Part shown: positions 1 through 64,000 of the stretch, one piece after another | Numbering within the stretch: the first letter of the stretch is position 1 | Layout of the letters: every line of letters starts with the position of its first letter | Assembly: GCA_964187785.1 (NCBI GenBank) | Contig: OZ076409.1 | Coordinates: 10,604,001 to 10,668,000, forward strand | Direction: 5' to 3' | Origin: Amphiscolops sp. MND2022 | Taxonomy: Eukaryota | Length of the DNA: 64,000 nucleotides | The notes under the pieces: generated by a model | What the model was told of the DNA's origin: nothing | What the model saw: the letters and a program-made list of their open reading frames with translations, nothing else | The model's database searches: none | Translations under genes and position numbers: made by a program

Positions 1-2
1 GG

Positions 3-3000
3 TTGCAGTTCAGACAGAGATCCTCTTCGCGTATTTCCTCCTCGCAGGACTGGCTTTGGTTCTGCGCTGGCAGTTTCATGGGTCCTAGGAGCCGTGTTTG
101 AGCCACCAGGGCCATTTTCTGCGGCTACCGGAGTTGATGCTTCTGGCGAATGTTCTTGCGCTGCATTGGTTGAGCCGCTAACATTGGCAGAACTTGTGGT
201 TGATGTGGAGATTGGGATCTGTACATCCAGTCTACTAGCATTAAACAAGTGCGGTAGATCCAGCGGTCTATTGCGGGTGGCAATGGGTCGTTTCTGTTTC
301 GCACTGAGTTTCGGGCGTAGATCAGGTCGGCCCCAGAGCCCGCAGGCTCTGGACCAGTTGTCCCTATTCGCATGCTCTATGATTTGCCTAGAGGCTTCCC
401 ATTCGGGTCCGAGGGGATCACTTAGCAATTCCATGACGTGGTAGCAAGTCTCCGCTGGCATGTCGCTTCCCATAGTAACCCTCGCCTCTGGATTCCAAAC
501 AGGCATTGTCAGTGGGGGGATGATTAAACCTCTTAGGCGTCCTTGGCGCTCCTCCAGGGTTCTTGACATCCACACGCCAAGTTTGTAGTGGTCGCGATAG
601 GCATACTGCTCATCAAAGCCCTTCTCGACCATACTGATTGGCTTGGCCCGGATATAACCGATGGGTCCTCGCCAGTACCTGGCTGGAAGCTTAATCATTT
701 GGAAATTGTACTCCTGATTCGTGTGACCGCCCATGGTTTGCACACACTCGGTCACGTACTTCCTGAGGTGTGCGAAACTCCAATTGAATCGCTGTGGGAT
801 TCCGAGGTGGTCTAGGGGAGAATTATACCAATTCACCGGGCCGTATTCGCGAGGTAAAGGGCACGCCTTCTTTGTTCGGGCTTTGAGAATACCGGCCAGG
901 TTTTCGTCTTGCTGTGTCTCATTCTTTATTGTGGTATACATACGTGGTACTAGCAGAAACAGCCCACGTTCAAGCATCTGTTGATAGTTGTGTGGTTTTA
1001 CGTTCTTCAGATAAGTTAGGATGGATACCGTTAACGTCTCCGAGGCCAGTCTCAGAGGCTTGGTGGGGTATCGGAGTATCCCGGTTGGGCCAAATATCGG
1101 AGTTAGCACGGGTGCTAACACCGGTATAAGATCTTCGACTTCAGCCAAAGTGAAATCTGCCAGCTGGTTGGGTGTCAAAAATCCAGCTACCTCGGTCACT
1201 AGCTGACGTCCATCATATAACGGTTGGTGCTTATCCACCCCCACGAAGAGTCCCGAGGCAAAGACCAGACTGCAATACATCCAGTGATACAATGAAGTTG
1301 TCATACGCTCCAGGTGAGCGGGATAATCCTGAGCGTCTTTCCGTTGCAACAGCTTGGCTAGGGCGGTTAGACCTGAGATATTCCCTCGTGCAATCACCAG
1401 ATATGAAAATAGCCATTCCAGATTACACTCGGTAACCAGGTTAGTCAATATCATCATTGGGCCAGCTACAAAGCGTTTCTGCCCGAAAGTGAGCATCAGT
1501 GCAAAGAGTTCGTTCACCTGCACGGTACCGATAATCTCGCTGATTTCGATCAACCAACTCTCCTCTAAATCGAACTCGACTCGAATAACATCGGGACTCC
1601 AACCCAATCCCAAACAGATGGCAAACTGGTCGGTTGACATCCCAAGCTCTTTTGCAATGTCTGCTACGGTGGTAGTTTGTAGCCGCTGGTACCAGGCGTC
1701 GTAGGTGCTGCTGAAGGCTTGGATTTCAGCCTGAGTTTCGCTCGTCAATTTTGCAGCAATGTATTTCATTCCCACTGATAATTGATCGACTGTGAGGTCC
1801 TTGGCAAATTGAACTCGCGGGATGGCTCGTTCTACTTCTCGGTCGCTGGGGACTTTGCTCATTGTGGCAGTGACTTCTGCAAGATCGGTTTTGATACAAG
1901 TCTTTCCACCGGATGAGCGCGCGCGCTCTATCCAGTTATTCAGGCGGATTGCCTCGCATTCGGCCGTACTGGGCTCTGGGACTCGCCTTTCTCCGTCCTT
2001 GTTGAACACCAACAAGCCCATGCGAGTGCCGTGATCAAAGTAAATGGCATCGTCGATTGTCAGCTGCGCGTTCCCTGTTTTCTCTACTGACTGTAGCACT
2101 TTAGACACTGAGGCAATGTACCCCATGTAGGACAGCCAGGAGGGGCGAAAGTCATTGGAGCTAATCCGCATATTGGGCGCGCAGATCGCAAAGTCTATTT
2201 CTCTGCACTTGCAAACTTCTGTCACCATGTATATGAATCTCTGCAAGGCGGGGGGCCATTGGCAAAAACCTGGGGGTGTCACGAACAGGGCTGGCACCTT
2301 GAGTTTGTCTTTCAAGATGTTTTGGGCTTTCTCCATGGCTCGGGCCATGTTCAATGCTGCATTGCGTACCGTTGTTCGCTGAGCCGGACTTGGATTCATA
2401 ATCTCAACGTTCGCGATCTGGGCCATTAGTCCTTCACAGGCCATGTGATCGAAAACGTTGCTGATGATCACTCTACGTGGAGGTGGCTCTTTGAAGGTTC
2501 CTGTCATCTCAGGGTCAAACATGGTGACCAACACTTCGGCCATCTCGGGAATACGTGACAGCGGTAGAGTAAAAACCATCACGTCTGACAACACGTTGTC
2601 GATGGGGACATTCTTGAGGAATGTTGAGTCAATAAGTAAGGCGAAGCGCGCACGCTGCAACCTTTCTTTTGGCATTGGTAGCTGGGCTTCGAGATCACGG
2701 GCGTACCGTGGGTTGATCTCAAAGGTCTCTCCAGCGTTGAGGAAATATCGATCGGCGAATTGCCCACGAAGGTCAACGTTGAGGGCATCTAGGTAATTGT
2801 CATCCACGTTTGGCAGCATATTCATTGCCTTTCCTAGCCATGGCGGCTCATTGGTAGGAGTGTGGTCTGGGCGGATTGGACGATTCATGAATACGGGTAC
2901 ATTTGCCTTCTTCAGTTTCGCGTGCTCTTCGTCATTTGGAGGACACATGTTTTTCTCAAATAGCCATTCGGGCGATACTATAACTGCCGATTCCCAGATA

Positions 3001-4319
3001 CGTCGGGAATCCTTGGTGACCAATGTGCCCTTTGTGTTCTGCATGGGACTCAGGTACGTCGGCTGTTTCGTAAAGGTCCTCTTAGTTGGATGTTGAATCG
3101 CCTGTTTCCGGAGTGGGGTTCCAGTTGGACCACTGTTGGTCACTTTCAACCCTGGGTAATCACCCATTATGTCCTTGACAGTTCGCTGGGATACAGGGGT
3201 GCCTTGATAACCCACAGTTTGCTCCGATTGTGGCTGTCCTGACGTGGAGGGCTTAGGAGTCGCTCGTTGAGCCAGCGACTCGCGTGTTGTAGACTGCGTG
3301 GATGGTGGTTGCGGCAGTCCTTGTTGCTCGCCTGTCACGTCCGGTTGTGATTGGGGTGAAGGAAGCACGCATGCTTCCGACACTTTTGACTTCGTTTGGT
3401 CTGGCGCTTTGGAGGTTGTGGCCTTCTCGTTGGAAATCTTTTTGTCGGGTGGTGGCTTGCTCGAGGGGCTGTCACGGGCAGTCAATGGTTGTTGAGTCTT
3501 CTTTGTTGGGGAGGGGTCGTTGCGCTTTCTGGAGGCAGGGCGGCTCTCTCCTCCCCCCTTTTGAGAAGAGCGGGAAGGCGAACGACTGCGTTCCACAGTC
3601 ACGGTGCGAGAGTGTCCTGGCTGTTCAGACTGAGGATTGATGTGGGGAATAGTGATGACACCTTGACGTGTTTCAGTTGAAGTCGCATTGTCGTTACGAA
3701 TAGTGACAGTGGGCAGAGCAATTCGACGTAGCTCTGGCCAACACTGTTCCATGGATCGCATGAAGTCATCGTAATTGGGATTGGCAGCCACTGCTTGTAG
3801 CGCTGAAATGACTGCTTGCTCCGCCATAGATTGATTGGGCAGGCTAGGCACCATAGGAGCAGGAGTGCGCGCGCGCACTACTGCTTGTGGTGTTGGTACA
3901 GGAGGTGGTGGTGGAGGTGGAGGCGGGCAAGAAGGGATCTGTAAAGGTCTAGTCTGGTGGACTCCGCCATTCGCAAGACTATACGAGATCGCCGCACGAT
4001 CATCTGTGAAGTGATGCGTAAGATCATGGCCGTGCCACACTCCATCTTGGTACGTCATGGATCGTTGAAATCCAGGAAACCCTGAGGTAATAGATATCGT
4101 TAGCATTGGGGCTTGCAATTGTGATTCCATCTGGGCAATTATTGCTGCTACCCCGGCCACTGCAGCTGGCGACAGACCTTGGTCGAGTCTGTCTCGAATA
4201 AAGGCAATTTGTGGGGTGCGTTGGACACGCGCAGTGTCATAGACGCGTTGCCCCAAGGCAGGAGAGTTGTCTGTAGACCTCGGCGGGACGTTGTTGCTTC
4301 TATCATTATCTTGGTTCAT
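3..4319 (-). CDS. Element A ORF2, >1439 aa, 3'-partial; Pro-rich N-terminus, SGNH/GDSL-fold-like segment, HTH-like segment; function unknown
   Basis: ATG at 4319 (MNQDNDRSNNVPPRS...). Hand translation of ~3880-4319 and 3-2760 found no stop; the track lists no terminated ORF from this ATG, which implies the frame is open to the window edge. Pyrimidine-rich acceptor ctctttcAG ends at 4330. Confidence 0.88.
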   Translation of the reverse strand, partial: MNQDNDRSNNVPPRSTDNSPALGQRVYDTARVQRTPQIAFIRDRLDQGLSPAAVAGVAAIIAQMESQLQAPMLTISITSGFPGFQRSMTYQDGVWHGHDLTHHFTDDRAAISYSLANGGVHQTRPLQIPSCPPPPPPPPPVPTPQAVVRARTPAPMVPSLPNQSMAEQAVISALQAVAANPNYDDFMRSMEQCWPELRRIALPTVTIRNDNATSTETRQGVITIPHINPQSEQPGHSRTVTVERSRSPSRSSQKGGGESRPASRKRNDPSPTKKTQQPLTARDSPSSKPPPDKKISNEKATTSKAPDQTKSKVSEACVLPSPQSQPDVTGEQQGLPQPPSTQSTTRESLAQRATPKPSTSGQPQSEQTVGYQGTPVSQRTVKDIMGDYPGLKVTNSGPTGTPLRKQAIQHPTKRTFTKQPTYLSPMQNTKGTLVTKDSRRIWESAVIVSPEWLFEKNMCPPNDEEHAKLKKANVPVFMNRPIRPDHTPTNEPPWLGKAMNMLPNVDDNYLDALNVDLRGQFADRYFLNAGETFEINPRYARDLEAQLPMPKERLQRARFALLIDSTFLKNVPIDNVLSDVMVFTLPLSRIPEMAEVLVTMFDPEMTGTFKEPPPRRVIISNVFDHMACEGLMAQIANVEIMNPSPAQRTTVRNAALNMARAMEKAQNILKDKLKVPALFVTPPGFCQWPPALQRFIYMVTEVCKCREIDFAICAPNMRISSNDFRPSWLSYMGYIASVSKVLQSVEKTGNAQLTIDDAIYFDHGTRMGLLVFNKDGERRVPEPSTAECEAIRLNNWIERARSSGGKTCIKTDLAEVTATMSKVPSDREVERAIPRVQFAKDLTVDQLSVGMKYIAAKLTSETQAEIQAFSSTYDAWYQRLQTTTVADIAKELGMSTDQFAICLGLGWSPDVIRVEFDLEESWLIEISEIIGTVQVNELFALMLTFGQKRFVAGPMMILTNLVTECNLEWLFSYLVIARGNISGLTALAKLLQRKDAQDYPAHLERMTTSLYHWMYCSLVFASGLFVGVDKHQPLYDGRQLVTEVAGFLTPNQLADFTLAEVEDLIPVLAPVLTPIFGPTGILRYPTKPLRLASETLTVSILTYLKNVKPHNYQQMLERGLFLLVPRMYTTIKNETQQDENLAGILKARTKKACPLPREYGPVNWYNSPLDHLGIPQRFNWSFAHLRKYVTECVQTMGGHTNQEYNFQMIKLPARYWRGPIGYIRAKPISMVEKGFDEQYAYRDHYKLGVWMSRTLEERQGRLRGLIIPPLTMPVWNPEARVTMGSDMPAETCYHVMELLSDPLGPEWEASRQIIEHANRDNWSRACGLWGRPDLRPKLSAKQKRPIATRNRPLDLPHLFNASRLDVQIPISTSTTSSANVSGSTNAAQEHSPEASTPVAAENGPGGSNTAPRTHETASAEPKPVLRGGNTRRGSLSELQ

Positions 4320-4549
4320 GACGACAGTTCTGAAAGAGCGTAGGTCGATTGTAGCACACTTGATAGTAGGGTAACACCATAGGTCATTTAAGGGTAATAC
4401 CAGGGAAAGTAATAGAATGTTACACATTAACATTAAAGCAAAAGATAACGTAATAGTCTCAAATAAACTTCGGATCGATTCACTAAACTTAATCGAGCGG
4501 ACAAAAAAAAAACGAAAAACAAAAAAAAGAAAGCGGACAAACGAAAGTT

Positions 4550-7500
4550 TTACGGAAAGCTAGCGACGCTTGCAATAGATACGTAAACGCGATCGTGAAG
4601 AACGACGGTCAGGGGGGTGTCGGCGAATACGTCCATCAAACAGGCATAAAAATCAAAAAGATTACGTATTGGGCGTTCAGGATCAACGATGGCAAAGTGT
4701 ACTTCTATCGCCTCCAAGCGCTCGAGTAACGTTTTCAAATGATCAAGACATCCAAAAAGAATATCAGCGAGCATAGGGCAGCGAGGTGTAGCTCGTGTGA
4801 TTAAAAGGTGGATAGTCTGAGGATGGCCGTCTATCAAAGACGTGGGTAGCGTTACAATATTGCCAACCTCCGGTCGAAGTTGAAAGATTGCATCTGCACC
4901 ATGCTCACGAATGACGTAACGAAGAGCGGCAGAACTAGTTTCCAGATTTGCGGGACAACATAAAACGATATGATGGGGAGTCTGCAGGAAGTCCGTATTG
5001 GCATACTGCACATAGTCAACCAATTGAGGTCTCGCGGCTCCATGGTACACTAACTCTCGTCCGGGGTCCTTGGAAAGAGCATCGTCACATGCATTCGGGA
5101 GGAGGCCCTTGATTGCGCCCAAATCTTGCCATACAGATCGCGGCAATGATTGATTATCAATGTTAGCCCTGGACCATGTATCCAGTGCGTGCAGGGCCGA
5201 TTGGAGGGATACAGGACTAGGAAATGAGTGTGTCCATTCGTCCAGGAATCTGATTCGTGAGAAATTTGATAAAACTGCTATAATAAGTTCCAGCCACCAT
5301 TCAAACTTAATTTTACCACGATATAGGTCTATCGTGTGGAAACAAGTGATTTTATCAGGAGAGGCCATCGTCCGCAAACTCTCCAGACAGGTGTTCAAGT
5401 TAGTGGGATGAACCAAGTCGGATGCTTGTTTGGCCGTAACTAGTAGCCACCAGTTGCTTGTAGGCTGATAAACGTCTCCTGGTTTTGCTGTGACGTTGTA
5501 TTTGTCGTACAAGAGGTCAGCAGGAATACAGCGTATCATTTGGATAGGCTCTCGCTCATAGTTGAAAGGACCAAAAGCAATATTTGTAGGCAAAGGGGGA
5601 ACAGTGATGGGTAAGGTGAACTCCAAACCAACAAGATCATAGGTCCACTCCTTGAACCTTGGGCACGGAGCCCTTGCTATCGTAGAATCTTTCATTTTGG
5701 ATAGGATATAGTCCACGGGATATGGAGTGTCACTGCGTTGTAGCCCAGTGTAGGTTTTCTCGGCTCGAATAACCAAACGGTCAACCATTCCGCTCGGAAG
5801 TGGTTTCTCCTGTTCACGTGCTAGTAGGACTCCCTGGGATTCGATTGGGAAGCCCGCGTGGACCATGTAGTTACATTCGCAGTTTCGTAGGCCACATGTT
5901 CCGCAACGATATCTGGGAATACGATTGCGTCGCAGTCCATAATGAGCGTTGGTCGATTCTGGTGGTGCTGCCTGATCTGAGGTAACCGCCGCGCTAGGGG
6001 CAGAAGAGTCAGTGTCCATTGATGGAGTGTTACGAATATGGGTAGGAGTGTTAGGTCTGGCGTGCGTTGTACGAGGAGGTCTACCTCTGGGACGGCCTCT
6101 TTTGCGAGTGCCTCTAATAGCACCTCTCCGTTGGTGACCACGTGGTAGCGAGGCTCGCGGCCTTGCTCTGCCTGGCGGACGTCCCCGGGGTCCACGCCCT
6201 CTAGGAGCATTGGGGAGCTTCGTGGTAGTAGCTGCATTATTGTTGATGGGATTTGTTACAGGGGGAATTGATCCCTTTTCGCTATTGGTCGTTGGTGTGT
6301 CGGCACCGTCGTCGTCCAGGGTTGGGTTGAGGTCATTGTCATCGATTAGGGGCCAAATGGGAAAGTTACTCAACATATCCGTAAGAGATGGATTTGTCAA
6401 TAATGGGGCGGATGTACCGGTCAAAGAAGTGGCGGCACTTTCGGTGGGTACGTGGATATTAGGATTCGGGGCGACATCTAATGCGTCTGGTACTGCTTCA
6501 TTCTCTGAAAATAGAGCCTCCATAGCAGGTAGTGGTGATATTGGCATTTCGGGAATAGGCGCAGGCTCGTCTACTTGTGATGGCAAGATGACACTTTCGT
6601 CAGGATTTGTTTGAGCACTCGATAGGAGTACATCAGAACGTTCATCGTCAGACTCAGTCGAAGAGTAGCCAAATTGTTGATAATGTAGGCGGCTGCCACC
6701 TGCGCGCATGTGTGTGCGTAACCGTGTGTCCATCCAATGTCTTTGTCGAGAAGGCAAAGAGGCATCACTGGCTTCCGAAATTGGTTCCTCTGCACGGTAA
6801 GAAGGTTGTGAAGCATCGTCTCTCACCTCCTCATGGGATTGTTCTGGATCAGGGTCCATGATAATAGCAACCTCGCCGTTATGCGCAGGAACAGCTGCCC
6901 ATTCTGTTGGACCACCATGATGCGGTTTCAATCGTTCGAAATGCACTTTCTGACCAGTGTCAAGTATGTAAACGCGTCCCTCTTGTAGCACTCGTGCTAC
7001 CTTGTGAGGACCACGCCACGCTCTCATCAATTTGGGAGATCCCTTTTGAGGAATGTATCGGCAGAATACCCAAACAGGTTCGCCCACTTCGTAGGCCTTA
7101 GCACGAATTGCTCTGTCGTACTTCAATTTTTGTCGTTGTTGGGCTTGATGCGTGTTGCGACGGACTAAGTCATGAATCTCTTGTTGTCGAGCCAGCACAT
7201 GTTCCACATAGGCTTCGTGTGATTCGAATGACTGAGTTGCAAATTCCGGATACAAAAAAGTCAGGGGTATAGCTTTTTCCATGCCTCTGGTCAGCATATA
7301 CGGGGAAAATCCAGTAGTGGCATGACGTGTGGAGTTGTATGCACCCATAACTTCATCTAGGTACTGATCCCAGTCACGCATTCGTCTAGAGCAGAATACA
7401 CGCAGTAGGGTGAGTAGCGTTCGGTTTTGTCGTTCTACCAACCCTTGAGTCCTGGGGTGGCCAGCAGTTGAGGTTACTTTGGTCACTTGGGCTGCTTTCA

Positions 7501-10500
7501 TAAACTCAGTAGATACTGCCGCGGTGAAATTGGGAGCATTGTCTGACTGCATCCTCGTTGGCGTTCCATGGCGGGCAAACCACTTCTGCAACAACAACTT
7601 TGAAGTGGTCGCTGCATCGTACTCATCGTGGTTACATGGCACAGCTTCTGCGAGCTTAGAGAAATGATCGATAATAACCAATATCCCTGTGTTACCATCA
7701 TCAGAGGGACAAATTTTCATGTGGTCATATTGGACTAGCTCGTTGAAATAACCGCTTTGGATATTTTTCAAGTGAAAGCGTACATCACCAGGCTTGTCGC
7801 GTACTTGTTGACAAGTGATACATTGACTGACGTATTGTCCAATGGTGCGGCGGATGCCTGGCCAAGTGTGGCGCTCTTGAATTCTGGCCAAGACTTTCGC
7901 GATGCCCTGATGTCCCATCGCGTCGTGGGCCTTGAATAGTATCTCATGTTGATACAATTGTGGCATCACTATCATACAGGGGCGTTCATGCAAAGCTCTT
8001 TGAGTTTTGGAGTATTTTACACACAAAATCCCGTTGGCGTTTATCAGTAGGAGGTTCTTCTTCTGTTTGTGGTAGTTTTTGGCGAAGGTGCGCACATTTT
8101 CCGGAAAGACATCATCATGATGATAATGATTATCTATTGATTCTTGCATTACCAATTTCTTGATGGCCAATATATGGACGTCACGGTTTTGTGCTAGTAG
8201 TAGATCCTTCAATCCATGGACTGTGTTAGCGTGTTCATGCAGTTCCATTGATATGCTGTTTACCACAAACGCGGCTTGTTTTACGTGCTCTGGTGCAGTG
8301 CTAGTTGCTTGCTTTTCCATTAGTGGGTAAGTGGTTCTTGATGGTACGTTAGCAGCATGCGTGGGGAGTAGATAGTCTCGTTGATATTCCTCGGTCAGTT
8401 CTAACCAATCCTCAGGATATTCTGGATAAAGTTCGGCGGGCAGTGTCAACTCTGGTTTTGGCAATGTAGGTAGAGGCGCTCTCATGGCTTCCTCGCGTAT
8501 GGTTGCATTTCGTTTGCTTCCTCCGCTCTTTCGCGAGGGAGCGGCAACTGTGGTCTCGGGTGAACTTTGGCTACCCAACCTCTGCAAGTGTGCAGGCAAT
8601 TCTGGGTGATTTGGTATCACGCGTCCGTGGACGTCGAACCATGGGGCTAGCGGGAGTTTGTTATATTCCTCCTGTGACAGGAAATCCCATTTGTCTGCAA
8701 TTGCGGGTAAGCCTTTTAGTTGCTTTTCGTGTTTTTTGTAATCATTTGTTCGTTTGCTAAGACCATCAGCATTTCGATGTTGCGTTCTGGGTCGATGCTC
8801 AATGCTGAAGTGATATTTTTCAAGAGCCATAATCCATCGACCGATAATCGCCTGATCCATCGAATATGTTTTTAGCCAGGATAGGGCCTGATTATCTACC
8901 CTCAGTGTGAACTTTCGTGGACAGAGGTAACTGTGGTTTTTCAAGATGAAATAGTATGCAGCATACATTTCCAATTTTGGGGCTCCATACTTTGCTTGCG
9001 TAGCAGTTAATTTTTTGCTTCCGAATACAATCGGTCGCAGTTTGCGACTCTCAGGTGGTCCTTGCCATTGGTGCAGAATACCCGATATAGCTACACCACT
9101 AGCATCCGTGTCGAGAACAAATTCGCCTTCAGTGTCAGGTTGCGCCAGAGCGGTGGCTTCCATTAGTGCCACTTTGATGCTGTTGAAGGCTCGCTGCTGC
9201 TCCTCCCCCCATAAAAATGAAGAGGCTCCTCCCGTTATCGCGTGTAAAGGGGCAACTAGTTTTGCATGCCATGGGATAAAATCCCGATAGTAGTTGGCAA
9301 AACCCAAGAAACTTTGCAATTCAGTTTTGGTTCGCGGGATATCCCATTCTTTCAGCTTGGTGACAGCTTTTGGATCTGGCTTGATACCATCTGCGGATAC
9401 GACCCGGCCCAAATATTTGATCTCCGATTTCATGAAGTCACACTTGGAGACTCTCATTTTGAACCCGGCCTCACGCAGGCATTGGAATACTTCGCGTAGT
9501 CTTTCCATGTGATCCTCGATGGTCTCGGTAGCAATCACAATGTCATCGATGTAGGCCATAACCATACTTCCTTCACGGTTCACTATTCTTTGTAGCGCTC
9601 GCGCTATTGCCCGTTGAAATGTTGCTGATGCGTTACACATACCAAAAGGCATACGCCGCCACTCAAATAACCCAAGTTCACAAGCGAAGGCAGTCTTTTG
9701 ACGATCTGCTTTTCGGACAGGAATTTGCCAGAATGCCCATGCCAAGTCAATACTAGTATAGATTTTGGCTTTGCCCAATCTGGATAGACTTTCATCGATA
9801 CGTGGCAAGGGATAAGCGTCTTTGATGGTCACTTCATTAAGTGGTCGAAAGTCACAACAGAATCGCAATTCACCACTCTTCTTTTTGACCATGACGATTC
9901 CACTCGCCCAAGGGGATAGAGAAGGCTGTATCATTCCCAAAGCTAGCAGGTCACGGACTTCTTGGTTTGCACGTTCTGCCTTGTCAGGCGACATTCGTCT
10001 TGCACCTTCACGGTGGGGTACAGCCCCTGGCTCTACTTCCACCGGGTGCTTGGCGATTTTACACTTACCAATATCGGCTTTGAATTTCATAAACAAATCA
10101 TCAAATTCATTCAAAAGTTTACTAAGCGTGTCGCTGGCGGTCGATCCCCACAAACCGCGCACTTCGTCGAGTTGTGCTTCCGGGCCCGGTATCGGAGCCA
10201 TTAACGCCGGATCGGTTCGTTTTTTTACTTCGCGCTCGGACAAGCCTAGTTCTGACGGTTCGGTAGAGGACAAAAACTCAAATTCAGATGAAGAACTATA
10301 TTCAGAAGAAGACTCAAGGTTCATCTGTTCGTAAACTTTACAAACATAATTTGCATTTGACTGCTGAGTTTCACTTGATTGTCCGGGGACAATTTGGGGG
10401 ATGGCTTTGTGAACCATCGTTACGGGTACCGCGGTTCCTAAAAGGGTGCCCTTTTTAATCCGCTGCACGTTGCTGGTAAGATTTCCTAAACTGACGTAAA

Positions 10501-13500
10501 GGAAGCCAGTCTCCCCCACGGTCGCCACGGTGTCCTCTAAAAAGATGTCGTTTTTTAACATTCGGTTAGGTGTTTGGAAATTGATTAGCACGGTTCGAAA
10601 TATGAAAGGTTCTAAGTTGTCTACAAGCAGTTTAGCGCGTAGTATTGCGCGTTCAAAAGGTTGCAACACTACGTCCTGTGCAATCGCTACCGACGAATTG
10701 AGTGATTCGTTACTTACTTGTGTGTGGGCATGGTACCACACTGGTTCAGACGGAGCTCGGACAATGACCTTCATCGCGGTTAGATCCACCAAGACTTGAT
10801 AAGCTCTTAGGAAGTTTCTGCCCAGGAGGAAGTCTTCCACTCCCATGGCGTCGTCAACTACCACGAAGTTAGTTTCCAGTTCGTAGCCTCCCAATTGGAA
10901 CTTGACTTTCTCCGCTAGACCAAAAGTTTTGATCGTTTTCCCATTCGCGGCATACAAGTCAATACCATAAGGTCGTAAGAGTGTCCCAGTGCGCACAGCG
11001 ACTCGATTGTAGGCTGAGAAGGTGAGGATGGACACTCCTGATCCAGTGTCTATCAGACCACGTAATGGCACGGGAGCAGCATCGGGAACCACGAATGAAA
11101 CTACGAGCGACACACGCTCATCGATTCTCGCTTCACCAGTTGGTTCTTGAGCATCAATGTTATAGCAGCGCAGCTCCTGTGGTCCCAAGCAGATTCCAGG
11201 AGGAAATGCGTCAGTAATGATAGTGGCACCAAAATGCATGTCAACACCATCTATGCAAACTTTGACTGGAATCGGGGAATAGGCATGATACGTCGAAGTG
11301 ACACCTTTTACCTGCCATTCTTCCGGTTGGGGCAGGGTCAATTGTCGGCAATTCTCGTTTGCGGTTATCTCGTCTATCAGGGCGTCTATGGTGAGTTCTG
11401 GGCGGGTTTCCCTCTCAATCGCCAATAGTAATCGGACAGACATGATAGTGCGTCCCGAGGGATCAAAAGTAGTTGGCTCCGGGTTCGTCTGGATTTGAAT
11501 CTTGCCACATGTGACGGTAAGGGGCGTTGCCACGTGAGCGGTTTCAGCAGGACGAAGCATGAGTACCAGTTCATTGTCACTCATTGTTTGAGAAGCAGGT
11601 GGCTGTTCAGCCCAGAGGCTGTAGGCCAAATCCTCATGTACTGGAACATTTTGGCATTGTGATACAGAGTGTTCAGTCATGCCACAATTTACACAGAATA
11701 CGGGGCCAGAACATGCAGAGGCCACATTATTCTCACATAAGTTTACTCGCTCTTCAGGTGCAGCGCGAGCCGCTGGTTTCCTTGCTAGGTCTCGACTTGG
11801 GCATTCCCTTGCAAAGTGACCTGGTAGCCCACAGTTGAAGCATGCTCCTTGGGGAACCACTCTCGCTGGTTGCTGTTGTGCAGGAGCCTGTTTTACTGAT
11901 GCAGGGGCTGGTGGAGCCATTTGGGGTTTAGACTCTCGTTGTCCTTGGTTAGGAGGTAGTACGTTTTGCGGTAGGCCTGGTGCTGGATGAACCAATTTTC
12001 CTGGCACGAAAGGATGAGGCCTCGATCTCATTGCATACCTTGGGTCGTAAGGTTTTGACGTGTTTGGGCGATGCCGTTGCAATTGTCTCGTGGTGAACCT
12101 TAGGGATTCTACAGTTGGTGGTTCGGTCAGATATGCCTCTGCAGCGTATACCACGGCCAACTCTTGTCGCAGCGTCGGATCATTGACACCATCTATAAAA
12201 CGTTGCAGGATCTCATAACGACGTGTAGTGATAGGCTCATCTGGGAAACCTTGGGTGCGCAGACCTTCTAATGCGTCCAGGAATTGCATCCAATCTTCTT
12301 TTTCCTGTTGGACACGAGACATGAAGGTTTGTCTTACGTGCATGCGATTCCCACCGGTTCCAAATCTGCTGGCCAAGAGAGAGAATACCTTGTCGGGCTC
12401 GTCTCGTTCAGGTTCAGATTTGTTGATAATATAATTTCTCGCCTCTCCTTCCAGGTGGTCGATGATAGCCCAGGCTCTGTCGATTTTTGGGGATTTTGCA
12501 TGCACCCTTTCTAGAAATCGCTTCATCACTGGGAGCCATCCATCGACAGAACCATCTTTAGTGCCTTTGTATACCGTAGGGCGCACCCTAGTTTGGTCTC
12601 GATTAGCAATCAGCGGTGCTAGTTCCTTGGACATGGCTTTAGATATTGCCTCGGTAAACCTGAGTTGCTCCGGTGATATAGGCGTTTCTTCGCTGATAGC
12701 TGGTGGCGGGATACTGCTGCCTCGCGTTGAGTTGACAGAGTCATCGGTGTTCTCGGGGAGAGTCACTTCTCGGCGTCGAGTACTGCTAGCGCATGGGTTG
12801 CCCGAGGGTAACTCGTCGTTCGCGGTTTGGAATTCTGCAGCTGATTCTCCCAAAGTTGCATTTGCTGTTTGGAAGGTGCTAGTGACTTCGGTTAGCATGT
12901 TTGCGCGTGTGGGCTCTCGCAGGTCGCTAATACCCATGCTTGAAGTGTCGATAGTTATCACCTCGCATGTTGGTTCTTTCTTGTGAGTTTTGGTTGTGGG
13001 TGGAATATTTTTTGTTGATACCGCAGATGGGATAAATTTCGTCGATGTTGACGCAGCTTCTCCATTTGAGACCAGAGTTTGTGGCAAGGGCGCGTACCTA
13101 GCCAAGTGTTGTTTAGAGCCAGATGGGTTTGTCGAAATCGTCACACTCTCTTTTGGTTTGAGGGAGACGCTTTTCATGGGTTTTGGCAGTGATATATCAG
13201 TGTCTTGCAGCAATTCTCTGATAGTGTTGCTTACTGGTGCGGGTTGAGGTTGGATATTTTTCAACATGGTGCCCATTGCTTGTATCTGTGAACATACCTC
13301 TTGCAGTTGAGCTTCCATGCGCACCTCTCTTTCGGTCACCATGTCTTTTATTTCGGCCATTCGATAACCCATGGCATCCATTCGAGCTGCCTGAATTTCA
13401 TGTCCTTGCGCTTGTCGCTCAGTCGAAGTTCGCAGTTCAGTTTGTACGGCTTCTATCTCTTCCATTATTGACTGATGCTCTCTGTCGCACCTTGCTTTAC

Positions 13501-14332
13501 GCTCAGACAGTTGTGAAGCAGCTTGCTTCACGCCTATCTGGGCATCTAACAGAGCTTTGCGTGCTTTCGCTGCTTCATGTACGGCTCGATATGCTGAAGA
13601 TCGGGCAGATGCAGCTTTTGATGAAGGTGAGGATGAGCGCGAGTCGCCATGAGGTCCTGTAGTGCCAGTCTGTGCTAGTAAGGCTGGAGGCCGTACTTGC
13701 TTACCCTTCCCAGATGCTCGGGGGGCCGTAGCTTCTTGAAGACGTGTCCTGGCATAGTTCATACCCCCGACATAGGACATTTGTTGCAATATCTCTGCCG
13801 TGTTCGCAGTGCTCTCGCTGGCCACGCTGGGAGCTTTGAGTTGTCCAGTGGCATTCAAGCAACTCATTTCAGTTTCTTCCTCAGCGTTTGTCCTGTTGGA
13901 GTTGGGCCATGTTCCTGCTTCGTCAGTACCGAAAGGTGTGACGGCTACTTTGGTGAGTTCTTGTAACCATTTGGACGTGTGCGCCTGACTTCCTGTTTCG
14001 TCTGCTGAACCTCCGATATCATCGGTAGTCTTGGCAACCGGCTTGGCTTGATATTCCTCCGATGCGTCGTCTGACATAGGGTCTGAAAAATCGGGTTCCA
14101 TAATGAAACTGTCATCAGTTGGCCAATCTTCCTCCTTGGGATCTGAGGTCAAGTCTGATATTGCACTGAGGTTTGTCTCGCACCCCGTTGGATCTGGTGT
14201 CTTTGATGTTTCAGTACATCGCGAGATGTCCTTCCTCCCCCCTCTTGAATGATTAGAGCGTCGCTGGGTGTTCGCGCGGCCTAATGTTCTCGTTATGGAA
14301 ATCCAAAGGTTACGCAAACTGTTGGGTTTCAT
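4550..14332 (-). CDS. gag-pol: Gag-Pol polyprotein, 3260 aa: capsid, two Zn knuckles, protease, RT, RNase H, integrase, C-terminal AT-hooks and macrodomain-like region
   Basis: CFNCGLPGHFARECP and CVNCGMTEHSVSQC knuckles; LIDTGSG protease; YIDD RT; TDASG RNase H; H-x4-H...CxxC zinc motif, DDE core and WRGPH of integrase; RGRP AT-hook cores. Confidence 0.97.
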   Translation of the reverse strand: MKPNSLRNLWISITRTLGRANTQRRSNHSRGGRKDISRCTETSKTPDPTGCETNLSAISDLTSDPKEEDWPTDDSFIMEPDFSDPMSDDASEEYQAKPVAKTTDDIGGSADETGSQAHTSKWLQELTKVAVTPFGTDEAGTWPNSNRTNAEEETEMSCLNATGQLKAPSVASESTANTAEILQQMSYVGGMNYARTRLQEATAPRASGKGKQVRPPALLAQTGTTGPHGDSRSSSPSSKAASARSSAYRAVHEAAKARKALLDAQIGVKQAASQLSERKARCDREHQSIMEEIEAVQTELRTSTERQAQGHEIQAARMDAMGYRMAEIKDMVTEREVRMEAQLQEVCSQIQAMGTMLKNIQPQPAPVSNTIRELLQDTDISLPKPMKSVSLKPKESVTISTNPSGSKQHLARYAPLPQTLVSNGEAASTSTKFIPSAVSTKNIPPTTKTHKKEPTCEVITIDTSSMGISDLREPTRANMLTEVTSTFQTANATLGESAAEFQTANDELPSGNPCASSTRRREVTLPENTDDSVNSTRGSSIPPPAISEETPISPEQLRFTEAISKAMSKELAPLIANRDQTRVRPTVYKGTKDGSVDGWLPVMKRFLERVHAKSPKIDRAWAIIDHLEGEARNYIINKSEPERDEPDKVFSLLASRFGTGGNRMHVRQTFMSRVQQEKEDWMQFLDALEGLRTQGFPDEPITTRRYEILQRFIDGVNDPTLRQELAVVYAAEAYLTEPPTVESLRFTTRQLQRHRPNTSKPYDPRYAMRSRPHPFVPGKLVHPAPGLPQNVLPPNQGQRESKPQMAPPAPASVKQAPAQQQPARVVPQGACFNCGLPGHFARECPSRDLARKPAARAAPEERVNLCENNVASACSGPVFCVNCGMTEHSVSQCQNVPVHEDLAYSLWAEQPPASQTMSDNELVLMLRPAETAHVATPLTVTCGKIQIQTNPEPTTFDPSGRTIMSVRLLLAIERETRPELTIDALIDEITANENCRQLTLPQPEEWQVKGVTSTYHAYSPIPVKVCIDGVDMHFGATIITDAFPPGICLGPQELRCYNIDAQEPTGEARIDERVSLVVSFVVPDAAPVPLRGLIDTGSGVSILTFSAYNRVAVRTGTLLRPYGIDLYAANGKTIKTFGLAEKVKFQLGGYELETNFVVVDDAMGVEDFLLGRNFLRAYQVLVDLTAMKVIVRAPSEPVWYHAHTQVSNESLNSSVAIAQDVVLQPFERAILRAKLLVDNLEPFIFRTVLINFQTPNRMLKNDIFLEDTVATVGETGFLYVSLGNLTSNVQRIKKGTLLGTAVPVTMVHKAIPQIVPGQSSETQQSNANYVCKVYEQMNLESSSEYSSSSEFEFLSSTEPSELGLSEREVKKRTDPALMAPIPGPEAQLDEVRGLWGSTASDTLSKLLNEFDDLFMKFKADIGKCKIAKHPVEVEPGAVPHREGARRMSPDKAERANQEVRDLLALGMIQPSLSPWASGIVMVKKKSGELRFCCDFRPLNEVTIKDAYPLPRIDESLSRLGKAKIYTSIDLAWAFWQIPVRKADRQKTAFACELGLFEWRRMPFGMCNASATFQRAIARALQRIVNREGSMVMAYIDDIVIATETIEDHMERLREVFQCLREAGFKMRVSKCDFMKSEIKYLGRVVSADGIKPDPKAVTKLKEWDIPRTKTELQSFLGFANYYRDFIPWHAKLVAPLHAITGGASSFLWGEEQQRAFNSIKVALMEATALAQPDTEGEFVLDTDASGVAISGILHQWQGPPESRKLRPIVFGSKKLTATQAKYGAPKLEMYAAYYFILKNHSYLCPRKFTLRVDNQALSWLKTYSMDQAIIGRWIMALEKYHFSIEHRPRTQHRNADGLSKRTNDYKKHEKQLKGLPAIADKWDFLSQEEYNKLPLAPWFDVHGRVIPNHPELPAHLQRLGSQSSPETTVAAPSRKSGGSKRNATIREEAMRAPLPTLPKPELTLPAELYPEYPEDWLELTEEYQRDYLLPTHAANVPSRTTYPLMEKQATSTAPEHVKQAAFVVNSISMELHEHANTVHGLKDLLLAQNRDVHILAIKKLVMQESIDNHYHHDDVFPENVRTFAKNYHKQKKNLLLINANGILCVKYSKTQRALHERPCMIVMPQLYQHEILFKAHDAMGHQGIAKVLARIQERHTWPGIRRTIGQYVSQCITCQQVRDKPGDVRFHLKNIQSGYFNELVQYDHMKICPSDDGNTGILVIIDHFSKLAEAVPCNHDEYDAATTSKLLLQKWFARHGTPTRMQSDNAPNFTAAVSTEFMKAAQVTKVTSTAGHPRTQGLVERQNRTLLTLLRVFCSRRMRDWDQYLDEVMGAYNSTRHATTGFSPYMLTRGMEKAIPLTFLYPEFATQSFESHEAYVEHVLARQQEIHDLVRRNTHQAQQRQKLKYDRAIRAKAYEVGEPVWVFCRYIPQKGSPKLMRAWRGPHKVARVLQEGRVYILDTGQKVHFERLKPHHGGPTEWAAVPAHNGEVAIIMDPDPEQSHEEVRDDASQPSYRAEEPISEASDASLPSRQRHWMDTRLRTHMRAGGSRLHYQQFGYSSTESDDERSDVLLSSAQTNPDESVILPSQVDEPAPIPEMPISPLPAMEALFSENEAVPDALDVAPNPNIHVPTESAATSLTGTSAPLLTNPSLTDMLSNFPIWPLIDDNDLNPTLDDDGADTPTTNSEKGSIPPVTNPINNNAATTTKLPNAPRGRGPRGRPPGRARPRASLPRGHQRRGAIRGTRKRGRPRGRPPRTTHARPNTPTHIRNTPSMDTDSSAPSAAVTSDQAAPPESTNAHYGLRRNRIPRYRCGTCGLRNCECNYMVHAGFPIESQGVLLAREQEKPLPSGMVDRLVIRAEKTYTGLQRSDTPYPVDYILSKMKDSTIARAPCPRFKEWTYDLVGLEFTLPITVPPLPTNIAFGPFNYEREPIQMIRCIPADLLYDKYNVTAKPGDVYQPTSNWWLLVTAKQASDLVHPTNLNTCLESLRTMASPDKITCFHTIDLYRGKIKFEWWLELIIAVLSNFSRIRFLDEWTHSFPSPVSLQSALHALDTWSRANIDNQSLPRSVWQDLGAIKGLLPNACDDALSKDPGRELVYHGAARPQLVDYVQYANTDFLQTPHHIVLCCPANLETSSAALRYVIREHGADAIFQLRPEVGNIVTLPTSLIDGHPQTIHLLITRATPRCPMLADILFGCLDHLKTLLERLEAIEVHFAIVDPERPIRNLFDFYACLMDVFADTPLTVVLHDRVYVSIASVASFP

Positions 14333-16687
14333 GATTTCGCACGTCTCGAAAAAGTCAAAAATCGATCTAGGGGTCGTACCGGCGTGAAACTTACACAGCG
14401 TGTTGATACCGTGGTGTGGGGCCGGAAACCGTGCGTTTGGGGCTTACGGAATAGCTGATTCGCAAACAATTGGGTTTTTAGACAATTTTTGAGTTTTTTA
14501 AATTTCTTTGGAAATGACTAAGATCCCTCGAACGCAACGTCTAATCGTCGGAAACACTTGAAAATTGGCCACCTGACCTTGTGGTAGGTGTACTACACGA
14601 TAGCAAAATTAAATCCAAGCTAGGGTTTTTATTTCAAGATTTAGGTTGATCCGGACATTCGGTACCTTCAGTCATCAAAATACATCAATTTTCATGCTTA
14701 TTTCGAGATTGTGCTCTACTGAAAAAAGCTGGCGGGCTCAAAATTTGCAAAACAACGTAATATCTGGTACAAATGGTAGAAATGAACTGCAATTCAACCT
14801 CGTTTTTCAATTAAGGTATTCGGATCACTCGGGAAAAATTTGAAAAATCACCCTCTATGCCCAGCTTTTTGAGTGGTTCGTTTTTTCTATTTTCTCACCA
14901 AGTACCGGTTGGATTGACACGAAACTTTGTAGTTACAGCCGATGAGTGTGTGCAATGCCGGTGAGACCATCAAAAGAAAGCGCGGACGCTTATTTGAGGT
15001 TTCGACCTTACTTGGACAACACTCATAAAGAAAAACAATCTTAGGCTACTTTCTTCACAAATTGGCTAAGAGGGTCACCTCAAAAAGTGGTAGGGTTGAA
15101 AAAATGGGATCTACGTGTTGCCCCACTACTCGTAATACTAGAATAAACCCTCGAATAGATGTGCCCGTTAAGTACGAGGCACCGACAGTCCTTCAGTTTT
15201 GGATTATTTCGGTAGTTTTACAGTCCTCTGAAGTTGAAACGTTAGAGCACTTTTCTCAATTTTGGTGAAAGTTACGTTCACCAAATTTTCGGCACTAACG
15301 TTAATTTTGGTGGTGGTTACGAAAATGCAACCACTTTTTGGCTAGGGTTCAGGAATCGATGACCCGACCCTAGCTCAGAGACAGTCCGGTTTTGTGGAAA
15401 ATTGATCAAATTCAGTGCGTTTTTTCACTTTTCTCAGCACTGAATGGGAATTTTTGCATGCGGTTTTCACTATAGATCGTTAAATTTACTGAATAAACTG
15501 AAAATAATAGCCCGGGGGCTATTCTAAGTGTAGAAGTGTTCGTCAAATGTCAAGTTGGGTTTCTTCTAAGAGTACTATAGAAAAACCTTAAAATCACAAT
15601 TTTCGTAACTTTTTTCAAGAAGTAGTGGTTATAATTACCAAAATGAGTATTGTTGGGTACCGGCAGGTGTACCCCAACCTAATTGCAACCATACGGGGAT
15701 GTTTAAAAGCTTTCACACAAGTTCCCCCATAAGTCCAAAGTGCTAAAATGTTCAATCTTTCAAAAACGGGTTTTCTTCCTCACAAAACTTATACTAAGTG
15801 CCTTTTCGGGCAACTTTGAGTACTTCGTCGCGTTTTTTGCGAACTCGTTAGAGTCCTGAGCTACTTTTATTTAATTTCTGCAGGTGTGTGGCTAGCACCA
15901 AGAGCGCTCGCGCTCATGTAGGTGTTTCGCCTCAAAATGGCCAAATTTGGCACTTTTCGTCGAAAATACATGAGGAAACGCACTTTTTTCGCACAAAACT
16001 GGTGCAAAAGCACACACTTAGTTACAGAAGGCTCGTAAAAACATTGGCAAATGGTCGTACACAAAATTTTGAGCAACCCAAAAAAATTTTTTAACCTGAC
16101 TCAAAAATATCATACAACCCGGACTGACGAGTCGTGTCTTCCCGTTCTTTTTGCTCATCACCCAGAACAGCCAGAGACAAGCGGGTTGCACCATTAGACA
16201 CGTCAGCATTTGTAGTACGTCTCCACCAAATTTCATTTCTCTAGGTTGCCTGTACGGGAAATGGGATTGGTGAGTCGTATAACTCGTTTCGGCAGATTGT
16301 AGGATTCCTCTGAGTAAGGGTTATCCTCTTCTCAACACTCACTTCATTGGTCATAAAAAGCTGAAAAAGGCTAGAAAACACCTGTTAACACTTCTAGCAG
16401 CCTCCCAGTGGCTTGCTAGACCAATATTATGAGTGACCCGTTAAGAGGGTAGACTATTTCAATCGTTACCTGTCAACTACTAAAAAAGCATGAAAATCAC
16501 AACATACAGCGCTTTTTTATAAGATTTACCTTTATCCACCGGGATTGAAATCTTCAATGACACACACAGGGTAAAAACGTGGAAAAACTCTGGTTCTCTC
16601 TTCTTTCCATCAGAGTCGGGTCGTACTTGGCGTCAATCACCAGAGGGTCGGCTATTTTAAAACCATTAAGGGAAGCACTTCGAAGCG

Positions 16688-16705
16688 ATCCCTCTGTGGT
16701 CGCCA
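16688..16705 (-). other. Primer-binding site of element A, tRNA-Arg-like
   Basis: Minus strand reads ...GACATCA ttttt TGGCGACCACAGAGGGAT, complementary to a tRNA 3' end ...UCCCUCUGUGGUCGCCA that resembles tRNA-Arg(UCG). Confidence 0.75.
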
Positions 16706-16710
16706 AAAAA

Positions 16711-17397
16711 TGATGTCTCTATGTGACGACAAGCTCTCACCATTGTCGCCGTAACCATAAGAGTTAGAGGAACACATGATATGGGCATTTGCCCGGGACA
16801 GGCGCCCATGACCATGAGCTCATTTTGCCTCTTTCGGGTAAAAACTGTCCCGTCAGAGGAGGATTCCGCTTCTTGTGAAGTGCTCGCCGGCCTGATCCAG
16901 TCTGTAATTGCTATCAGTAGTGCGCATTACGCTTTTTCTTCGAAATCAACACTTAGACAGCCTTTAAAAAATGCAAGTGGTGGAAAGGAAAAATCAAGTT
17001 TTATCGAAGTTACACAGGAGATTGAAATGAGTAGCTCACGAGCTGTTACGACAAGAAAATACGAAAATTACTACATAATTAGCACTTTTGAGGCAGCAAT
17101 TAGCCGGGGACACAAGCACGGATGCTTGGTCAAGCTAATTGACTCATTTTTGGTAATCACAGCGTCTTGTAACGCTTCGCTGAAGAAAGCACTGGTTAGA
17201 ACAAAGTTCAGTCCGTTTTGGCAGAAATTTGAGTCTTTTTCTGATAGTGGCCGTGTTTTTCTGCAATCTTCTCGTTCGGTTGGGGTCTCTTTCGAGTCTC
17301 TTGCTCAAATCCTCTTCAATTCCGTGGACAGGTACTTGAATAAAGACACGCTGCCGTCTGGCGGAATATGACTCTTTAGTAGAGGAGATATAGTCCC
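16711..17397 (-). repeat. Part of the 5' LTR of element A (truncated by gap)
   Basis: Ends in CA on the minus strand 5 nt before the PBS; the partner LTR is outside the window, so the other boundary cannot be checked. Confidence 0.65.
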
Positions 17398-17597
17398 NNN
17401 NNNNNNNNNNNNNNNNNNNNNNNNNNNNNNNNNNNNNNNNNNNNNNNNNNNNNNNNNNNNNNNNNNNNNNNNNNNNNNNNNNNNNNNNNNNNNNNNNNNN
17501 NNNNNNNNNNNNNNNNNNNNNNNNNNNNNNNNNNNNNNNNNNNNNNNNNNNNNNNNNNNNNNNNNNNNNNNNNNNNNNNNNNNNNNNNNNNNNNNNN
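17398..17597. other. Assembly gap (200 N)
   Basis: Run of N; contiguity across it is not guaranteed. Confidence 1.
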
Positions 17598-17948
17598 GTG
17601 CTTACGACAATGCTAATTATCTAAACCTTTTGTCGGTGAGCGTTAGGCGTATCTTTACCCACAAAAACAAAATCGTTGAAAAGTTTCACCAAAATTGCAT
17701 AATCATGTGGAAAAATGGAGAATCTGAATCTTTGTCTTGTTTGTGTCATTTTGGGCACTTTTTGAACACTTCTTCCAAAATTTTGAAATATCTCTAAAAG
17801 CAAACTTCCACCAAAAACTTGTGGAGAAATAATTAAGTTTGAAAATGGTCGTTTTCGAAACAAACGCTGCGGCTGTGGTGATAATTTTCCATTCGCATAT
17901 GAGAATATGGGCGGAAAATAACAGTTTTATTGCTGGCTGTTGTTTCAG

Positions 17949-20900
17949 TGTTGCCTTCGAAGAAGTCAGAGGAGTCTTCAGACACAGATGACAACAGCAA
18001 AACCTCCTCAAGGTAAGTGCACCATGAAAAACTTTACTTTACACCTCTAATAGTGGCTAAGAGAATTAGCGGCCGCGCAGGAACTTTTAAGCGGTTTCAC
18101 TAGCCATTCAAATTAGCTGCAACTAATGGAATGTCCAAGCTCTAAATTTCCTTCAAAATGTTCTAAAAATTCAAAGCGCTTGTAAAACTCATATAGTATA
18201 ATACATTTCAGTTTTTTGCAAAAAATAAACTAAATTATCATTTAGTTGTAAAATATACTTGAAGTCAAACATTGGATTGATTGGAGGAAAACTTTTTCAG
18301 CGAAATAGCGAATATGAAATTAGAGGTTCAGAGATTTGCGAAAACAATTAGCGATATCAAATTCCTGCTTCATTGGTAGTTCTACCGGTTATGCTCTCTT
18401 GATATGAAAATGCAATTTTTGCAATGATTCATAAACTATACGGGCATAAAGAAACCAATTTTTTTGACAAATGTGCTCGTTTTTGAATTTGTATTCAATA
18501 TCTCAACTTTTCCTTAGTGCAGACTCGCGCTTATTAATGTGAAGTTTGTAACCCTATTCATGTGATAACTATATAATCAGTACCCAATTAATATCAACAT
18601 ATTATTCTTTTTGCTTATTTTTGTTTAAAAACCATGGATTACCTACAGACCAGTTTGAATCATCGATAATCAATCATGATTCCTTCCTTGTAAATTTACG
18701 TGCATTTTGGTAAGATGTACCTGTCATTTGAGCCCAAAAATTTCTCGAAGCCAGAGTTTTTATTTCCCACTTTTCTACTTCACTGTATCTTGACTGAAAT
18801 TGTGCAATTCCTACAAAAAGATTTATCTTGATCGAAATTTGACAGGTATTATTTTTTTCCTGAGGGGCATCATCAATTATTTATGTTGCAACTCTATTTT
18901 TCCTTAGTTTTGAGAAAAAGGGAAACGTTTTTAGTTCACTTACAAAGTGTTGATAAGGTTGATTCAATTGTCAATCAGTGGAAAGTAATCAACATGGTTT
19001 CGTGGGAATTGCGAAATACCAACTTCATTTTGGTTGGGCACAATTCGATTGAAATAGAATCACTCAAAAATCTATTTCCGAAAATACTTTTTTCTTTCAT
19101 GGCAGAACTTTTTTAGTCAGTGCTTTCTAAAAAATTGCGGTGTATACTGATACAATTTTCAAGGTATCCAATTTCTACCGGAGGTTTGAATGAATTGATC
19201 TCCGGTTCCAAATTTAGCTGATGCAGCCGAAAGCCATTATTGTTCGAAAAATTCCTGAGAAATAGAATGAAGATATATAAAAGATGAAAATCGTGCACTG
19301 ACCATGTATAACCTCGTTAGGCGATTTTTTTCACAATCAATAAAAGAATACGAAACGCAAAAAGCATACAGGAAAACGAAAGTTTGTCTTTCTTATCAAC
19401 AAGCTATTGGTCTATTTGGTGCGAGTTGTTATTTGTGTCAATATAAGTTTGTTTTTCGAACCGCCGGCAAAAAAGTAACTGGAAAAAAGTGAAAATTTGC
19501 AAAAAATACTTCTCAGAAATTAGCCTTTTCTCAATAACACAGCAACTGTTTGCTAAGTTACTGTCACACTCTAGTAACACAGCTTGCCAGCAATGAAAAC
19601 GCATATAGAAGTATTTTTGATGGAGCTTCAGCTAAGAGTTTACGCCAACTCCCAGCTTAACTAGTGTGCATTTGAAAGCTTAGGTAAAGGGCTTTCAGGA
19701 GCAGAAAACCGATTTGAGCTGTTGCTATTATTCGTAGAGAAATTAAGAATTAATTCATTAATTAAAAAATGTTTGCAGTTTTTTGTCAATATTTCGACTT
19801 CTCGGTGTGCTGACGAGGTTAAAACATGAAAGCGATCGAATGATCATTTATGGAGAATTTTCTGTCATAGCATAACCATATATTTTTTATATATGACTTT
19901 CAGTCATTTCCATATACTTTCAGTTGTTTCCATAAATGTAAACAAAATGAACTGAGAGTTAGACCAACCGAGTTTGATATTTTTGAGTTTCATTAACTCT
20001 TAGCTGTCTCTTTTGCAAAAAGATCCGAGTATTTCTCTGACTAAATTTTCTACGGCATCACACTGTAATTTGACTTGTAAAAAATTTTGTTAATCTTTTC
20101 GGTGCTTTTCTGTCGTCGTGCAACAAGAAGAGTTCCTTTTTGACATTTTGATGTTTTTATATGCAAAGAAACCTTTTTCAGCTTGTATCAACGTTTCCAG
20201 TTACGTCTCATGCGTAATATAAGCCTCTATGAAGCCACAAGATCCTACTTTGGGACTCTTTCTTCGTCTTTCTAGTAAAAATCTGATCAACTGCCCCTGA
20301 ACATAAAAGAAAGATTTTGATTTTTGTTGACCGTAAACAGATCAACTGAATTGTATCAGTGGACAATATGATTTCCCGCTTTCTGGTGTCAATCGACTGC
20401 AAACAATGTTGTTAACCTCAACCTCTAGGCTCAGGTGCAAAAATTTTCACCTCTGGTCCAAATGTCCCACACTTGAACAAGCTTTTAAACGAATCTTGGT
20501 GTCTCCCCTAGTCGAGATTGCTTGAACTTTTTACATGCTGCATGGGAACATGCAGGCTAGTTTTTTTTTACAAAACATGGAAAATTCCGGGACCTGCATG
20601 GAAACATTTTGTAGGATTACAATGCAGCTTCCACTATTACAATTAAAATTGAAAACATTTTCACTTCTTCACTGCCGCGATCACTTTGTTTTCACACATT
20701 AGTTTCTAAAATAGGTACCTCATATAATCACCGTTAGTCAAATAACACGCTGAATATGAGGCTACTTTGAAACTTATAATATGACTGAAGTTTATTTGCA
20801 TTAAAATTGCGGTAAAATTGACGGTCTCAGCTGCTTTCAAAATTAGAACGGCGTCTTAATGAAACCTGCAAAACTTTGCGGCGCAAAATTGCCGTCAAAT

Positions 20901-23900
20901 TTAGGATGCATTTTATAGGCAGCTTGATAAAATTAACTCGAATCAATGAAGTTTTGTTGTTGATGTTTCTTTGAGAATTTTATAAAATCATGGAAAACTA
21001 GGTTGGTAACCTGCAAAATTATGTAAAAAGTTCAAGCAGTTCCAACCAGGGTCCTCCAACAATCATCATTGTTTTGTACACACAGCAAGTTTTCGAACGC
21101 TTGTGCAGATAAGGCTTTTGACTCCTTTAAACTTTTAGTATTTGCCTGCGAAGTCTGACTCTAACTATCCAGGCTTTATTGATTGAAAAACAATGATCTT
21201 CCACACATCGTTCACATGACATTTATTTGATAGTATTAGTTATAGTGGTGATGAGCCCCGTACTTTGGATACACCAGTTTGTACGAGTTTGGGATTTTTG
21301 GGTTTTGTGTACCTTCGAGCTCCACGAGATGCCGATATGGTCGAGTTTTTCGCAAATTTCGAATGCGTCTAATTTCAAACTTGTGAGGCAATTTTCTCAA
21401 AGCCGGGTATAGATATGGATACCATGTTTTCACTAAAGGATCCTAGGCAACGTAGACGCCAAGGTTTTTCTTGTAAAAAAGTTTTGAAAAATCGCATTTG
21501 TTTAACTTTTTTTCATCTTTGATCTCCTATATCTCAGAACCGAGACCATATACCGAGTTTATTATTTCGTAAAATGTACAAAATTTTTGTCTAACGATAA
21601 CGTCAAGTTTGTTTCCATTCTTGTACATTTTGTTATCTATTTTTTTCCAATATCTAGCACTAGAATCTTGGAACTGAAAACAGATACGGCAACGATTCTA
21701 CCTCAGAAAGAACGGCAAGGATGTTTTTTTTACCATCAAAATTTCCGTCATCTGATATGACGCCTTCGTTTTTCTGCTGAAAATATTTGAATTTTTTTAT
21801 TTATTTGTTTTTAATTCTCAAGCTCCTATATCTCAGAACCGAGACCAAAATCAGAATTCTTCGCTTCTTAAATTGTACAAAGGTTTCGCATGCTACGTTT
21901 TAGCTCAAAACTGACATCAAATTGTTACTCAATTTCAGTTTTTTTCCAATTAGTAGCTCATGTTCCTCAGATCTGAAAATAGATACAGATACCAGCCTCC
22001 GTCAGAAAGTACAACAAGGATGTAGGGTAGTTTTTTACCATCAAAGATTTCTGAGTCGCGGGGAATAGACCACTGATTCACTGAAAATGACTATAGGGGA
22101 AGTACGGTGGTTGAACAATGTTGTTTGAAAAATTGATTATGTTGTGAATTTTACACTTTGTGATCAAACTCGCCTTTGAGGCTTCCAAGTTACCTGAAAT
22201 TTTGTATGCGAGCGTACAATTTGCCCACGTAACAGAGAAACGATTAGGCGCGGTGCCCGGCTCAAGATTCGGCGATCCGAGGTGACAAAACTATGATGTA
22301 CCCGAAGTACTGGTTTCACACTTTCACACTCTTAAACGATTTTCAGTCAAAACTGCGGCCAAGTTTTCTCAAAGATTAGTAACGAAAATTATACCAACAA
22401 GGTTTTTGTGTGATCTACAGGACGGTGCAGTTTGTTTTGAGCTGCTTCCACTTGCAGAGATTTCGACGTGTCTCAGGAACACTAGTCCTCAATTACTCCT
22501 TTTTATCACTCAGGTCTATGGAGTTGTGTACTCAGTTCTTTGTAGTTGAAAAAAGTAAAGATTTGTATCGGGGAGTCCGAAAGCTGTCTTGTTAAAAGTG
22601 TTTCTTTTTGCCAAGCACAGGAAAACGGTTTTTAGGCTAAAATGAAACAAATGCCCATGGCCTCGCCCTCACCAGAGTTGGTCCGACATGCCAAAATTGA
22701 CGTTTTGCTGACAAAACTAGCTATTTTTTTGTTGTTTCCGCTATTTTGTTCGACAAATTTTTCTGTTCCTGACGGGATAGGTCTAGTGAAACGTTTTTAT
22801 TGTTTTCCCACTGGCAGTAACCTCCTCTGAATAATTTTGGATTTCAAAAATAGCATTGTTTGTAAGTGGTATATAGGGTGTTAGATTCGTACTAATATTT
22901 AGCCAATTGGTCAGAATACCCACTGAGTATTTTCCTCAGTAAATGTTAGTGAGGGTACGCCTGAGCAAGAAACCTTAGGGGCTGCTTCATACAAAGGGGA
23001 CAAGAAACGAAGCCAATTCTGGGAGTGTCGTAACCAGTCAAAGGGTCAAAAAAGGTTAAAGTTAGCACCCTGCTCACAAACTCTTCCAGAACAGCGGGGC
23101 CTTCGCCGACTATCTTGAACGTTCCACTACACTAACAAGTAGCTAAAAGAAAGCTTCAGATCCCTTTAAAACAAAATAAAGTTAAGCGGGATGTGACGTT
23201 CCCACAGGTACTATTCCATACAATAAGCTACTTTGCTATCAAACGTCAATTTCTCATGCCAGACTTCGGAAGCAAGGAGAAATCGCAGATTTTTTAAAAA
23301 AGAAAGTCTGATAGGCTCGATAAACATAATAAAAACACTCTAAAACCCTCTCCTAAGTTTTTCCTAGATCCGGACCTTACAGATTTGGGAAGCAGTGAAA
23401 ATCCAAGTGCGATGAATTTATGAAAAATATTTCTCTGTGTTCGCCATAGAAATTAATATAGATATAACGTCAAGCTAGCAGCGTCCATCCTAGACCTGGG
23501 ACAGTTCCTAGGTTGCTTAGAGAGGAGAGCATAGTCTAACCACAAGCCTAGACAGTAGTTTTTATTCCAAAAAAGTCTCGTTTGAACACTTTTATTACGT
23601 CACGGAGGCTCCTCATTGTAATGCTTCCAGGCAACGTGCCGGCACTCTCAAAGTTCGGACACGCCCAACAAGCCTGTAAAAACTAGGGGTCTTGCGACTT
23701 CCTGCATACTTCCGAAGTCCAAAAACGGCGTTTAGCTAATGAACGTTTTATTTAACGGATCGTACATTTCCAAATGACGTACATTTCCAAATGACATTTC
23801 CTACCTTTGACGTGATACTGCATACCGGATAAAGCACACACTACGGTTTTCTACCGTAACTAAGTGTTTTGGCATTTCTGGACTCTTCTTTCTGTCGCTG

Positions 23901-26900
23901 TGGTCACTTTAGGGTTCCTCAGAGTTTCCACGTGGTATATTTTGTTTCTTTCTGGAAGCTGCTGGCAGGGTCCCTCTTCTGTTGCTTTTTTGTCTCCTTG
24001 TTTGATTTTAAGTATCTGCCAGGTCAGCCATCTTTATTTTGTGCGATATTTTAAAATTTTGGAAAAGTTCTTGCAGGTGTTCTGTGACAAGGCTGCAGGG
24101 GCGTTACATGTCTGAATTTTTGCTGTCATTTTTTGCTGAATTTTTGGTTCGGACATATGTTGTTCGTTGCTGGTTTACACTTGGCGATCTTATCCCATTC
24201 GTTCACTTATTATCACTGTGAAGTTTTCTTGGATTAAACAAACTGTAACTAAAACTGTCCTCTTTAGCAAAATCTGCTTTTGTTCTTTTGTTTTCTGTTG
24301 GTTTATATTGTTGACAGTCGGCGGCCACTTGGCCTATTGGTTAGCGTGCTCTGTGTTGCATATTTACTTGAGGATCAGAACATATTGGGTTCGTATCTCG
24401 CGCGGGACTGATTTTTTCATGCTTGCAAAAGTAGAAAACCAGCGTTGAGTTATTTGGTATTTTCAGAAAAAAAACCTTCAAGAGCCTCAAGTGTTTTCCT
24501 TTTTTGGTATTTCCACAAGAGACTATTTTCGACTACAGTCTCTCCTTTGCTTTTTTGATGATGTTTTCAATTTGGAAAAAGCGTTTTCGAGCTCAAAGTG
24601 TCTTTGTTGCCACTGCTTAACGGTTTGTGAAAAAGGTCTATTTTTGATGTTTTCATTAAAAATCTCTTCAGGCTAAGAAAGGCCCTTTTAAATGAAAACA
24701 TCAAAACCTTTTTTTAATTTAAACACGCCTTCCTAGCCTGAAGGCTACTTTCCTCCTGGGAGATTTTTTTGCTTCGTATGGTATTTTCTGAAATTGTTTT
24801 TGGCCAATCAGAACCACTCAATTTGGACGGGAGCCACTAACGAGTGGGTAACTCATGTATGATTCCGAAATGATCAGGAAGATTAAGTTTTTTCTGTTAT
24901 GTCAGTTCCATTATAAAAAACTCGTGATACCAATATTTCGACTTTATATCTGGTTTTAGTGAGTTTTTTGCTTTTAAGTAGAATGGTATCGCATCGGTGC
25001 AGTGTCGAACATGTTTTTTTTCAAATTAACAATATAATGCTGCTTCCTCTTATGAAGTATGTAACAGTGAGAAACGAGATGTATTCGATTTATTGGTTTT
25101 TCCCAAAATTGTTAGGTTTTGCTATTGCAAAGTCGCGTTGGATCCAACCGTTTTTGATTTTTTTGTATCTTTTCCGAACAAAACTCCAAAAATGATGTTC
25201 CCTGGTATATAACGTTATAACGTATTGAACGATAAAGATGTAATCTCTCGGAATTTCTGACGTTATTTCCGAGATATATTGCGTCTAGCCGAGAAAAGTT
25301 TGGTTGAAGTACCCATTTTCAAATTGCTCAAGTGCCAAATTTCAAAAGTGAATTTGCCTTTATGCACAATCTAGTTTTCATATCTTCAGAGGCGTTTTTA
25401 GTTGACATTGTTCTGTTACTTGTTCGAAAAATTATTGAAAATATCAGATGTTTTCCTTAAGGCTTCTCCTGAGAGTATATGAAAAACAACGCAGTGCCGC
25501 TGCGCCACTTGTTATAATTTGACTTCGTGCAGTGTTTAGGTGGTAACCACACAAGGACTACAAGATTTCAGAAATTCTTGTTTAAGTATCAACACAAATG
25601 CGCAAAAACATGGTTCAATATTAGTGGGCTTTCTTTAGGTATCAAAGTATGAAGTAGGACGGGGGTTCCCGTTGTTTTTAATGTGTTTTTAATTGTAAAT
25701 CTATAACATTGTAACAAAAAAGCTGAGATAATTTTCACTCAAATTAAAAAGATAGGTCATATTAACAATGGAAGCTAGTCAATGTTTGGTTTCTTCCACA
25801 GTTTCTTTTTGACCGCGTTTTTATTCTAGAGTTCAGATTTCATTGTTTCTTTTTGACCCCGTTTCTAATCAACAGTTCAGTTTGCCTGTACGATTACCAC
25901 ACTACAGTTTTTATGTACATCTCAAATGGTCGTCTTAGTAGATCTGAGAGAAAAATGCAAATCATTTCATTCAAACGTGCCGGTTTTGCATTTAATCATA
26001 TTTTACTCTTCCTGATTTTTAACTTGAAAGAATCGCTTCCTTTTTGGTTGTTCAATTTAGTTTCCGCTCAAACCGCTTTGAATTACAGCCTGCAGGCGCT
26101 CTTTTTTGATGTATTTTTTTGAATAAGTGCGTCACAGCTACATTCATGCAAAATATTGAGCAAAAATTTTCAACAGGTGGAGAAAAACGGCATAAAACTG
26201 TCAGCAATGCTTTCGAATTACTCATCTAATCAGTTTTTTGTTTTCGTCATCGCTCATCAAAATGAAGGATGAAAATGATTTATCGAGTTTCGCCAAGCCG
26301 TTTTTGCTAAAATATGAAATTAGGGATGTATAAACCAAGCTATTAGTATGTAAGAGCTGTTCGGTGGTACTTTAAGGGCACCTATAATTCACCCAGGAAA
26401 AAATTAATTACTACCCTAATCGAAACTGCTGGAACCTTTTACATGCTGCAGGGTAAAAATGGTAATTTTTATAAAACCTAGAAAATTCAGTAAGCGCCCG
26501 TAGTAAATTTGGTAGATTTACACTGCAGTTTCCACTAAAATATTTCCACTTTGCTAACGACACGATCACTTTGTTTTGGCACTTTGATTTCTCAACCACT
26601 CATCTGATGTAATATGTTTACTTCATATATTTTCTGTTTTGGAATTTCAAAATTTTGGTTGAATGCACATTATTGTATAAGTGATTTACTATGGGGTTAT
26701 AGAAGATTTTCAAAGTGATGTATGATGTTTCTAACCGACCGTGCTCTTTAAACGTGTTTTTAGGGTTACGTTTGATGAACGTTCGCACTGTTTAAAGGAA
26801 CATTCAAAGGAAGCATACTTAAAAGCGTTTGGCAGCTATTTGAAACTTGATCTCGTTTTCGCAGTCAATTGAATAAAAGTGTCATTTGAGCTCCGACATT

Positions 26901-29900
26901 TGCCTTGGGCTTTGAGCTAATTGACTATACGGCTTTTAGAGCTTGTATTTAGAGCTGGTACAAAATCCGCAGTAGAACATTAATCTCAAACATCCATTTT
27001 TTCGAAACAGAATGTTTGAAAAGTATTAACAAAATCATCTGAAATGAGTTTAAACATTTTTTAAATGCTTTCATAACAAAATGTTAAATGTAAAAAATGG
27101 AAAAAAAACCTTCAAGCTCTCTTCGTTATAGTTTTGGCAAATATTTTCCATTGTTTACAACGCATAACTTAACTTTCAACATACTTCATAACATGATTTA
27201 TATTTATAATAAATTGATTTATGGTATTCGTGATAAAATGATATACATTTTTGACATATATATTTTAATAATTCGTTTTATCTGAAAAAATCAATCAATA
27301 GTGAGCTCAGATTCAACTAATCATACCTTGATAATTGATTACCTAATAAAGTGTGTTGTCCTTTTTTTACTTTGTCAATTTTCTCAATATTTGATACGTG
27401 CACTACCTCTCTTAGAATGCAGTTTAGTGTTCATTTTATGATTGAAATTTAGTGTTTTTTCACTTGTTGTGAGTAAAATAGCCTTTGTTCATGTTTTTCA
27501 GCGACTCTCCAAAAACTGTGCCGGCCAGTGGAAAAAGGGACTTTTCGTTGCGCACCCAGAAAAACGTCATTCCCAAATTGATCACACCTGCCTTCATTCG
27601 CCAGTTTGTGGGCGAGAAGGAGAGCTCAGTGCTGGAGCTCTGGCAGAAACTCACTCTGGACATTGAGCGTGAAAAACATTTGAGATCACATGGCGGTTAG
27701 TTTGGCAGCTGGCTTGCATTTTGCAGGAGCAAACTGAGACAAGATTGGTGTCGGAGCATTTCATACGATGCAATTTCAACCGTTACCATTTCAGCTGCTT
27801 ACCATTTCAATCTATTGCGTTCTCAACCTTCCGCAGTTTCGACCTAAACTGGAAAAAAAAGAAAGTTTATTTATTTAGATGCGAATATCCAAAGTGTTTA
27901 TATAAATAACAAGACGGGATCGTCTCAAGTAGGCGCCATATCTAAGGCTCAAAAATATTCCAAGAACAACTATTGGAAACATTTGGAAAAATTATTTTTT
28001 TCAAAAAAAAAATTTGAATTTTTTTTTTCGAAAAAAGTATTTTTTTAGAAAGTCGCACAATGCCGAAAAACTCAAAAAGAGGCCATTCAGGCTCATTAAA
28101 CGTTTTTACAAACCGAAAACTTCAAAAAAATGCAAGGGGTTACCCTTTGATAGAATCCGAAAATTTTCGAAAAAAAGTCGCATAGTGCCGAAAAAAACCC
28201 AAAGGGGGGACCCTTTGGTCTCACCTGCTGTACTTTTGGAAGCATAAAAATATTATGGTTTAGTGCGAGAATCGAACCCCCGCTCTCCGGCTTCAGAAAT
28301 TTAGTCGAAGATGAAAAACAGAACAGATGAACAAATTGTAAAAAGTGGACCATTCAGAGTGAGATTGTAGGCTGAAAAAGAAAAAAAAACTACCCACTGT
28401 AATAGTCGGGCTTTTTTCCTTAAGGGAAAAGGCGCCGACTAAAAACATTGATACTGTTTAGCTTCTAAAAAGGACAGAGAAAGAGTTTACTCAAATTGTC
28501 GAGTCTCTGTGAGTCCCTGGGAATCAATAATACAGCAACCTAATATCATATTTTCATTATCAGGGTTGTCAATTTTCAACTCTGGAGGTTTACCCAAAGA
28601 AATAGTGTTTGCACATTTTGAAGAATTGATGGACAGTTTGTTGCAAACAAACCAATTTGTCATTTCATTCGTATCATTTTGAATTGTTAATTAATTTCGT
28701 TTCCGGATTGGAACAAAAAATTATCGTCTGCAAATTTGCGGTTTTATTTTTCATTGAACAAACATCAGGCAGGTTATTGATCTTGTGGCTAATTTTGGCT
28801 AAAGGGTCTTGGTTAGTTGTTAGTTATATAATTATTTTGGGTGGTTTTCATTCTCATACAATGCTACATTCAAAGGTGATAAGTTTTAAACCAGTTTCGA
28901 TACGTTTTGGCGTCTTCATGAATAATCCCAATTAACTAAGGCTGGTTGGTTCATTTTTAACTATTTTACCGAAATAATAAATTTTCACCGAATGAGGACT
29001 AAATAGCTGAAATTAGTTAAGGTCGGAATTGCGGAAAGTTGGAATTGTAATAGGTTGAAATTGTGGGCGGTTGAAACGGCAGCGGTTGAAATTGCATATG
29101 ACTAAATGTCATTTAACCGGCAAAAACATCCCTTTTAGAATCAATTTACGATCGCTTACAATTTTTTTCAGGTACAATCGTAAATGATTTATGGCAATCG
29201 GAGAAAAAACTTGCCGACAAGCGTTTCAAAAGGACGTACAAAACAGTTGTTAAGCTGGGAATTCTTTTGAAGAATGATGTTTTCACACCCGAAGACAAAA
29301 AACATTTGGAGAGACTATCGCATGTAAGTTTTTGCATGTTCATGACAGGAATGCATCTCAAATTGCGTTTTGAGACATGCTAACATGTATTATTTTGACA
29401 GAATCTTGAAATGTTTGCTGAAATGACAGTGAAGACATACAGAAAGAAAGTGAGCTATGACTACGAAATGATATCAGGCGTCGTACACAATATCGGTAAG
29501 ATTCATTTTTCTTTGTTAAAAAGTTCAGTGTTTGCTAAAAAATTTGTTCGAATCAACTGCTGATTTATTTGAACTTAATTGATTCTAATTTAAAACAAGA
29601 ATCTTAGAAATTCTAAGATAGTTACAGGTTTTTTAAAAAAACTTTTGACGCATAAAGTTGCCATGTTTAAAAGTTGCCAGGGAGAAAAAAATCAAGCTAA
29701 ACCAATTTTCAACACTTTTCAATGTTAAAAGGTACTTCAAAAGTAAAATCATATGTTGCCAACGGTCATAAATTCGACGACAGATTTTTTAAGGGAAAAA
29801 GTTCCATCGAGTTAGGCTCAATTTTTTTTGTGAGAAATTTACCACAATCATGTTTTGTGAAACTGGCAAATTTTGCAAGACATTTACAGAAAATGCAAAA

Positions 29901-31766
29901 ATTTTCATTTCTGATATTATGCGTTTTATGCAAAGCATATTACTACCTAAAAGAGATCTTAATCTGTAAAGAATTATGTGCTACCCTAGGTTATAAGAAT
30001 CACAAATCTTGCAAAATTTTTACGAAATTCTTGCCAGCTTTGCATTTCTTACAAGAATCTTACAAGTTTGTAAAAGAACTGCAAATTTTGTAAATTTGTT
30101 ACAAGGTCGAACATTTCTTACAAGATTCTGATAACATTTTTGCAAAAATTGCACTTTTTTTCGTAATAACTTCTTACAAAAAATTGGATATGTTATTTTG
30201 ACCAAAATTTCAAAAATCATCAAATTACTAGCAGCGACAGCCACATTTACTGTTTACAATGCACAGACTGCCTCGGAGTCCTAGCAAAAGCGTCAAAATG
30301 GTTAATTTTGACCAAGAAGAATTTACATGCAATTTTCCCCAAAAGTTACAACAACGTATTCCGGTAACCCACCACCAACTAACAATGCATTAATTTACAC
30401 CAATGCAAAACCAGCACACCCTTATATGTTAATCAGCTCAAACTACGACTCAATGGGTAACTCTGGATCAAAAATCATCTCTAGCGACCCATTCAATGTT
30501 TGAAACGAGCAAGAAAAGGGAAAAAACCACTACAGGAATGTCAGTCTAAAAACTTATAAGTCCACAGCTCCAAGCGGTGAAAGTTCCGAAGCTATTACTG
30601 TGGCGAATCAAATGCATCGTACTACGCTTCTCCATTCTCTCAATACTGGATGATGCAATTGTATCATTTTTCCGTTCAGATAATTTTTTGCAGGTGGCCA
30701 AATTTTTTCTGAGGCAAGAAATGCAAATTTTGTAAGAAATTTGTCAGAATTATGCATTTTTTGTAACATTCTGAGAAAAATGCAAATTTTGCAAGATTTT
30801 TGCAAGAGTTAGATTCTAAAAATGCCTTTTCTTACAAGATCTCACAAGAATTCTTGTAAGAATTTTGCAAGAGTTGTGGTTTTTGTAACTTAGGGTAGGT
30901 ACTCCTAGACCTTTAAGGGACTCTTTGATGTTCTACTTTTTATCTGATTGAATTTCGTGGAAAAATTGAAAATAATGATACAAGTCTTATGCAAGCTGAT
31001 ATTATGTGAATGGAGAATATATATTTTTTATCCTCCAAGCATAGTGAAACATTGCTTCAGATCTGAGCTATTTAGAATATTTCCAAATTTACTGCATAAA
31101 GCTTAAAATTGGTATTTAAAAAAAAGATTTTTTTTTTGAAAATAACTAAGCTTGAGAGTAGGGAATTTGAAGTAAAAAAGATCTAAAATATCCAGAATAT
31201 CTGTTAATTCAAGATCTAGAATCACCAAAATATTCCGATTATATAAGATCTGAATGCTCTAGACAGGTTTTTCAGAAGGAAGGGATATTCCTCTAGAATA
31301 GCTAACTTTGATATGGCAATTATGTATTTTTTTGCGTTCAGATAGTTTTTTTGCAGTCGTTAAATTTCTTTGAGGTCCGAAATGCTATTTTTGTGGGAAA
31401 TTTATAAGATTTATGCATTTTCTTGTAACATTCTGAGCAGAAAAATGCGAAATTTGCAAGATTTTTACAAGAGTTAGATTCTAAAAGTGCATTTTCTTAC
31501 AAGATCTTACAATAATTCTTGTAAGAATTTAGCAAGAGTTGTGATTCTGAGGGCAATCTAGGGTTGTTTTTGTGCTTGCAGGAAACGAGGCGAACCTTCT
31601 GCTGTCGCCGCATATGACTCCCAAAAACTTGAACAAGCTAAAGGACGTGGTCCAATACTTTGAAAGCAGGTCTTTCATAGACAGTGCTTTCGACACAAAC
31701 ATGCCATATTCGGCCACTATGAAGAACATTGTGGACTTGCTTGCGGATATCATGTGTCTCTACTAG
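17949..31766 (+). CDS. TNFAIP8-like: Host TNFAIP8/TIPE-family (DUF758) gene; coding exons 27502-27695, 29172-29323, 29402-29495, 31582-31766, plus probable upstream exon 17949-18012; start exon not identified
   Basis: GT-AG introns with compatible phases give ...FSLRTQKNVIPKLITPAFIRQFVGEKESSVLELW...ADKRFKRTYKTVVKLGILLKNDVFTPEDKKHLERLSHNLEMFAEMTVKTYRKKVSYDYEMISGVV...LLLSPHMTPKNLNKLKDVVQYF...IMCLY*. This is colinear by eye with TNFAIP8 motifs (QKKILGKM, KTVIKLAILYRNNQF, HLTAKSHGRVNNVF). The 17949-18012 exon is supported only by splice sites and phase. Confidence 0.82.
20506..21051. mobile_element. MITE-like non-autonomous DNA transposon (CCCT-terminal TIR family)
   Basis: Terminal inverted repeats ccctagtcgagattgcttgaactttttacat / atgtaaaaagttcaagcagttccaaccaggg; related copies at ~26414-26600, ~40649-40985 and 60919-61355. 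Confidence 0.75.
21490..22050. repeat. Degenerate ~300-bp tandem unit pair; related inverted copy at ~61560-62200
   Basis: ctcctatatctcagaaccgagacca...tgtacaaa...tgaaaa.agatac...tcagaaag..acaaggatg occurs twice (~21520, ~21820); reverse-complement-like tggtctcggtcatgagatgtaggag at ~61857. Confidence 0.6.
24322..24420 (+). repeat. tRNA-derived SINE-like head
   Basis: A-box TGGCCTATTGG, B-box-like GGTTCGTATCTC and a downstream T6 run; no clean cloverleaf. Confidence 0.45.
26414..26600. mobile_element. Partial copy of the CCCT-TIR MITE family
   Basis: ta|ccctaatcgaaactgctggaaccttttacatgctgc resembles the terminus at 20506; shared internal cgatcactttgtttt. Confidence 0.55.
27909..28445. mobile_element. 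Non-autonomous Helentron/HINE-like element in the host gene intron
   Basis: Subterminal inverted repeats agtaggcgcc (27928-27937) / ggcgccgact (28431-28440); end hairpin agtcgggcttttttccttaagggaaaaggcgccgact; short gacg-ggat-cgtc stem; A/T-run flanks; internal repeats of aaaagtcgca...tgccgaaaaa. Confidence 0.55.
29984..30895. mobile_element. MITE with long imperfect TIRs and TA duplication, in intron 4 of the host gene
   Basis: TA|ccctaggttataagaatcacaaatcttgcaaaatt ... aattttgcaagagttgtggttttttgtaacttaggg|TA; many cttacaag/cttgcaa subrepeats; a second right-end copy at ~31400-31563. Confidence 0.8.
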
Positions 31767-32167
31767 CCGCGGCTTCTGTTGCACACAACACGACAACAGT
31801 CGACTTTTGAAATCAAATAATTATTTCATCATATAACTAATTTAGTACGAACCAAATATTTATAAAAATAACTTTTATTTATTGACATTAAAGTTTAATT
31901 CAACGTTTTTTGTTCAACAATCGCTATCGGTGCTATGCATTTATTCACCATTGCTAAGATTGAATGACGTATGATTTCATGTTTCATCATAGCTGATGTA
32001 TTGATGCTGACCGATGTGTGATTATTTTTTAAAAAATAAGGGACTATTACAATGGTTTTTGTTTGTTTTTCCAGAAAAGAAAAGTTAATGTTCCTATTTC
32101 AACAAACGAACACCAAAAACATTGTATACCAAAAAGTATAACCCAGACAAAACAACCAAATTACCAG

Positions 32168-32238
32168 TGCATATGGTGGAGAGGTGAAACGCCGGACTCT
32201 TAAGCAATGGGCTGCAGGTTCGAGTCCCGGTGTGTGCA
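32168..32238 (+). pseudogene. tRNA-Lys(CTT)-like pseudogene or SINE head
   Basis: Acceptor-like stem tgcatat/gtgtgca, canonical B-box GGTTCGAGTCC and CTCTTAA anticodon loop; the anticodon stem does not pair. Confidence 0.55.
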
Positions 32239-32558
32239 ATATTTTGTACATAACTCAGAATCGTTCTGTTACTAGCCAACAATGTCCAGACAAGAGCGCC
32301 CATTTTACACAGACATAAGCGCCCCAATACAAAATGTCTTACTAACTTAACTTAATTGAAGTTGTTCAAAAACAAGGTTACGCCTCTGGTAATGCCAGAT
32401 TTGGCATTTTCACACCTAACAAATCTCAATTGAAAACTGCTAATTGTGGCATTTCTGAACGAACTATATCAATTTGTTAATCAATTTGTCAATACCCTGG
32501 TTTGAGATGAAATACTGATAATTATTTAATTACAGTGAGGACGTAGAATTGGTGGTGG

Positions 32559-33398
32559 TGTAAGAACTACGGTCCCTGGTGTGTCTTAGATCAATAGCAG
32601 ACATACAGTCCTTTTTTGCAATTTTAGATTTAAACCCATTTGTATCTTCTCTAACCTCATGACTATCTGGGGACAAACCAGACTCAGTGTCCCTGTTTCC
32701 CGAAGAGGACATTGAACTTACAATGCTTTGGACCTCTGGTATAACTCTCTCTGCTGAAGGTATTGCCCTATTTATCTGAGAATGCATCATGGACACCATG
32801 GAGTCCATTTCCTGAGAAAACCTCATGTTATATTCACTGGTAAAAGTCTCCATTGTTTCTTGGAATCTATCTTGTCCAGGAATTATGTTCTCATGGACGT
32901 AATGTCCAAACCCATTCCCCTGAGGGTTATTTTCTTTAAATTGTGGATTTGACTCAGTGTCACAATGATTTACTGAATTTTCAATTACATTTGAAACTTC
33001 TGGCTCAATGGGATTGATATTATCATTTCCAAGTATAACGTCCATATTTTCAATGTCAGACATCATGTCCATCTCTCTAGATGTTCTAGCTTTCGCATTT
33101 TGTCTTCTTGTGGAAGGCATAAGAGAATATTGCAAGAGGAAAGAAGTAAATTGTCTTTGGCTTGCAAATCAGAATTTTATGTTATAAACTTTAATGCAGT
33201 ATATCAGAATTCAATATCGTCCCTGGGACTAGGAGTCCCGAGTATATATAGTGAAATCTACATGACAACCAAGATTTGAGGGTCACTAAGCTATTTTTAG
33301 AACACTGTGTCTAAAAATAGTGAGATTTAGCACAGCATGCCACTATAAATAGCATGTTTCTATATGTTGTTTCTATATTTAGCCTGCCAGGCATGACA
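32559..33398 (-). mobile_element. Solo-LTR-like remnant containing a Gag N-terminus-like ORF (32530-33135)
   Basis: Minus-strand termini TGTCATGCC...CTTACA (same first 9 nt as element C LTRs); TATATATA ~150 bp inside; ORF MPSTRRQNAKARTSREMDMMSD... runs to the LTR end. No matching TSD seen. Confidence 0.65.
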
Positions 33399-34437
33399 AC
33401 AGTAAATTGTTTATGCGGCCTTGAAGGCCTCATCAACATACTATTAAACAGCATCACAAATTACATGAGAATTACATGTATATTGCATATATGAAAAAAA
33501 GGGGGAAAGGACAATATGTCCGAATTCATTCAAGGCACGTAATTTCCAGCAACGATTTCATGTATCTATAATCATGAGCAATACCTTCCATCAGGCAATA
33601 AGGGCCATATCCAAACATTCATTTTAGCAACTTGTACATTAACTTAATTTGGGACTGCATGTCCCGCAGCCTTAGCTGATCGCTCCAATTAGTTGAACGA
33701 CCAGGTACGGGCTTTAAACAAAATCATTCACAGCACATTGGAAGGAGATTTTTAATCGGACTGGCTCTCCAAGACGACAGGCAAAGGAACATTTGAACAC
33801 GTTTCCTTTGCCTGTACGCATTGGTATCGAAATACTAATAATATATTGCTTTTACATGCATGTAAATATGTATATGCACTGAAATAATAACATCAATCTA
33901 ATCAACCTTGATTTGCTTTGCAACAGGGTTGTTCCGACCTTTGGTCCGCTTACCAATTTGAGAATAATATTACCGTAAATTATTAATACAGGATACAAAA
34001 CAAAATGAAACTTTTGATTGTTAGTTTTATAGTGTTGTTGCTTATTGGTCCCTTTGTCCACCTTACTCGAGGGGAATTCCTGGAAGAGGGCTGTAGAAAT
34101 GAGAAGCGATGGAATAGAGATTTCCATCGCAGGAGGGAGCCTGCGACAAGTGGAAAGGAGTCAGCACATCTTCTGTAATCTTTGATTGAGGCGCTTACGA
34201 CTGGGGTTCTTTTGATTGCGTATTTTGGGTCGCTTTTGTCGGTTAATCCTAGCCCACGGGTTGTCCACCCCATGACCACCGTAAAATGTGGCATGGTTAG
34301 TTGTGTAGGGGCAACTTACTACACGAAGTCTTCTAATCACGACCGGAACCAATTTCAGTTCTCTTGTGTAGTTGAAATGATAATAGTTCATTCACATGGA
34401 GTGGTTTTCAAATCTTGAAACAACTGAGTCTTAAGTC

Positions 34438-34610
34438 TTTAGGTTTCTTGGAAAGTCCCTAATTATTTTGCCTAAACCTAAATGAAAATCGCAGCTGTGA
34501 CAAAGTTTGAATGAAGTAGCTGTATTATTCAGATCAAACACAATAACTAAACAAGCTGAACAAGATTACATCATAGCGTAATACTTAGCTTGCATAAGAA
34601 GAAGTCAACA
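34438..34610 (-). repeat. 3' LTR of element B
   Basis: Direct repeat of 39213-39385; begins TGTTGAC on the minus strand, just after the purine tract. Confidence 0.9.
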
Positions 34611-34751
34611 CGGCTTCCTTCCTCCAAGACGGAGTCCACATGTAAGGCGGTGTGATCATCAGGTTACACTAGCTTACAACTGCGATTTTTATTGGTACAA
34701 TAAAATTTAACAAAAACGTTTTTTTTTCAAAAAAAGGAAAATTTAAAATGT

Positions 34752-37700
34752 TTAAAGTTTTTGTTGTCGTCGGCATTGGGTGTTATTCGGTTCGGTATCT
34801 GCGGGTTCCACAATCGTTACACTTTTAGTTGTTGAAGTTCTGAAGCTTGGACAAATCCATGTTGTTAATGGATGTTTTCTGAAGGATACACAGTCATAAT
34901 GATACCATGCAATTTTGCAGTTGTTGTTGCAACATTTGATCCTTTCCCTGTTATACGGTTGTTGGCAATAGCAATAAACTTCGGTGGGTACTGTGGATGA
35001 CTGCAGGTTATGGTGTTTATTCTTTTGGCGATCAAATGATATTTTGCAAGGTTTGAGGCGCTGAATGCTGACAATGATATGGTCGTTGTTTTTCTTGATT
35101 GTTGCTGTAGATGATTCTCTGTTGATTTTGATGAGTTCGCGAGGTCCGGTGTAAGGTGCTTCCAAAGGTTGGTTTACTCGGTCGACGCGCAACCAAACGA
35201 ATTTGCAGTTGTCTAGTGCACCTGGGATGAAGGTCTTTCGTGTTGAATATTGTCTGATAACTTTTGCCAAAGCTATCTGTTCGAGGTTGTCCTGAAGGTT
35301 TTTGATGAAGGCGAGAGTGATGGGTGCTGTCTTTTCTGCAACTGTTGTCGGATAAAATACATCTAGTCCTGTGGTGGCTGCTAGTGGTGAAATGAAATTT
35401 CTGTCTGGTTCTGACCTCAATCCGAAAAGAACTACGGGTATTGCTGCTATCCAGTCGGTCTTTGATGACATTAACGCTGCTCTGAGGGTTCGATGAAAAC
35501 GTTCCACTATTCGATTGCTCTGTGGATGATATGAAGTTGTACGGAGTCTGCAAAATCCTAGAGTTTGATAAAGTTGAGCGAACAGTTGACTTTCAAATTG
35601 GGTTCCACGGTCAGTTGTGATGTAGAATGGTACTCCGAAGCGAGAAAACCAGGATGTGAGAAAAGCGTGGCAAACTTCTCGGCTGTGATGGAATGTACTG
35701 GGTGGGCTTCAATCCAATTGGTGCTGCGGTCGATGAAGGTAACAAGGTATCGGAATGGCGAATTGTTGATTGCAGGTAGTGGTCCTACGATATCCTTGTG
35801 AACGTGAGTAAAACGGGCGACGGCTTTATTGAGTTGGTGTGTTGGAGGATGTATATGGCGAGTGATTTTCATCTGTTGGCAAGTGAGGCAGTTGTGGCAC
35901 CATTCTTTGATAGTGCGTTGATCATTGGGCCACGTGAAGCGGGCGAGGATCATACGTGACGTTGATTTCCAGTTGCTGTGGCAAAGGTTGTGCAATTGGG
36001 TGAAGATTGGATAACGGCATTGTTCGGGCAGATTAGGGCGCGTAGGAATGCTTTTATCATAGGTGAGAGCCGTGGTTCCGATGCTGATCATCTGTGTTCC
36101 ATGTTGGTATTGTTCTGACATCTGTTGTTGAAATGAAGTGTCATGTAGGCTGGCAATTCTTGGTAGATCATAGGTGTCGATGGAAATTGTTAATGTTGAT
36201 GCTACGGTTAATGATGTGTCGTCGGTTGGTGGTCGAGAAAGGCAGTCGGCTACAACATTTGTTGATTCTGAGATACGTTGAATGTCGTCAATGTATTCTG
36301 CTAGTAGAGAAAACTATCGAGACTGTTGAGGGTTGTTGGTGTTGGTTTGGCTTCGTTGAAAAGAACAGGTGATGGGTTTGTGGTCTCTGAAAACAACGGT
36401 ATGGCGTCCTTCAATCAGATGTTTGATCTTTAGTGTTGCTGCGAAGATAGCGAGGAGTTCCTTATCAAATGTGCTATAATTTCTTTCATCGGCAGTGAGT
36501 CGGCGAGAAAAAAATGCAAAAGGGCGGCTGCTGTTGTCTGTTATCTCGTGTAAGGCGGCTCCCATGGCTGAACCAGAAGCATCTGTAGTAAGGGAGAGTG
36601 TTGCGTTTTCTGTGAGGTGACGAAGAAGTGTTGCATTAGCGAGTGCGGTCTTCAAAGTAGAGAAGGCTTTGCGGTGATCTTCTAACATGATAAAAGGTGT
36701 TGGTGCTGATTGTTGTTGGGAATTCTTCCGGCGGTAGGATTGTTTCGGCTGGGTTGCGTTGAGAAGTTGTTGTAGTGGTTCAACTATATGTGCGTAGTGT
36801 AGGATATGTTGTCGATAAAATGAGAACATTCCCATATAACGTCGAAGTTCTTTGTTCACTGTTGGTTCTGGTAGTTCTGCGAGCGTCTTTATTCTTGATG
36901 TCTGTGGTTTGATTCCTTCCGATGTTATGGTGTATCCTAAAAAGTCGATTTGGTTTTGTATCCATTGGCATTTTTTGAAGTTAATGCGTAGTCCAAACTT
37001 TTTGAGGCGGATGAAGATTTCTGTTATTGCGTTGATGTGATCAACCAAATTGTTGCTGGCGACGAGTATATCATCGGCCCAGGCGAACACATCTGGCAAT
37101 CCGTTGGTGACTTCGTTGATGAATCGTTGGAAAGTTTTTCCGGCGTTCTTGAGTCCGAAAGACATGCGAAGAAACTCAAAGAGTCCGAAAGGAGTCGTGA
37201 TGGCTGTCTTCTCAATGTCGCCGGGGTGCATGGGAATTTGGTGGTGAGCTTCGACGAAGTCTAGTTTGCTGAAAAAATGTTTGTCTTGAAGTGCGAACGA
37301 TGAAAGCTGTGGCAGTGGGTAAGAATCGCGAACGGTGATTTGGTTGAGGGCGCGGTAGTCTCCACACGGTCTCCAGTCTCCTTTTGTTTCGGTACCATAT
37401 GCAGAGGCGATGCGTATGGGCTTTTGGATGGTTCCTAAGCTTTGCACTTCCTCGAAAGAAGATTTGGCGATAGACAGCTTTTCAGGGCACAGCTTTCTAG
37501 GCGTACAAAAATTAGGTTGAGACAAAACGGCGATGCGATGAGTGGTATTGTGAGAACATGGCGTGTTGAAGTCGGCGTCTCCAAAAACTGATGAATGCTG
37601 TTCCATTATCTTTCTGAGAGCTGTGTCGATTATTTGAGACAGTTCCAGAGAAACGGCTAGAACTCGGGCTGTGACTTGGCGGCGCGGGTGAACTGTTGCG

Positions 37701-38902
37701 TGTTGAAGTGAAGATTGTGACGTTGTCGGTTACTGCTAAGTTGCGGCAGTTGATATTTATGTCTTTGTCTTTGCGGAAACCCAGTCCTAGAATGTTGTCG
37801 TTGACGTCTGGGATGTAGAAGATGAAATTGTAGTTGCGTCGGAGGTAGGGTATGACGATTGTGAGCGTCATTTTTGCGTGCTTTTTGATACGGTCTTGGT
37901 TTACTGTTTTGAGATTCGTTGTTGTCGGCGTGGAGTAATCGGTGTTGACGAGCGTTGATTTGATGATTGATACCATAGATCCAGTGTCGGCGATGAAAGT
38001 AGTCTTCTGTGAGTTGATTTGGGCGGCAAGGCGGATGCAAATAGGATTCCCAATCGTTGCCGCCCACACGAGTGGGGCTATTCGTTTCCCTGTGCGGCGG
38101 GTGATTGTGCGCGAGATGACGGTTCGATATGTGCGGGCTTTGGTCCAGGCCACTTACACCAGGGCCTACAACGTTTGGCGGAGTTAGCGAAAAACAAGTG
38201 GAAGCGGCAAATTTTCGGTCGTTGTCCGGGCGAGAATGGCTGAATATTGTTGTCGGCTGTGCTGTTTCTTGGCGTTAGTTGCGGCTGGCGTGTATAGGAC
38301 GATGACGATGAGTGCTGTATGGCATAAACGTGCGTGTTGTCCTGAAACGTGTCCTTCGAGTAGCTGTATATGGTGTCGGCTAGTTTGGCGAACTTGTCGG
38401 GTGGCAGGTCCTAATATGCGGGAAGTGAGGAACGCGTTGAGATTGGCATGGCTTGCATAAGGTAGTGTTTGATTACATCGTTGTCCATTGTCAGATGACA
38501 TTCTGAAAGCTTGCGCTGGGTGCGCAAGAGGCAAACTGAGGGCTTTTGTCCATCCAGTGAAATCGTTCCTAATGCTTCTTCAATCAGTTCTGTTTTTGAC
38601 TTCTGGTAGACTTGAGTGATGCTCTCCTTGAGGCTGCTGTAATCTTCAATTTCTATTGGCAAGTTGATTGCGACGTCTTCTGGGATTGCTGCGAGGATGT
38701 GGTGATATTTGGTGGTGTCGTTGGTAATTCCAGCCAAGACAAACTGGGATTCCATTTGTCGGAACCAAACATTCGGGTTCCTGCGGTAGAATGGAGGTGG
38801 CTTCATGGTGACTCTGTTGACTGGTGCGTGTTGTAGTTCTGGCTGAGATGAAGTTGAAGTTGTGGTGTTGTCTCCAGATCCAAATTCGATGGTGTTCTGC
38901 AT
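34752..38902 (-). pseudogene. gag-pol: Frameshifted gag-pol of element B (gag 38411-38902, PR 37512-38153, RT/RH 36314-37606, IN 35558-36121 and 34752-35507 with C-terminal PHD finger)
   Basis: ADTGS protease, WADD (mutated YxDD), TDASG, H...CLTC, DIVGP, ERFHRTL, APYTGP motifs, broken over several frames. Confidence 0.92.
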
Positions 38903-39193
38903 TGTGGTGGTATGGATGATTGTTGGATATTATTGGATATTATTTCTTGCGAATATTCTAGTTTGTTTAAACGATAATCTGGTATTGATATTCGGGTTTT
39001 GTTACTGTTTCGTTTTTCTTCTTGTTGCGTAACTGTGTTTTACTTCTTTTTTTGGGGGTCTCCTTTTTTTCGTTCTCTTTCATACACTTTTTCGTTTTTG
39101 TTTTTTTTACTGGAAGAAGAAAACGAAAGAGGTTTGCGAGACAATGATTTAATGTTTGGAGAAAGTTTTTCTTTTTTTTGGGTGGGATGTTGG

Positions 39194-39211
39194 ATCACGT
39201 CGGGGTCACCA
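39194..39211 (-). other. PBS of element B, tRNA-Trp
   Basis: TGGTGACCCCGACGTGAT, the 18-nt tRNA-Trp PBS sequence also used by avian sarcoma-leukosis viruses. Confidence 0.92.
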
Positions 39212-39212
39212 T

Positions 39213-39385
39213 TTTAGGTTTCTTGGAAAGTCCCTAATTATTTTGCCTAATTCTAAATGAAAATCGCAGCTGTGACAAAGTTTGAATAAAGTAGCTGTAT
39301 TATTCAGATCAAACACAATAACTAAACAACTTGAACAAGAATACATAAAAGCGTAATACTTAGCTTGCATAAGAAGAAGTCAACA
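39213..39385 (-). repeat. 5' LTR of element B
   Basis: Direct repeat of 34438-34610, adjacent to the PBS. Confidence 0.9.
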
Positions 39386-40648
39386 CGTCCTTGTCTCAAA
39401 ATGTTATTCGTGGGTTGCACTTCAGAACGAGTGACTAATTGGTGTTCAGTGGTGATCGCCGTGTCTGTAGTAATTCCATATCTGCGTGCAACTGCTCTAA
39501 ACACTTTGAAAACTAGGGGAGTTTGAGGTTTCTTGATCCGGACTCGAATTCTCGTCGAAGGGGTGGCTAAGGGTGAAGTTTTTCATTCAAAAACTTGGGC
39601 TTAGGTTCTGAGGGTTGTCTGCATCTCCACTGGAACTCCAGTGTAACTTGTTCATTGGCTCATAGACGTTTGAGTTGGTAGCAGACTTTGGACATAGGTC
39701 TATGAGTGGGAACCCTTCACACTAAATCATATCAGTCCTGGGAGAGTACTGGAGTACCAGCCATGTTTAAGTGTTAGAACTCACAGCGCATTAAAAACCA
39801 TCGTTAACAGATAAGGCTAGAGTGAAGTTGGGGAGTTTAGTATCACATGATCATTTCTGGGCATGAGTGGTACTTGCCAAACTCTGTCGGGTTGCTGTCA
39901 CCGGACTTCTATTCTGGAGTGGCATTCGATCGGGGATGGAAAAAATTAGGTCAGTCCAGGTGAGCGTGAAGCGAACGTACTCGCAAGTAGTCAAGCACAA
40001 ACCCAGTAGCTTCCTTGGTCACCTAAAACGGTAGGTTAACCTGTATACATGACTACATTATATTCTTTGTAACGTCTAAGTGAAACTTCCGCCAGCCTGG
40101 TGGCCGAAAACCAAAATTTCGTTCAACATATCGCACAAACATTGGCGAAGTTTTGAATATTAGTGGGAACGTGAAATCAGGACAGACAACCAAAAAGGGT
40201 GAAAAAAGAGTGACCCCAACACCCTGTAGACCCGTATTAACACACGCAAACCCCAGATATTTTGATATTGCTGAATATATTGCACCCCAACCAGAATATA
40301 CACCCAAAAATGCTAATTTGATCCGGAAACTCATAACCTTTGGAATACTTTATTCCCAAGCAAAGATGAAATCAAATCCCGTTATTTGTGATTCTCCTCA
40401 CGATATAAAAAAGGTTCTATGTTACAAAAATCATATTTTTCAAGTGTTGACGAGCAACTAGCGGTCGGGTTTTACGCGTACGCCACTGACTGTGATCTCT
40501 TCCAGAGTTTTTTTCACTTTTTCAGTATGGATTTTCCGACCTTCTCTCGAGTACAGCCTGTGCGCACGGTTATTCGAAGAGTTCCAATCTTTGATTTCCA
40601 TCGTAAAAACACTGAAAAAATTTGGGAAAGAGCAATTTTGAAGTGTGG

Positions 40649-40985
40649 CCCTAATTGAAACTGCCTGAACTTTTTGCATGTACTTTGTTGTATTTGACTT
40701 TTATCAAGCTGCTTGAAAAATTGGCGGCGATTTTAAGCTTGGAAGTTTTGCAGGATACATCAAACGGCAGCTATAATTCTAAAAACAAACAAGTTGCTAT
40801 CAGTTTTAGCGCTAAATAACTTCAGTCGCGTAATGAACTGCAAATTAGCGTCATGTTGTACAGCGCTATTCGAGAAGCAGTGATCACATCAGATGAGTAG
40901 TTGAGAAAACAAAGCGATCAAGTCGGTAGTGTAATGGAAGTTATTTTCAAAATTAATTGCAGGAGTGGAAAAATTAACATGCGTG
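40649..40985. mobile_element. Partial copy of the CCCT-TIR MITE family
   Basis: ccctaattgaaactgcctgaactttttgcatg terminus; aataacttcagtcgcgtaat shared with ~61048. Confidence 0.6.
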
Positions 40986-41438
40986 AGAAAGTGGTTCTAA
41001 CATTCGATTGCATTTCACTGCGACTCATTTAAGAATAATGAAAACATGTGTTTACAAAGAATCAGAACTTACAACTACTGGCACTCTAGAGCAATTCACT
41101 GATAGCCATCATGAAACACCAATTACCAAAGGTGGAAACAAATTTGCCCCTTCTAATTCCTTTCCTACCGGTAGCAATCTAGGGTCCAATGGTGGACATC
41201 GTTTGAATAATTTAATTTCAAATTTTCGTTTGAAATTCAAAATAAGGCTTCATGCCGATATTCAGTGCACCTAAAAATGTTAAATCCACATAATTTCGTA
41301 AAGAGGTACTTCAAAGACTCATTAGCAATTGAAGTCGCTCATAAAATCCCGCTACTATTGAAGTGGCTATATAGGCAGTGTTGTAGAAAGAATATAGCTT
41401 AGCCAGAACAATCGAATTACAAAATCAGATCGTCGCGG

Positions 41439-43673
41439 TGTCGAACCCAACCGTGTGGGTCGGCTTTGAAGGACCTTTCGAGGTTGACTGTCGGTTTTCG
41501 GTGTCTGTCTTACTTATGACAGCCATCATTAAGTCCTTCAGTTGACTGAACTCATTCTGTAGTTCGTTTATCTTTCTCTCATAACTCTCTTTTATTTCAG
41601 ATAACTGAGACGAGATATCAGAAACCTCGTTGCTATCAGAGTCATTGGCAGAAGACTGAGCCATGTCTGGGTCCGTTTGAATGGGTGTTTCTGATGAGGA
41701 ACTAATAACTCTTCCGCTTCTGAGTTCGGTGCCTAGATCTGGGTTCATAGAGGTGAGAGAAAAGGAATTATGAGTGAAGACTGGATTCTGGATGATTTTC
41801 GATATATTTTACTATTTTGTGCCGTTATTCGAACTCAAATTCACTATTTCTGAACTTGAGATGTAAATGCGATGAGTTTTACAGTAAGACAAGGATACTA
41901 GTAAAGAATGAGAATAGTTAACGAGGATTAAGTAGAGTTCATCCAAATTTCATCGAATAGATATCAATCAAGAAATTACTCAGAGTTGTGAAGGTAGCGT
42001 TATTTACGATGAATAAGAGATATGTTTTCTAGTTCAAATCTGTCGTAATTCGTCCAACTGGACAGTAGCTAATCGCAATTTCGGTCTGTGTAAACTCTAA
42101 TGGCGGTCCAAAATACAGCAGTTCACGTGTCTTTTCGGGCTGGTAAGACGCTAAATCTCTTACCAGCCGACTCTTATTGGCTATTGCCAGTTGGTGCTAA
42201 TTGGTAAGTCACGTGACCGGTGTTGTGAACTGCCGCAAGTTGGCCAAACCACATGGTACATCTACATATGCTAATTATGACTAATCATCACTTTACAATG
42301 TCGCAATTGCCTGCACACAGTGTCATGGTTTCTATAGCAACTCAAATCATTCAATAATGTACTAATTTCAAGTCAAAACAGAGTAAGCTGCATCACAGGA
42401 TGAGAAAACGATGTTTTTCCAACTAATTCTAGCATTAAAATCAATACTTCAAAAGCAAAGATGGAAACGCGATGAATTCGTCAGAATATTTGCTGATTTT
42501 CAAGTCTAGTTTAGCTCTGGATGAAAATGCGATGAATGGTGGTCTTTTAGCTCGAAAATCAACACGATATGAACTGACGATGATAAAAGGATGAACTCGT
42601 CTTCAAAATGAATGATTTCCAGCACAATTTAAATCAACGATGGTAAAAGGATGAACTCTCCTCGAAAATAACTAATTTCCAGCACTAGTGAAATTGACGA
42701 TGAATTCAGGATGAATTCAGCCAATAAAACAGGTGAAACAGCTAATTCTGCAGTGAAGACAAATATACGATGACTTTAGGATGAATACATTCAATAAAAC
42801 AGCAAAATCTAATGAATGAAATTCCAACGATGGGTTTAGGATGAACTCAACTGAAAATTCGGCTAGTTCTAACGTAAGTCGAACTAGCGATGAATTTGCG
42901 ATGAACTAGTGATGAGTTAATCTAATAAAACAGATATCCAGCACTTCACTCTTTTTTAGGATGAATTAAGGATGTACTTTCTCATTTCTTGTAGTTTCTG
43001 TTCAGGACGATGAAATATAGATGTGTTATGCTCTTTTTAAGAAATGAGAAGCACATTGAAGGTTAATAATCACAAAACGACGATGAGTATAGGATGGCTT
43101 TCATGCATTTTAAAGTCCCGTGAGATCCGCTGATGGATCACTAAATAAAATCAAATATATGTCCCAAATTTTGTTCACCCGCAATCTTGGCGATGTGATT
43201 GCGATGAACCTTGATAATATAGCACCGTAATTTCACTAATAGATCAAGTTGTAGGATCACTAAGTCCGCTGATGGATTAGTGATGAACTTTCCTGAAATT
43301 CGTCACGACTACAAGTCCTGAGGCGAGGGAGCTAGTAGAAGTTACAGATTCCATTATTTCTACATCTCTCGGTCCAGTCTGACCGGAAGACTTCTCTCCC
43401 TTATCGTGACAAACCAATATTGAATAAGATAGCACATTAAAAGCTATTGGCAAGATCATTTGTGCGGACACCGGAATTAGAGCGCTCAGTATTAAGTAAA
43501 TATATATAGCTCAAACTCAGGGGGGATAGGGATTAAAGTACAAGTAACGTAGGGTTGCTCACAACCATGGCTCTTATTATATGACATCATATTGCCCATA
43601 TCTAAGTACATAAGACATAATATTTACATTACAAATATTTAGTAGATTATATTTCCATCATGCTGGCATGACA
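41439..43673 (-). repeat. 3' LTR of element C (2235 bp); includes a copy of the first 103 gag codons (ORF 41425-41748)
   Basis: Near-identical to 58485-60720 (5 substitutions and 1 indel spotted by eye); preceded on the minus strand by GGGGAG. Confidence 0.97.
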
Positions 43674-44199
43674 CTCCCCGGGGCGGGATTTGGACTGAGA
43701 GTGCAGGGACCAAATGCGCAGAGGATGGTTGTCTCGGCGTTGGCTTCGACTGATCCTTCGTTTGGTTGGGGAGAAAATGGCCTTCGTTAGTTCTGAATTG
43801 GCATGTCCTTCGTTTGTTCTGTCCTGTGAGAGCTTCTCTGAGAAGAGGACCTTCGGTAATCGTCTTTTCTGGCATCATCCTGGGTGATTTCGGTTAAAAT
43901 TTTCGACGCGGCAACTCTAATTCTTGGTCCATCGAATGTCCGCTGACCTGCATTTTATTGGTTGTCATGCTTTTGACGGGAGTTTCGGCTGGTTATTTTC
44001 GGTAGAAGCTGATTTCTCGGAGAAAAGTTTCCCTCCAAAACGCCTACGCTGAGTAAACAATTCGATTAGCTTCACTGACAAATTGGCAGCGAGTCAGGGA
44101 TGAATGAACGATGAATTGTTTGCTCAGCGAGACACTGATGCTGTTTAGCGGAATGGCTGGCGCCGTTACTTGTTTACTCGCGATGAAAGGAGATGAATC

Positions 44200-44284
44200 G
44201 TTGCCATAGCAACTGTCAAAAGTTACTTCCGCTGCTCGACTTTTGAGTGAAAGAGAAAAGAGATGAATTCGTCGCCATAGCAAC
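44200..44284. promoter_or_regulatory. Two RFX X-box-like palindromes upstream of the antisense gene
   Basis: GTTGCCATAGCAAC (44200-44213) and GTCGCCATAGCAAC (44271-44284). Confidence 0.55.
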
Positions 44285-44797
44285 TGTTGCTCGATCTGAT
44301 TGGCTGAGACTGAACTTATAACTGAAGGAAAATACAACCGGTTGTCAGCAGCATTCTCATCCATAAATCATCCTCCATTCAAGTCGGTTTGAAAATCGCC
44401 ACGATTTCCTTTGCGCGTTTCCGCTCAACTTCGTCGGTATAGATCTGAGACTGGCAGCTGTCAACAAATCAAATACTTGAAGTTTTTGTCAAGTCCTGGG
44501 AGGGGACGATCCATTTTCAGAGAAGGCTTGAGTTGGTTGTACTGGGAAGAAAAGTGATGTCAGTATTTGAAATCGGAGAATTTTCATCGATTTTTCATCT
44601 TCTGAATTCAAGTATTTGATTAACATGGCATTCAAGCTGCGCCGCTTTTTGAAATCTTCTATTGAATTTGTTCTTCTGTAATCATGGTTGATCAGGCCAT
44701 TTAATTACTGATCAAATTCTCTGCTTCTGGATTCTTCGATTTCTTTCCTTCTTTCACCGTCTTCCATTCTTTTCAGATTGTTTTGCAATTTTTCGCG

Positions 44798-47700
44798 ATG
44801 TCGGATATCAACTCCATCTATTCGTTACCGGAGACCGAGGCCACAGAAAGTAAGTGCACTATTTTTTCTCTTCTTCACAAACGGGCCGGGGAATAATTAG
44901 GAATTGAAGGCGTGTCTTGGTTTTAGCGGACTCCGTTCACTCTGTCGGCATAATTTCCGAACTGACTACTTTGCAGACAGTTCCGCCTCAAGATGCTCCG
45001 ATCCCTGCAGCATCTCACGCACCTCAGTATCAACCTGAGCAGCAAACTGAACAGGCCCCTAACGTCCCGTATCTTCCGCAGTGTAAGTACTATCCTTCCA
45101 TTCTTCAGTTCAGTCTTCGAATCCCTCATATCTCATCCTTACTCTGTCCAGTAGCTGACTCCTTTTCGTATGGTGTTTCAGACCACTACCCCTGGTATGC
45201 TTCCCTAGGCAGCATCACCTTCGGGTGGTATGACCGCCACATGCGGGACATGCTGCGGGATAGCATCCAGCAGTACAGTGAGTTTGTCAATTTCCTTTTC
45301 ACTTCTCTAGGCTATCGTCCGAACACTCCGATGTGATTCCGATGTAAACATCTCATCTGCATGTAGTGTCCTTTGCGGTCGATTACCCATGTAATTCACC
45401 TTCGAGATGAATTTAGGATGTGTCATGGACATTCACAGCTCTTCATGACTGACTCGCTGTAAATCCCATTTTTGAAGATGAGTTTTGGATGTATTCTTCT
45501 CCGGTTTTCTTTCTTCGCGCGGCGTACGCGCTCTTTCTTCTCTTATCGTCGTCGTCCAGTAACTGTTTCTTCTTTCAGGCCCCACACCGATCCACGCACC
45601 AAGGCCTCGTCCCATCAGCTATTCCGTAGGAGTAGGGACGAGTGATTTCGCCGCAACTAGTGCTGATGCTAGCACTCAAGGAGGGCCTCCTCAACTTGAC
45701 TTGTCCTCGTTCCTTCAGGACTTGTCATTCGGGAGTGTAAGTTCTCCTGTCAGGCAGGCGCCAGTGTCTGTACTGTCGCCAGTGCTGAGGGGTTCTTTCG
45801 CCGCTAGTAGTCCTCCTCCTGCTCGTATCACTCTCGACGCTGCTGTGAATGCTGTTGTCGATTGCGTGGATGCAGTCACCGATGCCGTTGTCGATACCTC
45901 TGATCGAGCAGTCCAGGCCGTTGTGGAAGTCAGTGAGTCCTCCACCTTCCATGATCCTCCTGTTGAGGAACCTGTCATCGTTGCCTCTTCTTCTGTTCCT
46001 GCCTTTTCAGTCAGCGGCACTGATACACTTGGTGATGCTTCCGTGAGTACTGCCGGCGGTGCTGAGACCCTACTTGAAGTCCCTGGTGACTTCTCGTCCG
46101 ACAGCCTTCTGCCTGCTGAACCTGACCGAGAATCTGCTTCTCCCAGTGCTGCTCTCATGTCGACCGTGGCTTCTCCCATGGGACCCAGTCTACTGGATAG
46201 TGATGACGAACCAATCGCGTCCCGTCTGCCAGGTTAACTAAACAGCTTTAAACTGGTGAAGTATCTGATCAGTAGATTTTTCATTCATTTCCTTCTTCGC
46301 TTTTGCTTTCACTAGCATTTTTCACGTTTTTCTTCTTTTCTATCCATTTTTCATCGTTCTTCTGTTTTCACTATATGGTTTTCTGCAGTTTTCCATTTTC
46401 CATCACATTCTCATCGTCAAAAGTCGTTGAACAATAGTTTTCGCTCTCTAGTCCTTTTTAGAAATTTCATCTCTTTTACATCTTTAAAATTTTCTCTTTT
46501 CGGTTTTCGCTATTTGTCGGTGTTTTCTTTTCAGTTTTCATCTCTTTTTCATCGTTAAGTTGTTTTCGCTCTAAAATATCTCAATTTTTGGTTCAAAGTC
46601 GTTCTATTTATCTCTTTTCCATCGTTCAAGTTTTTCATTCTTTAAGGTTTCCATTTTTCATTCTGGTGGTGTGCAAAATGCATCTCTTTTTCATCTTTTC
46701 GTTTTCTTCGTTTTTCGCTTATATTTCCTGATGAAAATATTATTTTACATCATTTTTTCATCACTCCGGGTGACTTTTGGAAGTTTGCGGTGGTTTTTTC
46801 ATTTTTCAGTTTTTAAAGATTATTTTAAGATGATCTTGGAATTTTGTGGGAACGTGGTCGTTTTTAGTGGATGTGCTATGTGTTGGCATGTGATTATTTC
46901 TGTTTGTAGGGCGAAAAGTGATCAAGTCATGGTGGTTTTCTCATGAATACTGTGGGCTTGCACTGGGCTATGCACGAAGTCATCAATCGCGGCTATCATT
47001 CGTTCGATGTTTACTGTGCAAGCGTGATATCAATGTTGGCAGCCGTGGTATCACTACTTTCATGGAGCATTGTCGTGGGCTCCGTCACCATCGTTTGGAC
47101 TGTCTGATTCGTTTGTTTCGGGATTTACCGTTGCGGCGACGCGACGGGTCATTGATGAGTAATGAAGAGAGTGTGGAGTGTAGGAGCAGCCTGGGCGGTG
47201 CAATGGTGCCGTTCATTGAGACGTGCCCCTCCTTTAGTGTACTGGAGGTGTTTGAGTTGGAAGCAGCTGGACGACCTGTGTGGGGGGACGAGGAGGAAGA
47301 GGATCTATTGTGTGAAAAGACGGTGCATCTGTTCGTGTGCCTGGTTATTGACTCAATCTATCGTGGGTGTCAGTTCGCCAGCGTAACGAGTTTGTGGGAG
47401 GTGATGGTTGCGTCAGAGCCGCAACATGCCTCTCTTTTCGGTGTTACTTGCGAAGTGAATGACGTGATGGTAATTCGTATTTCTTTTTGTTTTTTGTTTC
47501 ATGAAGGTTCGTGTAGATGGAAAAAAAATACATTTAGTGGGTGGTTTTCCATAGGTAGTTTTGAAGCTTGGGTAGGGGGGATTTTCAACTATTAATTGTG
47601 TCGGGTTATTTTTAAGCGGATAGTGAATTAATGTATAGTAAAGTTGATGTTTGTTTTTAGAGTGTGGTTCTACTGAGTTTGTGGCCGTACGCGATGAAGA

Positions 47701-49575
47701 GGCTAATCACTCTGTGGTCTAACTGTGGGTTCAGTAGCTTTCATGTGGCTGTTGGGCAGGGGCGCGTGACTGGCACGGTCACAATGTGTTCTCTAGAAGG
47801 GATCAGTCAGTACTGTGTCTTCAGTTTTTGTCTGTCTCAGGATTGGGAAAAACGAGTTGTCACGTGGATGATTAACATGTGGTGTTGTTTGCTTGGAGAA
47901 CCTGTTCCACTTGGACTGTGTTGCGATGCGTTGCCACAGCTGGGTGGACTGTTCCAAGCCGCCACTGGCGTTGGGTCACTGGAGTTGAAGACGCTGTCAT
48001 TGTGTGAGATCAGTCGGACAATTGTGGACGTGGGAGGGCGGGCGCTCGGCGGGACTGATATTCATGTGGTGCTGAATCATCTGCAGAAAAGACTGAAAGG
48101 ATATGTCAGGGATCCTCTGTTGTTGAGCTGCCCTCATCTGTTGCAGGTCGGTGTAGTCTTCCGCTTTTATTTGAGTGTTACTATGAGTTGTACTCTTTGT
48201 CTGTTTCTGTTGTTTGTATATTGGTAGTAGTTTGTATTGTAATATTTTGTTTTATCTATGTGGAGCTTGTTATGTTTTGTTTAGGCGATTTTATCCGGGG
48301 AAGTCTACGTGTGGACTCTTGCTGATGTGTGCGATGAATTACGTGCCAATTGGGCAGAAGTGCTGTGTCTAGTTCGATTCGCTTCGGGAGACGGGCCAGT
48401 AGATGCGTTGGATCTTACTTTGAGGGTGGAGTTCGGGATCCCAATCAGGCTCCGGGCACTTAGTATGGTCTATCGTGCTTGTTAGTATGTTGTATACTTA
48501 CCGGGTGGGAAGTTTCTGTAGTTGGCCGTTTTTACGTATTCGAGTGTTTAATCAATTCGCATTTTTCGGGAAGGGAACGGGGGGGGGGTTAGTCCGATTA
48601 TTTACTGTGTATAGAATTGTTGTGTTTTTCATTTCAGTAGTGACGTCGTACGAAAAGAGTTTCGGGTCTTCATCATTGCGGAGTTGCTACTGGGCGATCG
48701 AGAGTGCATTCTTTGTGAAACGCCTGCTGACTCTACTGGTTGACGAAGAGAGCCTGCCCACTGATCTGGATATCCGTGGGTGGTTGTTTGTGGATGTAGA
48801 CAGTTATGTTGTGTCAGCGACTAAGTTACAAGCCCTTATCGCGAGTTTCAGCTCGGATGAGAATTTGACGGAAGATGTGGCTGTGTATGAAGAGGATGTG
48901 TCCCGAGTGCCTAATTTCTTATTGTCTATCGTCAGGAACGTATTATTGCTACCAGGGATTCGTGACGATCTTGCTTTCGTGCGAAGTGTCTTTAGTTCAC
49001 CCAGACTGGTTTGTGTGGCGGAAACTGATCTTGTGGCGGAAATTCGCAATTTTACTGGTTTACTTGTGGAAATGGGGCGGATCAGTTTAGTCGAACAGGA
49101 TCGAATGGAGCTCGGATTTCTGGAATTTATAAGGGCTTTTCGGTGCGAGCCTAGGCCAGCTGGGGCGACTGCCGAGTATTCAGCCGTTGATCTGTTGCGT
49201 TGCTGTTCCAGTCGCGGGTCACAGAGTCTGTTACAACTTGTCTTTTGCCTGGGAGGGGTGGTGCAGAGCACTTGCAATACCATATGCGAAGGGATCGGGC
49301 ACCTGCCGAGCGATGTCATGAGCTGTGTGTGTGCAGTAATCTCTGGTTATTTGTCTGCTAATCATGTGCGAAGTTACGGTAGTGTCAGTGGGCCACTGAT
49401 GGAAGAAGTGATGGAGTCGCACAGAAGGCTCGTCGATCTATCAGAGATTACAGAGGGCATGTTGTGGGACGACGTCGGTATCGTGGCTGGGGAAGATTAT
49501 CGTCTCCAGTTATATGCTAGTCTTGGTTACGATGTGACCGGGGAGCGGGCTGCCAGTCCCGAGATTGGAAACTGA
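44798..49575 (+). CDS. Antisense accessory gene of element C; predicted exons 44798-44849, 44927-45082, 45152-45277, 45579-46232, 46910-47469, 47661-48146, 48285-48480, 48638-49575 (1055 aa if exon 4 joins exon 5; otherwise a 330-aa gene ending at 46237 plus a second gene)
   Basis: All seven introns are GT-AG with pyrimidine-rich acceptors and matching phases (1,1,1,1,0,0,1). No in-frame stops. C-x2-C-x16-H-x5-H zinc finger in exon 5. AATAAA at 49676. Confidence 0.8.
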
Positions 49576-49675
49576 CTTATTAACTGTTTATGTTGTTCAT
49601 TGTTTTGCTATATAATTTGTTGTATTTACATATTAGTGTAGTTATTCATATGTTGGGAGACCCATGAAAAAGGTC

Positions 49676-49681
49676 AATAAA
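49676..49681 (+). terminator. Probable polyadenylation signal of the antisense gene
   Basis: AATAAA 100 nt after the TGA at 49575. Confidence 0.55.
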
Positions 49682-52198
49682 TGGAAAGCACAGTAATGAC
49701 CATAGTGCGAATGATACAAATCCAGATGCTACGGCGGAAAGATCGGTAGTAGTGTGTTTACAACATTAGTTATTTTGGTGCCCAACAGCTGTTTTTCTTT
49801 TGAGTTGTTAGTGATAGTTACAGAGGATATTAAGTACGTGTAAATCAACAAGTTCGTCCAACAGTTCACTTGAAGCATTGTCTTCGGTATTTTTGTATCA
49901 TAGATCATCGGTCGCGCATCGCGTTTATGGTGTTCATCGTTATTACATCTCGTGGTAGTGTAAGTAACTCGTCAGCGTTTGATCTTTGATTTTTCATCTC
50001 ATTTTCATCACGTTTTCCTCGGTCGACCAAGCGACGTCGTGAAAACTGTTTTTGTCATCGTTTTTACATCTTTCGGTGCGTCAGAAACATTGCATGTTGT
50101 TACATGTGGTTTTTCTACGTATTTCATCATTTTTTCATCTTGCGTTTGATTTGAGCACTTTCGTGCGTTTTTTGCTATAGTTCATCGTTTTTGCATCGCA
50201 AGTTTGTCTTGTTCAGTTTCTGCTCATTTTGCTGTATAGTTCATCTTCTTTTCATCGTGCGTTTGAAATGTACGGATTTTTGCGTGTTTTCGATGTTATT
50301 TGGCTATAACGTAAGCGGGGGTTGCATTTTTCGTGTCCGGAGGAAATTTTTATTAATATTGCGGTGTTTCGGATTGTTTTCTTCATGTATTTTAGCGTTA
50401 TACGGTTATAACCATTTGTCGTGTTTTTGAATTTGCATGAATTTTATGGTACATGTGTTTTAATCATCGTCGTCATGTTTCTAATTTGTCAACTTCGGAA
50501 CGTCATCGCATGTATTTTTAGTTCGAATTCTGGTGACCGCCGCTTGCGTGGCAGTCGAAAATAAGTTCACTCAGCAGTGGTACTGATAGCCTGTAGGCGT
50601 GCAAGGTACTAGTGGCTTCAGTCCAGAGCTGGGTGAGTGGAGCTGCTCCGCTCCTTTCAGATAAATGGAATCTCGTAGTTTCGGGCTATATATAGTCTAT
50701 ATGTCATTTTTTCGGTCGGTTGTTTGCCATTATTCGTCGAAATGGGTTTGTCCATTTGACGGTCAGTCCGATCAATCAATGTGATTGACATCTACGGTTA
50801 TGCATGTGTCCAGTTTTAGACTATCTGTTTCTTGTATTTGCATGTATGGATGGTTACATGATGTGCTCTTTTAAATGGGTTGCCCCATTATTGACATGTC
50901 GTTATATGTTCGGTGGTAGTTTCATGTTTTCTAATTTTATTTTCGTTCATTTGGACAGGGCTTTGTCGTCACAAAGCCCCTACAAAACTAACTGAGAATC
51001 CACTAGCCGCTGGATAACCAACGCAGCAAGCTTCATCCGAATATGGTTGTGAGCTCCCCGCCTCAACTAACCAGCACTCTTTTCAGAGAAATGCCAGCCA
51101 GCACGAAGGAATGATTTTAGTTTTTCGGTAGGGGTGTTTTGTATTTTATGAGCTGATGTTTACTGGGGGGTGCTCACTCCTTTATTAGTTTTGTAGGTGT
51201 TTCGTCAGTTCTTATATTTTGCATGTAAGTTAGTAGACTTCATGTATTTTCGATTGTTTGTTTCATTTTTATTCGTCTAGGTTCGGATGGTTTTGGTGTG
51301 AATTGCATATATTATCTCATTCATTTTTGAACGGTACATGTATATTTCCGTGCGTTGCTCATTTGTATTGCATGTAGTTTGGAATTGTTAATTGCTTTCG
51401 TGACGTCATTGATTTGGCAGGTCTTTGAACTTTACATGTATTGATCATTTCATTTTTGTGTCGCATAATTTCGTTGCATGATTCGAAATAAGGTCGGTTG
51501 TTTTTTATCGTTTCGTGGAGTTACATGTTGTTTGCGAATTAGCTGATTTATTGTGATGTTATGTTGATGGTGTTTCCCATCACAAAGAGGTGTTGGTAAG
51601 TCATTTAATATTTTCGAATTTCCATTTAGACTAAATTCATCGTTTTGACATCCTCCAGCGAAGCTAGAGTATTGTGTCAGGTTAACGATAAATTCGGTCG
51701 CGATTTGATGGTAGTGTCCATCACAAATTCATCTCGTTAATTGATTTCATGTAATTTATGAATAATTGGATCGAGTTCATCGTTATTTCATCCTCTGGCC
51801 GAGCTAGAGTCTTATGATAGCATGAACGTGAGTGCGTTCGCATTCTGATGGTATTTCCCATCTCAAATGCATCGTTAGTAAATATTGCATGTTGATTGGT
51901 CTATTTTTTGACTGAGTTCATCACTTTTTCATCTCTCGTGTGTCTGAGTTAAATTTTCGTGTGGTTTCATCCTTTTTTCATCTCAAATTTTGTGTGTTGT
52001 TTTTTCTGGTTTTTTGATCGTTTTTCATCCGTTTTACATCTCGTTTTGTTTGTATGCGGTTTTCATGTGATTTTTAGTAACTTTTCATCCATTTTACATC
52101 TTCATGTACTTTTTAAGTTAAAATTGCATGTAATTCGTTCGTTTTTGTGATTTGTTCATCCGTAACACATCTCAGATTTAAAGTGAAACTTTTCTTGG

Positions 52199-55100
52199 CT
52201 AAATCGTTACGTCTATTTTGTTGGTCTTTCTCAGTGCGTTTCTAGCTGAAGTAATCTCATGAATGAGGAAGTCTGGATACGTTTTCGGTGTAGGGTTCTC
52301 ACGTAACCTGTACCTACTTTGATTTGATCTAGACGGTCTAGAACTCATCCTTTCTTCATTTTCGTTTTGCGTGTTTGTCTGTTGTGACTGGTTTTCGTGT
52401 TGTTCGTCTCTCAGAGGTACTCTTATCCTACTTTCATCGCGGGGAGGCGGTAGAATAATTTCTTCTCGCGTTCCAAATCTAACTGTAGGTGGTCTAAAGT
52501 TGTTGTGATCAGTTTCTACTTGCTGATAGTCTATCCTCGTGGTTATTTCTGGTGGAATTACTTGTGGAGTGTGTTGTTCTTGTACCCGAGGAATTGTTTC
52601 TTCTGAAGGCTCTTTTTCGACCAAGTCTTGATCTAGATTGTCATTCTCATCCTGATCTACTTCGTCGGTCATCGGAATATTCGAGTCGAAAATGTCCGTG
52701 TCTTCAACCCTTTCGGTATCTGGGTAGAGATGTTTGGACATGTTGATGTCGTCAATCGGAAATTCCGGTTTGAACAATCTCAGTCGCATGCGATGTACGC
52801 ACTGAGTTTGGTGTGTGCCTACTTTGCGGATGATGTAGTTGCTATCGGATAGCAGTTTAATCACCTTGTACGGTCCTTTCCAATGGAAAGTTTTAAACTC
52901 TTCTTTGCTTCTCTGAGAGTCGTACTTAGGGTCTAGTAGGAACACAAAGTCATTCACCTTCAGTGGCTGTGCTCGTGCTTTTCTATCATAGTACGTTTTG
53001 TACTTGTGATAGGCGGAAATGATGTTGTCTAGATTGTCTCTGAAGATAAAATTCATTTTGTCTAGAATTTCGTTCACGTCTTTGCACTTTGTTTCAGCCG
53101 GTTTGTTTGCGTTTCGGAATTGCAGATCTAGTGAGTTGTATGGTGTTCTTCCGTGGAAAATTTCGGTTGGTGAGCATTTCAGTGAATCATGATACGTTGT
53201 GTTATGGGCCATGATTGCTATGTCGACATAGCGGTCCCATTGTGGTCTGTCTGCGTTTACACTAATCTTAAGGATCTTTTTCAGTTTCGCGTGCGTTCTC
53301 TCCACCATGCCTATTGTCTGCGCGTGCTTTATCGTGGCATGGGAGATGTGAATATTAGCCGCTTTCGCGATTTCAGACAGAAGTTCAGCCGTGAACGCCG
53401 TGCCTTTGTCGGTCAGAATGTGTTTGGGCACATACGCGTGTTTTGTGAAGATCGACAGTAGTCCTCTGACTACGGAATGTGTGTCAGGTCTCTTCAGCGG
53501 AACGGCGAACAGGTAGCGCGAAAAAACGTCAACAGCCGTCAGAATGTGTGTAAAACCGTTCGATGCCGGGAGTGGACCAACGATGTCTATTTCCAGCAGG
53601 TCTTCTGGTCCGTCGCACGGGTCGTAGATTTTTTGTAACGGTGGACGTAGTTGCGTTTCTTTTACACTTTTAGACTTCATGCAGTTTTCACATCCGTCAA
53701 GGACTTTTTGAACTTTATAGGCTAAGTTAGGAGAGTAATATCTTTTACGAAGTTCATACAACATTTTCTTTAAACCAGGGTGTCCTTGTACCGGGCTGTT
53801 ATGTAGAGTCCTAATTATTTTCAAAATACAGTCTTCAGGAACGACTAACTGCTTATGAGACTCTAGTCCCGTGTGGTCAAAAAACTGTCTGTACAAGACA
53901 CCGTTTACAACTTGTAGGCGTTTTCGATTTTTGTACAACTTTTGAAAAAACTGGTCTTGCATGTTAACTGGGTGTTGCAAAATTTCAGTACCTTCTAAAA
54001 ATCTAATCATTTTTTGGATAACCCAGTTATTTTTCTGGACCTGAATTAGATCGATCCCCTCGGCGGGGCTAACCTGACTCATTACCGGGTGTGATAATGA
54101 TACTTTACGGATGAATTGCGAGAGTTGAATCGGCTCGTCCACGTCTGTGAGGCGGTACGTCAGATGGTTGTCAGTCGCGAAGTCATCTGAGGCCGCAGTT
54201 CTCTCACAGTTGGTGAACTTCATCCCTTTCCCATCGTCATGAGCCACGTCAGTGCCAGTTGCCAATTTCATCTCTTTGACATCCTTCTGGCGTTTGCATC
54301 TGAGTGGTTCGCTCGCGGGGAAGTAATCAGGCTCGTCTTCCTCCTGTTTTGGTGTACGGGAGGCGATGTCGATCTCGATCCTGTGAATTGGAATAGTATC
54401 AGTCAATTTTAAATGTACACGGTCTTCAGGTCTAATCTCAAGCCGAGATAAGTAATCCGCTGCGGGATTTTCAACTCCTGGAACATGTGCTAATAGAAAA
54501 TTGAACTGAAGGGTTTGATCGCAAAAGTTCCAAAGTGAAGGCGGGATATGCTTCGCCTGGAAAAATCTAGTCAAGGCCTTATTGTCAGTCATAACAATGA
54601 TGGGTTTTTTCGCACCCCACAAAATGTGGCCAAATTCATCGAATGCAAAGTGCATAGCTAAAAACTCTTTGGCATACATTGTTAGAGACATCTGGCCGCC
54701 CTGAAATTTCTTAGAGCCAAATGCAACAGGGGCGTATGTATGTTTGACTGACGGGTCTGCATAATCCTCGATTAACAACACATAGCCTGCAGCGTGTTCG
54801 CTGGCGTCACACATGATTACCAGTTGTTTATCTGGTAATGGCAATTTCAGAGACACTTTTGTTGCTTTTAACAAACTTTCATTAATTTCAAAAATAGCAT
54901 CTTTATGTTGTTGGTTCAGCTTGAAAGGGACGTCTTTCTTGATGAGTTCCTGTAAACAACAAGTTTTATCAGCTAGACGGGGAATGTAAGACCTGTAAAA
55001 GTTCACAAAACCAAGATAACGTTGCAACGCTTTCACTGAATTGGGGGGTTTCAACTTCGTTAAATAGTCTGTTACGCGTTTTTCAATGGGAGCAATACCA

Positions 55101-57292
55101 GTGCTAGAAATGGTTTTTCCCAAGTACTCAATTTGTTTTTGTCCAAATTCACATTTACTCATGCTAAGTTTAAGACCAGCTTTTTGCAATTGTTGAAAAA
55201 CAAGTTCAAGGTTGGTAATCAATTCTTCGGGTGAGTGTGCTGCAATTCCAATATCGTCAACGTATTGGGCACAGCGGTCCGCTTTGACCAGGGGGTCCAA
55301 ATACTCACGGATTACTCCTGTAAATGCTGACAAAGAACGATTAAGACCTTGTGCTAGACGTAAAAATGCAAAAGTTCTAGATCCAAAATTAAACGATAAC
55401 AGTTGGACAGATTGCTCATCGGCCATTGGAATGCAATGGTAGGCCTGGGAACAATCAAGTTTGCAGAAGTACTTTTTCCCGGCCATGTGTTGGGCAGCGT
55501 CAGCAATTGTTGTTACGGGATGATTGTGCTCACCGTAATCGTTTTTGATCAGGTGGTTTATTCTTCTCAAGTCAACTAAAATCCTCAATTTACCATTAGG
55601 TTTACGCTGAGCAAATATCGGGGAAGAGTATTTGCTGTGAGGCAAAGTAGTTATAATCCCGTACTCTTGCATTAGGGCTAACTCCACGAGCAAATCGTCC
55701 TTCAAATTTGTCGGAGTCGGGAGACTTTGTGAATAAACAGGTTCTTCATGTTGAGGTGTTAACTTAACTTTAAAATCAGTGTTCATGCCAATATCAAAAC
55801 GGTGTCTAGCAAAAATGGAGTTGTACTTTACCAGCAACTCCTCTACCTGTAACCGTTGAGACGGAGTAAGAAGCGAGTCGTCCCAGTTGAAGTTCTTCAG
55901 GAAGTTCATCCGTTGTTCATCGGATTGGGACGGGTCAAGCTTCTCGAGCTCTCGCAGTGCCAGAATCTCATCATAAATCCGTCGCTCAATTGCGTTGAGT
56001 TTGTCTGGCTCACTGCACGTCTCGGGAGTTGGGTACCACTTGGTTGACTTCATTTCAGGGTTCACAAACAGTTGGTTGATCACTGCTTCGGCTTCATCTG
56101 GATACTTGGTGATCAAGTTCAAGTGTTCCACTGGCATGGGCGTGATGTTTGCCGCCTGGTGTGGTGTCGGGATGCGAAAGTGTGCCAGAGTGGTGTTGGC
56201 TTCAAGTGTGTACGTGTGGTTGTTTGGGTTGGTGACCTGGATTGTCGTCTTGCCCTCGTCTAGGTCAACCAAAGCTGGAGAAACAAGCAAACACGTCTTT
56301 CGCATGAATCCAGGTGAGCCCTCAACTGTACCAGTTGTAAGTGAGATGTCCGCGTCACTGTGGACCTGTATCATCACTTGATGGAGAGGAGGGATCACTG
56401 TTCTAGTACTGGAACACAAATCAATTAAACCAGTTTTGAATCTGTTGTTCTTTTGCTGTCTAACTTGCATGGACATCATGTGATTAGGGAAGTGGACAAG
56501 GTGGTTTTTGATGTCTAAGTTGACTGAGTACTTTTCAAAAAAGGACATTCCAATTAAAATTGTTCCCATTGTTGGAAGGATTAGGAACGTTTCTTCGAAT
56601 ACTTTTCCAGCAACGTAAAATCTAAGTAAGACTTGCTTACGCACTGGGACTAAGTTCCCGTTTGCTATTTGAATTTTGAAATTCGGAGGGGGGAATTCTT
56701 GAAGGATGGCTTCTGGATGAGCCGTTGTTATTTTTCGCAGTTCGGCTTCAGACATTGCACTTTGTATTGCGCCTGTGTCTAAAAGTGCGCTGTTTTCGTA
56801 TTTGTCAAACTGAAGAGGGACGTACAGCATTTTATCTTTCTTGTTTAAATGTAAAGTGGGACTGAGAACGTGAATTTCTGTTTTAATTGCATGTTTTTTA
56901 GTTTTTGAAACGTTAATACTACTCTGTTTTGCATGTTTTTTAATACTAAGCCGTTTGTCGATTGTTGAGTGTGAAGTCGAGTCGTCGTCTAGATGGTGGG
57001 TTTCCATCTCTTTGGCATCTTCCACCTGCCTCATGGTGTTTGGTTGCCAGTTCATCGTTTGTTCATCGTTGATTTCAGCGAGTGGAGAAAAACGGCTGCC
57101 GTTGAGTTGACTTGCATTTCTCATCGCTTTTTCATCGTTGGAAAGTCTTCGCTGATAGACGTCGTCAGCTTTTGGTCGATTGTCCAGTGAAGGCTGCCAT
57201 TTCTTCATTGGACGGTCGTGTGTAGTCGGTTGAGTCGAAAGTCGTTGGTCGCGCGTTGTGTTTCTAGCGGGCGGAAATCGTGGCGGAATCAA
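52199..57292 (-). CDS. pol: Pol of element C (PR, RT, RNase H, IN), probably expressed by -1 frameshift from gag
   Basis: LLDTGA, YVDD, CDASEHAAG, H...H...CENC, DIVGP/TDKG/VER, WKGPY; uninterrupted 1697 codons. Confidence 0.97.
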   Translation of the reverse strand: MIPPRFPPARNTTRDQRLSTQPTTHDRPMKKWQPSLDNRPKADDVYQRRLSNDEKAMRNASQLNGSRFSPLAEINDEQTMNWQPNTMRQVEDAKEMETHHLDDDSTSHSTIDKRLSIKKHAKQSSINVSKTKKHAIKTEIHVLSPTLHLNKKDKMLYVPLQFDKYENSALLDTGAIQSAMSEAELRKITTAHPEAILQEFPPPNFKIQIANGNLVPVRKQVLLRFYVAGKVFEETFLILPTMGTILIGMSFFEKYSVNLDIKNHLVHFPNHMMSMQVRQQKNNRFKTGLIDLCSSTRTVIPPLHQVMIQVHSDADISLTTGTVEGSPGFMRKTCLLVSPALVDLDEGKTTIQVTNPNNHTYTLEANTTLAHFRIPTPHQAANITPMPVEHLNLITKYPDEAEAVINQLFVNPEMKSTKWYPTPETCSEPDKLNAIERRIYDEILALRELEKLDPSQSDEQRMNFLKNFNWDDSLLTPSQRLQVEELLVKYNSIFARHRFDIGMNTDFKVKLTPQHEEPVYSQSLPTPTNLKDDLLVELALMQEYGIITTLPHSKYSSPIFAQRKPNGKLRILVDLRRINHLIKNDYGEHNHPVTTIADAAQHMAGKKYFCKLDCSQAYHCIPMADEQSVQLLSFNFGSRTFAFLRLAQGLNRSLSAFTGVIREYLDPLVKADRCAQYVDDIGIAAHSPEELITNLELVFQQLQKAGLKLSMSKCEFGQKQIEYLGKTISSTGIAPIEKRVTDYLTKLKPPNSVKALQRYLGFVNFYRSYIPRLADKTCCLQELIKKDVPFKLNQQHKDAIFEINESLLKATKVSLKLPLPDKQLVIMCDASEHAAGYVLLIEDYADPSVKHTYAPVAFGSKKFQGGQMSLTMYAKEFLAMHFAFDEFGHILWGAKKPIIVMTDNKALTRFFQAKHIPPSLWNFCDQTLQFNFLLAHVPGVENPAADYLSRLEIRPEDRVHLKLTDTIPIHRIEIDIASRTPKQEEDEPDYFPASEPLRCKRQKDVKEMKLATGTDVAHDDGKGMKFTNCERTAASDDFATDNHLTYRLTDVDEPIQLSQFIRKVSLSHPVMSQVSPAEGIDLIQVQKNNWVIQKMIRFLEGTEILQHPVNMQDQFFQKLYKNRKRLQVVNGVLYRQFFDHTGLESHKQLVVPEDCILKIIRTLHNSPVQGHPGLKKMLYELRKRYYSPNLAYKVQKVLDGCENCMKSKSVKETQLRPPLQKIYDPCDGPEDLLEIDIVGPLPASNGFTHILTAVDVFSRYLFAVPLKRPDTHSVVRGLLSIFTKHAYVPKHILTDKGTAFTAELLSEIAKAANIHISHATIKHAQTIGMVERTHAKLKKILKISVNADRPQWDRYVDIAIMAHNTTYHDSLKCSPTEIFHGRTPYNSLDLQFRNANKPAETKCKDVNEILDKMNFIFRDNLDNIISAYHKYKTYYDRKARAQPLKVNDFVFLLDPKYDSQRSKEEFKTFHWKGPYKVIKLLSDSNYIIRKVGTHQTQCVHRMRLRLFKPEFPIDDINMSKHLYPDTERVEDTDIFDSNIPMTDEVDQDENDNLDQDLVEKEPSEETIPRVQEQHTPQVIPPEITTRIDYQQVETDHNNFRPPTVRFGTREEIILPPPRDESRIRVPLRDEQHENQSQQTNTQNENEERMSSRPSRSNQSRYRLRENPTPKTYPDFLIHEITSARNALRKTNKIDVTI

Positions 57293-58794
57293 AAACCCTG
57301 ATTTATGTCTTCATCAGAGTAGGTTTCTTGATCTTCTTCTTCGGTGACTGCTTGCATAGGGTTCATCGGCTTTTGTTGTCGTTTTAAGTCTTGTCTTCTA
57401 GTTCTGTTGTCATCTTGTGAATTCGTTGCGTATGGAATCTTTCCATATGCAGAACTGCTTTCTTTAAGGACACGTCGTCTGCAATCCCTTGCTGAGTGGC
57501 CTGTGTAACCGCAAATCTGGCAGACCAATTTTGGATTGTATTTCGGCTTATCTGGATCGGCTGCTTTCTTCATTGGGATTGCATCCTCCTTCTTTATGCC
57601 GTTCGCTTCGTCTCGTTGTCGGGCGCGACATTCCGTTTTGCGGTGTCCTGTCTTTCCGCAGTAGAAACATTGTCCTTCAAATCGTTTTCGTTCTGTCGGT
57701 TGTGCGGTCGTCGTTGTTGTTGTAGGCTTCGTCGTTGTAATCGTAGGTGGTGCTGAGGAGGTGACCGCGTTGAATGGTTGGATTGCCGTAGGTGGCGCGA
57801 CGTACTGCTGGTACTGGTATTTTCGCATTAGGTAGGTTTTGATTTCCTCTGGGGAGCTCTCTTCTTTGTTTGCCATGGTGAGCTCTTGTTGAATCTCGAC
57901 TGGCAGTTTTCCAAACAGGAACATTTTGATTATTCTGTCGGCCTCATTGCCGAAGGCTTGTTTGGCAGTCTTCTTGAGATTTTTGAGGAAATCGCCGAAT
58001 GTTTCTGTTGTGGGATCATAGCGTGCTTGATCCCATTTGTAACGGGCCACTTCCTTTAGATCCTCTTTTGCAAATTCTTTTCTGAAGAGGTCGAGTACGT
58101 CCTTTAGTGTTGTCATCGGCGTTATCTGGATGGATTGCCAGTATTCTATTGCGTCATCTCTCAAAAGGCTTTGAAAGAAGTGTAGTTTGTTCTCCTCGGT
58201 GATTTTGTTGGCAAGCGGGCTAAGGTGGTTGTGGAGAAGGTGTTCAAATTCGACGAATTTGTCTTTTTGGCCTCTGAAATTTGGCACGTGTGTCTGCAGA
58301 AGCTTCGTGTTGGTGGTTGTGTTTTTGATCCGTTGGGGGATCGTCTCGATTGCATTGAGCAGTCGTTCCTCATTGCTTCTGGGGGTTGATTCTCCTTCGT
58401 CTGAATCGTCTTCTTGGTAACTTCTGAAGTTGGTGAAGCTGGTGGTCGGGCGGTTGGAGCGGGTTTCTGTAGCTCCTGTCACCATGTCGAACCCAACCGT
58501 GTGGGTCGGCTTTGAAGGACCTTTCGAGGTTGACTGTCGGTTTTCGGTGTCTGTCTTACTTATGACAGCCATCATTAAGTCCTTCAGTTGACTGAACTCA
58601 TTCTGTAGTTCGTTTATCTTTCTCTCATAACTCTGTTTTATTTCAGATAACTGAGACGAGATATCAGAATTCTCGTTGCTATCAGAGTCATTGGCAGAAG
58701 ACTGAGCCATGTCTGGGTCCGTTTGAATGGGTGTTTCTGATGAGGAACTAATAACTCTTCCGCTTCTGAGTTCGGTGCCTAGATCTGGGTTCAT
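57289..58794 (-). CDS. gag: Gag of element C, 501 aa, two CCHC knuckles; start codon inside the 5' LTR
   Basis: CFYCGKTGHRKTEC and CQICGYTGHSARDC; capsid-like HVPNFRG...LHFFQSLLRDDAIEYW; N-terminal coiled-coil-like segment. Confidence 0.96.
   Translation of the reverse strand: MNPDLGTELRSGRVISSSSETPIQTDPDMAQSSANDSDSNENSDISSQLSEIKQSYERKINELQNEFSQLKDLMMAVISKTDTENRQSTSKGPSKPTHTVGFDMVTGATETRSNRPTTSFTNFRSYQEDDSDEGESTPRSNEERLLNAIETIPQRIKNTTTNTKLLQTHVPNFRGQKDKFVEFEHLLHNHLSPLANKITEENKLHFFQSLLRDDAIEYWQSIQITPMTTLKDVLDLFRKEFAKEDLKEVARYKWDQARYDPTTETFGDFLKNLKKTAKQAFGNEADRIIKMFLFGKLPVEIQQELTMANKEESSPEEIKTYLMRKYQYQQYVAPPTAIQPFNAVTSSAPPTITTTKPTTTTTTAQPTERKRFEGQCFYCGKTGHRKTECRARQRDEANGIKKEDAIPMKKAADPDKPKYNPKLVCQICGYTGHSARDCRRRVLKESSSAYGKIPYATNSQDDNRTRRQDLKRQQKPMNPMQAVTEEEDQETYSDEDINQGF
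57292..57298 (-). promoter_or_regulatory. -1 ribosomal frameshift slippery heptamer G GGU UUU
   Basis: CAG GGT TTT TGA at the gag end; pol lies in the -1 frame; GC-rich sequence follows. Confidence 0.8.
58473..58484 (-). other. PBS of element C, tRNA-Leu-like, inside gag coding sequence
   Basis: ...TTCGACA|TGGTGACAGGAG directly after the LTR; one mismatch to the tRNA-Leu(CAG)-type TGGTGTCAGGAG. Confidence 0.65.
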
Positions 58795-60720
58795 AGAGGT
58801 GAGAGAAAAGGAATTATGAGTGAAGACTGGATTCTGGATGATTTTCGATATATTTTACTATTTTGTGCCGTTATTCGAACTCAAATTCACTATTTCTGAA
58901 CTTGAGATGTAAATGCGATGAGTTTTACAGTAAGACAAGGATACTAGTAAAGAATGAGAATAGTTAACGAGGATTAAGTAGAGTTCATCCAAATTTCATC
59001 GAATAGATATCAATCAAGAAATTACTCAGAGTTGTGAAGGTAGCGTTATTTACGATGAATAAGAGATATGTTTTCTAGTTCAAATCTGTCGTAATTCGTC
59101 CAACTGGACAGTAGCTAATCGCAATTTCGGTCTGTGTAAACTCTAATGGCGGTCCAAAATACAGCAGTTCACGTGTCTTTTCGGGCTGGTAAGACGCTAA
59201 ATCTCTTACCAGCCGACTCTTATTGGCTATTGCCAGTTGGTGCTAATTGGTAAGTCACGTGACCGGTGTTGTGAACTGCCGCAAGTTGGCCAAACCACAT
59301 GGTACATCTACATATGCTAATTATGACTAATCATCACTTTACAATGTCGCAATTGCCTGCACACAGTGTCATGGTTTCTATAGCAACTCAAATCATTCAA
59401 TAATGTACTAATTTCAAGTCAAAACAGAGTAAGCTGCATCACAGGATGAGAAAACGATGTTTTTCCAACTAATTCTAGCATTAAAATCAATACTTCAAAA
59501 GCAAAGATGGAAACGCGATGAATTCGTCAGAATATTTGCTGATTTTCAAGTCTAGTTTAGCTCTGGATGAAAATGCGATGAATGGTGGTCTTTTAGCTCG
59601 AAAATCAACACGATATGAACTGACGATGATAAAAGGATGAACTCGTCTTCAAAATGAATGATTTCCAGCACAATTTAAATCAACGATGGTAAAAGGATGA
59701 ACTCTCCTCGAAAATAACTAATTTCCAGCACTAGTGAAATTGACGATGAATTCAGGATGAATTCAGCCAATAAAACAGGTGAAACAGCTAATTCTGCAGT
59801 GAAGACAAATATACGATGACTTTAGGATGAATACATTCAATAAAACAGCAAAATCTAATGAATGAAATTCCAACGATGGGTTTAGGATGAACTCAACTGA
59901 AAATTCGGCTAGTTCTAACGTAAGTTGAACTAGCGATGAATTTACGATGAACTAGTGATGAGTTAATCTAATAAAACAGATATCCAGCACTTCACTCTTT
60001 TTTAGGATGAATTAAGGATGTACTTTCTCATTTCTTGTAGTTTCTGTTCAGGACGATGAAATATAGATGTGTTATGCTCTTTTTAAGAAATGAGAAGCAC
60101 ATTGAAGGTTAATAATCACAAAACGACGATGAGTATAGGATGGCTTTCATGCATTTTAAAGTCCCGTGAGATCCGCTGATGGATCACTAAATAAAATCAA
60201 ATATATGTCCCAAATTTTGTTCACCCGCAATCTTGGCGATGTGATTGCGATGAACCTTGATAATATAGCACCGTAATTTCACTAATAGATCAAGTTGTAG
60301 GATCACTAAGTCCGCTGATGGATTAGTGATGAACTTTCCTGAAATTCGTCACGACTTACAAGTCCTGAGGCGAGGGAGCTAGTAGAAGTTACAGATTCCA
60401 TTATTTCTACATCTCTCGGTCCAGTCTGACCGGAAGACTTCTCTCCCTTATCGTGACAAACCAATATTGAATAAGATAGCACATTAAAAGCTATTGGCAA
60501 GATCATTTGTGCGGACACCGGAATTAGAGCGCTCAGTATTAAGTAAATATATATAGCTCAAACTCAGGGGGGATAGGGATTAAAGTACAAGTAACGTAGG
60601 GTTGCTCACAACCATGGCTCTTATTATATGACATCATATTGCCCATATCTAAGTACATAAGACATAATATTTACATTACAAATATTTAGTAGATTATATT
60701 TCCATCATGCTGGCATGACA
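58485..60720 (-). repeat. 5' LTR of element C (2236 bp)
   Basis: Direct repeat of 41439-43673; TATATATA at ~60547-60555; contains the GATG-N7-GATG array. Confidence 0.97.
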
Positions 60721-60918
60721 CGCGGGGTAAAAAACCAGGATGTTACAAAATTGACTGCATATTTGTGAAAAACTTGGTGTTGATAGCAGGCGGTGACCCA
60801 TCCTGATTGTCAACTTGATTGTAACCATTTTATAGTAACTTTCATTCCACCTGTTGGTTTCTTTCACAAATATTTAACAAGATATTGTTTGAAACAAATA
60901 TCTTCTTCGGCGAGCCTT

Positions 60919-61355
60919 CCCTAGTCAAGACTGCTGGAACTATTTTATATGCCTCATGTATGAATGTAGGGTAATTTTTAAAGGGAGAAGCGCTATAATT
61001 TTAACAGCAAATACGTGGCTATCAATTTTACCGCTAATTTAATGCAAAATAACTTCAGTCGCGTAATAAACGGCAAATTAGCGTGATTTTCAGCGTGCTA
61101 CTTGAGAAGCGGTCATCACATCAGACGAGAGTTGAGAAAACAAAAAAATTGAATACAAACTGATCGTGTCGGTAATATAGTGGAATTTATTTTCAAATTT
61201 AATTGCAGTGGTGGAAAATGCAGCGTAATTGTGCATGATTTACTACCCGAAGTTCACTGAATTTTCTAGGTTGTTTACAAAACTTTGTATGTAAAAAGCA
61301 GCATGTAAAAAGTTGCTGCAGCATGTAAAAAGTTCCTGCAGTTTCGACTAGAGGG
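60919..61355. mobile_element. MITE, CCCT-TIR family, inverted relative to 20506-21051
   Basis: ccctagtcaagactgctggaact ... agttcctgcagtttcgactagaggg termini; internal similarity to the 20506 copy. Confidence 0.7.
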
Positions 61356-63206
61356 AGTATTGCTCCACAAGGAAAAACATAGGCTCCACGGCATGTCGCG
61401 TATGGCCTCGAGCAGAAACGTTCAATGGTCTGAAGTAGGTGCTACAAAATGGGCGTATCCCAGGGTTGAGACCTGGTGAACTTGTATTTTCTCACATCAG
61501 GATATTTTGATGACAGAACTAAAAAGATGAATGAAAAAAATTTTGAGAAAAAACAAAAATGTGTTTTTGGCAGATACCCGAATGTGTCACGATCGAAACG
61601 ATCGAAACTTTGATGGCCCAAAAACTAACATATAGCCTTGCCTGATGTTGTAAGGGAAAATGGTTTTCGTATCTATTTTCGGTTCTGAGAAAAATCAGCT
61701 AGAAGCTGGAAAAAAAGTGGAAAAAATTCAGAAAATTTTTTTCAGCACTTTATTTGCTCAAAAAATTACAGAGCGAAAAAATTTCGACGTCACTTCTAGC
61801 CTAAAACGTAGCCTACAGACCCCTCGTACAATTAACGAAATCATTAACCCCATATTTGGTCTCGGTCATGAGATGTAGGAGATGTTAGTATAAAAGAACC
61901 AAGAAACATTTTTAAAAATCAAGTATTTTTGACATAAAAACGAAGGAGGCATACTTGTTGACGGAAACTTTGTTGGTTCATAAAGTAACCTACATCCATG
62001 CTGTTGTTCTCGAAAGAGAATGATTTCTGTATCTTTTATCAGTTTTTAGAAATATGAGCCACAAATGAGAAAAAAAATTTCGACATTTTTTTTCATTTTT
62101 TTGCCCGAAAGAACTATTATGACAAAACTTTTGACGTCATTTTTAGGCTAAAATGTAGCTTTTGAAACGCTTGTACAATTTACGATACTAAGGACTTATC
62201 ACTCGGGTACCATGGCTTCGAACACTGGGTTGATCCCCGGTTCCATCTTCAGCTTATACAACCGAAGACCCATACATAAATCTGGATGTTTTTGAGCAAC
62301 TTTAATTGGATCATGTTCAAATGTAAAAATGTATAGAAAACGTGCAAGTCATAACGTGACCGTAAAGTGTTTTTCATTCGTGCCAACTAATTTCCATATA
62401 TGGAAACATGGTATGAACTATATGTTAGGCCAATCTGGGAACAAAAATTAGTTTGAACATTGCCGGTAAAATATGGTAAAATGTGAAAATAATTCGCGGT
62501 TCCATAATAAACCTTCGGGCGATTAGAAGCACGAAGTCTAAATGTCATTTCAATTTCTTCCGAATCGCAAGGTAACGCTCCAACTCATGAACAGATAGAC
62601 CTCAATGCAAAACTTTCGATTCAATCTTCTCGAAAAAAAGGAAATTGATTACAAACAAATACGGTATTCTGCCAAATTTTTCTTCACTGTTTTGTTGTGT
62701 GGGTGCAATTTTGATGTAGGATGCGTTCGTTCCGTTTTGTTGTGCCATGATCGTTGTTTCAGCTTTATGCGGCTATAAATTTTTGCAAGATAGAAAACAC
62801 CTTTTGTTCGAAGCTACAAAGTAGATCGTTTATCACCGAGTGATCTTCATGTGTGTGCTGATACCGAATATACAAGCAGTTTATTGCTATTTGTGGCTCT
62901 CAATCTTTTCCACCAAAAACATTAGAGACAAAAGAAGCCGTTTTTAGTTAAATCTGGCCCACCTAATGATCTACAGAACCATATATGGGGCCAGATTATT
63001 TTGATTACCTTTTCCGTTGTTACCTTGGTATTATATAAGTTTAAAATAGTTATGTAACTTAAACCTGAAATCTGGAATTTGAAAAAAAAAAACAATTTAC
63101 TTTGACACCCTATATCTACATTTGAAATGATGATCGTGAAAGTTTGATCAATCATAACTTTCGGCTCGAATTCCTATCATTTCGCAAAACTGAAAAATAC
63201 AGTTCC

Positions 63207-63311
63207 TATAAAACTCTCAAGGAAATTTTCATGCAATAAAATCCAGATTATTCAATATATTGTATAACCTTCTGGATTTTATTGCATGAAATTTTCTTTG
63301 AGGTTTTTATA
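63207..63311. repeat. Short inverted repeat (~41-bp arms), probable mini-MITE
   Basis: tataaaactctcaaggaaattttcatgcaataaaatccaga / tctggattttattgcatgaaattttctttgaggtttttata. Confidence 0.75.
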
Positions 63312-64000
63312 AAATCACGGAAGATTTGATTGGCAACCTACACAATGTGACAGAAAAAGTTCAACCAATTTCAACCAATGTAGCCATACAACGGCCTTGG
63401 TTCTGAATGTCAAATTCCCAATTTTCCAGATCAACAAAAATTCAGTATAATGAATATTGAACAATGTTTGTCTTCTATTAAATCAGAAAATAACTGACAA
63501 AATCATCACATTATTATAATTGGTTCGTCGATTTTTATTGATTTATTGCAAAAATTTCACCTTTTTACTCACGTTTCCGGCTTTAATTTTCAATTTACAA
63601 ATTTTGTAACCAGTGGATGATCAGCGAAATATAAGTAGTACGGCATGGAGCTTAATGATCCGGATACAGTTGATGAAGCCAAAACTGAGGATAGCCAATC
63701 CGGACTCCTGAAGAAACTTCACACAATGCTGCCCCCTCCCCCGGGCATAAAAACCTCAAAGATGTTGCTGAGTACAGGGCCGCATACTTGCCAGCAGAAC
63801 TCACACAACCCTCTGCACTTCTGGTGGCTCGATCCAGACCTCTGGCTCGACTCGGAGGCAGGCCTGGCTAGTGATTGTTCCAGCTGCCGGATGTTCCATC
63901 AAAAACTCAAGTAAATTGATTTTTTTCTGAAAATTTTTTATTTCTCGCAAGTGAAATAACGCCTAATTGCAAAAAAACGTTTGGAGTCCCAATGTCAAGG

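Follow-up and report, generated by a model that had tools for sequence, protein, structure and literature searches.

In the 64,000-nucleotide window analyzed here (contig OZ076409.1 of Amphiscolops sp. MND2022, positions 10,604,001 to 10,668,000), a long ORF occupies the env position of a Gypsy element. A sequence-only reading had proposed that it encodes a large non-env accessory protein containing an SGNH-like domain. Is this ORF a genuine gene, does its product deserve this description, and what could such a protein do for the element?

A conserved second ORF in a 19-kb Ty3/Gypsy element

ORF2 (3 to 4319, minus strand) is the second ORF of a 19-kb element, behind a single gag-pol ORF. The open frame of more than 1439 residues claimed from the ATG at 4319 to the window edge was borne out, as its translation contains no stop between 4319 and 3 and, in the neighboring DNA into which an extension had been suggested, continues for 16 codons before a stop, giving a complete protein of 1,455 aa. 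The motifs quoted in the sequence-only reading were all present and in place. Two in-frame ATGs further upstream, 4433 and 4427, would add a hydrophobic leader. At least 30 of the 125 best copies (with frames of 1,478 codons), as well as families B, C and E, do not keep the stretch upstream of 4319 open, so that 4319 is the start conserved across families.

Among the 125 best matches in the same genome, scored out of 3,323 candidates, which share at least 98% identity with ORF2, 101 have an open frame of at least 1,455 codons (counted by hand). This genome contains six ORF2 families, from 83% down to 28% identity, all with ORF2 in the same slot after pol, and more distant relatives are carried by other assemblies. 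Comparison across copies, also suggested earlier, gave dN/dS values between ORF2 subfamilies of 0.049–0.094 (whole ORF2: 0.049 and 0.094 for the A pairs and 0.083 and 0.065 for those of B). With values in the same A pairs of 0.039/0.077 for RT-RH and 0.022/0.026 for IN, ORF2 is under purifying selection comparable to pol. The open copies and these dN/dS values exclude a chance frame, and ORF2 is a real conserved gene. Across families, RT identity (99/92/92/89/83%) and ORF2 core identity (83/56/44/41/28–31%) drop roughly in step, which is consistent with co-inheritance. It is an abundant, young clade whose LTR pairs are mostly 98.7–100% identical.

The gag-pol ORF (4550 to 14332, minus strand; ~3,260 aa) comprises CCHC, PR, RT, RH and IN, a GRP-rich AT-hook-like stretch and a C-terminal region which, by eye, we take to be macrodomain-like. 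Its translation contains a CX2CX4HX4C knuckle with WRGPH and YIDD motifs, and in the PDB it matches Ty3 RT best (E 1.6e-64). The primer-binding site (16688 to 16705, minus strand) consists of 18 nt matching the 3′ end of host tRNA-Arg(UCG) plus CCA and is located 16 nt from the LTR end. The visible part of the 5′ LTR (16722 to 17397, minus strand) has its start inside the N gap 17398–17597, the full LTR being 734 nt long with TG..CA ends. On the other side, ORF2 is followed by a ~1 kb 3′ UTR, a polypurine tract and the 734-nt 3′ LTR. LTRs measure 711–735 nt across the elements measured, with an interior of ~17.8 kb. The PR-RT-RH-IN order, Ty3-like RT, TG..CA LTRs, tRNA PBS and PPT are all present, and on these sequence features the element is assigned to Ty3/Gypsy (Metaviridae). 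The 5′ leader contains a conserved non-coding hairpin block (15010 to 15480, minus strand; z −3.8) found in families A, A′, B, C and E and not detected in D. An Rfam search with this block returned no match, and a protein-coding nature was ruled out, as it has neither codon-phase bias nor a common long frame.

Flanks of A element pairs match over 3 bp in 10/11 cases and over 4 bp in 0/11, indicating 3-bp target-site duplications (TSD), and 3-bp matches were also found in 5/6 B pairs and 6/6 D/E elements. ORF2-bearing elements thus depart from the 4–6-bp TSD given for non-Troyka LTR elements in PMC12440569. Although they share 3-bp duplications with Troyka/Kuafuorterviruses, the latter, as described in PMC12440569 and PMC11673190, have CG..CG ends, LTRs of 100–400 nt, an interior of at most 7.7 kb, a CX2CX8-10HX4C knuckle, [IVL]ADD and no GPF/Y motif, whereas the present element combines TG..CA ends, 734-nt LTRs, a ~17.8-kb interior, CX2CX4HX4C, GPH in IN, YIDD and an extra ORF. 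Troyka membership was therefore rejected.

Regarding expression, a candidate 3′ splice acceptor, a pyrimidine tract followed by CAG (4330 to 4346, minus strand), is located 10 nt before the ORF2 ATG. A YAG acceptor-like site precedes this ATG in all ten representatives, at 6–23 nt in families A, A′, B, C and E and at 105 nt in D, while the search for a conserved splice donor in the element found no candidate. A spliced mRNA of its own is the likely source of the ORF2 protein.

Fold and active-site residues of the SGNH-like domain

Residues ~556–770 (2010 to 2654, minus strand) form a predicted SGNH-like pseudo-esterase domain in which D564-S565 are kept, N621 and D624 are invariant and R725-P726 replace His-Pro. 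In a fold search of two AF2 models against 48,161 chains, SGNH hydrolases were the best match of residues ~560–750, SGNH/GDSL esterases being on top with the first (Z 7.7, rmsd 4.6, 152 aligned) and the second model (Z 8.1, rmsd 3.3, 147 aligned), in a Z range which is common for unrelated models according to the notes of the search tool. The Oskar OSK domain appeared at Z 6.5 with the first model, and with the second, SDR Rossmann folds came next at Z 6.8. The fold predicted by the sequence-only reading was thus recovered among the top matches but not by Foldseek, which gave no match at E<=0.001 against the pdb and viral sets and placed GDSL lipase at ranks 45 and 32. Pfam yielded no family for ORF2 and, for distant relatives, nothing but noise below threshold, PDB sequence and profile searches gave nothing meaningful, and the ESM Atlas no usable match (best 0.76). 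An origin from the intact GDSL domains of the same genome is unsupported (HHalign E 0.38), and no sequence link to the LINE ORF1p esterase was detected. A flavodoxin-like alpha/beta SGNH fold is favored, with moderate support, and with it the proposal of a large non-env accessory ORF containing an SGNH-like domain.

Residues were counted by setting the blocks against the reference blocks in PMC10792757. In block I, D564 and S565 are both present in 16/16 sequences over ~25% identity in the sequence register. Because block I has a pLDDT below 50 in both AF2 models, leaving beta1 without a confident model, the placement of Ser565 in the pocket rests on this register. The oxyanion Gly of block II is found in 1/19 sequences (P0341), with L, C or H in the others. 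The oxyanion Asn of block III is found in 0/19, a hydrophobic residue or Thr taking its place, such that N-x-x-D replaces G-x-N-D. D624 is kept in 19/19, and the invariant N621, two residues before the lost Asn position, could stand in for it. In block V, Arg occupies the His position in 19/20 sequences, P726 is present in 19/20 and the acid position is variable (Asp in 1/20). The reported alteration of the catalytic Gly and His is thereby confirmed, and retention of the block I Ser is to be added to it. As Arg occupies the position of the catalytic His, the domain is likely a pseudo-esterase which has lost catalysis and probably binds rather than cuts.

Such a protein had been considered unusual for a Gypsy element, which is overstated, since bdelloid rotifer Vesta LTR retrotransposons have GDSL/SGNH ORF3s in lieu of env (PMC5408684). 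As described there, Vesta ORF3 is, like ORF2, an SGNH-type ORF downstream of pol lacking env-type features, and an auxiliary or membrane role has been proposed for it. However, it retains its catalytic residues, while ORF2 has the His-to-Arg change, with neither the oxyanion Gly/Asn nor the acid present; ORF2 further differs in that its domain represents ~200 aa within a 1,455-aa protein. The catalytically dead GDSL derivatives mentioned there belong to Penelope-like Athena-L and not to LTR elements (PMC5408684). What is unusual in ORF2 is its size, its His-to-Arg form and the other features of the clade.

Remaining regions of the protein and the envelope question

About 1,200 of the 1,455 residues are conserved without a recognizable fold. 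The conserved N-terminal domain (residues 25–125; 3945 to 4247, minus strand; dN/dS 0.03–0.08) has a W-x-G-x-D-L-T-H motif, is also present in P0341 and matches no known family. A likeness by eye to phage tail lysozyme was discarded for want of Pfam support, and no LOTUS family was among the matches listed by Pfam and PDB profile searches. It is followed by a Pro/Ser/Thr/Gln-rich basic linker (residues 126–425; 3045 to 3944, minus strand; net charge +15, RKR at 264) which aligns poorly between families, has a dN/dS of 0.14–0.20 in A pairs (0.009–0.10 in the SGNH part) and is probably disordered. Oskar is itself a larger scaffold with a disordered linker. Further downstream, the AF2 model and the alignment predict a large conserved all-helical domain (residues ~850–1200; 720 to 1772, minus strand). 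The segment formerly read as HTH-like (residues 884–899; 1623 to 1670, minus strand) is modeled as two helices, the second of which (STDQFAICL) has no basic residue, and no HTH family was among the Pfam matches listed; DNA binding by this segment is thus a weak idea. A hydrophobic, Pro-kinked 19-mer (residues 1064–1082; 1074 to 1130, minus strand) followed by R-Y-P has a KD19 of 1.7–2.4 in 8/8 representatives and is a candidate buried helix or membrane-dipping segment. In families A, A′, B and C, the protein closes with RRxS motifs, presumably of the basic-kinase type.

The claim that ORF2 has no env features held for the signal peptide, conserved Cys and furin site and has to be qualified for the conserved 19-mer. 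By hydropathy, no N-terminal signal peptide is apparent (maximum KD9 at most 1.37 over the first 35 aa in 7/7 N-termini), and a signal peptide starting from ATG 4433 was rejected, this leader not being conserved. No alignment column reaches 60% Cys, and no RxK/RR furin site occurs in A or A′ or at a position common to the families. The 19-mer is far from the C-terminus, with ~370 residues behind it, and contains two conserved prolines. No fusogen, of class I/III or otherwise, was present among the listed viral and PDB fold matches, an absence which is not excluding as 696 of 927 residues have a pLDDT below 50 and modeling quality is low beyond the SGNH part.

Possible functions of ORF2

What is observed is an open frame under purifying selection that follows pol in every family examined and encodes no signal peptide, together with a kept Ser, a His-to-Arg change and acceptor-like sites. 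On this basis we favor, tentatively, that ORF2 is a separately encoded, spliced, non-env accessory protein whose dead SGNH module docks particles or RNPs on cytosolic host membranes. Translated from a separate spliced mRNA, the protein would use its predicted SGNH domain as a binding module devoid of catalysis. The putative Ser565/Asn621/Arg725 pocket would hold an anionic ligand, for instance a phospholipid head group, and the hydrophobic helical domain (residues ~930–1085) may aid membrane association. Element particles or RNA-protein complexes would thereby be docked onto host membranes from the cytosolic side, serving assembly or trafficking without fusion. This mechanism is reminiscent of the CR1/L2/RTEX LINE ORF1p esterase ZfL2-1, another retroelement-borne SGNH protein, which keeps its binding to anionic phospholipids and to liposomes when the active site is mutated (PMC3905857). 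Unlike ORF2, ZfL2-1 ORF1p is non-LTR, is encoded upstream of pol, has an active triad and dimerizes through a coiled coil (PMC3905857).

A Rev/CERV-like regulator, translated from spliced mRNA and binding the unspliced ~18-kb RNA through its pseudo-SGNH domain for export or protection, appears rather unlikely. Splicing, as implied by the acceptor-like sites, would entail an RNA export problem, and in the Gypsy-class element Cer1, the non-env accessory protein CERV, made from a spliced mRNA, is described as required for genomic RNA export (PMC10309623), a likeness of function only, no sequence or fold link being apparent. Similarly, Oskar OSK (PDB 5a4a) is a non-catalytic, RNA-binding SGNH domain which, according to PMC10792757, has lost the Ser (Asp there), whereas ORF2 keeps Ser and loses His. 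The basic linker with its RKR, the structured leader block and the RRxS tail would also suit such a regulator, yet the RKR, the leader block and the RRxS tail were not found in family D, which retains ORF2. Moreover, OSK did not rise above other SGNH matches, is absent from the best 50 of the second AF2 model, and the charge of the SGNH domain is near neutral (+2).

Less probable is an anti-silencing or counter-defense scaffold, acting with the macrodomain-like pol tail to bind a host defense protein or a modified ligand. The youth and abundance of the clade and the large, intracellular nature of a protein with short linear motifs would fit, but selection is purifying throughout, no ORF2 segment exceeding a dN/dS of ~0.25 between subfamilies, and thus does not point to an arms race; Pfam and PDB profile searches did not support the macrodomain, and no host partner is known.

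It is doubtful that the domain is still a non-canonical enzyme, performing acyl transfer or slow hydrolysis with Ser565 and Arg725/Asn621/Asp624. While the constancy of Ser565, Asp564 and Arg725 implies a working site, neither the general base nor the acid nor either of the oxyanion-hole residues defined in PMC10792757 is present, and Asp564, Asp624 and Pro726 correspond there to residues with structural roles. Equally doubtful is the bolder proposal of a new 19-kb Gypsy lineage that would combine 3-bp duplications independent of Troyka with a new class of cytosolic, signal-less protein engaging membranes, in which a lipid-clamping pseudo-esterase and a hydrophobic helical domain would carry particles across cells or from one to another with no fusion glycoprotein involved. 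Finally, despite its env position, the env-like acceptor before it, the 19-mer and the hydrophobic leader of the window copy, ORF2 is very improbable as an unrecognized envelope or fusion protein in view of the features set out above.

Among the papers listed by our literature search, none describes this clade, reports an LTR element with a His-to-Arg SGNH ORF or attributes 3-bp TSD to TG..CA Gypsy elements; Repbase, subscription journals and supplements, outside its scope, may catalog the clade. New here are the full element anatomy, the selection, the likely spliced expression and the 3-bp TSD with TG..CA ends, which goes against the published rule reserving 3-bp duplications for Troyka; LTR finders demanding a 4–6-bp TSD would overlook such elements. 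For the SGNH domains of retroelements, action through lipids or membranes has been assumed. With native copies so nearly identical, the present domain lends itself to expression and assay. The whole clade keeps the Ser/Arg version under pol-strength selection over ~25% identity, which argues that the element may need binding and not hydrolysis.

ORF2 reading frame, expression and selection

The sequence-only reading had placed an open minus-strand frame, starting from an ATG at 4319, in the env position of the Ty3/Gypsy element at the edge of the window. Translation bears this out: the minus strand is open from 4559 to 3, and 1,439 residues without a stop extend from ATG 4319 to the window edge. 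Extension into the adjoining genome sequence, which that reading had called for, adds 16 codons and then a stop, giving an ORF2 of 1,455 aa. A genome search with the SGNH region returned 125 matches at 98–100% identity (the best 125 of 3,323 candidates were scored, a sample biased to the best copies), and the frame reaches at least 1,455 codons in 101 of them. Starting at either of two upstream ATGs in the same frame, 4433 or 4427, would extend the protein by a hydrophobic leader; by hand count, 30 or more of the 125 copies scored have a frame of 1,478 codons, which is too short to include them. In families B, C and E, the frame closes 2–4 codons ahead of the ORF2 ATG, and ATG 4319 corresponds in the alignment to the initial Met of A', B and C.

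An acceptor-like YAG precedes the ATG in all ten ORF2 representatives, each time ranking in the top three by score of the AG sites in its interval, which suggests that ORF2 may be expressed from a separate, spliced mRNA. Following a pyrimidine run, the site sits 6–23 nt ahead of the start codon in A, A', B, C and E; in four copies of family D the distance is 105 nt. Family B carries CTAAC, a branch-point consensus, immediately upstream of this site. Between the site and the ORF2 start, B1 and C contain a short out-of-frame ATG. A search for a splice donor found none; alternatively, the ORF2 mRNA could start at a promoter inside the element, whether or not a spliced leader is added to it.

Nei-Gojobori counts between native copies, a comparison also proposed earlier, gave ORF2 dN/dS values of 0.049 (183 synonymous against 33 non-synonymous changes) and 0.094 in the two A pairs; the three B pairs gave 0.083, 0.065 and 0.053. 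Values were 0.009–0.10 in the SGNH segment and 0.09–0.20 in the linker. For comparison, RT-RH gave 0.039/0.077 and IN 0.022/0.026 in the same A pairs. ORF2 is thus a working gene. Comparisons of A with A' and with C were saturated, while two near-identical pairs gave 0.14 and 0.65, the higher value being what mutations arising after insertion should produce.

The SGNH-like domain and the rest of ORF2

The SGNH-like domain had no match in Pfam, in PDB by sequence or in Atlas, and HHalign against the intact GDSL domains of this genome gave E 0.38. Two AlphaFold2 models were built, covering residues 424–1350 (19 sequences, mean pLDDT 40.5) and 540–800 (8 sequences, mean pLDDT 59.6). In both, strands and helices alternate across residues ~575–750, and block I is modelled at low confidence. 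While Foldseek returned nothing at E<=0.001, VIA-align ranked SGNH/GDSL esterases first for both models, with middling Z scores of 7.7 for the first and 8.1 for the second (rmsd 3.3, 147 aligned; SDRs reach 6.8). The top ten rows for the second model are all recognisable as SGNH-fold proteins. We consider an SGNH fold probable.

Four ORF2 blocks are in register with the SGNH blocks tabulated in PMC10792757. Within a 21-sequence alignment reaching down to ~25% identity, D564 and S565 are kept in 16/16 sequences and N621 and D624 in 19/19, whereas the oxyanion Gly of block II occurs in 1/19 and the catalytic acid Asp in 1/20; R725, at the catalytic His position, and P726 are each present in 19/20. 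In this register the domain retains the structural residues and the nucleophile, and lacks the base, acid and oxyanion residues. The claim of SGNH blocks with altered Gly and His therefore stands for register and residues, the fold itself being predicted. Given that fold, a pseudo-enzyme is highly probable.

Elsewhere, ORF2 comprises a conserved N-terminal domain of ~100 aa, a basic, P/S/T/Q-rich linker, a helical region (~850 to 1200) with many invariant residues and a low-complexity C-terminal tail. A Pro-kinked 19-mer (residues 1064–1082) has KD values of 1.7–2.4 in 8/8 representatives. In the 424–1350 model the proposed HTH-like segment is folded as two helices, but the second lacks basic residues and the segment matched no family. 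RR-x-S and a terminal R-x-S-S/A-A, possible kinase or 14-3-3 sites, are kept in the otherwise unalignable tails of A, A', B and C and absent in D.

Element anatomy and relatives

ORF2 is followed by a ~1 kb UTR, a polypurine tract and a 734-nt TG..CA LTR, within elements of ~19.1–19.2 kb. The PBS matches 18 nt of host tRNA-Arg(UCG), 16 nt from the LTR in the window's element and 15–17 nt in all families seen. Genes for this tRNA form a tandem array of ~173-nt period (G000:C9:57537790-57576392 and beyond, L079-L081); its pattern has 256 genome-wide matches, nearly all those listed lying inside the array. A 200-N assembly gap (17398–17597) covers the 5' LTR start, leaving the window copy's own target-site duplication (TSD) unreadable. 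Across families A–E (LTR ends at loci L048-L077, L082-L111 and L143-L160), termini are TG..CA and TSDs 3 bp. Family A has an exact 3-bp flank match in 10/11 LTR pairs, a 4-bp match in 0/11, and one solo LTR with a 3-bp match. Family B has it in 5/6 script-paired LTR pairs, two further pairs and one solo LTR (4/30 loci, with the start motif absent, were left out), and D/E in 6/6 elements, one of which, in a microsatellite, is uninformative. Such duplications, shared with Troyka, are made only by Troyka according to PMC12440569. However, the clade departs from Troyka in termini, size, knuckle and GPF/Y and is missing the RT motif [IVL]ADD (PMC11673190), which rules out membership.

Relative to A, ORF2-core identity in this genome is 83% for A', 56% for C, 44% for B, 41% for E and 28–31% for D, and ORF2 diverges in step with RT, as vertical co-inheritance would produce. 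At 16/16 fetched loci, the 10-kb stretch holding the ORF2 match also includes integrase or pol-tail sequence. Searching 1.84 billion representatives with a profile yielded 649 hits, 150 of them listed. The best match of P0288 in this genome is only 30%, against 100% for three other queries, so that relatives such as P0288 and P0341 come from other assemblies; P0287, labelled bacterial, sits on an 816-nt contig that is probably carried-over host DNA.

Several other features were observed. A non-coding leader of ~420–470 nt (15010–15480, minus) is 71–79% conserved across families with saturated silent sites, is hairpin-rich (z -3.8; two-sided changes at 11/107 pairs, 5 sequences), was not detected in family D and is a candidate packaging or export element. 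Behind integrase, the pol tail (4553–5560, minus), conserved in all families and lying downstream of a Cys cluster and AT-hook-like GRP repeats, resembles by eye two tandem TARG1-type macrodomains; neither Pfam nor a PDB profile confirmed this. Another Gypsy family (L131-L138, L142) encodes an intact SGNH esterase (GDS, GTND, DGIH) directly behind integrase, and some copies have both in one frame. Further repeated intact SGNH ORFs occur at L139-L141, followed at L139 and L140 by a 433-aa ORF opening with a signal-peptide-like stretch. Two further Gypsy elements occupy 34438–39387 and 52199–58854, one of them decayed and bearing a PHD-like finger behind integrase, the other with long gag and pol frames. 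Several plus-strand frames of 190–380 aa (46894–49575), inside a 17-kb direct repeat (41432–43609 / 58478–60656), are antisense to Gypsy pol at 52199–57310.

Possible function of ORF2

SGNH ORFs in place of env are already known from Vesta (PMC5408684), and Burro is a known case of giant Gypsy elements that carry additional domains (PMC6431247). The protein is hence less unusual for Gypsy than first proposed, yet our literature search, with Repbase and supplements outside its scope, found no report of a giant His->Arg SGNH form, nor of a Gypsy clade that combines TG..CA ends and 3-bp TSDs.

We tentatively favor docking of ORF2 on membranes, because its hydrophobic helices are conserved and because a retroelement SGNH domain does not need its active site to bind anionic lipids (PMC3905857). 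A role in exporting or chaperoning RNA, on the model of CERV/Oskar, is less likely, and a counter-defence role is slightly less likely again. An SGNH-like domain with altered catalysis, which could use the retained nucleophile but would lack base and acid, is improbable. A cryptic env, despite the position of the frame, is very improbable: hydropathy revealed no signal peptide in 7/7 N-termini, as the initial reading had stated, and ORF2 has no conserved Cys. Its description as a large non-env accessory protein is upheld. The env slot holds a protein, ORF2, that is under selection, is encoded separately and has no signal peptide; alongside the favored membrane docking, its predicted SGNH-like fold would provide a pocket that binds an anionic ligand without catalysis.

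Follow-up and report, generated by a model that had tools for sequence, protein, structure and literature searches.

Structure of the element

The window analysed here, a stretch of 64 kb, contains a Ty3/gypsy LTR retrotransposon of ∼19 kb on the reverse strand (41439-60721), recognized by its LTR pair, TG/CA ends, target-site duplication and gag-pol domain order. The 3′ LTR (41439..43674, reverse strand) is 2,236 bp long, starts with TG and ends with CA. The 5′ LTR (58485..60721, reverse strand) is directly followed by a primer-binding-site-like sequence, TGG..., at 58484 going downward. The two LTRs are 99.73% identical over 2,237 aligned positions, and a 4-bp target-site duplication, GCGG, is present at 41435-41438 and 60722-60725. 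The gag frame (57289..58854, reverse strand) is open into the 5′ LTR and encodes two CCHC knuckles, both matched by Pfam zf-CCHC. The pol frame (52199..57310, reverse strand) encodes protease, reverse transcriptase, RNase H and integrase, with Pfam matches to RVT_1 (569-734), RT_RNaseH (826-930), Integrase_H2C2 (1157-1215) and rve (1235-1326); the protease match is weak. Relatives of pol in the ESM Atlas come from mixed taxa (Oomycota, Chordata, Streptophyta and Arthropoda).

An antisense gene with a zinc-finger exon

The region from the 3′ LTR to the pol stop contains a predicted multi-exon gene in antisense orientation (44705..49575, forward strand), consisting of conserved open-frame blocks at 44705-44896, 44908-45336, 45563-46237, 46894-47595, 47661-48227 and 48424-49575. 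The splice junctions are approximate, since most of them could not be placed unambiguously by sequence-based scoring. They appear clear only for the zinc-finger exon (46910..47469, forward strand), which is preceded by a polypyrimidine-AG acceptor (end at 46909) and followed by a GTAAT donor (start at 47470). This exon encodes a CCHH finger of the form C-x2-C-x16-H-x5-H.

Related elements of the same genome were grouped into families, of which the window's element represents family C. The antisense gene blocks are kept in families A and B and the zinc-finger exon also in family D, while in family F the zinc-finger block alone is detectable. Amino-acid identity of the antisense protein across families is 27-71%, with dN of 0.2-1.0. 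Most comparisons have a saturated dS, and those with a computable dS give a dN/dS of 0.16-0.30. These comparisons support a real coding gene that is under purifying selection.

The fold of the zinc-finger exon is predicted with confidence (pLDDT 80). The model of the last exon is all helical, with a mean pLDDT of 55.6, too low for use in a fold search. Pfam zf-BED (PF02892) matches the finger at 18.2 bits (E=0.0025), below the cutoff of 20.6, and at E≤0.1 it matches 2 of 26 aligned relatives. The zinc ligands fit the BED pattern and a WF pair lies ∼27 residues upstream of the finger, a pattern that is not unique to BED fingers. A profile search against PDB sequences gave ZBED2 at E=1.4, and Foldseek listed domains of ZBED2 and ZBED1 at E 6.8-7.7. 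With the model of the zinc-finger exon as query, no fold match reached a Foldseek E≤0.001 or a VIA-align Z of 5. The top VIA-align matches were the RNA-binding U1-type fingers of TUT4, TUT1 and SF3A, with Z scores (3.5-4.2) that are too low for family assignment. Assignment of the antisense protein to the BED fingers is accordingly weak. The residues between the zinc-binding histidines differ between this gene clade and a distant one described below, reading CRGLR in this element and WKGVE in P0064. Apart from the weak zf-BED match, no Pfam family was found in the antisense blocks, and none of the blocks matched Transposase_28 (PF04195) at E≤0.1. Searches with the last exon and the zinc-finger exon found no full-length annotated relatives, and the last exon had no usable match in the ESM Atlas; the relatives of the protein that were found are unnamed open-frame fragments.

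A bipartite motif confined, within the window, to the element

The sequence CATC-N7-CATC occurs exactly 70 times over the two strands of the window, 31 times in this form and 39 times as GATG-N7-GATG on the forward strand. All 70 sites lie inside the element, spanning 41860-60331, and there are none elsewhere in the window. In 100 dinucleotide-preserving shuffles of the window, the mean was 2.18 sites (sd 1.43, maximum 7). The dense array of ∼60 copies that an earlier note had described is thus real, with an exact total of 70. In extended form the motif reads (TT)CATC-N2-WWWTT-CATC, a 15-bp core span with an A/T-rich spacer.

Each LTR carries 17 sites, 16 in GATG and one in CATC orientation on the forward strand; the earlier note had given ∼16 per LTR, which agrees with the GATG sites and leaves out the additional CATC site. 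Fifteen GATG-N7-GATG sites (CATC-N7-CATC on the sense strand of the element), mostly 60 bp apart, form an array in the 3′ LTR (42399..43285, forward strand) that includes a triple half-site at 42889-42914. One of its members had been placed at 42461 and actually starts at 42460. The same 15-site array is found in the other LTR (59445..60331, forward strand), at positions 391-1277 of the 2,237-bp LTR in sense. An opposite-orientation pair of sites, 80 bp apart, lies near the gag-proximal LTR end (41860..41954) and is repeated at 58906-59000.

The internal part of the element contains 36 sites, 29 in CATC and 7 in GATG orientation. Six scattered sites (44099, 44358, 44585, 45330, 45406 and 45477; 44099..45491) lie partly ahead of the antisense gene and partly inside its 5′ portion. 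An array of five CATC-N7-CATC sites (46401..46762, forward strand) occupies the presumed intron that immediately precedes the zinc-finger exon, and an array of seven (49906..50256, forward strand) lies downstream of the last coding block of the antisense gene. Two isolated sites of opposite orientation (50849 and 51555; 50849..51569, reverse strand) are followed by a nine-site array (51638..52171, forward strand) directly downstream of the pol stop. The three internal arrays thus hold 5+7+9 = 21 sites, rather than the ∼25 counted earlier. Seven further sites are embedded in pol (54221, 54269, 55907, 56705, 57005, 57053 and 57122), so that these seven do not fit the earlier description of the internal sites as non-coding. 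The sites in pol sit in linker parts of the frame.

The distances from one site to the next fall into clusters at 48-49, 58-61, 67-71 and 79-83 bp. As the earlier note had proposed, separation by ∼60 bp is frequent; 60 bp is the commonest gap (9 of the 39 gaps under 150 bp). The enrichment is specific to the 7-nt spacer: at each of the spacings n=0-6 and 8-15, the whole window has 0-2 matches in CATC and 0-5 in GATG orientation. Sites with one mismatch are near background, with 25 in 17 kb compared to 36 in the other 44.7 kb of the window.

The genome (1.07 Gb) was surveyed for a paired pattern, two sites 35-60 bp apart, with the reversed pattern as control. For n=7 there are 12,756 + 14,025 = 26,781 pairs, compared to 118 + 82 = 200 in the control. 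Pairs with n=6 number 480 + 713 = 1,193 (control 348 + 200 = 548) and come from other repeats. For n=8 there are 2,637 + 3,236 pairs, compared to 84,969 + 57,692 in the control, and almost all of the n=8 matches listed are (CAT)n microsatellite. Judged by these counts, the enrichment of pairs is specific to n=7. Among the first 100 genome matches listed, the arrays form a handful of tight clusters, and one match (near C1:2,854,603) is isolated. The three array clusters that were examined are copies or solo LTRs of the same retrotransposon clade.

Selection on the motif cores

The eight core bases are conserved well above their surroundings. In comparison with the sister family B, 126 of 132 core positions in the LTR are kept (95.5%), whereas the other LTR positions are 72% identical (p=2e-11). 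Core positions in other regions are kept at 40/40 (the intron array, 46401..46762), 51/56, 80/80 and 56/56. Among 28 other LTR copies, differences occur at 18 of 3,696 core positions compared to 1,203 of 55,570 other positions (odds ratio 0.22, ∼4.4-fold fewer). Four of the seven sites in pol are found at homologous positions in family A, the pol of which is 72-74% identical at the nucleotide level. Judged by these substitution patterns, the comparisons show purifying selection on the eight core bases at about 53 distinct places per copy.

Tandem Repeats Finder (TRF) detected weak 58-60-bp repeats in three arrays (72-78% matches, about 2.2-2.5 copies). Recent tandem duplication as the origin of the arrays was ruled out, because the units are only 34-37% identical outside the cores, compared to 26% in random windows. 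The view of the earlier note that the copies are selected is borne out by these flanks and by the cores kept both between families and among copies. That the motif represents selected sites, most likely for a DNA-binding protein, is well supported by the sequence comparisons.

A last possibility in this context is that the arrays are functionless remnants of tandem repeats that share short cores by chance and were carried along by a successful element. The 60-bp periodicity and the weak TRF repeats are what such remnants would leave. We nevertheless regard this as extremely unlikely, given that cores are perfectly kept amid the diverged flanks and vary 4 to 5 times less than their neighbours, among copies as well as between families, that homologous sites within coding sequence are kept across families, and that 70 sites are present where 2.2 are expected.

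Related families carry the gene and the motif together

Families A, B, C and D share the same antisense gene clade, with zinc-finger exons 45-71% identical, and all have the motif. The number of sites per element is 51 in A, 56 in B and 70 in C. Family D has 8-10 sites per 3.4 kb in all six loci (6/6), with the intron array at the same position. Families B and C are close relatives, with pol 96.5% identical at the amino-acid level and a dS of 0.14-0.19. Family A has sites of both orientations interleaved, with seven distinct double sites that are inverted at a constant offset of 24 bp and have partly complementary arms (11-14 of 15 positions). No inverted site pairs within 40 nt are found in the window's element.

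The window contains two other gypsy elements, which have no antisense gene (best E 0.23) and zero sites, the pattern that the earlier note had proposed to look for in families lacking the gene. The distant gene clade (27-30% identity) lacks CATC-N7-CATC sites at 6 of 6 loci and in its 20-kb element F. The earlier note had also proposed to ask whether divergent antisense proteins go with different motifs; in this clade another word, GACC-N4-GTCC, is sparse. Over the initial 20 kb of element F there are 11 matches to it, of which about 7 show an extended composite motif, and there is no dense array. In family F, 26 kb of sequence yielded no LTR pair, and two pieces scanned for tandem arrays had none. 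Because the distant clade is without a dense array, a cognate array is not a general rule for this antisense gene family. Moreover, since the families checked are related by descent, the co-occurrence of gene and motif may represent a single evolutionary event. It is confounded by shared descent and compatible with a host factor.

Candidate binders of the motif

We consider the 15-bp word to be a putative functional cis-element of this Ty3/gypsy clade, and its most likely binder to be the element's own antisense CCHH protein; we hold this reading tentatively, as a serious possibility somewhat short of even chances. The motif would act on double-stranded DNA as a candidate docking site. An A/T-rich spacer sets the half-sites one helical turn apart, which would allow two recognition modules to fit on one face of the helix, and the arrays might load many molecules along the full length of the element. 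Action at the DNA level is favoured over the RNA level by the presence of both orientations, by the interleaving and inverted double sites of family A, and by the A/T-rich spacer. Least certain is the identity of the binder as the antisense-encoded (BED-like) zinc-finger protein, which is plausible, and with it a self-recognition module that would set the chromatin or transcription state of the element itself. One finger is visible in the antisense protein, compared to a two-part site. The outcome could be activation or anti-silencing, as described for VANC of Arabidopsis, or control of copy number. In its fullest form, the protein of the spliced antisense gene would coat each copy of the family through ∼50 bipartite sites, sustaining transcription or shielding the element from silencing while sparing host genes, as a convergent counterpart of VANC; this we think unlikely. 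Overall, the interpretation in the earlier note is partly supported, namely in the selection on the sites; binding by the antisense zinc-finger product, putatively as a dimer and in parallel to VANC, would be a plausible role.

Alternatively, the sites may be recognized by a transcription factor or insulator protein of the host, with the arrays as accumulated enhancer or boundary modules, comparable to the Su(Hw) site array of Drosophila gypsy, and the antisense protein having another role. The core selection evidence fits this explanation equally, the densest array lies in the LTR, the home of promoters and enhancers, and the motif is constant even though the zinc-finger exon diverges to 45% identity. 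The co-occurrence with the gene is explicable by common descent. However, sites are also found in the intron, the post-pol region and the pol linkers, where a promoter role alone would not need them, and the few tight clusters among the first 100 genome matches listed belonged, in the three cases examined, to this clade. We rate a host binder as possible, on the doubtful side. We think it quite unlikely that the motif works in RNA, where proteins would recognize its repeats in the genomic or the antisense transcript in the service of export from the nucleus, packaging or transcript stability. Candidate binders would be the zinc knuckles of Gag or the finger of the antisense protein; the latter is similar to RNA-binding fingers of the U1 type, and its best structural neighbours are RNA-binding proteins, but at Z scores too low to assign a family. 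One orientation is common to 29 of 36 internal sites, as an RNA-level role would also predict, and the complementary arms of the family A double sites could form hairpins. Against this, the window's element is without such close inverted pairs, the LTR arrays are opposite to the internal arrays and family A has its orientations interleaved, so that no single transcript would present one reading of all sites.

Docking of integrase or Gag on the DNA copy of the element, for nuclear import, tethering or integration, would suit sites along the whole element, as in cDNA coating, and both the CCHC knuckles of Gag and the H2C2 finger of the pol integrase offer binding modules. Yet families B and C have almost the same gag-pol, which is 72-74% identical to that of family A at the nucleotide level, the same domains occur in the window's two other gypsy elements, which have no sites, and we know of no precedent for docking arrays of this kind. 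We judge this very unlikely.

This element combines a sharply defined 15-bp word under strong selection with a neighbouring, conserved zinc-finger gene, which poses a simple binding question. Should the protein encoded by the element bind this word, transposons would provide a second and independent example of VANC-type self-recognition, and retrotransposons their first, together with a compact protein-site pair. Were the sites to mark the element for its own protein, the long-unexplained antisense ORFs of gypsy elements would gain a function. Pairs of adjacent sites number at least 26,000 in the genome, so that single sites are counted in tens of thousands. Spread by one element clade, so many sites for a single factor would matter for the regulatory landscape of that genome even if the binder were a host protein.

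Comparison with known systems

A literature search on BED zinc fingers, antisense genes and gypsy LTR retrotransposons found no description of this family. The closest parallel in architecture is VANC, an anti-silencing protein encoded by Arabidopsis VANDAL transposons that have arrays of YAGTATTAY-type motifs, and for which the portions of the report available to us describe demonstrated binding and methylation loss (Hosaka et al. 2017, PMC5735166). Features that the same portions describe for VANC and that recur here are an element-encoded protein and a short motif nearly confined to its own family, in dense arrays, often of one orientation, in non-coding DNA and introns of the element's own genes; tandem-repeat ancestry of the arrays and targets that differ between related families are also common to both. 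VANDAL is a Mutator-like plant DNA transposon, whereas the element described here is a Ty3/gypsy LTR retrotransposon. Pfam profiles revealed no sequence relation, the weak zf-BED match standing alone. The motif here is bipartite, some sites lie in coding sequence, and protein binding is putative. The parallel thus appears to be one of architecture and not of homology.

Antisense genes of LTR retrotransposons in plants and fungi have been known for decades, with function unknown according to the sections of the reviews available to us (PMC7264820, PMC11963269). Additional ORFs in antisense orientation lie between pol and the 3′ LTR of plant Retand, Grande and RIRE2, and fungal Boty has brtn (Vicient 2025, PMC11963269; Vicient and Casacuberta 2020, PMC7264820). 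As far as these sections describe them, Retand and Boty are likewise Ty3/gypsy elements with a long region between pol and the 3′ LTR, a conserved antisense gene of possible DNA binding, and family-specific tandem arrays in that region. The plant proteins are described there with Transposase_28, which is absent here, where the gene is multi-exon and has a CCHH finger. One short motif common to LTR, intron and post-pol arrays as well as coding linkers, and kept across families, does not feature in these sections of the Retand and Boty accounts.

An array of zinc-finger protein sites in an LTR retrotransposon is also a feature of Drosophila gypsy, although binding is putative in the present case. 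The 5′ untranslated region of gypsy has about a dozen closely spaced sites for Su(Hw), a host zinc-finger protein. Unlike the sites described here, these form a single array of a different, non-bipartite motif. Among BED-finger proteins, BEAF-32 and DREF bind clustered CGATA-type motifs, and hAT transposases bind subterminal repeats; one short finger reads a word of 5-6 bp, and specificity comes from clusters of words. No transposase domain was found in the present case, and BED membership of the antisense finger is weak as judged from profile and fold matches. Similar to the sites of BEAF-32 and DREF, the half-site of the present motif is often CGATG, close to CGATA.

A bipartite motif blankets one LTR retrotransposon

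The plus strand of the window contains 31 copies of CATC-N7-CATC and 39 copies of the opposite orientation, GATG-N7-GATG. The whole window was searched, and all 70 matches lie within 41860-60331, while 100 dinucleotide-preserving shuffles of the window gave a mean of 2.18 (sd 1.43, maximum 7). The blanket of motifs over the element described in the earlier note is thereby confirmed, as is its abundance, although the count is 70 in the window rather than about 60. The seven-base spacer is specific, as spacers of 0-6 and 8-15 bases yield 0-2 CATC-type and 0-5 GATG-type matches in the whole window. Versions with one mismatch are near background (25 in 17 kb of non-redundant element and 36 in the remaining 44.7 kb), so nearly every site is perfect. 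By base count, 53 non-redundant sites give the extended word (A)nTT-CATC-nn-WWWTT-CATC-(G/T)(T/C), with a spacer that is variable though A/T-rich. Gaps between adjacent sites are 48-49, 58-61, 67-71 or 79-83 bp, in steps of ∼11 bp.

All the sites belong to a single 19,283-bp Ty3/gypsy LTR retrotransposon (41439-60721, minus strand; family C), bordered on both sides by GCGG. Its LTRs (41439-43674 and 58485-60721, minus strand) are ∼2,236 bp long, 99.73% identical and end in TG...CA. On the same strand, gag (57289-58854) has two CCHC knuckles and pol (52199-57310) encodes RT, RNase H and integrase, arranged as in gypsy; a multi-block antisense gene (44705-49575, plus strand) lies within the 8.5 kb that separate the 3' LTR from the pol stop. 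Each LTR holds 17 motif sites, 15 of which form an array at sense LTR positions 391-1277. The internal part holds 36 sites, namely arrays of five in the gap that immediately precedes the zinc-finger exon (46401-46762), seven beyond the antisense gene (49906-50256) and nine directly beyond pol (51638-52171), together with seven embedded in the pol frame and eight scattered sites. The gag frame is open for ∼370 nt into the 5' LTR (58485-58854), crossing primer-binding-site-like sequence; it has an ATG created at the LTR/PBS junction, two earlier ATGs inside the LTR, and an AATAAA at LTR position 2080.

Among 1,950 first-look candidates in the genome, at least 40 match the LTR nearly identically. 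Pairs of n=7 sites (n being the spacer length) 35-60 bp apart number 26,781 in the 1.07-Gb genome, compared to 200 for the control, a reversed pattern. The corresponding counts are 1,193 and 548 for n=6, and 5,873 and 142,661 for n=8, so the enrichment over the genome background expected from the earlier note is found at n=7. Sources of the n=6 pairs are unrelated CCATCGATGG-rich repeats and a satellite, and the n=8 matches listed are almost all (CAT)n microsatellite. The first 100 n=7 matches listed fall into a handful of tight clusters, with one isolated match, and the three clusters examined consist of copies or solo LTRs from the window element's clade. In the n=6 search, CCATCGATGG palindromes pack a dispersed repeat, and the satellite, with a 32-bp period, has CATCCATGATCATCCATGG units (e.g. 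C1:6876704-6876778 and C1:94808281-94809788). One copy, at C2:1968981-1980575, was read except for ∼1.1 kb in its middle; it retains both LTRs, the 5' antisense-gene region and the intron-array region, but just 6,358 bp separate its two LTRs, an internal span too short for gag-pol plus the zinc-finger exon.

The core bases are under selection

Within each array, ungapped unit flanks are 34-37% identical over 44 positions, compared to 26% in random windows of the same DNA, and TRF detects only a weak 58-60-bp periodicity. These identities rule out recent tandem duplication, which the earlier note had named as counting against selection, as the source of the sites.

We compared the window element with a sister family in the same genome (family B, C1:3066001-3086000), with core positions (the eight CATC+CATC bases) defined in the window. 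In the LTR, 126 of 132 core positions are kept, against 72.4% of other positions and 65.5% of spacer positions (Fisher p=2e-11). Core and other positions kept are 40/40 and 79% in the intron array, 51/56 and 70% in the array after the antisense gene, 80/80 and 91% in the array after pol, and 56/56 and 93% in gag-pol. Among 28 other LTR copies of the window's own family (96-100% identical), differences affect 18 of 3,696 core positions (0.49%), 1,203 of 55,570 non-core positions (2.16%) and 77 of 3,332 spacer positions (2.3%); the odds ratio of 0.22 for core against other positions is descriptive, since the copies are not independent and a p-value overstates the case. Family A (C1:930001-950000), whose pol has 72-74% nucleotide identity with that of the window element, contains 51 n=7 sites and 0-2 each for n=5, 6, 8 and 9, and four of the window's seven pol-embedded sites recur there at aligned positions. 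Judged from translations, at least five pol-embedded sites occupy parts of the frame under little constraint: three precede the protease, and two separate RNase H from integrase. CATC-N7-CATC is thus a cis-element that is under selection, specific for n=7 and spread over the whole element.

A conserved antisense zinc-finger gene

The antisense gene, for which our model is approximate, is conserved. Protein identity to the window element in families B and A is 71% and 45% for the zinc-finger exon, 67% and 30% for the next block, and 63% and 27% for the last; dN is 0.2-1.0, dS is saturated in six of eight comparisons, and dN/dS is 0.16-0.30 where dS is computable. A clean polypyrimidine-AG acceptor ending at 46909 and a GTAAT donor at 47470 border the zinc-finger exon, which encodes the finger pattern C-x2-C-x16-H-x5-H. 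Its predicted structure, from an alignment with 26 relatives, has a mean pLDDT of 80, exceeding 90 at residues 11-130. Pfam zf-BED scores 18.2 bits, below the 20.6 cutoff, and just 2 of the 26 relatives reach E<=0.1 against it. Searching solved structures with a profile gave ZBED2 at E=1.4, Foldseek gave no match to the model at E<=0.001, and the best VIA-align rows were U1-type fingers of TUT4, TUT1 and SF3A (Z 3.5-4.2). A search of 1.8 billion representatives retrieved 75 unnamed open-frame fragments as relatives; searches for an annotated protein of greater length found none.

Gene and motif across families

The motif is present in all four families A, B, C and D, a small sample for co-occurrence with the gene. 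Family D comprises six loci with a zinc-finger exon 59% identical to that of the window element and 8-10 sites in 3.4 kb, including an array upstream of that exon. A second, very abundant gene clade (3,364 candidates) is represented by P0064, which matches C4:55312673-55313422 at 100% identity. Its zinc-finger exon has 27-30% identity to that of the window element, and the residues between the two histidines of the finger are WKGVE in P0064 versus CRGLR in the window element. CATC-N7-CATC is absent from 6/6 loci of this clade and from the initial 20 kb of its element F (C4:55306001-55326000), whose pol has 40-47% amino-acid identity to that of the window element. Over the same 20 kb, element F instead has 11 occurrences of GACC-N4-GTCC, ∼7 of which extend to GTAGCCC-N3/4-GGAC(C)-N3/4-GGTCC-N5-GGTGAAATT (12240, 12309, 16609, 16927, 18288, 18345 and 19566 of that piece, on one strand). 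This core pattern occurs 748+762=1,510 times genome-wide, compared to 5+1=6 for the control. On the question raised in the earlier note, whether relatives with a divergent protein carry a different motif, F thus shows a different word; it has no dense arrays. The window contains two further gypsy elements, at 4550-14443 and from 34438 to ∼39560, which lack both the gene (best tblastn E 0.23) and the motif; the earlier note had asked whether families without the gene lack the array. These sequence comparisons agree with different fingers reading different words; the pairing is not proven, because only two clades are compared and common descent ties the motif to the gene.

Possible recognition and role of the motif

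LTR arrays are oriented opposite to 29 of the 36 internal sites, and both orientations are interleaved in family A. From this orientation-free use, the offset of one helical turn between half-sites and the A/T-rich spacer, we infer that two modules on one helix face read the motif in double-stranded DNA. Orientation-free use also speaks against an RNA-level signal, which we hold improbable; the idea stays alive because most internal sites share one orientation and hairpins could form in family A. There, inverted double sites (GATG-N7-GATG, 9 nt, CATC-N7-CATC; fixed 24-bp offset) occur at seven distinct places, e.g. 3611-3649, 11203-11241 and 11708-11746 of the family A sequence, with arms agreeing at 11-14 of 15 positions; the window element has no inverted double sites within 40 nt.

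The cis-element is probably a docking site for a protein on DNA. As to the binder, our tentative candidate is the element's own antisense protein, which with its sites would form a self-recognition module setting transcription or chromatin across the whole element. The interpretation in the earlier note, selected binding sites for a dimeric protein and plausibly the antisense product, is partly supported, in that the selected cis-element and the conserved gene are established. Binding by a host factor is somewhat less likely, binding by another protein of the element is distinctly improbable, and a motif without function is hardly credible. Su(Hw) sites in gypsy, and the clustered CGATA words on which BEAF/DREF-type BED fingers act, are parallels to the motif arrays.

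The architecture proposed for the window element resembles Arabidopsis VANC/VANDAL, for which one account describes an element-encoded protein and a short, family-private motif arrayed in non-coding parts and introns, with tandem-repeat ancestry (PMC5735166). The window system is not a member of VANC/VANDAL, because the element class differs and no sequence relation was found. It also resembles plant Retand, with its long pol-to-3'LTR region, antisense ORFs and tandem arrays, and fungal Boty, whose brtn is comparable to the antisense gene; function is stated there to be unknown (PMC11963269, PMC7264820). Unlike in Retand, the Transposase_28 domain was not found in the window element.

Modular structure and neighbouring elements

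Families C and B have almost identical gag-pol, with 96.5% amino-acid identity in pol (dS 0.14-0.19), whereas their LTRs (∼72% at non-core positions) and antisense genes (dS saturated) are anciently diverged, and the high-identity blastn block starts near window position 50854. This pattern suggests that recombination may exchange the LTR and the antisense gene together, as one module, between lineages.

Positions 17398-17597 of the window are an assembly gap of 200 N. A second gypsy-type element (3-14443, minus strand) has giant open frames, one of 3,297 aa with gag knuckle, protease, RT, RNase H and integrase, and the next of 1,519 aa with no Pfam match, running beyond the window edge. The small gypsy-like element at 34438-39560 (minus strand, ∼5 kb), also free of CATC-N7-CATC, has short repeats that are 95% identical over at least 175 bp and lie 4,775 bp apart. 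Its RT/RNase H/integrase frames are split, and it has a gag-like frame with DUF7041.

Follow-up and report, generated by a model that had tools for sequence, protein, structure and literature searches.

A predicted spliced antisense gene of probable hAT ancestry in a Ty3/gypsy retrotransposon, with element-specific GATGA doublets as its candidate binding sites

Antisense accessory genes are already known in plant and fungal gypsy elements. In the plant Retand/Tat elements (Grande gene23, RIRE2 and Retand TRP28, or Pfam Transposase_28), an antisense gene is conserved in most copies and lies between pol and the 3' LTR, this region is long and bears repeats, and a DNA-binding regulator has been proposed as the product (PMC11963269; PMC7264820). 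Boty-like fungal gypsy elements carry an extra antisense gene, brtn (PMC7264820; PMC8365987), and the deltaretroviral proteins HBZ and APH-2 are nuclear regulators encoded in antisense on the 3' LTR side (PMC11963269). Most antisense ORFs are described as being of unknown origin and without similarity to other transposable elements, and the origin and function of such genes in LTR retrotransposons are stated to be open questions (PMC7264820).

Two groups of DNA transposons also bear on the present case. VANC, an anti-silencing protein encoded by the Mutator-like VANDAL elements, binds short motifs, often arranged in tandem, in the non-coding regions of its own element, including introns, spacers and ends (PMC5735166); it removes DNA methylation and has been traced to MAIN-like host proteins (PMC13547354). 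In hAT transposases such as Hermes and Ac, a finger is followed by an RNase H-like half, then by a helical insertion and the C-terminal part. Domesticated BED/hAT proteins make up the ZBED family.

The locus described here lies in a 64-kb window of contig OZ076409.1, by which we mean the whole stretch of DNA that was analysed, and it resembles each of these systems in part. It shares with the Retand/Tat elements an antisense gene in a long, repeat-bearing region between pol and the 3' LTR, but here the gene has seven predicted introns and encodes about 1055 aa with a BED-like finger and a hAT-like body, accompanied by a specific doublet motif; PMC11963269 does not use the word "intron". For brtn, no transposase ancestry is reported in the text consulted (PMC7264820; PMC8365987). 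HBZ and APH-2 are unrelated proteins, and this element has no env-sized ORF. As with VANC, short motifs have accumulated in the element's own non-coding DNA, but the carrier here is an LTR retrotransposon with an unrelated protein, and the binding is a candidate only; because CpG is depleted nowhere in the window (observed/expected 0.88 to 1.29), VANC-like removal of DNA methylation is unlikely. The predicted domain order and landmark spacings are similar to those of hAT transposases, whereas terminal inverted repeats (TIRs) are absent, a 329-aa acidic extension is present and the domesticator would be a retrotransposon instead of a host. In the largely open-access full texts that we searched, no LTR element was described as carrying a spliced gene of hAT origin, and the form seen here was likewise absent from them. 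We read the locus as an intron-bearing accessory gene whose hAT-derived, non-cutting product would bind the element's own doublets and so switch on or shield element copies, a joint reading to which we give an even chance.

A predicted antisense gene within an intact element

The carrier is an intact Ty3/gypsy LTR retrotransposon of 19.3 kb, placed by its LTRs, target site duplication (TSD) and Pfam domain order. The LTRs (2235 and 2236 bp, TG...CA) differ by 5 substitutions and 1 indel and are thus 99.7% identical, the 5-bp TSD CGCGG is found on both flanks, and gag and pol are both open, with the order PR-RT-RH-IN in pol. The earlier note had proposed that the antisense protein was retrotransposon cargo, which is supported by the position of the gene inside an element with LTRs, gag and pol. 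The features are as follows (window coordinates, with strand).

41434 to 41438, no strand: left TSD, CGCGG
41439 to 43673, minus: 3' LTR, TG...CA on the element strand; 7 GATGA-N6-GATGA doublets (41939 to 42915)
43674 to 44797, plus: upstream region of the antisense gene, putative promoter and 5' UTR; 3 doublets (44099, 44357, 44584)
44798 to 44849, plus: predicted exon 1, ATG at 44798 (splice consensus only)
44927 to 45082, plus: predicted exon 2 (splice consensus only)
45152 to 45277, plus: predicted exon 3 (splice consensus only)
45579 to 46232, plus: predicted exon 4, acidic and Ser/Pro/Thr-rich (open frame and phase match)
46233 to 46909, plus: intron 4, 677 nt, T-rich; 7 GATGAA and 1 doublet (46538)
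46910 to 47469, plus: exon 5, BED-like zinc finger (about 47008 to 47091) and linker
47661 to 48146, plus: exon 6, predicted helix, three-strand meander and helix; RNase H-like first half, helical insertion begins
48285 to 48480, plus: exon 7, Trp (model 688) spaced as Hermes W319; homology to P0011 up to the exon end
48638 to 49575, plus: exon 8, helical insertion-like domain, relic acidic column (model 961), conserved C terminus and stop
49576 to 52198, no strand: non-coding spacer from the antisense-gene stop to the pol stop; 20 GATGAA, 6 doublets and degenerate repeats of 58 to 60 bp
52199 to 57310, minus: pol, 1703 open codons, PR-RT-RH-IN; 3 doublets within the coding sequence (55906, 57052, 57121)
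57289 to 58794, minus: gag, 501 aa, zinc knuckles; ATG within the 5' LTR
58473 to 58484, minus: primer-binding-site-like sequence, TGG start, adjoining the 5' LTR
58485 to 60720, minus: 5' LTR; 7 doublets
60721 to 60725, no strand: right TSD, CGCGG

The possibility of an env gene between pol and the 3' LTR was rejected, as the longest element-sense frames there (172 and 180 aa) are shadows of the antisense exons. Kinship of the antisense gene with a 1519-aa ORF of another gypsy element was also rejected (hhalign probability 0.2), and an Rfam scan over the whole element returned 0 matches.

The gene model on the plus strand comprises 8 exons, 7 introns and 1055 aa. Exons 4 to 8 (45579-46232 through 48638-49575) can be joined at GT..AG sites into a single open frame, an outcome that random choices among nearby GT/AG sites produced in only 40 of 20000 trials. 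The model of exons 1 to 4 follows splice consensus only, and its N-terminal exon path is 1 of 14 open paths enumerated. Its first 329 aa contain 12.8% D+E, 3.3% K+R and 33% S+P+T, in agreement with the acidic, Ser/Pro-rich N terminus described before, and by its composition this part may be an activation domain. Donors at 48463 and 48485 for exon 7 were dropped in favor of 48481 because the relative P0011 aligns up to that position.

Exons 5 to 8 are well supported as predicted coding exons, since their frames, zinc ligands and exon edges are kept in hundreds of unnamed relatives at 27 to 99% identity. Exon 5 has 66 clusters of relatives with 641 member sequences (46 to 99%), and for exon 8 there are 15 clusters holding 182 members (38 to 98%). 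Exon 6 gave 36 matches (27 to 97%), 34 of them credible after P0025 and P0036 were dropped as repeat-driven chance. Just past the exon-5 donor, 35 of the 37 usable rows (of 66) have Val, which is encoded by a GT codon, and 35/40 rows have Gly at the junction with the exon-5 acceptor; past the exon-6 donor, Val stands in 8 of the 11 rows that could be used (of 34), with identity of 74% inside the exon versus 5% outside. The strand-like runs and LGLCCD reported earlier fall in the frame 47661-48227 and the helical part in the frame 48424-49575, which belong to separate exons.

Genomic context is available for one copy of a family with 641 exon-5 sequences, compared with 380 gag and 1482 pol cluster members. 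Relatives of gag or pol and relatives of the antisense exons apparently share contigs in 4/28 cases, a figure that is not significant if the assembly is smaller than about 1 Gb. The antisense-gene protein varies at 46 to 99% identity, and the sampled gag and pol relatives are 88 to 98% alike. None of 1045 longer candidate proteins matched exon 5, and neither viral contigs, queried with exon 8 and RT, nor prokaryote genomes gave a useful match. The sole metagenome match, L001, was bacterial and was dropped as chance.

The finger, the GATGA doublet and their candidate role

The zinc finger described previously is present in the plus-strand frame 46894-47595, with its Cys and His residues at about 47008-47091. 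Over 33 aligned exon-5 sequences, its ligands are conserved as C in 33/33, C in 32/33, H in 32/33 and H (x5) in 30/33, and an additional H (x6) is found in 33/33, so the finger is more than chance. Its assignment to the BED type is partly sustained: Pfam zf-BED was found in 10 of the 33 members (best E 0.0016, 18.8 bits) and rows 5 and 6 of the ESM Atlas search were BED and Spin-doc/GT2D2 fingers at 0.87, but both results fall under their cut-offs (20.6 bits for Pfam). PDB sequences compared with exon 5 and profiles A1, A2 and A3 gave only E > 0.1.

The doublet GATGA-N6-GATGA occurs 27 times in the window against 0.11 expected, and all 27 copies lie inside this element, distributed over the LTRs, the stretch preceding the antisense gene, intron 4, pol and the spacer. 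With one LTR counted there are 20 doublets. In the 6.3 kb of non-coding element DNA, GATGAA is present in 52 copies versus 8.9 expected (maximum of 16 in 200 shuffles), and same-strand GATGAA pairs 11 bp apart number 15 against a null mean of 0.34, with none outside the element. Since the doublets stand in both strand orientations, a DNA site fits better than an RNA signal. This element-specific motif is new relative to the earlier note and supplies a candidate binding site.

The antisense protein likely binds the doublet, as suggested by their co-occurrence in this one copy. BED domains bind short repeats cooperatively, and the BED pair of Hermes reads a palindrome rather than a direct repeat (PMC10368747). 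By analogy with hAT BED domains acting on subterminal repeats, a hAT-like scaffold would hold two BED fingers that read two GATGAA half-sites 11 bp, or one helical turn, apart. The gene would be transcribed from the 3' LTR side and then spliced, and its introns could outlast reverse transcription because the genomic RNA strand would carry no splice signals for them. The acidic, Ser/Pro-rich N terminus may recruit activators or anti-silencing factors. The best reading of the system, by analogy, is a self-recognizing DNA-binding regulator with its own sites that would work like plant VANC. More broadly, and with somewhat less than even confidence, we suggest that a retrotransposon lineage domesticated a DNA transposase, kept its introns through antisense carriage, dropped catalysis, added an activation-like arm and placed paired sites in its LTRs, intron and spacer and even among pol codons, yielding a private self-activation or anti-silencing system that spans both transposon classes.

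For one antisense accessory gene the case suggests a likely origin, the capture of a DNA transposase across transposon classes, and with the 11-bp-spaced GATGAA doublet it supplies a definite candidate target. If true, sequence-specific self-recognition, as shown for plant VANDAL, would also exist in a retroelement and be built from different parts, and a transposase would have been domesticated by a mobile element and not by its host. Such a system may help to account for the hundreds of copies in the family.

The same anatomy would suit a hAT-derived, doublet-binding protein that represses its own element as a copy-number brake or acts on the cDNA, by bridging LTR ends, aiding nuclear import or choosing targets. 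Antisense ORFs have been proposed to serve nuclear import or regulation (PMC7264820), and doublets in both LTRs would mark both cDNA ends. However, 13 of the 20 doublets are internal, away from the tips, including those in intron 4, the spacer and pol, and the N-terminal composition seems better suited to an activator. We regard this account as unlikely.

Rather unlikely, too, is that the doublets serve a host transcription factor while the hAT-derived protein does other work, for example decoying or inhibiting zinc-finger or silencing proteins of the host. LTR elements commonly gather sites for host factors, finger and motif are linked only through co-occurrence, and conservation in the C-terminal helical part matches that of the finger. 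The confinement of the doublets to this element, with none in the host flanks or the two other gypsy elements of the window, is nevertheless what a private protein-site pair would produce, and the zinc ligands and basic residues around the finger are nearly invariant.

Ancestry and catalytic state of the protein

The antisense protein quite probably descends from a hAT transposase, as the earlier note had proposed. The BED finger, exon 6 and exon 8 each point weakly to hAT or Hermes and do so in the right order, although none of the three matches is individually significant. Models of exons 6 and 8 were poor (pLDDT 68 and 57; pTM 0.42 and 0.44), and together they predict, at low confidence, a helix, three strands and a helix, followed by further helices. 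With the exon-6 model, Hermes 8edg ranked 6th of 48161 chains (Z 4.4, rmsd 4.9, 86 residues aligned, Hermes 152-259); the last aligned pair places model 88 on Hermes 259, a pairing displaced by about 11 residues from the one needed to match the exon-6 Asp to D248. The exon-8 model placed Hermes 4d1q (Z 4.3, rmsd 3.9, 80 aligned) and 2bw3 (Z 4.0, rmsd 4.0, 83 aligned) first and second among 250 re-aligned chains, over Hermes 426-562.

Comparison of the per-exon models with Hermes, which had been suggested earlier, gave Hermes a rank at Z 4.3 to 4.4, below the caution lines of the structure tool (Z 8, and 13 for helical models), but no Foldseek match for either exon at E 0.001. For exon 8, Foldseek placed Hermes 2bw3 in row 25 of 37 (E 6.4), a wide VIA search had no Hermes among its best 50 (best Z 4.2), and the best ESM Atlas match was unnamed at 0.85. 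A second VIA look at exon 6 did not list Hermes, Pfam returned nothing useful for exons 4, 6 and 8, and the hAT C-terminal dimerization domain, PF05699, was not listed for 14 exon-8 members.

These scores leave some room for a true accessory gene that is not hAT-derived, in which the BED-like finger is joined to an unrelated fold or to what is left of a different insertion-domain transposase (Mutator, P or Kolobok). BED-like fingers are also found in Mutator transposases, all structural Z scores are below 5 and tied by unrelated folds, and the exon-6 model also resembles generic meander or RNase H-like folds of kinases, terminase and integrase. We consider this improbable, however, because Hermes was named in advance and was recovered for two separately folded exons over matching stretches and in order, and because the landmark spacings (58/83/273 aa) fit those of Hermes (68/71/253) and Ac (66/97/255).

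The hAT catalytic triad corresponds to Hermes D180, D248 and E572 (PMC6027215), and we assigned its positions through predicted structure and spacing rather than residue-level alignment. No column at the end of strand 1 has Asp in more than 7/24 rows; the strand-4 candidate (model 605), a plausible second Asp, is kept in 6/24; and the candidate Glu (model 961) is E in 5/14 and D in 7/14, or acidic in 12/14. The claim that the DDE residues were largely lost thus holds for the family, in which the triad is not conserved, but this copy retains Asp 605 and Glu 961 at plausible positions. Of the other hAT marks, the RW pair (Ac R463-W464) appears as an exon-7 Trp with no preceding Arg, neither Cys nor His is conserved in exon-6 columns 108-119, where CxxH (Ac C401/H404) was sought, and in place of Ac F/W722, S723 and R733 the positions +3, +4 and +14 from the Glu candidate hold Gly, His and Cys. 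None of D, D, R, CxxH and E-x-x-F-S is conserved in the antisense protein. Around the gene, exact inverted matches between 43675-44900 and 49575-52200 reach at most 11 bp, and the best flank match to an 8-bp TSD is 5/8 among 15 listed; a nested hAT insertion with TIRs was rejected. Without conserved catalytic residues, TIRs or an 8-bp TSD, the gene is not a working transposase, and its predicted product likely cannot cut DNA.

It is very improbable that the gene is a mere passenger, a dead hAT transposon or domesticated host gene inserted in one element without benefit: nested insertions are common, a single copy is seen in context and the relatives P0024, P0066 and P0067, apparently co-located, could be non-LTR copies, but the gene flanks lack the marks of such an insertion, and relatives down to 27 to 46% identity retain frames, intron positions and ligands while catalytic positions vary, a pattern expected of neither a neutral passenger nor an active transposon.

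Element and antisense gene structure

The gene studied here lies antisense to a Ty3/gypsy retrotransposon, which is marked as such by its gag and its PR-RT-RH-IN pol.

Element and antisense gene (window coordinates)
41439-60720, minus strand: 19.3-kb LTR retrotransposon, with the antisense gene inside
41439-43673, minus strand: 3' LTR
58485-60720, minus strand: 5' LTR, 5 substitutions and 1 indel apart from the 3' LTR
Both flanks of the LTR pair: 5-bp target duplication, CGCGG
ATG at 58794, minus strand: gag, beginning within the 5' LTR
Minus strand: pol, 1703 open codons, PR-RT-RH-IN
44798-44849, 44927-45082, 45152-45277, 45579-46232, plus strand: exons 1-4, predicted
46910-47469, 47661-48146, 48285-48480, 48638-49575, plus strand: exons 5-8, GT..AG joins

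No env-sized frame was found on the element strand within the 8.5 kb separating the pol stop from the 3' LTR. When spliced at GT..AG, the eight antisense exons (48-56% GC, with T-rich introns of 32-44% GC) give one frame of 1055 aa. Random GT/AG edges placed up to 30 nt from the edges of exons 4-8 left an open frame in 40 of 20,000 trials; for exons 1-3 there are 14 open paths, and the one used is predicted from the window sequence alone. The N-terminal arm is 12.8% D+E, 3.3% K+R and 33% S+P+T. The exact gag, pol and exon-6 products of the window are each on record from a 201,272-base contig. Clustering groups 380 members with gag and 1482 with pol; the 14 further members listed in each cluster share 88.5-97.8% (gag) and 92.8-98.5% (pol) identity with the window copy.

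The gag frame opens about 310 nt before the inner end of the 5' LTR (58485-58794, minus strand) and crosses that end and the primer-binding site. The same frame is present in the 3' LTR (41425-41808), and the gag-coding part of the LTR is the site of 3 of the 5 LTR substitutions. The spacer contains a perfect 9-bp hairpin with a 4-nt loop (~50959-50980) at the start of a GC-rich island (~50959-51110) and a second such island at ~50530-50660; no Rfam match was found in this hairpin and island region.

Exon relatives and intron positions

All relatives of the antisense exons are unnamed, exon-sized ENA gene calls. Of 36 matches to exon 6 among 1.84 billion representatives, 34 were kept, with 27-97% identity; exon 8 has 182 members in 15 clusters (38-98%), and exon 5 has 641 in 66 clusters (46-99%). 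At exon edges, we counted only relatives below 90% identity whose frame reads through the edge. Beyond the exon-5 donor, Val comes first in 35 of 37 usable rows (of 66); at the exon-5 acceptor, 35 of 40 rows have Gly as the junction residue; and beyond the exon-6 donor, Val comes first in 8 of 11 usable rows (of 34). Identity falls from 74% inside to 5% outside the exon-6 donor edge, with smaller drops at the exon-5 edges (37 to 15% and 47 to 19%); just 2 of 15 rows were usable for exon 8. Because these edge residues and identity drops recur in diverged relatives, the intron positions are kept across diverged copies.

Relatives of exons 5, 6 and 8 fall on same-sized contigs in 9, 11 and 7 cases. 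Contigs of 4 of 28 gag/pol relatives equal antisense-exon contigs in size, an overlap that is suggestive if the assembly is at least 1 Gb (P 0.04) but not if it is 0.5 Gb (P 0.25). Two pol fragments, P0175 and P0172, match in contig size the exon-5 relatives P0120 (48163) and P0124 and P0056 (389370), respectively; the pol fragments are 93-97% identical to the window copy and the paired exon-5 relatives only 56-58%. If these pairs share elements, the antisense gene changes far more quickly than pol, whether by divergence or by swapping. In two exon relatives, P0022 and P0033, exon-6 sequence joins the C-terminal end of exon 8 directly, and in P0011 exon 6 continues straight into exon 7; these copies have undergone internal deletion or lost some of their introns.

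Probable hAT ancestry and loss of conserved catalytic residues

The earlier note had read the antisense protein as a zinc finger joined to a catalytically dead hAT-like transposase. The zinc ligands of the finger are near-invariant among aligned exon-5 relatives. Pfam zf-BED matches 10 of 33 exon-5 members, the best (E 0.0016) still falling short of the cut-off. Its named ESM Atlas neighbours, BED and Spin-doc/GT2D2 fingers (0.87), are a lead only. The exon-6 model (pLDDT 68, pTM 0.42) shows a helix, three strands, a helix, an unresolved stretch and then helices; Hermes is row 6 for it among 48,161 chains (Z 4.4, rmsd 4.9, 86 aligned), where unrelated folds tie, and residues 1-88 align on Hermes 152-259. 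The helical exon-8 model (pLDDT 57) has Hermes 4d1q and 2bw3 as rows 1 and 2 of 250 chains re-aligned from the Foldseek list (Z 4.3 and 4.0), with residues 109-204 on Hermes 426-562. None of these matches is significant singly. Nonetheless, the finger, exon 6 and exon 8, each tested separately, fall in order on Hermes, a candidate named beforehand. The successive distances between landmarks (end of strand 1, exon-6 Asp, exon-7 Trp, exon-8 Glu) are 58, 83 and 273 aa; the same spacings are 68/71/253 in Hermes and 66/97/255 in Ac, with landmarks from PMC6027215. Because the three weak matches are collinear and the landmark spacings agree with them, we consider hAT ancestry probable.

Loss of the conserved catalytic residues is supported by the aligned rows (24 and 14), in which the Asp and Glu positions vary. 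In every column at the end of strand 1, at most 7 of 24 rows carry Asp, and the window copy carries no Asp in that place; at the strand-4 candidate position 6 of 24 rows carry Asp, and no Cys-x-x-His follows it in the aligned exon-6 columns. The exon-7 Trp lacks a preceding Arg. Where the catalytic Glu would be expected, 5 of 14 rows have Glu and 7 have Asp; Gly comes next, and the Phe, Ser and Arg kept after the catalytic Glu in Ac, as described in PMC6027215, are missing there. The antisense protein does not belong among the active hAT transposases. Terminal inverted repeats accompanied by an 8-bp duplication are absent from the flanks of the antisense gene, and there is no sign of a nested hAT insertion.

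An antisense layout is known from plant and fungal gypsy elements: PMC11963269 and PMC7264820 describe plant Retand/Tat elements with accessory ORFs that lie antisense in the region from pol to the 3' LTR, and PMC7264820 and PMC8365987 do likewise for fungal Boty. Two reviews cover the extra ORFs of giant animal LTR elements: PMC6431247, in which the word "antisense" does not occur, and PMC5408684, which uses neither "intron" nor "transposase"; passages of PMC8721813, PMC12477816 and PMC13547354 contain no such element. Full-text literature searches, subscription journals, Repbase and supplements aside, gave no report of a spliced hAT-derived gene in an LTR element.

GATGA doublets and a candidate role

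GATGAA is the top 6-mer of the element's four non-coding blocks, with 52 copies in 6.3 kb vs 8.9 in shuffles (max 16; z 12 vs a shuffle maximum of 4.2), and its density is 6-10 per kb in these blocks vs 0.6 in host flanks. Fifteen pairs of copies lie on one strand at a spacing of 11 bp, vs a null mean of 0.34 (max 5 in 5000), and there are none among the 37 GATGAA sites elsewhere in the window. All 27 doublets (GATGA-N6-GATGA) in the window fall within the element (expected 0.11): each LTR has 7, the stretch ahead of the antisense ATG 3, intron 4 one, the spacer 6 and pol codons 3. Some lie within degenerate repeats of 58-60 bp, so not all are independent. The pol doublets (55906, 57052 and 57121, minus strand) occur in unrelated codon contexts, each encoding Asp-Glu-x-x-Met, and the DNA motif appears to shape the pol protein at three unrelated places. 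A candidate DNA site fits because doublet orientation flips from block to block. Eleven bp is one helical turn, and this spacing could allow two fingers of a dimer to read the candidate sites from one face.

Our best reading, held at about even odds, is that a spliced antisense transcript would yield a hAT scaffold that is nuclear and catalytically dead; its fingers would bind the candidate doublets and its acidic Ser/Pro-rich arm would recruit activators or anti-silencing factors. Antisense placement would preserve the introns, since genomic RNA would bear their reverse complement. According to PMC10368747, Hermes BED domains cooperatively bind short subterminal repeats, a precedent for the proposed short-repeat binding, though the target there is a palindrome. 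A second precedent is the VANC proteins, which recognise short motifs of the element that encodes them, in its introns, its spacers and its ends (PMC5735166). DNA demethylation is an unlikely output because CpG is not depleted in the window.

The strongest competitor, self-repression or a cDNA-level role, is nevertheless improbable. It is less probable again that the doublets are host-factor sites and the antisense protein has a separate role. An ancestry other than hAT, to which the unrelated folds tied with Hermes might point against the collinear order, is quite unlikely, and a mere passenger gene is the most doubtful of all.

The window also contains a second giant gypsy element (3-14443, minus strand) that lacks GATGA doublets. 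Its 3297-aa gag-pol overlaps by 10 nt with a following open frame, which runs off the window after at least 1519 aa and has a Pro-rich N-terminal part, a globular-looking middle and no Pfam match. A small gypsy element (34438-39387, minus strand) is older and frameshifted, with 175-bp LTRs 95% identical, a DUF7041 gag and a PHD-like finger beyond the integrase. A 212-codon frame (32530-33168, minus strand), outside any paired LTR, resembles the N-terminus of a related gag and may come from a sister family, as a solo LTR or a fragment.

Follow-up and report, generated by a model that had tools for sequence, protein, structure and literature searches.

The 64,000-nucleotide stretch of the Amphiscolops sp. 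MND2022 genome analysed here (contig OZ076409.1, positions 10,604,001 to 10,668,000; hereafter the window) contains a Ty3/Gypsy LTR retrotransposon that carries a gapped DNA motif, GATG-N7-GATG, in its non-coding regions and in its pol gene. In this element and its relatives, selected, family-specific and strand-independent dyads span the LTRs, introns, spacers and permissive segments of Pol. The GATG dyad is probably bound by the BED-finger protein that the element itself encodes; this protein would cover cognate copies and probably keep them open. The evidence also tilts slightly toward a family-private code, in which a disarmed hAT BED finger would read the dyad, and a swap of the cargo gene encoding that finger would lead to rewriting of the element, including codons of Pol. 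The copies of each family are likely tagged for the regulator that the family itself encodes.

The host element and its copies

Two LTRs with TG..CA ends, a short target duplication and the gene order gag, then PR-RT-RH-IN identify the window element as Ty3/Gypsy (Table 1). Its own family, termed the focal family, comprises at least 150 copies with RT 99–100% identical, as counted from the RT matches scored across the 1.07-Gb genome. The gag gene starts about 370 bp inside the 5′ LTR (window 58485-58854), and its overlap with pol (57289-57310) contains a slippery-type heptamer, GGGTTTT, at which a −1 frameshift would lead from gag into pol. In one copy (L017), about 4.4 kb of pol is duplicated internally. 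The motif sites of the 5′ LTR mostly form an array with a spacing of about 60 bp, and are mostly oriented opposite to those of the internal arrays.

A second Gypsy element occupies window 3-14443, where a 3297-aa gag-pol is immediately followed by a 1519-aa sense ORF without a Pfam match. This element has no GATG dyad, and its top untrained dyad, AGCA-N3-GTGC, scores slightly above the null. At window 34438-39387 there is also a broken Gypsy-like element of small size, whose 175-bp repeats are 95% identical.

Table 1. Features of the window element (positions within the window; aa, residue of Pol).
Feature	Position	Strand	Remarks
Intact Ty3/Gypsy LTR retrotransposon	41439..60721	-	19.3 kb; 5-bp target duplication CGCGG
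5′ LTR	58485..60721	-	2237 bp; 17 GATG-N7-GATG sites
gag with zinc knuckles	57289..58854	-	start within LTR; end at GGGTTTT heptamer
pol	52199..57310	-	1703 codons, PR-RT-RH-IN
Site DEKAM	57122..57136	-	aa59, pre-protease leader
Site DEQTM	57053..57067	-	aa82, pre-protease leader
Site DAKEM	57005..57019	-	aa98, pre-protease leader
Site HPEAI (seventh pol site)	56705..56719	+	aa198, inside protease; overlooked in the initial annotation
Site DEQRM	55907..55921	-	aa464, between protease and RT
Site DVKEM	54269..54283	-	aa1010, RH-IN linker
Site DGKGM	54221..54235	-	aa1026, RH-IN linker
Motif array, 10 sites	51555..52171	-	directly past pol
Motif array, 7 sites	49906..50256	-	directly past cargo stop codon
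Predicted antisense spliced cargo gene	44923..49575	+	between pol and 3′ LTR
Conserved cargo exon segments	44923-45099, 45181-45279, 45578-46234	+	
Motif array, 5 sites	46401..46762	-	cargo intron ahead of BED exon
Cargo BED-finger exon segment	46909-47469	+	
Cargo segment, RNase-H-like topology	about 47661-48146	+	
Cargo conserved exon segment	48637-49575	+	
3′ LTR	41439..43674	-	99.7% identity to 5′ LTR; 17 GATG-N7-GATG sites

Motif sites in pol

The initial annotation had described six motif sites in pol, all in one codon phase and encoding D-x3-M peptides, and each of them is present as described. It had also placed all sites outside the catalytic cores. This is correct for the sense sites, but the opposite-strand site HPEAI falls within the Pfam protease span (166-259). 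Nor does DEQRM lie in a permissive PR-RT linker, as had been proposed, since its segment can be aligned in all 13 of the proteins compared. Additional sites in other copies encode DEERM in the tail of the integrase and DAIPM in gag.

The number of sites greatly exceeds chance expectation. Synonymous shuffles of pol, a check that the initial annotation had suggested, keep the protein and the codon counts, and they gave a mean of 0.48 sense sites and a maximum of 4 in 20,000, compared to 6 observed. Shuffling the order of the codons gave an expectation of 0.056, and D[VADEG]xxM peptides occur 7 times in pol compared to 0.69 expected. The spacing is equally specific: the element has 70 occurrences of GATG-Nk-GATG at k=7, none of the other values of k between 0 and 24 gives more than 4, and window 1-41438 has no occurrence of GATG-N7-GATG. 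When the 46 sites outside pol and gag are read in the three sense phases, 8 contain a stop codon in the phase used in pol, compared to 32 and 39 in the other two. The single codon phase of the pol sites can thus be attributed to the stop codons that the other sense phases would mostly create, and it was ruled out as a separate signal.

Related families and their motifs

A homologue search yielded relatives in tiers of 86%, 73–77% and about 57% pol identity, and D-x3-M peptides are enriched only in the 86% tier. Relatives without the array might have been expected to lack the linker segments as well, but the linkers are kept in the absence of a GATG array, which rules out that they exist only as hosts for the motif. 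Most of these relatives have another motif instead.

Four motif classes, corresponding to four cargo groups, can be distinguished. GATG-N7-GATG is the top dyad in all 10 focal-family elements examined and in all 5 elements of the sister family P2. AYGACYG-N7-CRGTCRT characterizes P5 and P4/P4b; it emerged unprompted from P4 (score 29, null about 11) and has 2012 matches genome-wide compared to 21 for the control. P5b and P4c share TGAYGW-N13-WCRTCA, and P13 has GCCK-N4-MGGC (score 22.7, null up to 11.9). The untrained single-element scores of P5 (16.4) and P5b (13.2) are near the null (8.5–12.4, with 14.6 for an unrelated Gypsy element), and support for these two motifs comes from their transfer to held-out families. 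In two P15 elements with cargo, no clear dyad was found. A candidate P15 palindrome, ATGAATTCAT (L055, L056, L058, L059; one site in the pol leader), was weak and was not accepted, and the untrained palindrome spectrum was uninformative. The palindromes of P5 and P5b (L027-L048) fit a common 23-bp frame, RAYG-N15-CRTY, and a GAYG-like half-site can be seen in every motif except that of P13.

The excess in pol was re-tested with matrices trained only outside pol and compared to synonymous shuffles. All 10 pols lie above the shuffles (P<0.001 to 0.034), with 9 sites compared to 1.97 expected in the focal family, 9 to 2.89 in P2, 5 to 0.35 in P4b, 4 to 1.70 in P5b (P=0.034) and 3 to 0.86 in P13 (P=0.006). 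With one element per group and without P2, 20 of 25 sites lie beyond the enzyme cores, which occupy about 59% of pol (P=8e-5). The pol sites are mostly placed where the protein tolerates them.

Selection at the level of DNA

For a test of conservation, copies were mapped onto real reference copies and only those above 80% identity were retained, giving 21 of 33 for P2 and 11 of 33 for the focal family; L017, with its duplication, was excluded. Since these copies are related and the cells are not independent events, the following cell counts overstate independence. In P2, 141 of 142 cells retain the silent T of the Asp codon and 140 of 142 the silent G of codon 4; taken together, the silent motif bases are retained in 281 of 284 cells, compared to 76% at control codons (other GAT, NNG). 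In the focal family, the same bases are kept in 61 of 61 and 60 of 61 cells, compared to 82% and 86% at controls. Third positions adjoining the sites are also fairly conserved, at 86% and 90%, the former being the value for P2. Residues 2 and 4 of the encoded peptides are variable, and residue 4 in P2 is found as T, P, S, L, K, A, Q or R.

Silent bases that are fixed amid varying amino acids indicate that selection acts on the DNA, and this bears out the earlier suggestion that nucleic-acid-level selection has shaped permissive protein segments. On the same grounds, reading D-x3-M as a protease site was rejected.

The antisense cargo gene

The gene predicted on the strand opposite to gag and pol has exon segments and splice-type borders that recur in ten other copies. 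PF02892 (BED) matches 6 of 10 cargo variants with a best E of 0.0017, which falls under the Pfam curated cut-off. This weak match corresponds to the N-terminal BED zinc finger expected of a hAT-type cargo. Across 12 aligned BED exons, two Cys and one His are invariant and a second His is nearly so. Four positions ahead of the zinc-ligand His, the four motif classes have T, N, S and E.

Profile comparison connects the cargo via those of P2, P4 and P5 to the cargos of P13 and P15. The P15 cargo (profile link E 2e-11) has hAT-derived look-alikes in the Atlas, scoring 0.87–0.92 (FAM200, ZBED5 and ZNF862 clusters), while cargo exon B gave no usable Atlas match. One cargo exon model (pLDDT 47.5) has the order helix, three strands, helix, and reaches Hermes at Z 3.6, rank 29; among models with pLDDT 59 and 47.5 there was no Foldseek hit at E<=0.001, and the best VIA Z was 5.1. 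Comparison with solved structures gave no match at E<=1. In an alignment of 12 exons, no invariant Asp ends strand 1 or strand 4, where hAT motifs place the catalytic Asp residues of a DDE triad. The BED match and the Atlas look-alikes suggest that the cargo is a hAT-transposase-like BED-finger gene, probably disarmed.

Searches for outside relatives were less productive. The BED exon yielded no homologue of greater length, and a search of representatives returned 88 matches, nearly all of them short cargo-like pieces. Among 30 hAT loci of the same genome, the best match to the cargo profile reached only E 0.0064. No close relative lacking the cargo, which was wanted as a negative control, was found.

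BED exons only 57–73% identical to that of the window element accompany pols whose RT is 99% identical (L001-L020; window 44923-49575), and the cargo is thus swapped like a cassette. The GATG dyad is constant across these cargo variants, which share a predicted recognition helix.

Motif and cargo in P4c

The pol tree places P4c as sister to P4/P4b (IQ-TREE 100/100), whereas the trees of both cargo exons place it as sister to P5b (FastTree 99-100; cargo from two P4c elements). A P5-type site in the RH-IN linker, within the peptide MIQIISRH, is present in 9 of 11 P4/P4b copies and in none of 13 P4c copies, which retain the peptide and lack the site through silent differences. About 25 codons further on, a P5b-type linker site is present in 12 of 13 P4c and 0 of 11 P4/P4b copies, in this case with amino-acid differences. 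P4c has another P5b-type site, in the protease, through silent differences. The LTRs of P4c and P5b align in short pieces only. In P4c, which represents a single event, motif type tracks the cargo gene and not pol, and the swap would have proceeded by loss of the P5-type site and gain of the P5b-type sites. The part that silent changes played in the gain and loss of pol sites further supports selection on DNA.

Distribution of the motif

The initial annotation had supposed that the motif must cover the whole element. Coverage is in fact uneven, with gaps of 3158, 2064, 1784 and 1638 bp over the cargo core, integrase, gag and RT/RH. Without the pol sites, the gap between the arrays would be 6.7 kb. 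Spacing is near-helical in the focal family: distances between sites of the same orientation cluster at 48-49, 59-61, 69-71, 79-81 and 110 bp (P=0.0009, distinct distances), and pol site spacings of 48, 69 and 48 match these focal-family clusters. In P2, 10.5-bp phasing of the spacings is absent.

The dyad of P2 (L021-L026, L037-L040) occurs as inverted pairs, GATG-N7-GATG-N9-CATC-N7-CATC, which lie 24 bp apart start to start in 37 cases. P2 also has a third linker site, DDKTM. Occurrence in both orientations and as palindromes suggests that double-stranded DNA is the form recognized.

A single strict version of GATG-N7-GATG has 3628 matches genome-wide, compared to 20 for a reversed control. 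The CpG observed/expected ratio of the window element is about 1.0, and this lack of depletion gives no support here to methylation-specific silencing as the process being countered.

Proposed function and alternatives

In the mechanism favored here, the cargo would be spliced and translated from the antisense strand, and its product would bind the dyad through two paired BED fingers. It would probably oligomerise across sites and so coat cognate copies, with the pol sites bridging the otherwise 6.7-kb stretch between arrays. The outcome may be activation or anti-silencing, leaving the copies transcriptionally open; this is the least certain step and is drawn by analogy with VANC and TnpA.

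The phased spacing along the full length of the element, pol included, could also suit a scaffold for the cDNA or integration complex, in which a cargo oligomer would wrap helically phased sites and protect, carry or steer the cDNA instead of acting on transcription. The undepleted CpG is compatible with such a role, as is the description of hAT transposases, in the available text of PMC10368747, as oligomers that engage several short repeats. However, motif sites show no crowding at the ends of the LTRs on which integrase works, and the dense arrays inside the LTRs, next to the cargo gene and within its intron would better fit promoter-like roles, making a scaffold unlikely. It also appears rather improbable that the sites are bound by host transcription factors, a different one adopted by each family, with the cargo unrelated to the motif. 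Sites for host factors are common in LTR elements, a clear motif is missing in P15 despite its cargo, and a joint swap of LTR and cargo could mimic a link between them. Against this, the pol-internal sites of P4c changed with the cargo though its LTR barely aligns to that of P5b, and the focal motif stays constant over divergent cargos with a common predicted recognition helix.

The pol sites might finally be by-products, either of a D-x3-M protein signal such as protease cleavage or of neutral duplication or template switching. They do lie near expected polyprotein junctions, and the non-coding arrays bear traces of tandem repeats. This very improbable reading is largely refuted by the fixation of silent bases where residues 2 and 4 vary, by the unrelated peptides that the pol sites of other families encode, by the silent gain and loss in P4c, and by the pol sites themselves, which when judged by eye have no likeness to the array units beyond the motif.

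If the family-private code is true for this animal LTR-retrotransposon radiation, a retroelement would encode a sequence-specific regulator made from the enzyme of another transposon class, and its families would form a natural series of paired BED fingers and sites. The four finger/motif pairs may be used to test how BED fingers read DNA, and the dead-transposase cargo gains a candidate target sequence. A testable role is also offered for antisense ORFs and arrays of Gypsy elements, which have long lacked an explanation. The sites concerned are dispersed by the thousands across the host genome.

Comparison with known systems

Self-encoded, sequence-specific regulators with co-evolving motifs are known from plant DNA transposons (VANC, TnpA). 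In the openly accessible literature surveyed, there was no case from an LTR retrotransposon and none with sites in Pol. Two reports on LTR elements (PMC13547354, PMC12844716) name accessory proteins and, in their available text, describe no cognate-motif system.

Among Gypsy elements, the closest likeness is to plant Retand, which according to the available text of PMC11963269 has antisense TRP28 ORFs and family-specific tandem arrays of unknown function. Both systems have a long region between pol and the 3′ LTR, an antisense ORF with predicted DNA binding, and family-specific arrays. They differ in the ORF itself, as no match to TRP28 (PF04195) was found in the window element, and neither a pairing of motif and protein nor pol-internal sites are described in that text.

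The BED domains of the Hermes transposase offer a model for recognition. In the available text of PMC10368747, two such domains bind paired 4-bp sites cooperatively next to an AT-rich flank, and N67 makes base contacts. The 4-bp core, the paired sites and the AT-rich flank have their likeness here, and the offset of N67 would correspond to the cargo residue four before the zinc-ligand His. Hermes is unlike the cargo system in being catalytically active and in binding transposon ends, at subterminal repeats with the core AAGT (PMC10368747). In this genome, 97 kb of sequence surrounding the C-terminal domain at 30 hAT loci, with termini partly covered, contains no GATG-N7-GATG.

Spm TnpA is described in the available text of bioRxiv 10.64898/2026.08.24.746577 as a transposase-derived regulator of clustered cognate motifs in its own family, and the words “retrotransposon” and “LTR” are absent from that text. 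The cargo resembles TnpA in its transposase-derived nature and in its cognate motif clusters, to which binding is predicted. TnpA serves its parent DNA transposon and binds the termini, whereas the cargo would act for a retroelement, over the full length of that element.

The VANDAL/VANC system of Arabidopsis acts in anti-silencing, and both motif binding and demethylation have been demonstrated for VANC (PMC5735166, available text). It shares with the window system an element-encoded accessory protein and co-evolving, family-specific short motifs in tandem arrays, and the Gypsy families described here likewise accumulate such motifs in arrays. The VANC21 motifs are non-coding 9-mers, and the coding probes lacked the motif in the same text, while the window element has gapped dyads with seven sites in pol. 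The cargo appears BED/hAT-like, whereas VANC is reported as MAIN-like (PMC13547354, available text), a difference judged by description. VANDAL is a Mutator-like DNA transposon, and the window element is an LTR retrotransposon. The window system works like VANDAL/VANC and Spm/TnpA but stands outside both, as it belongs to another element class and has sites in coding sequence.
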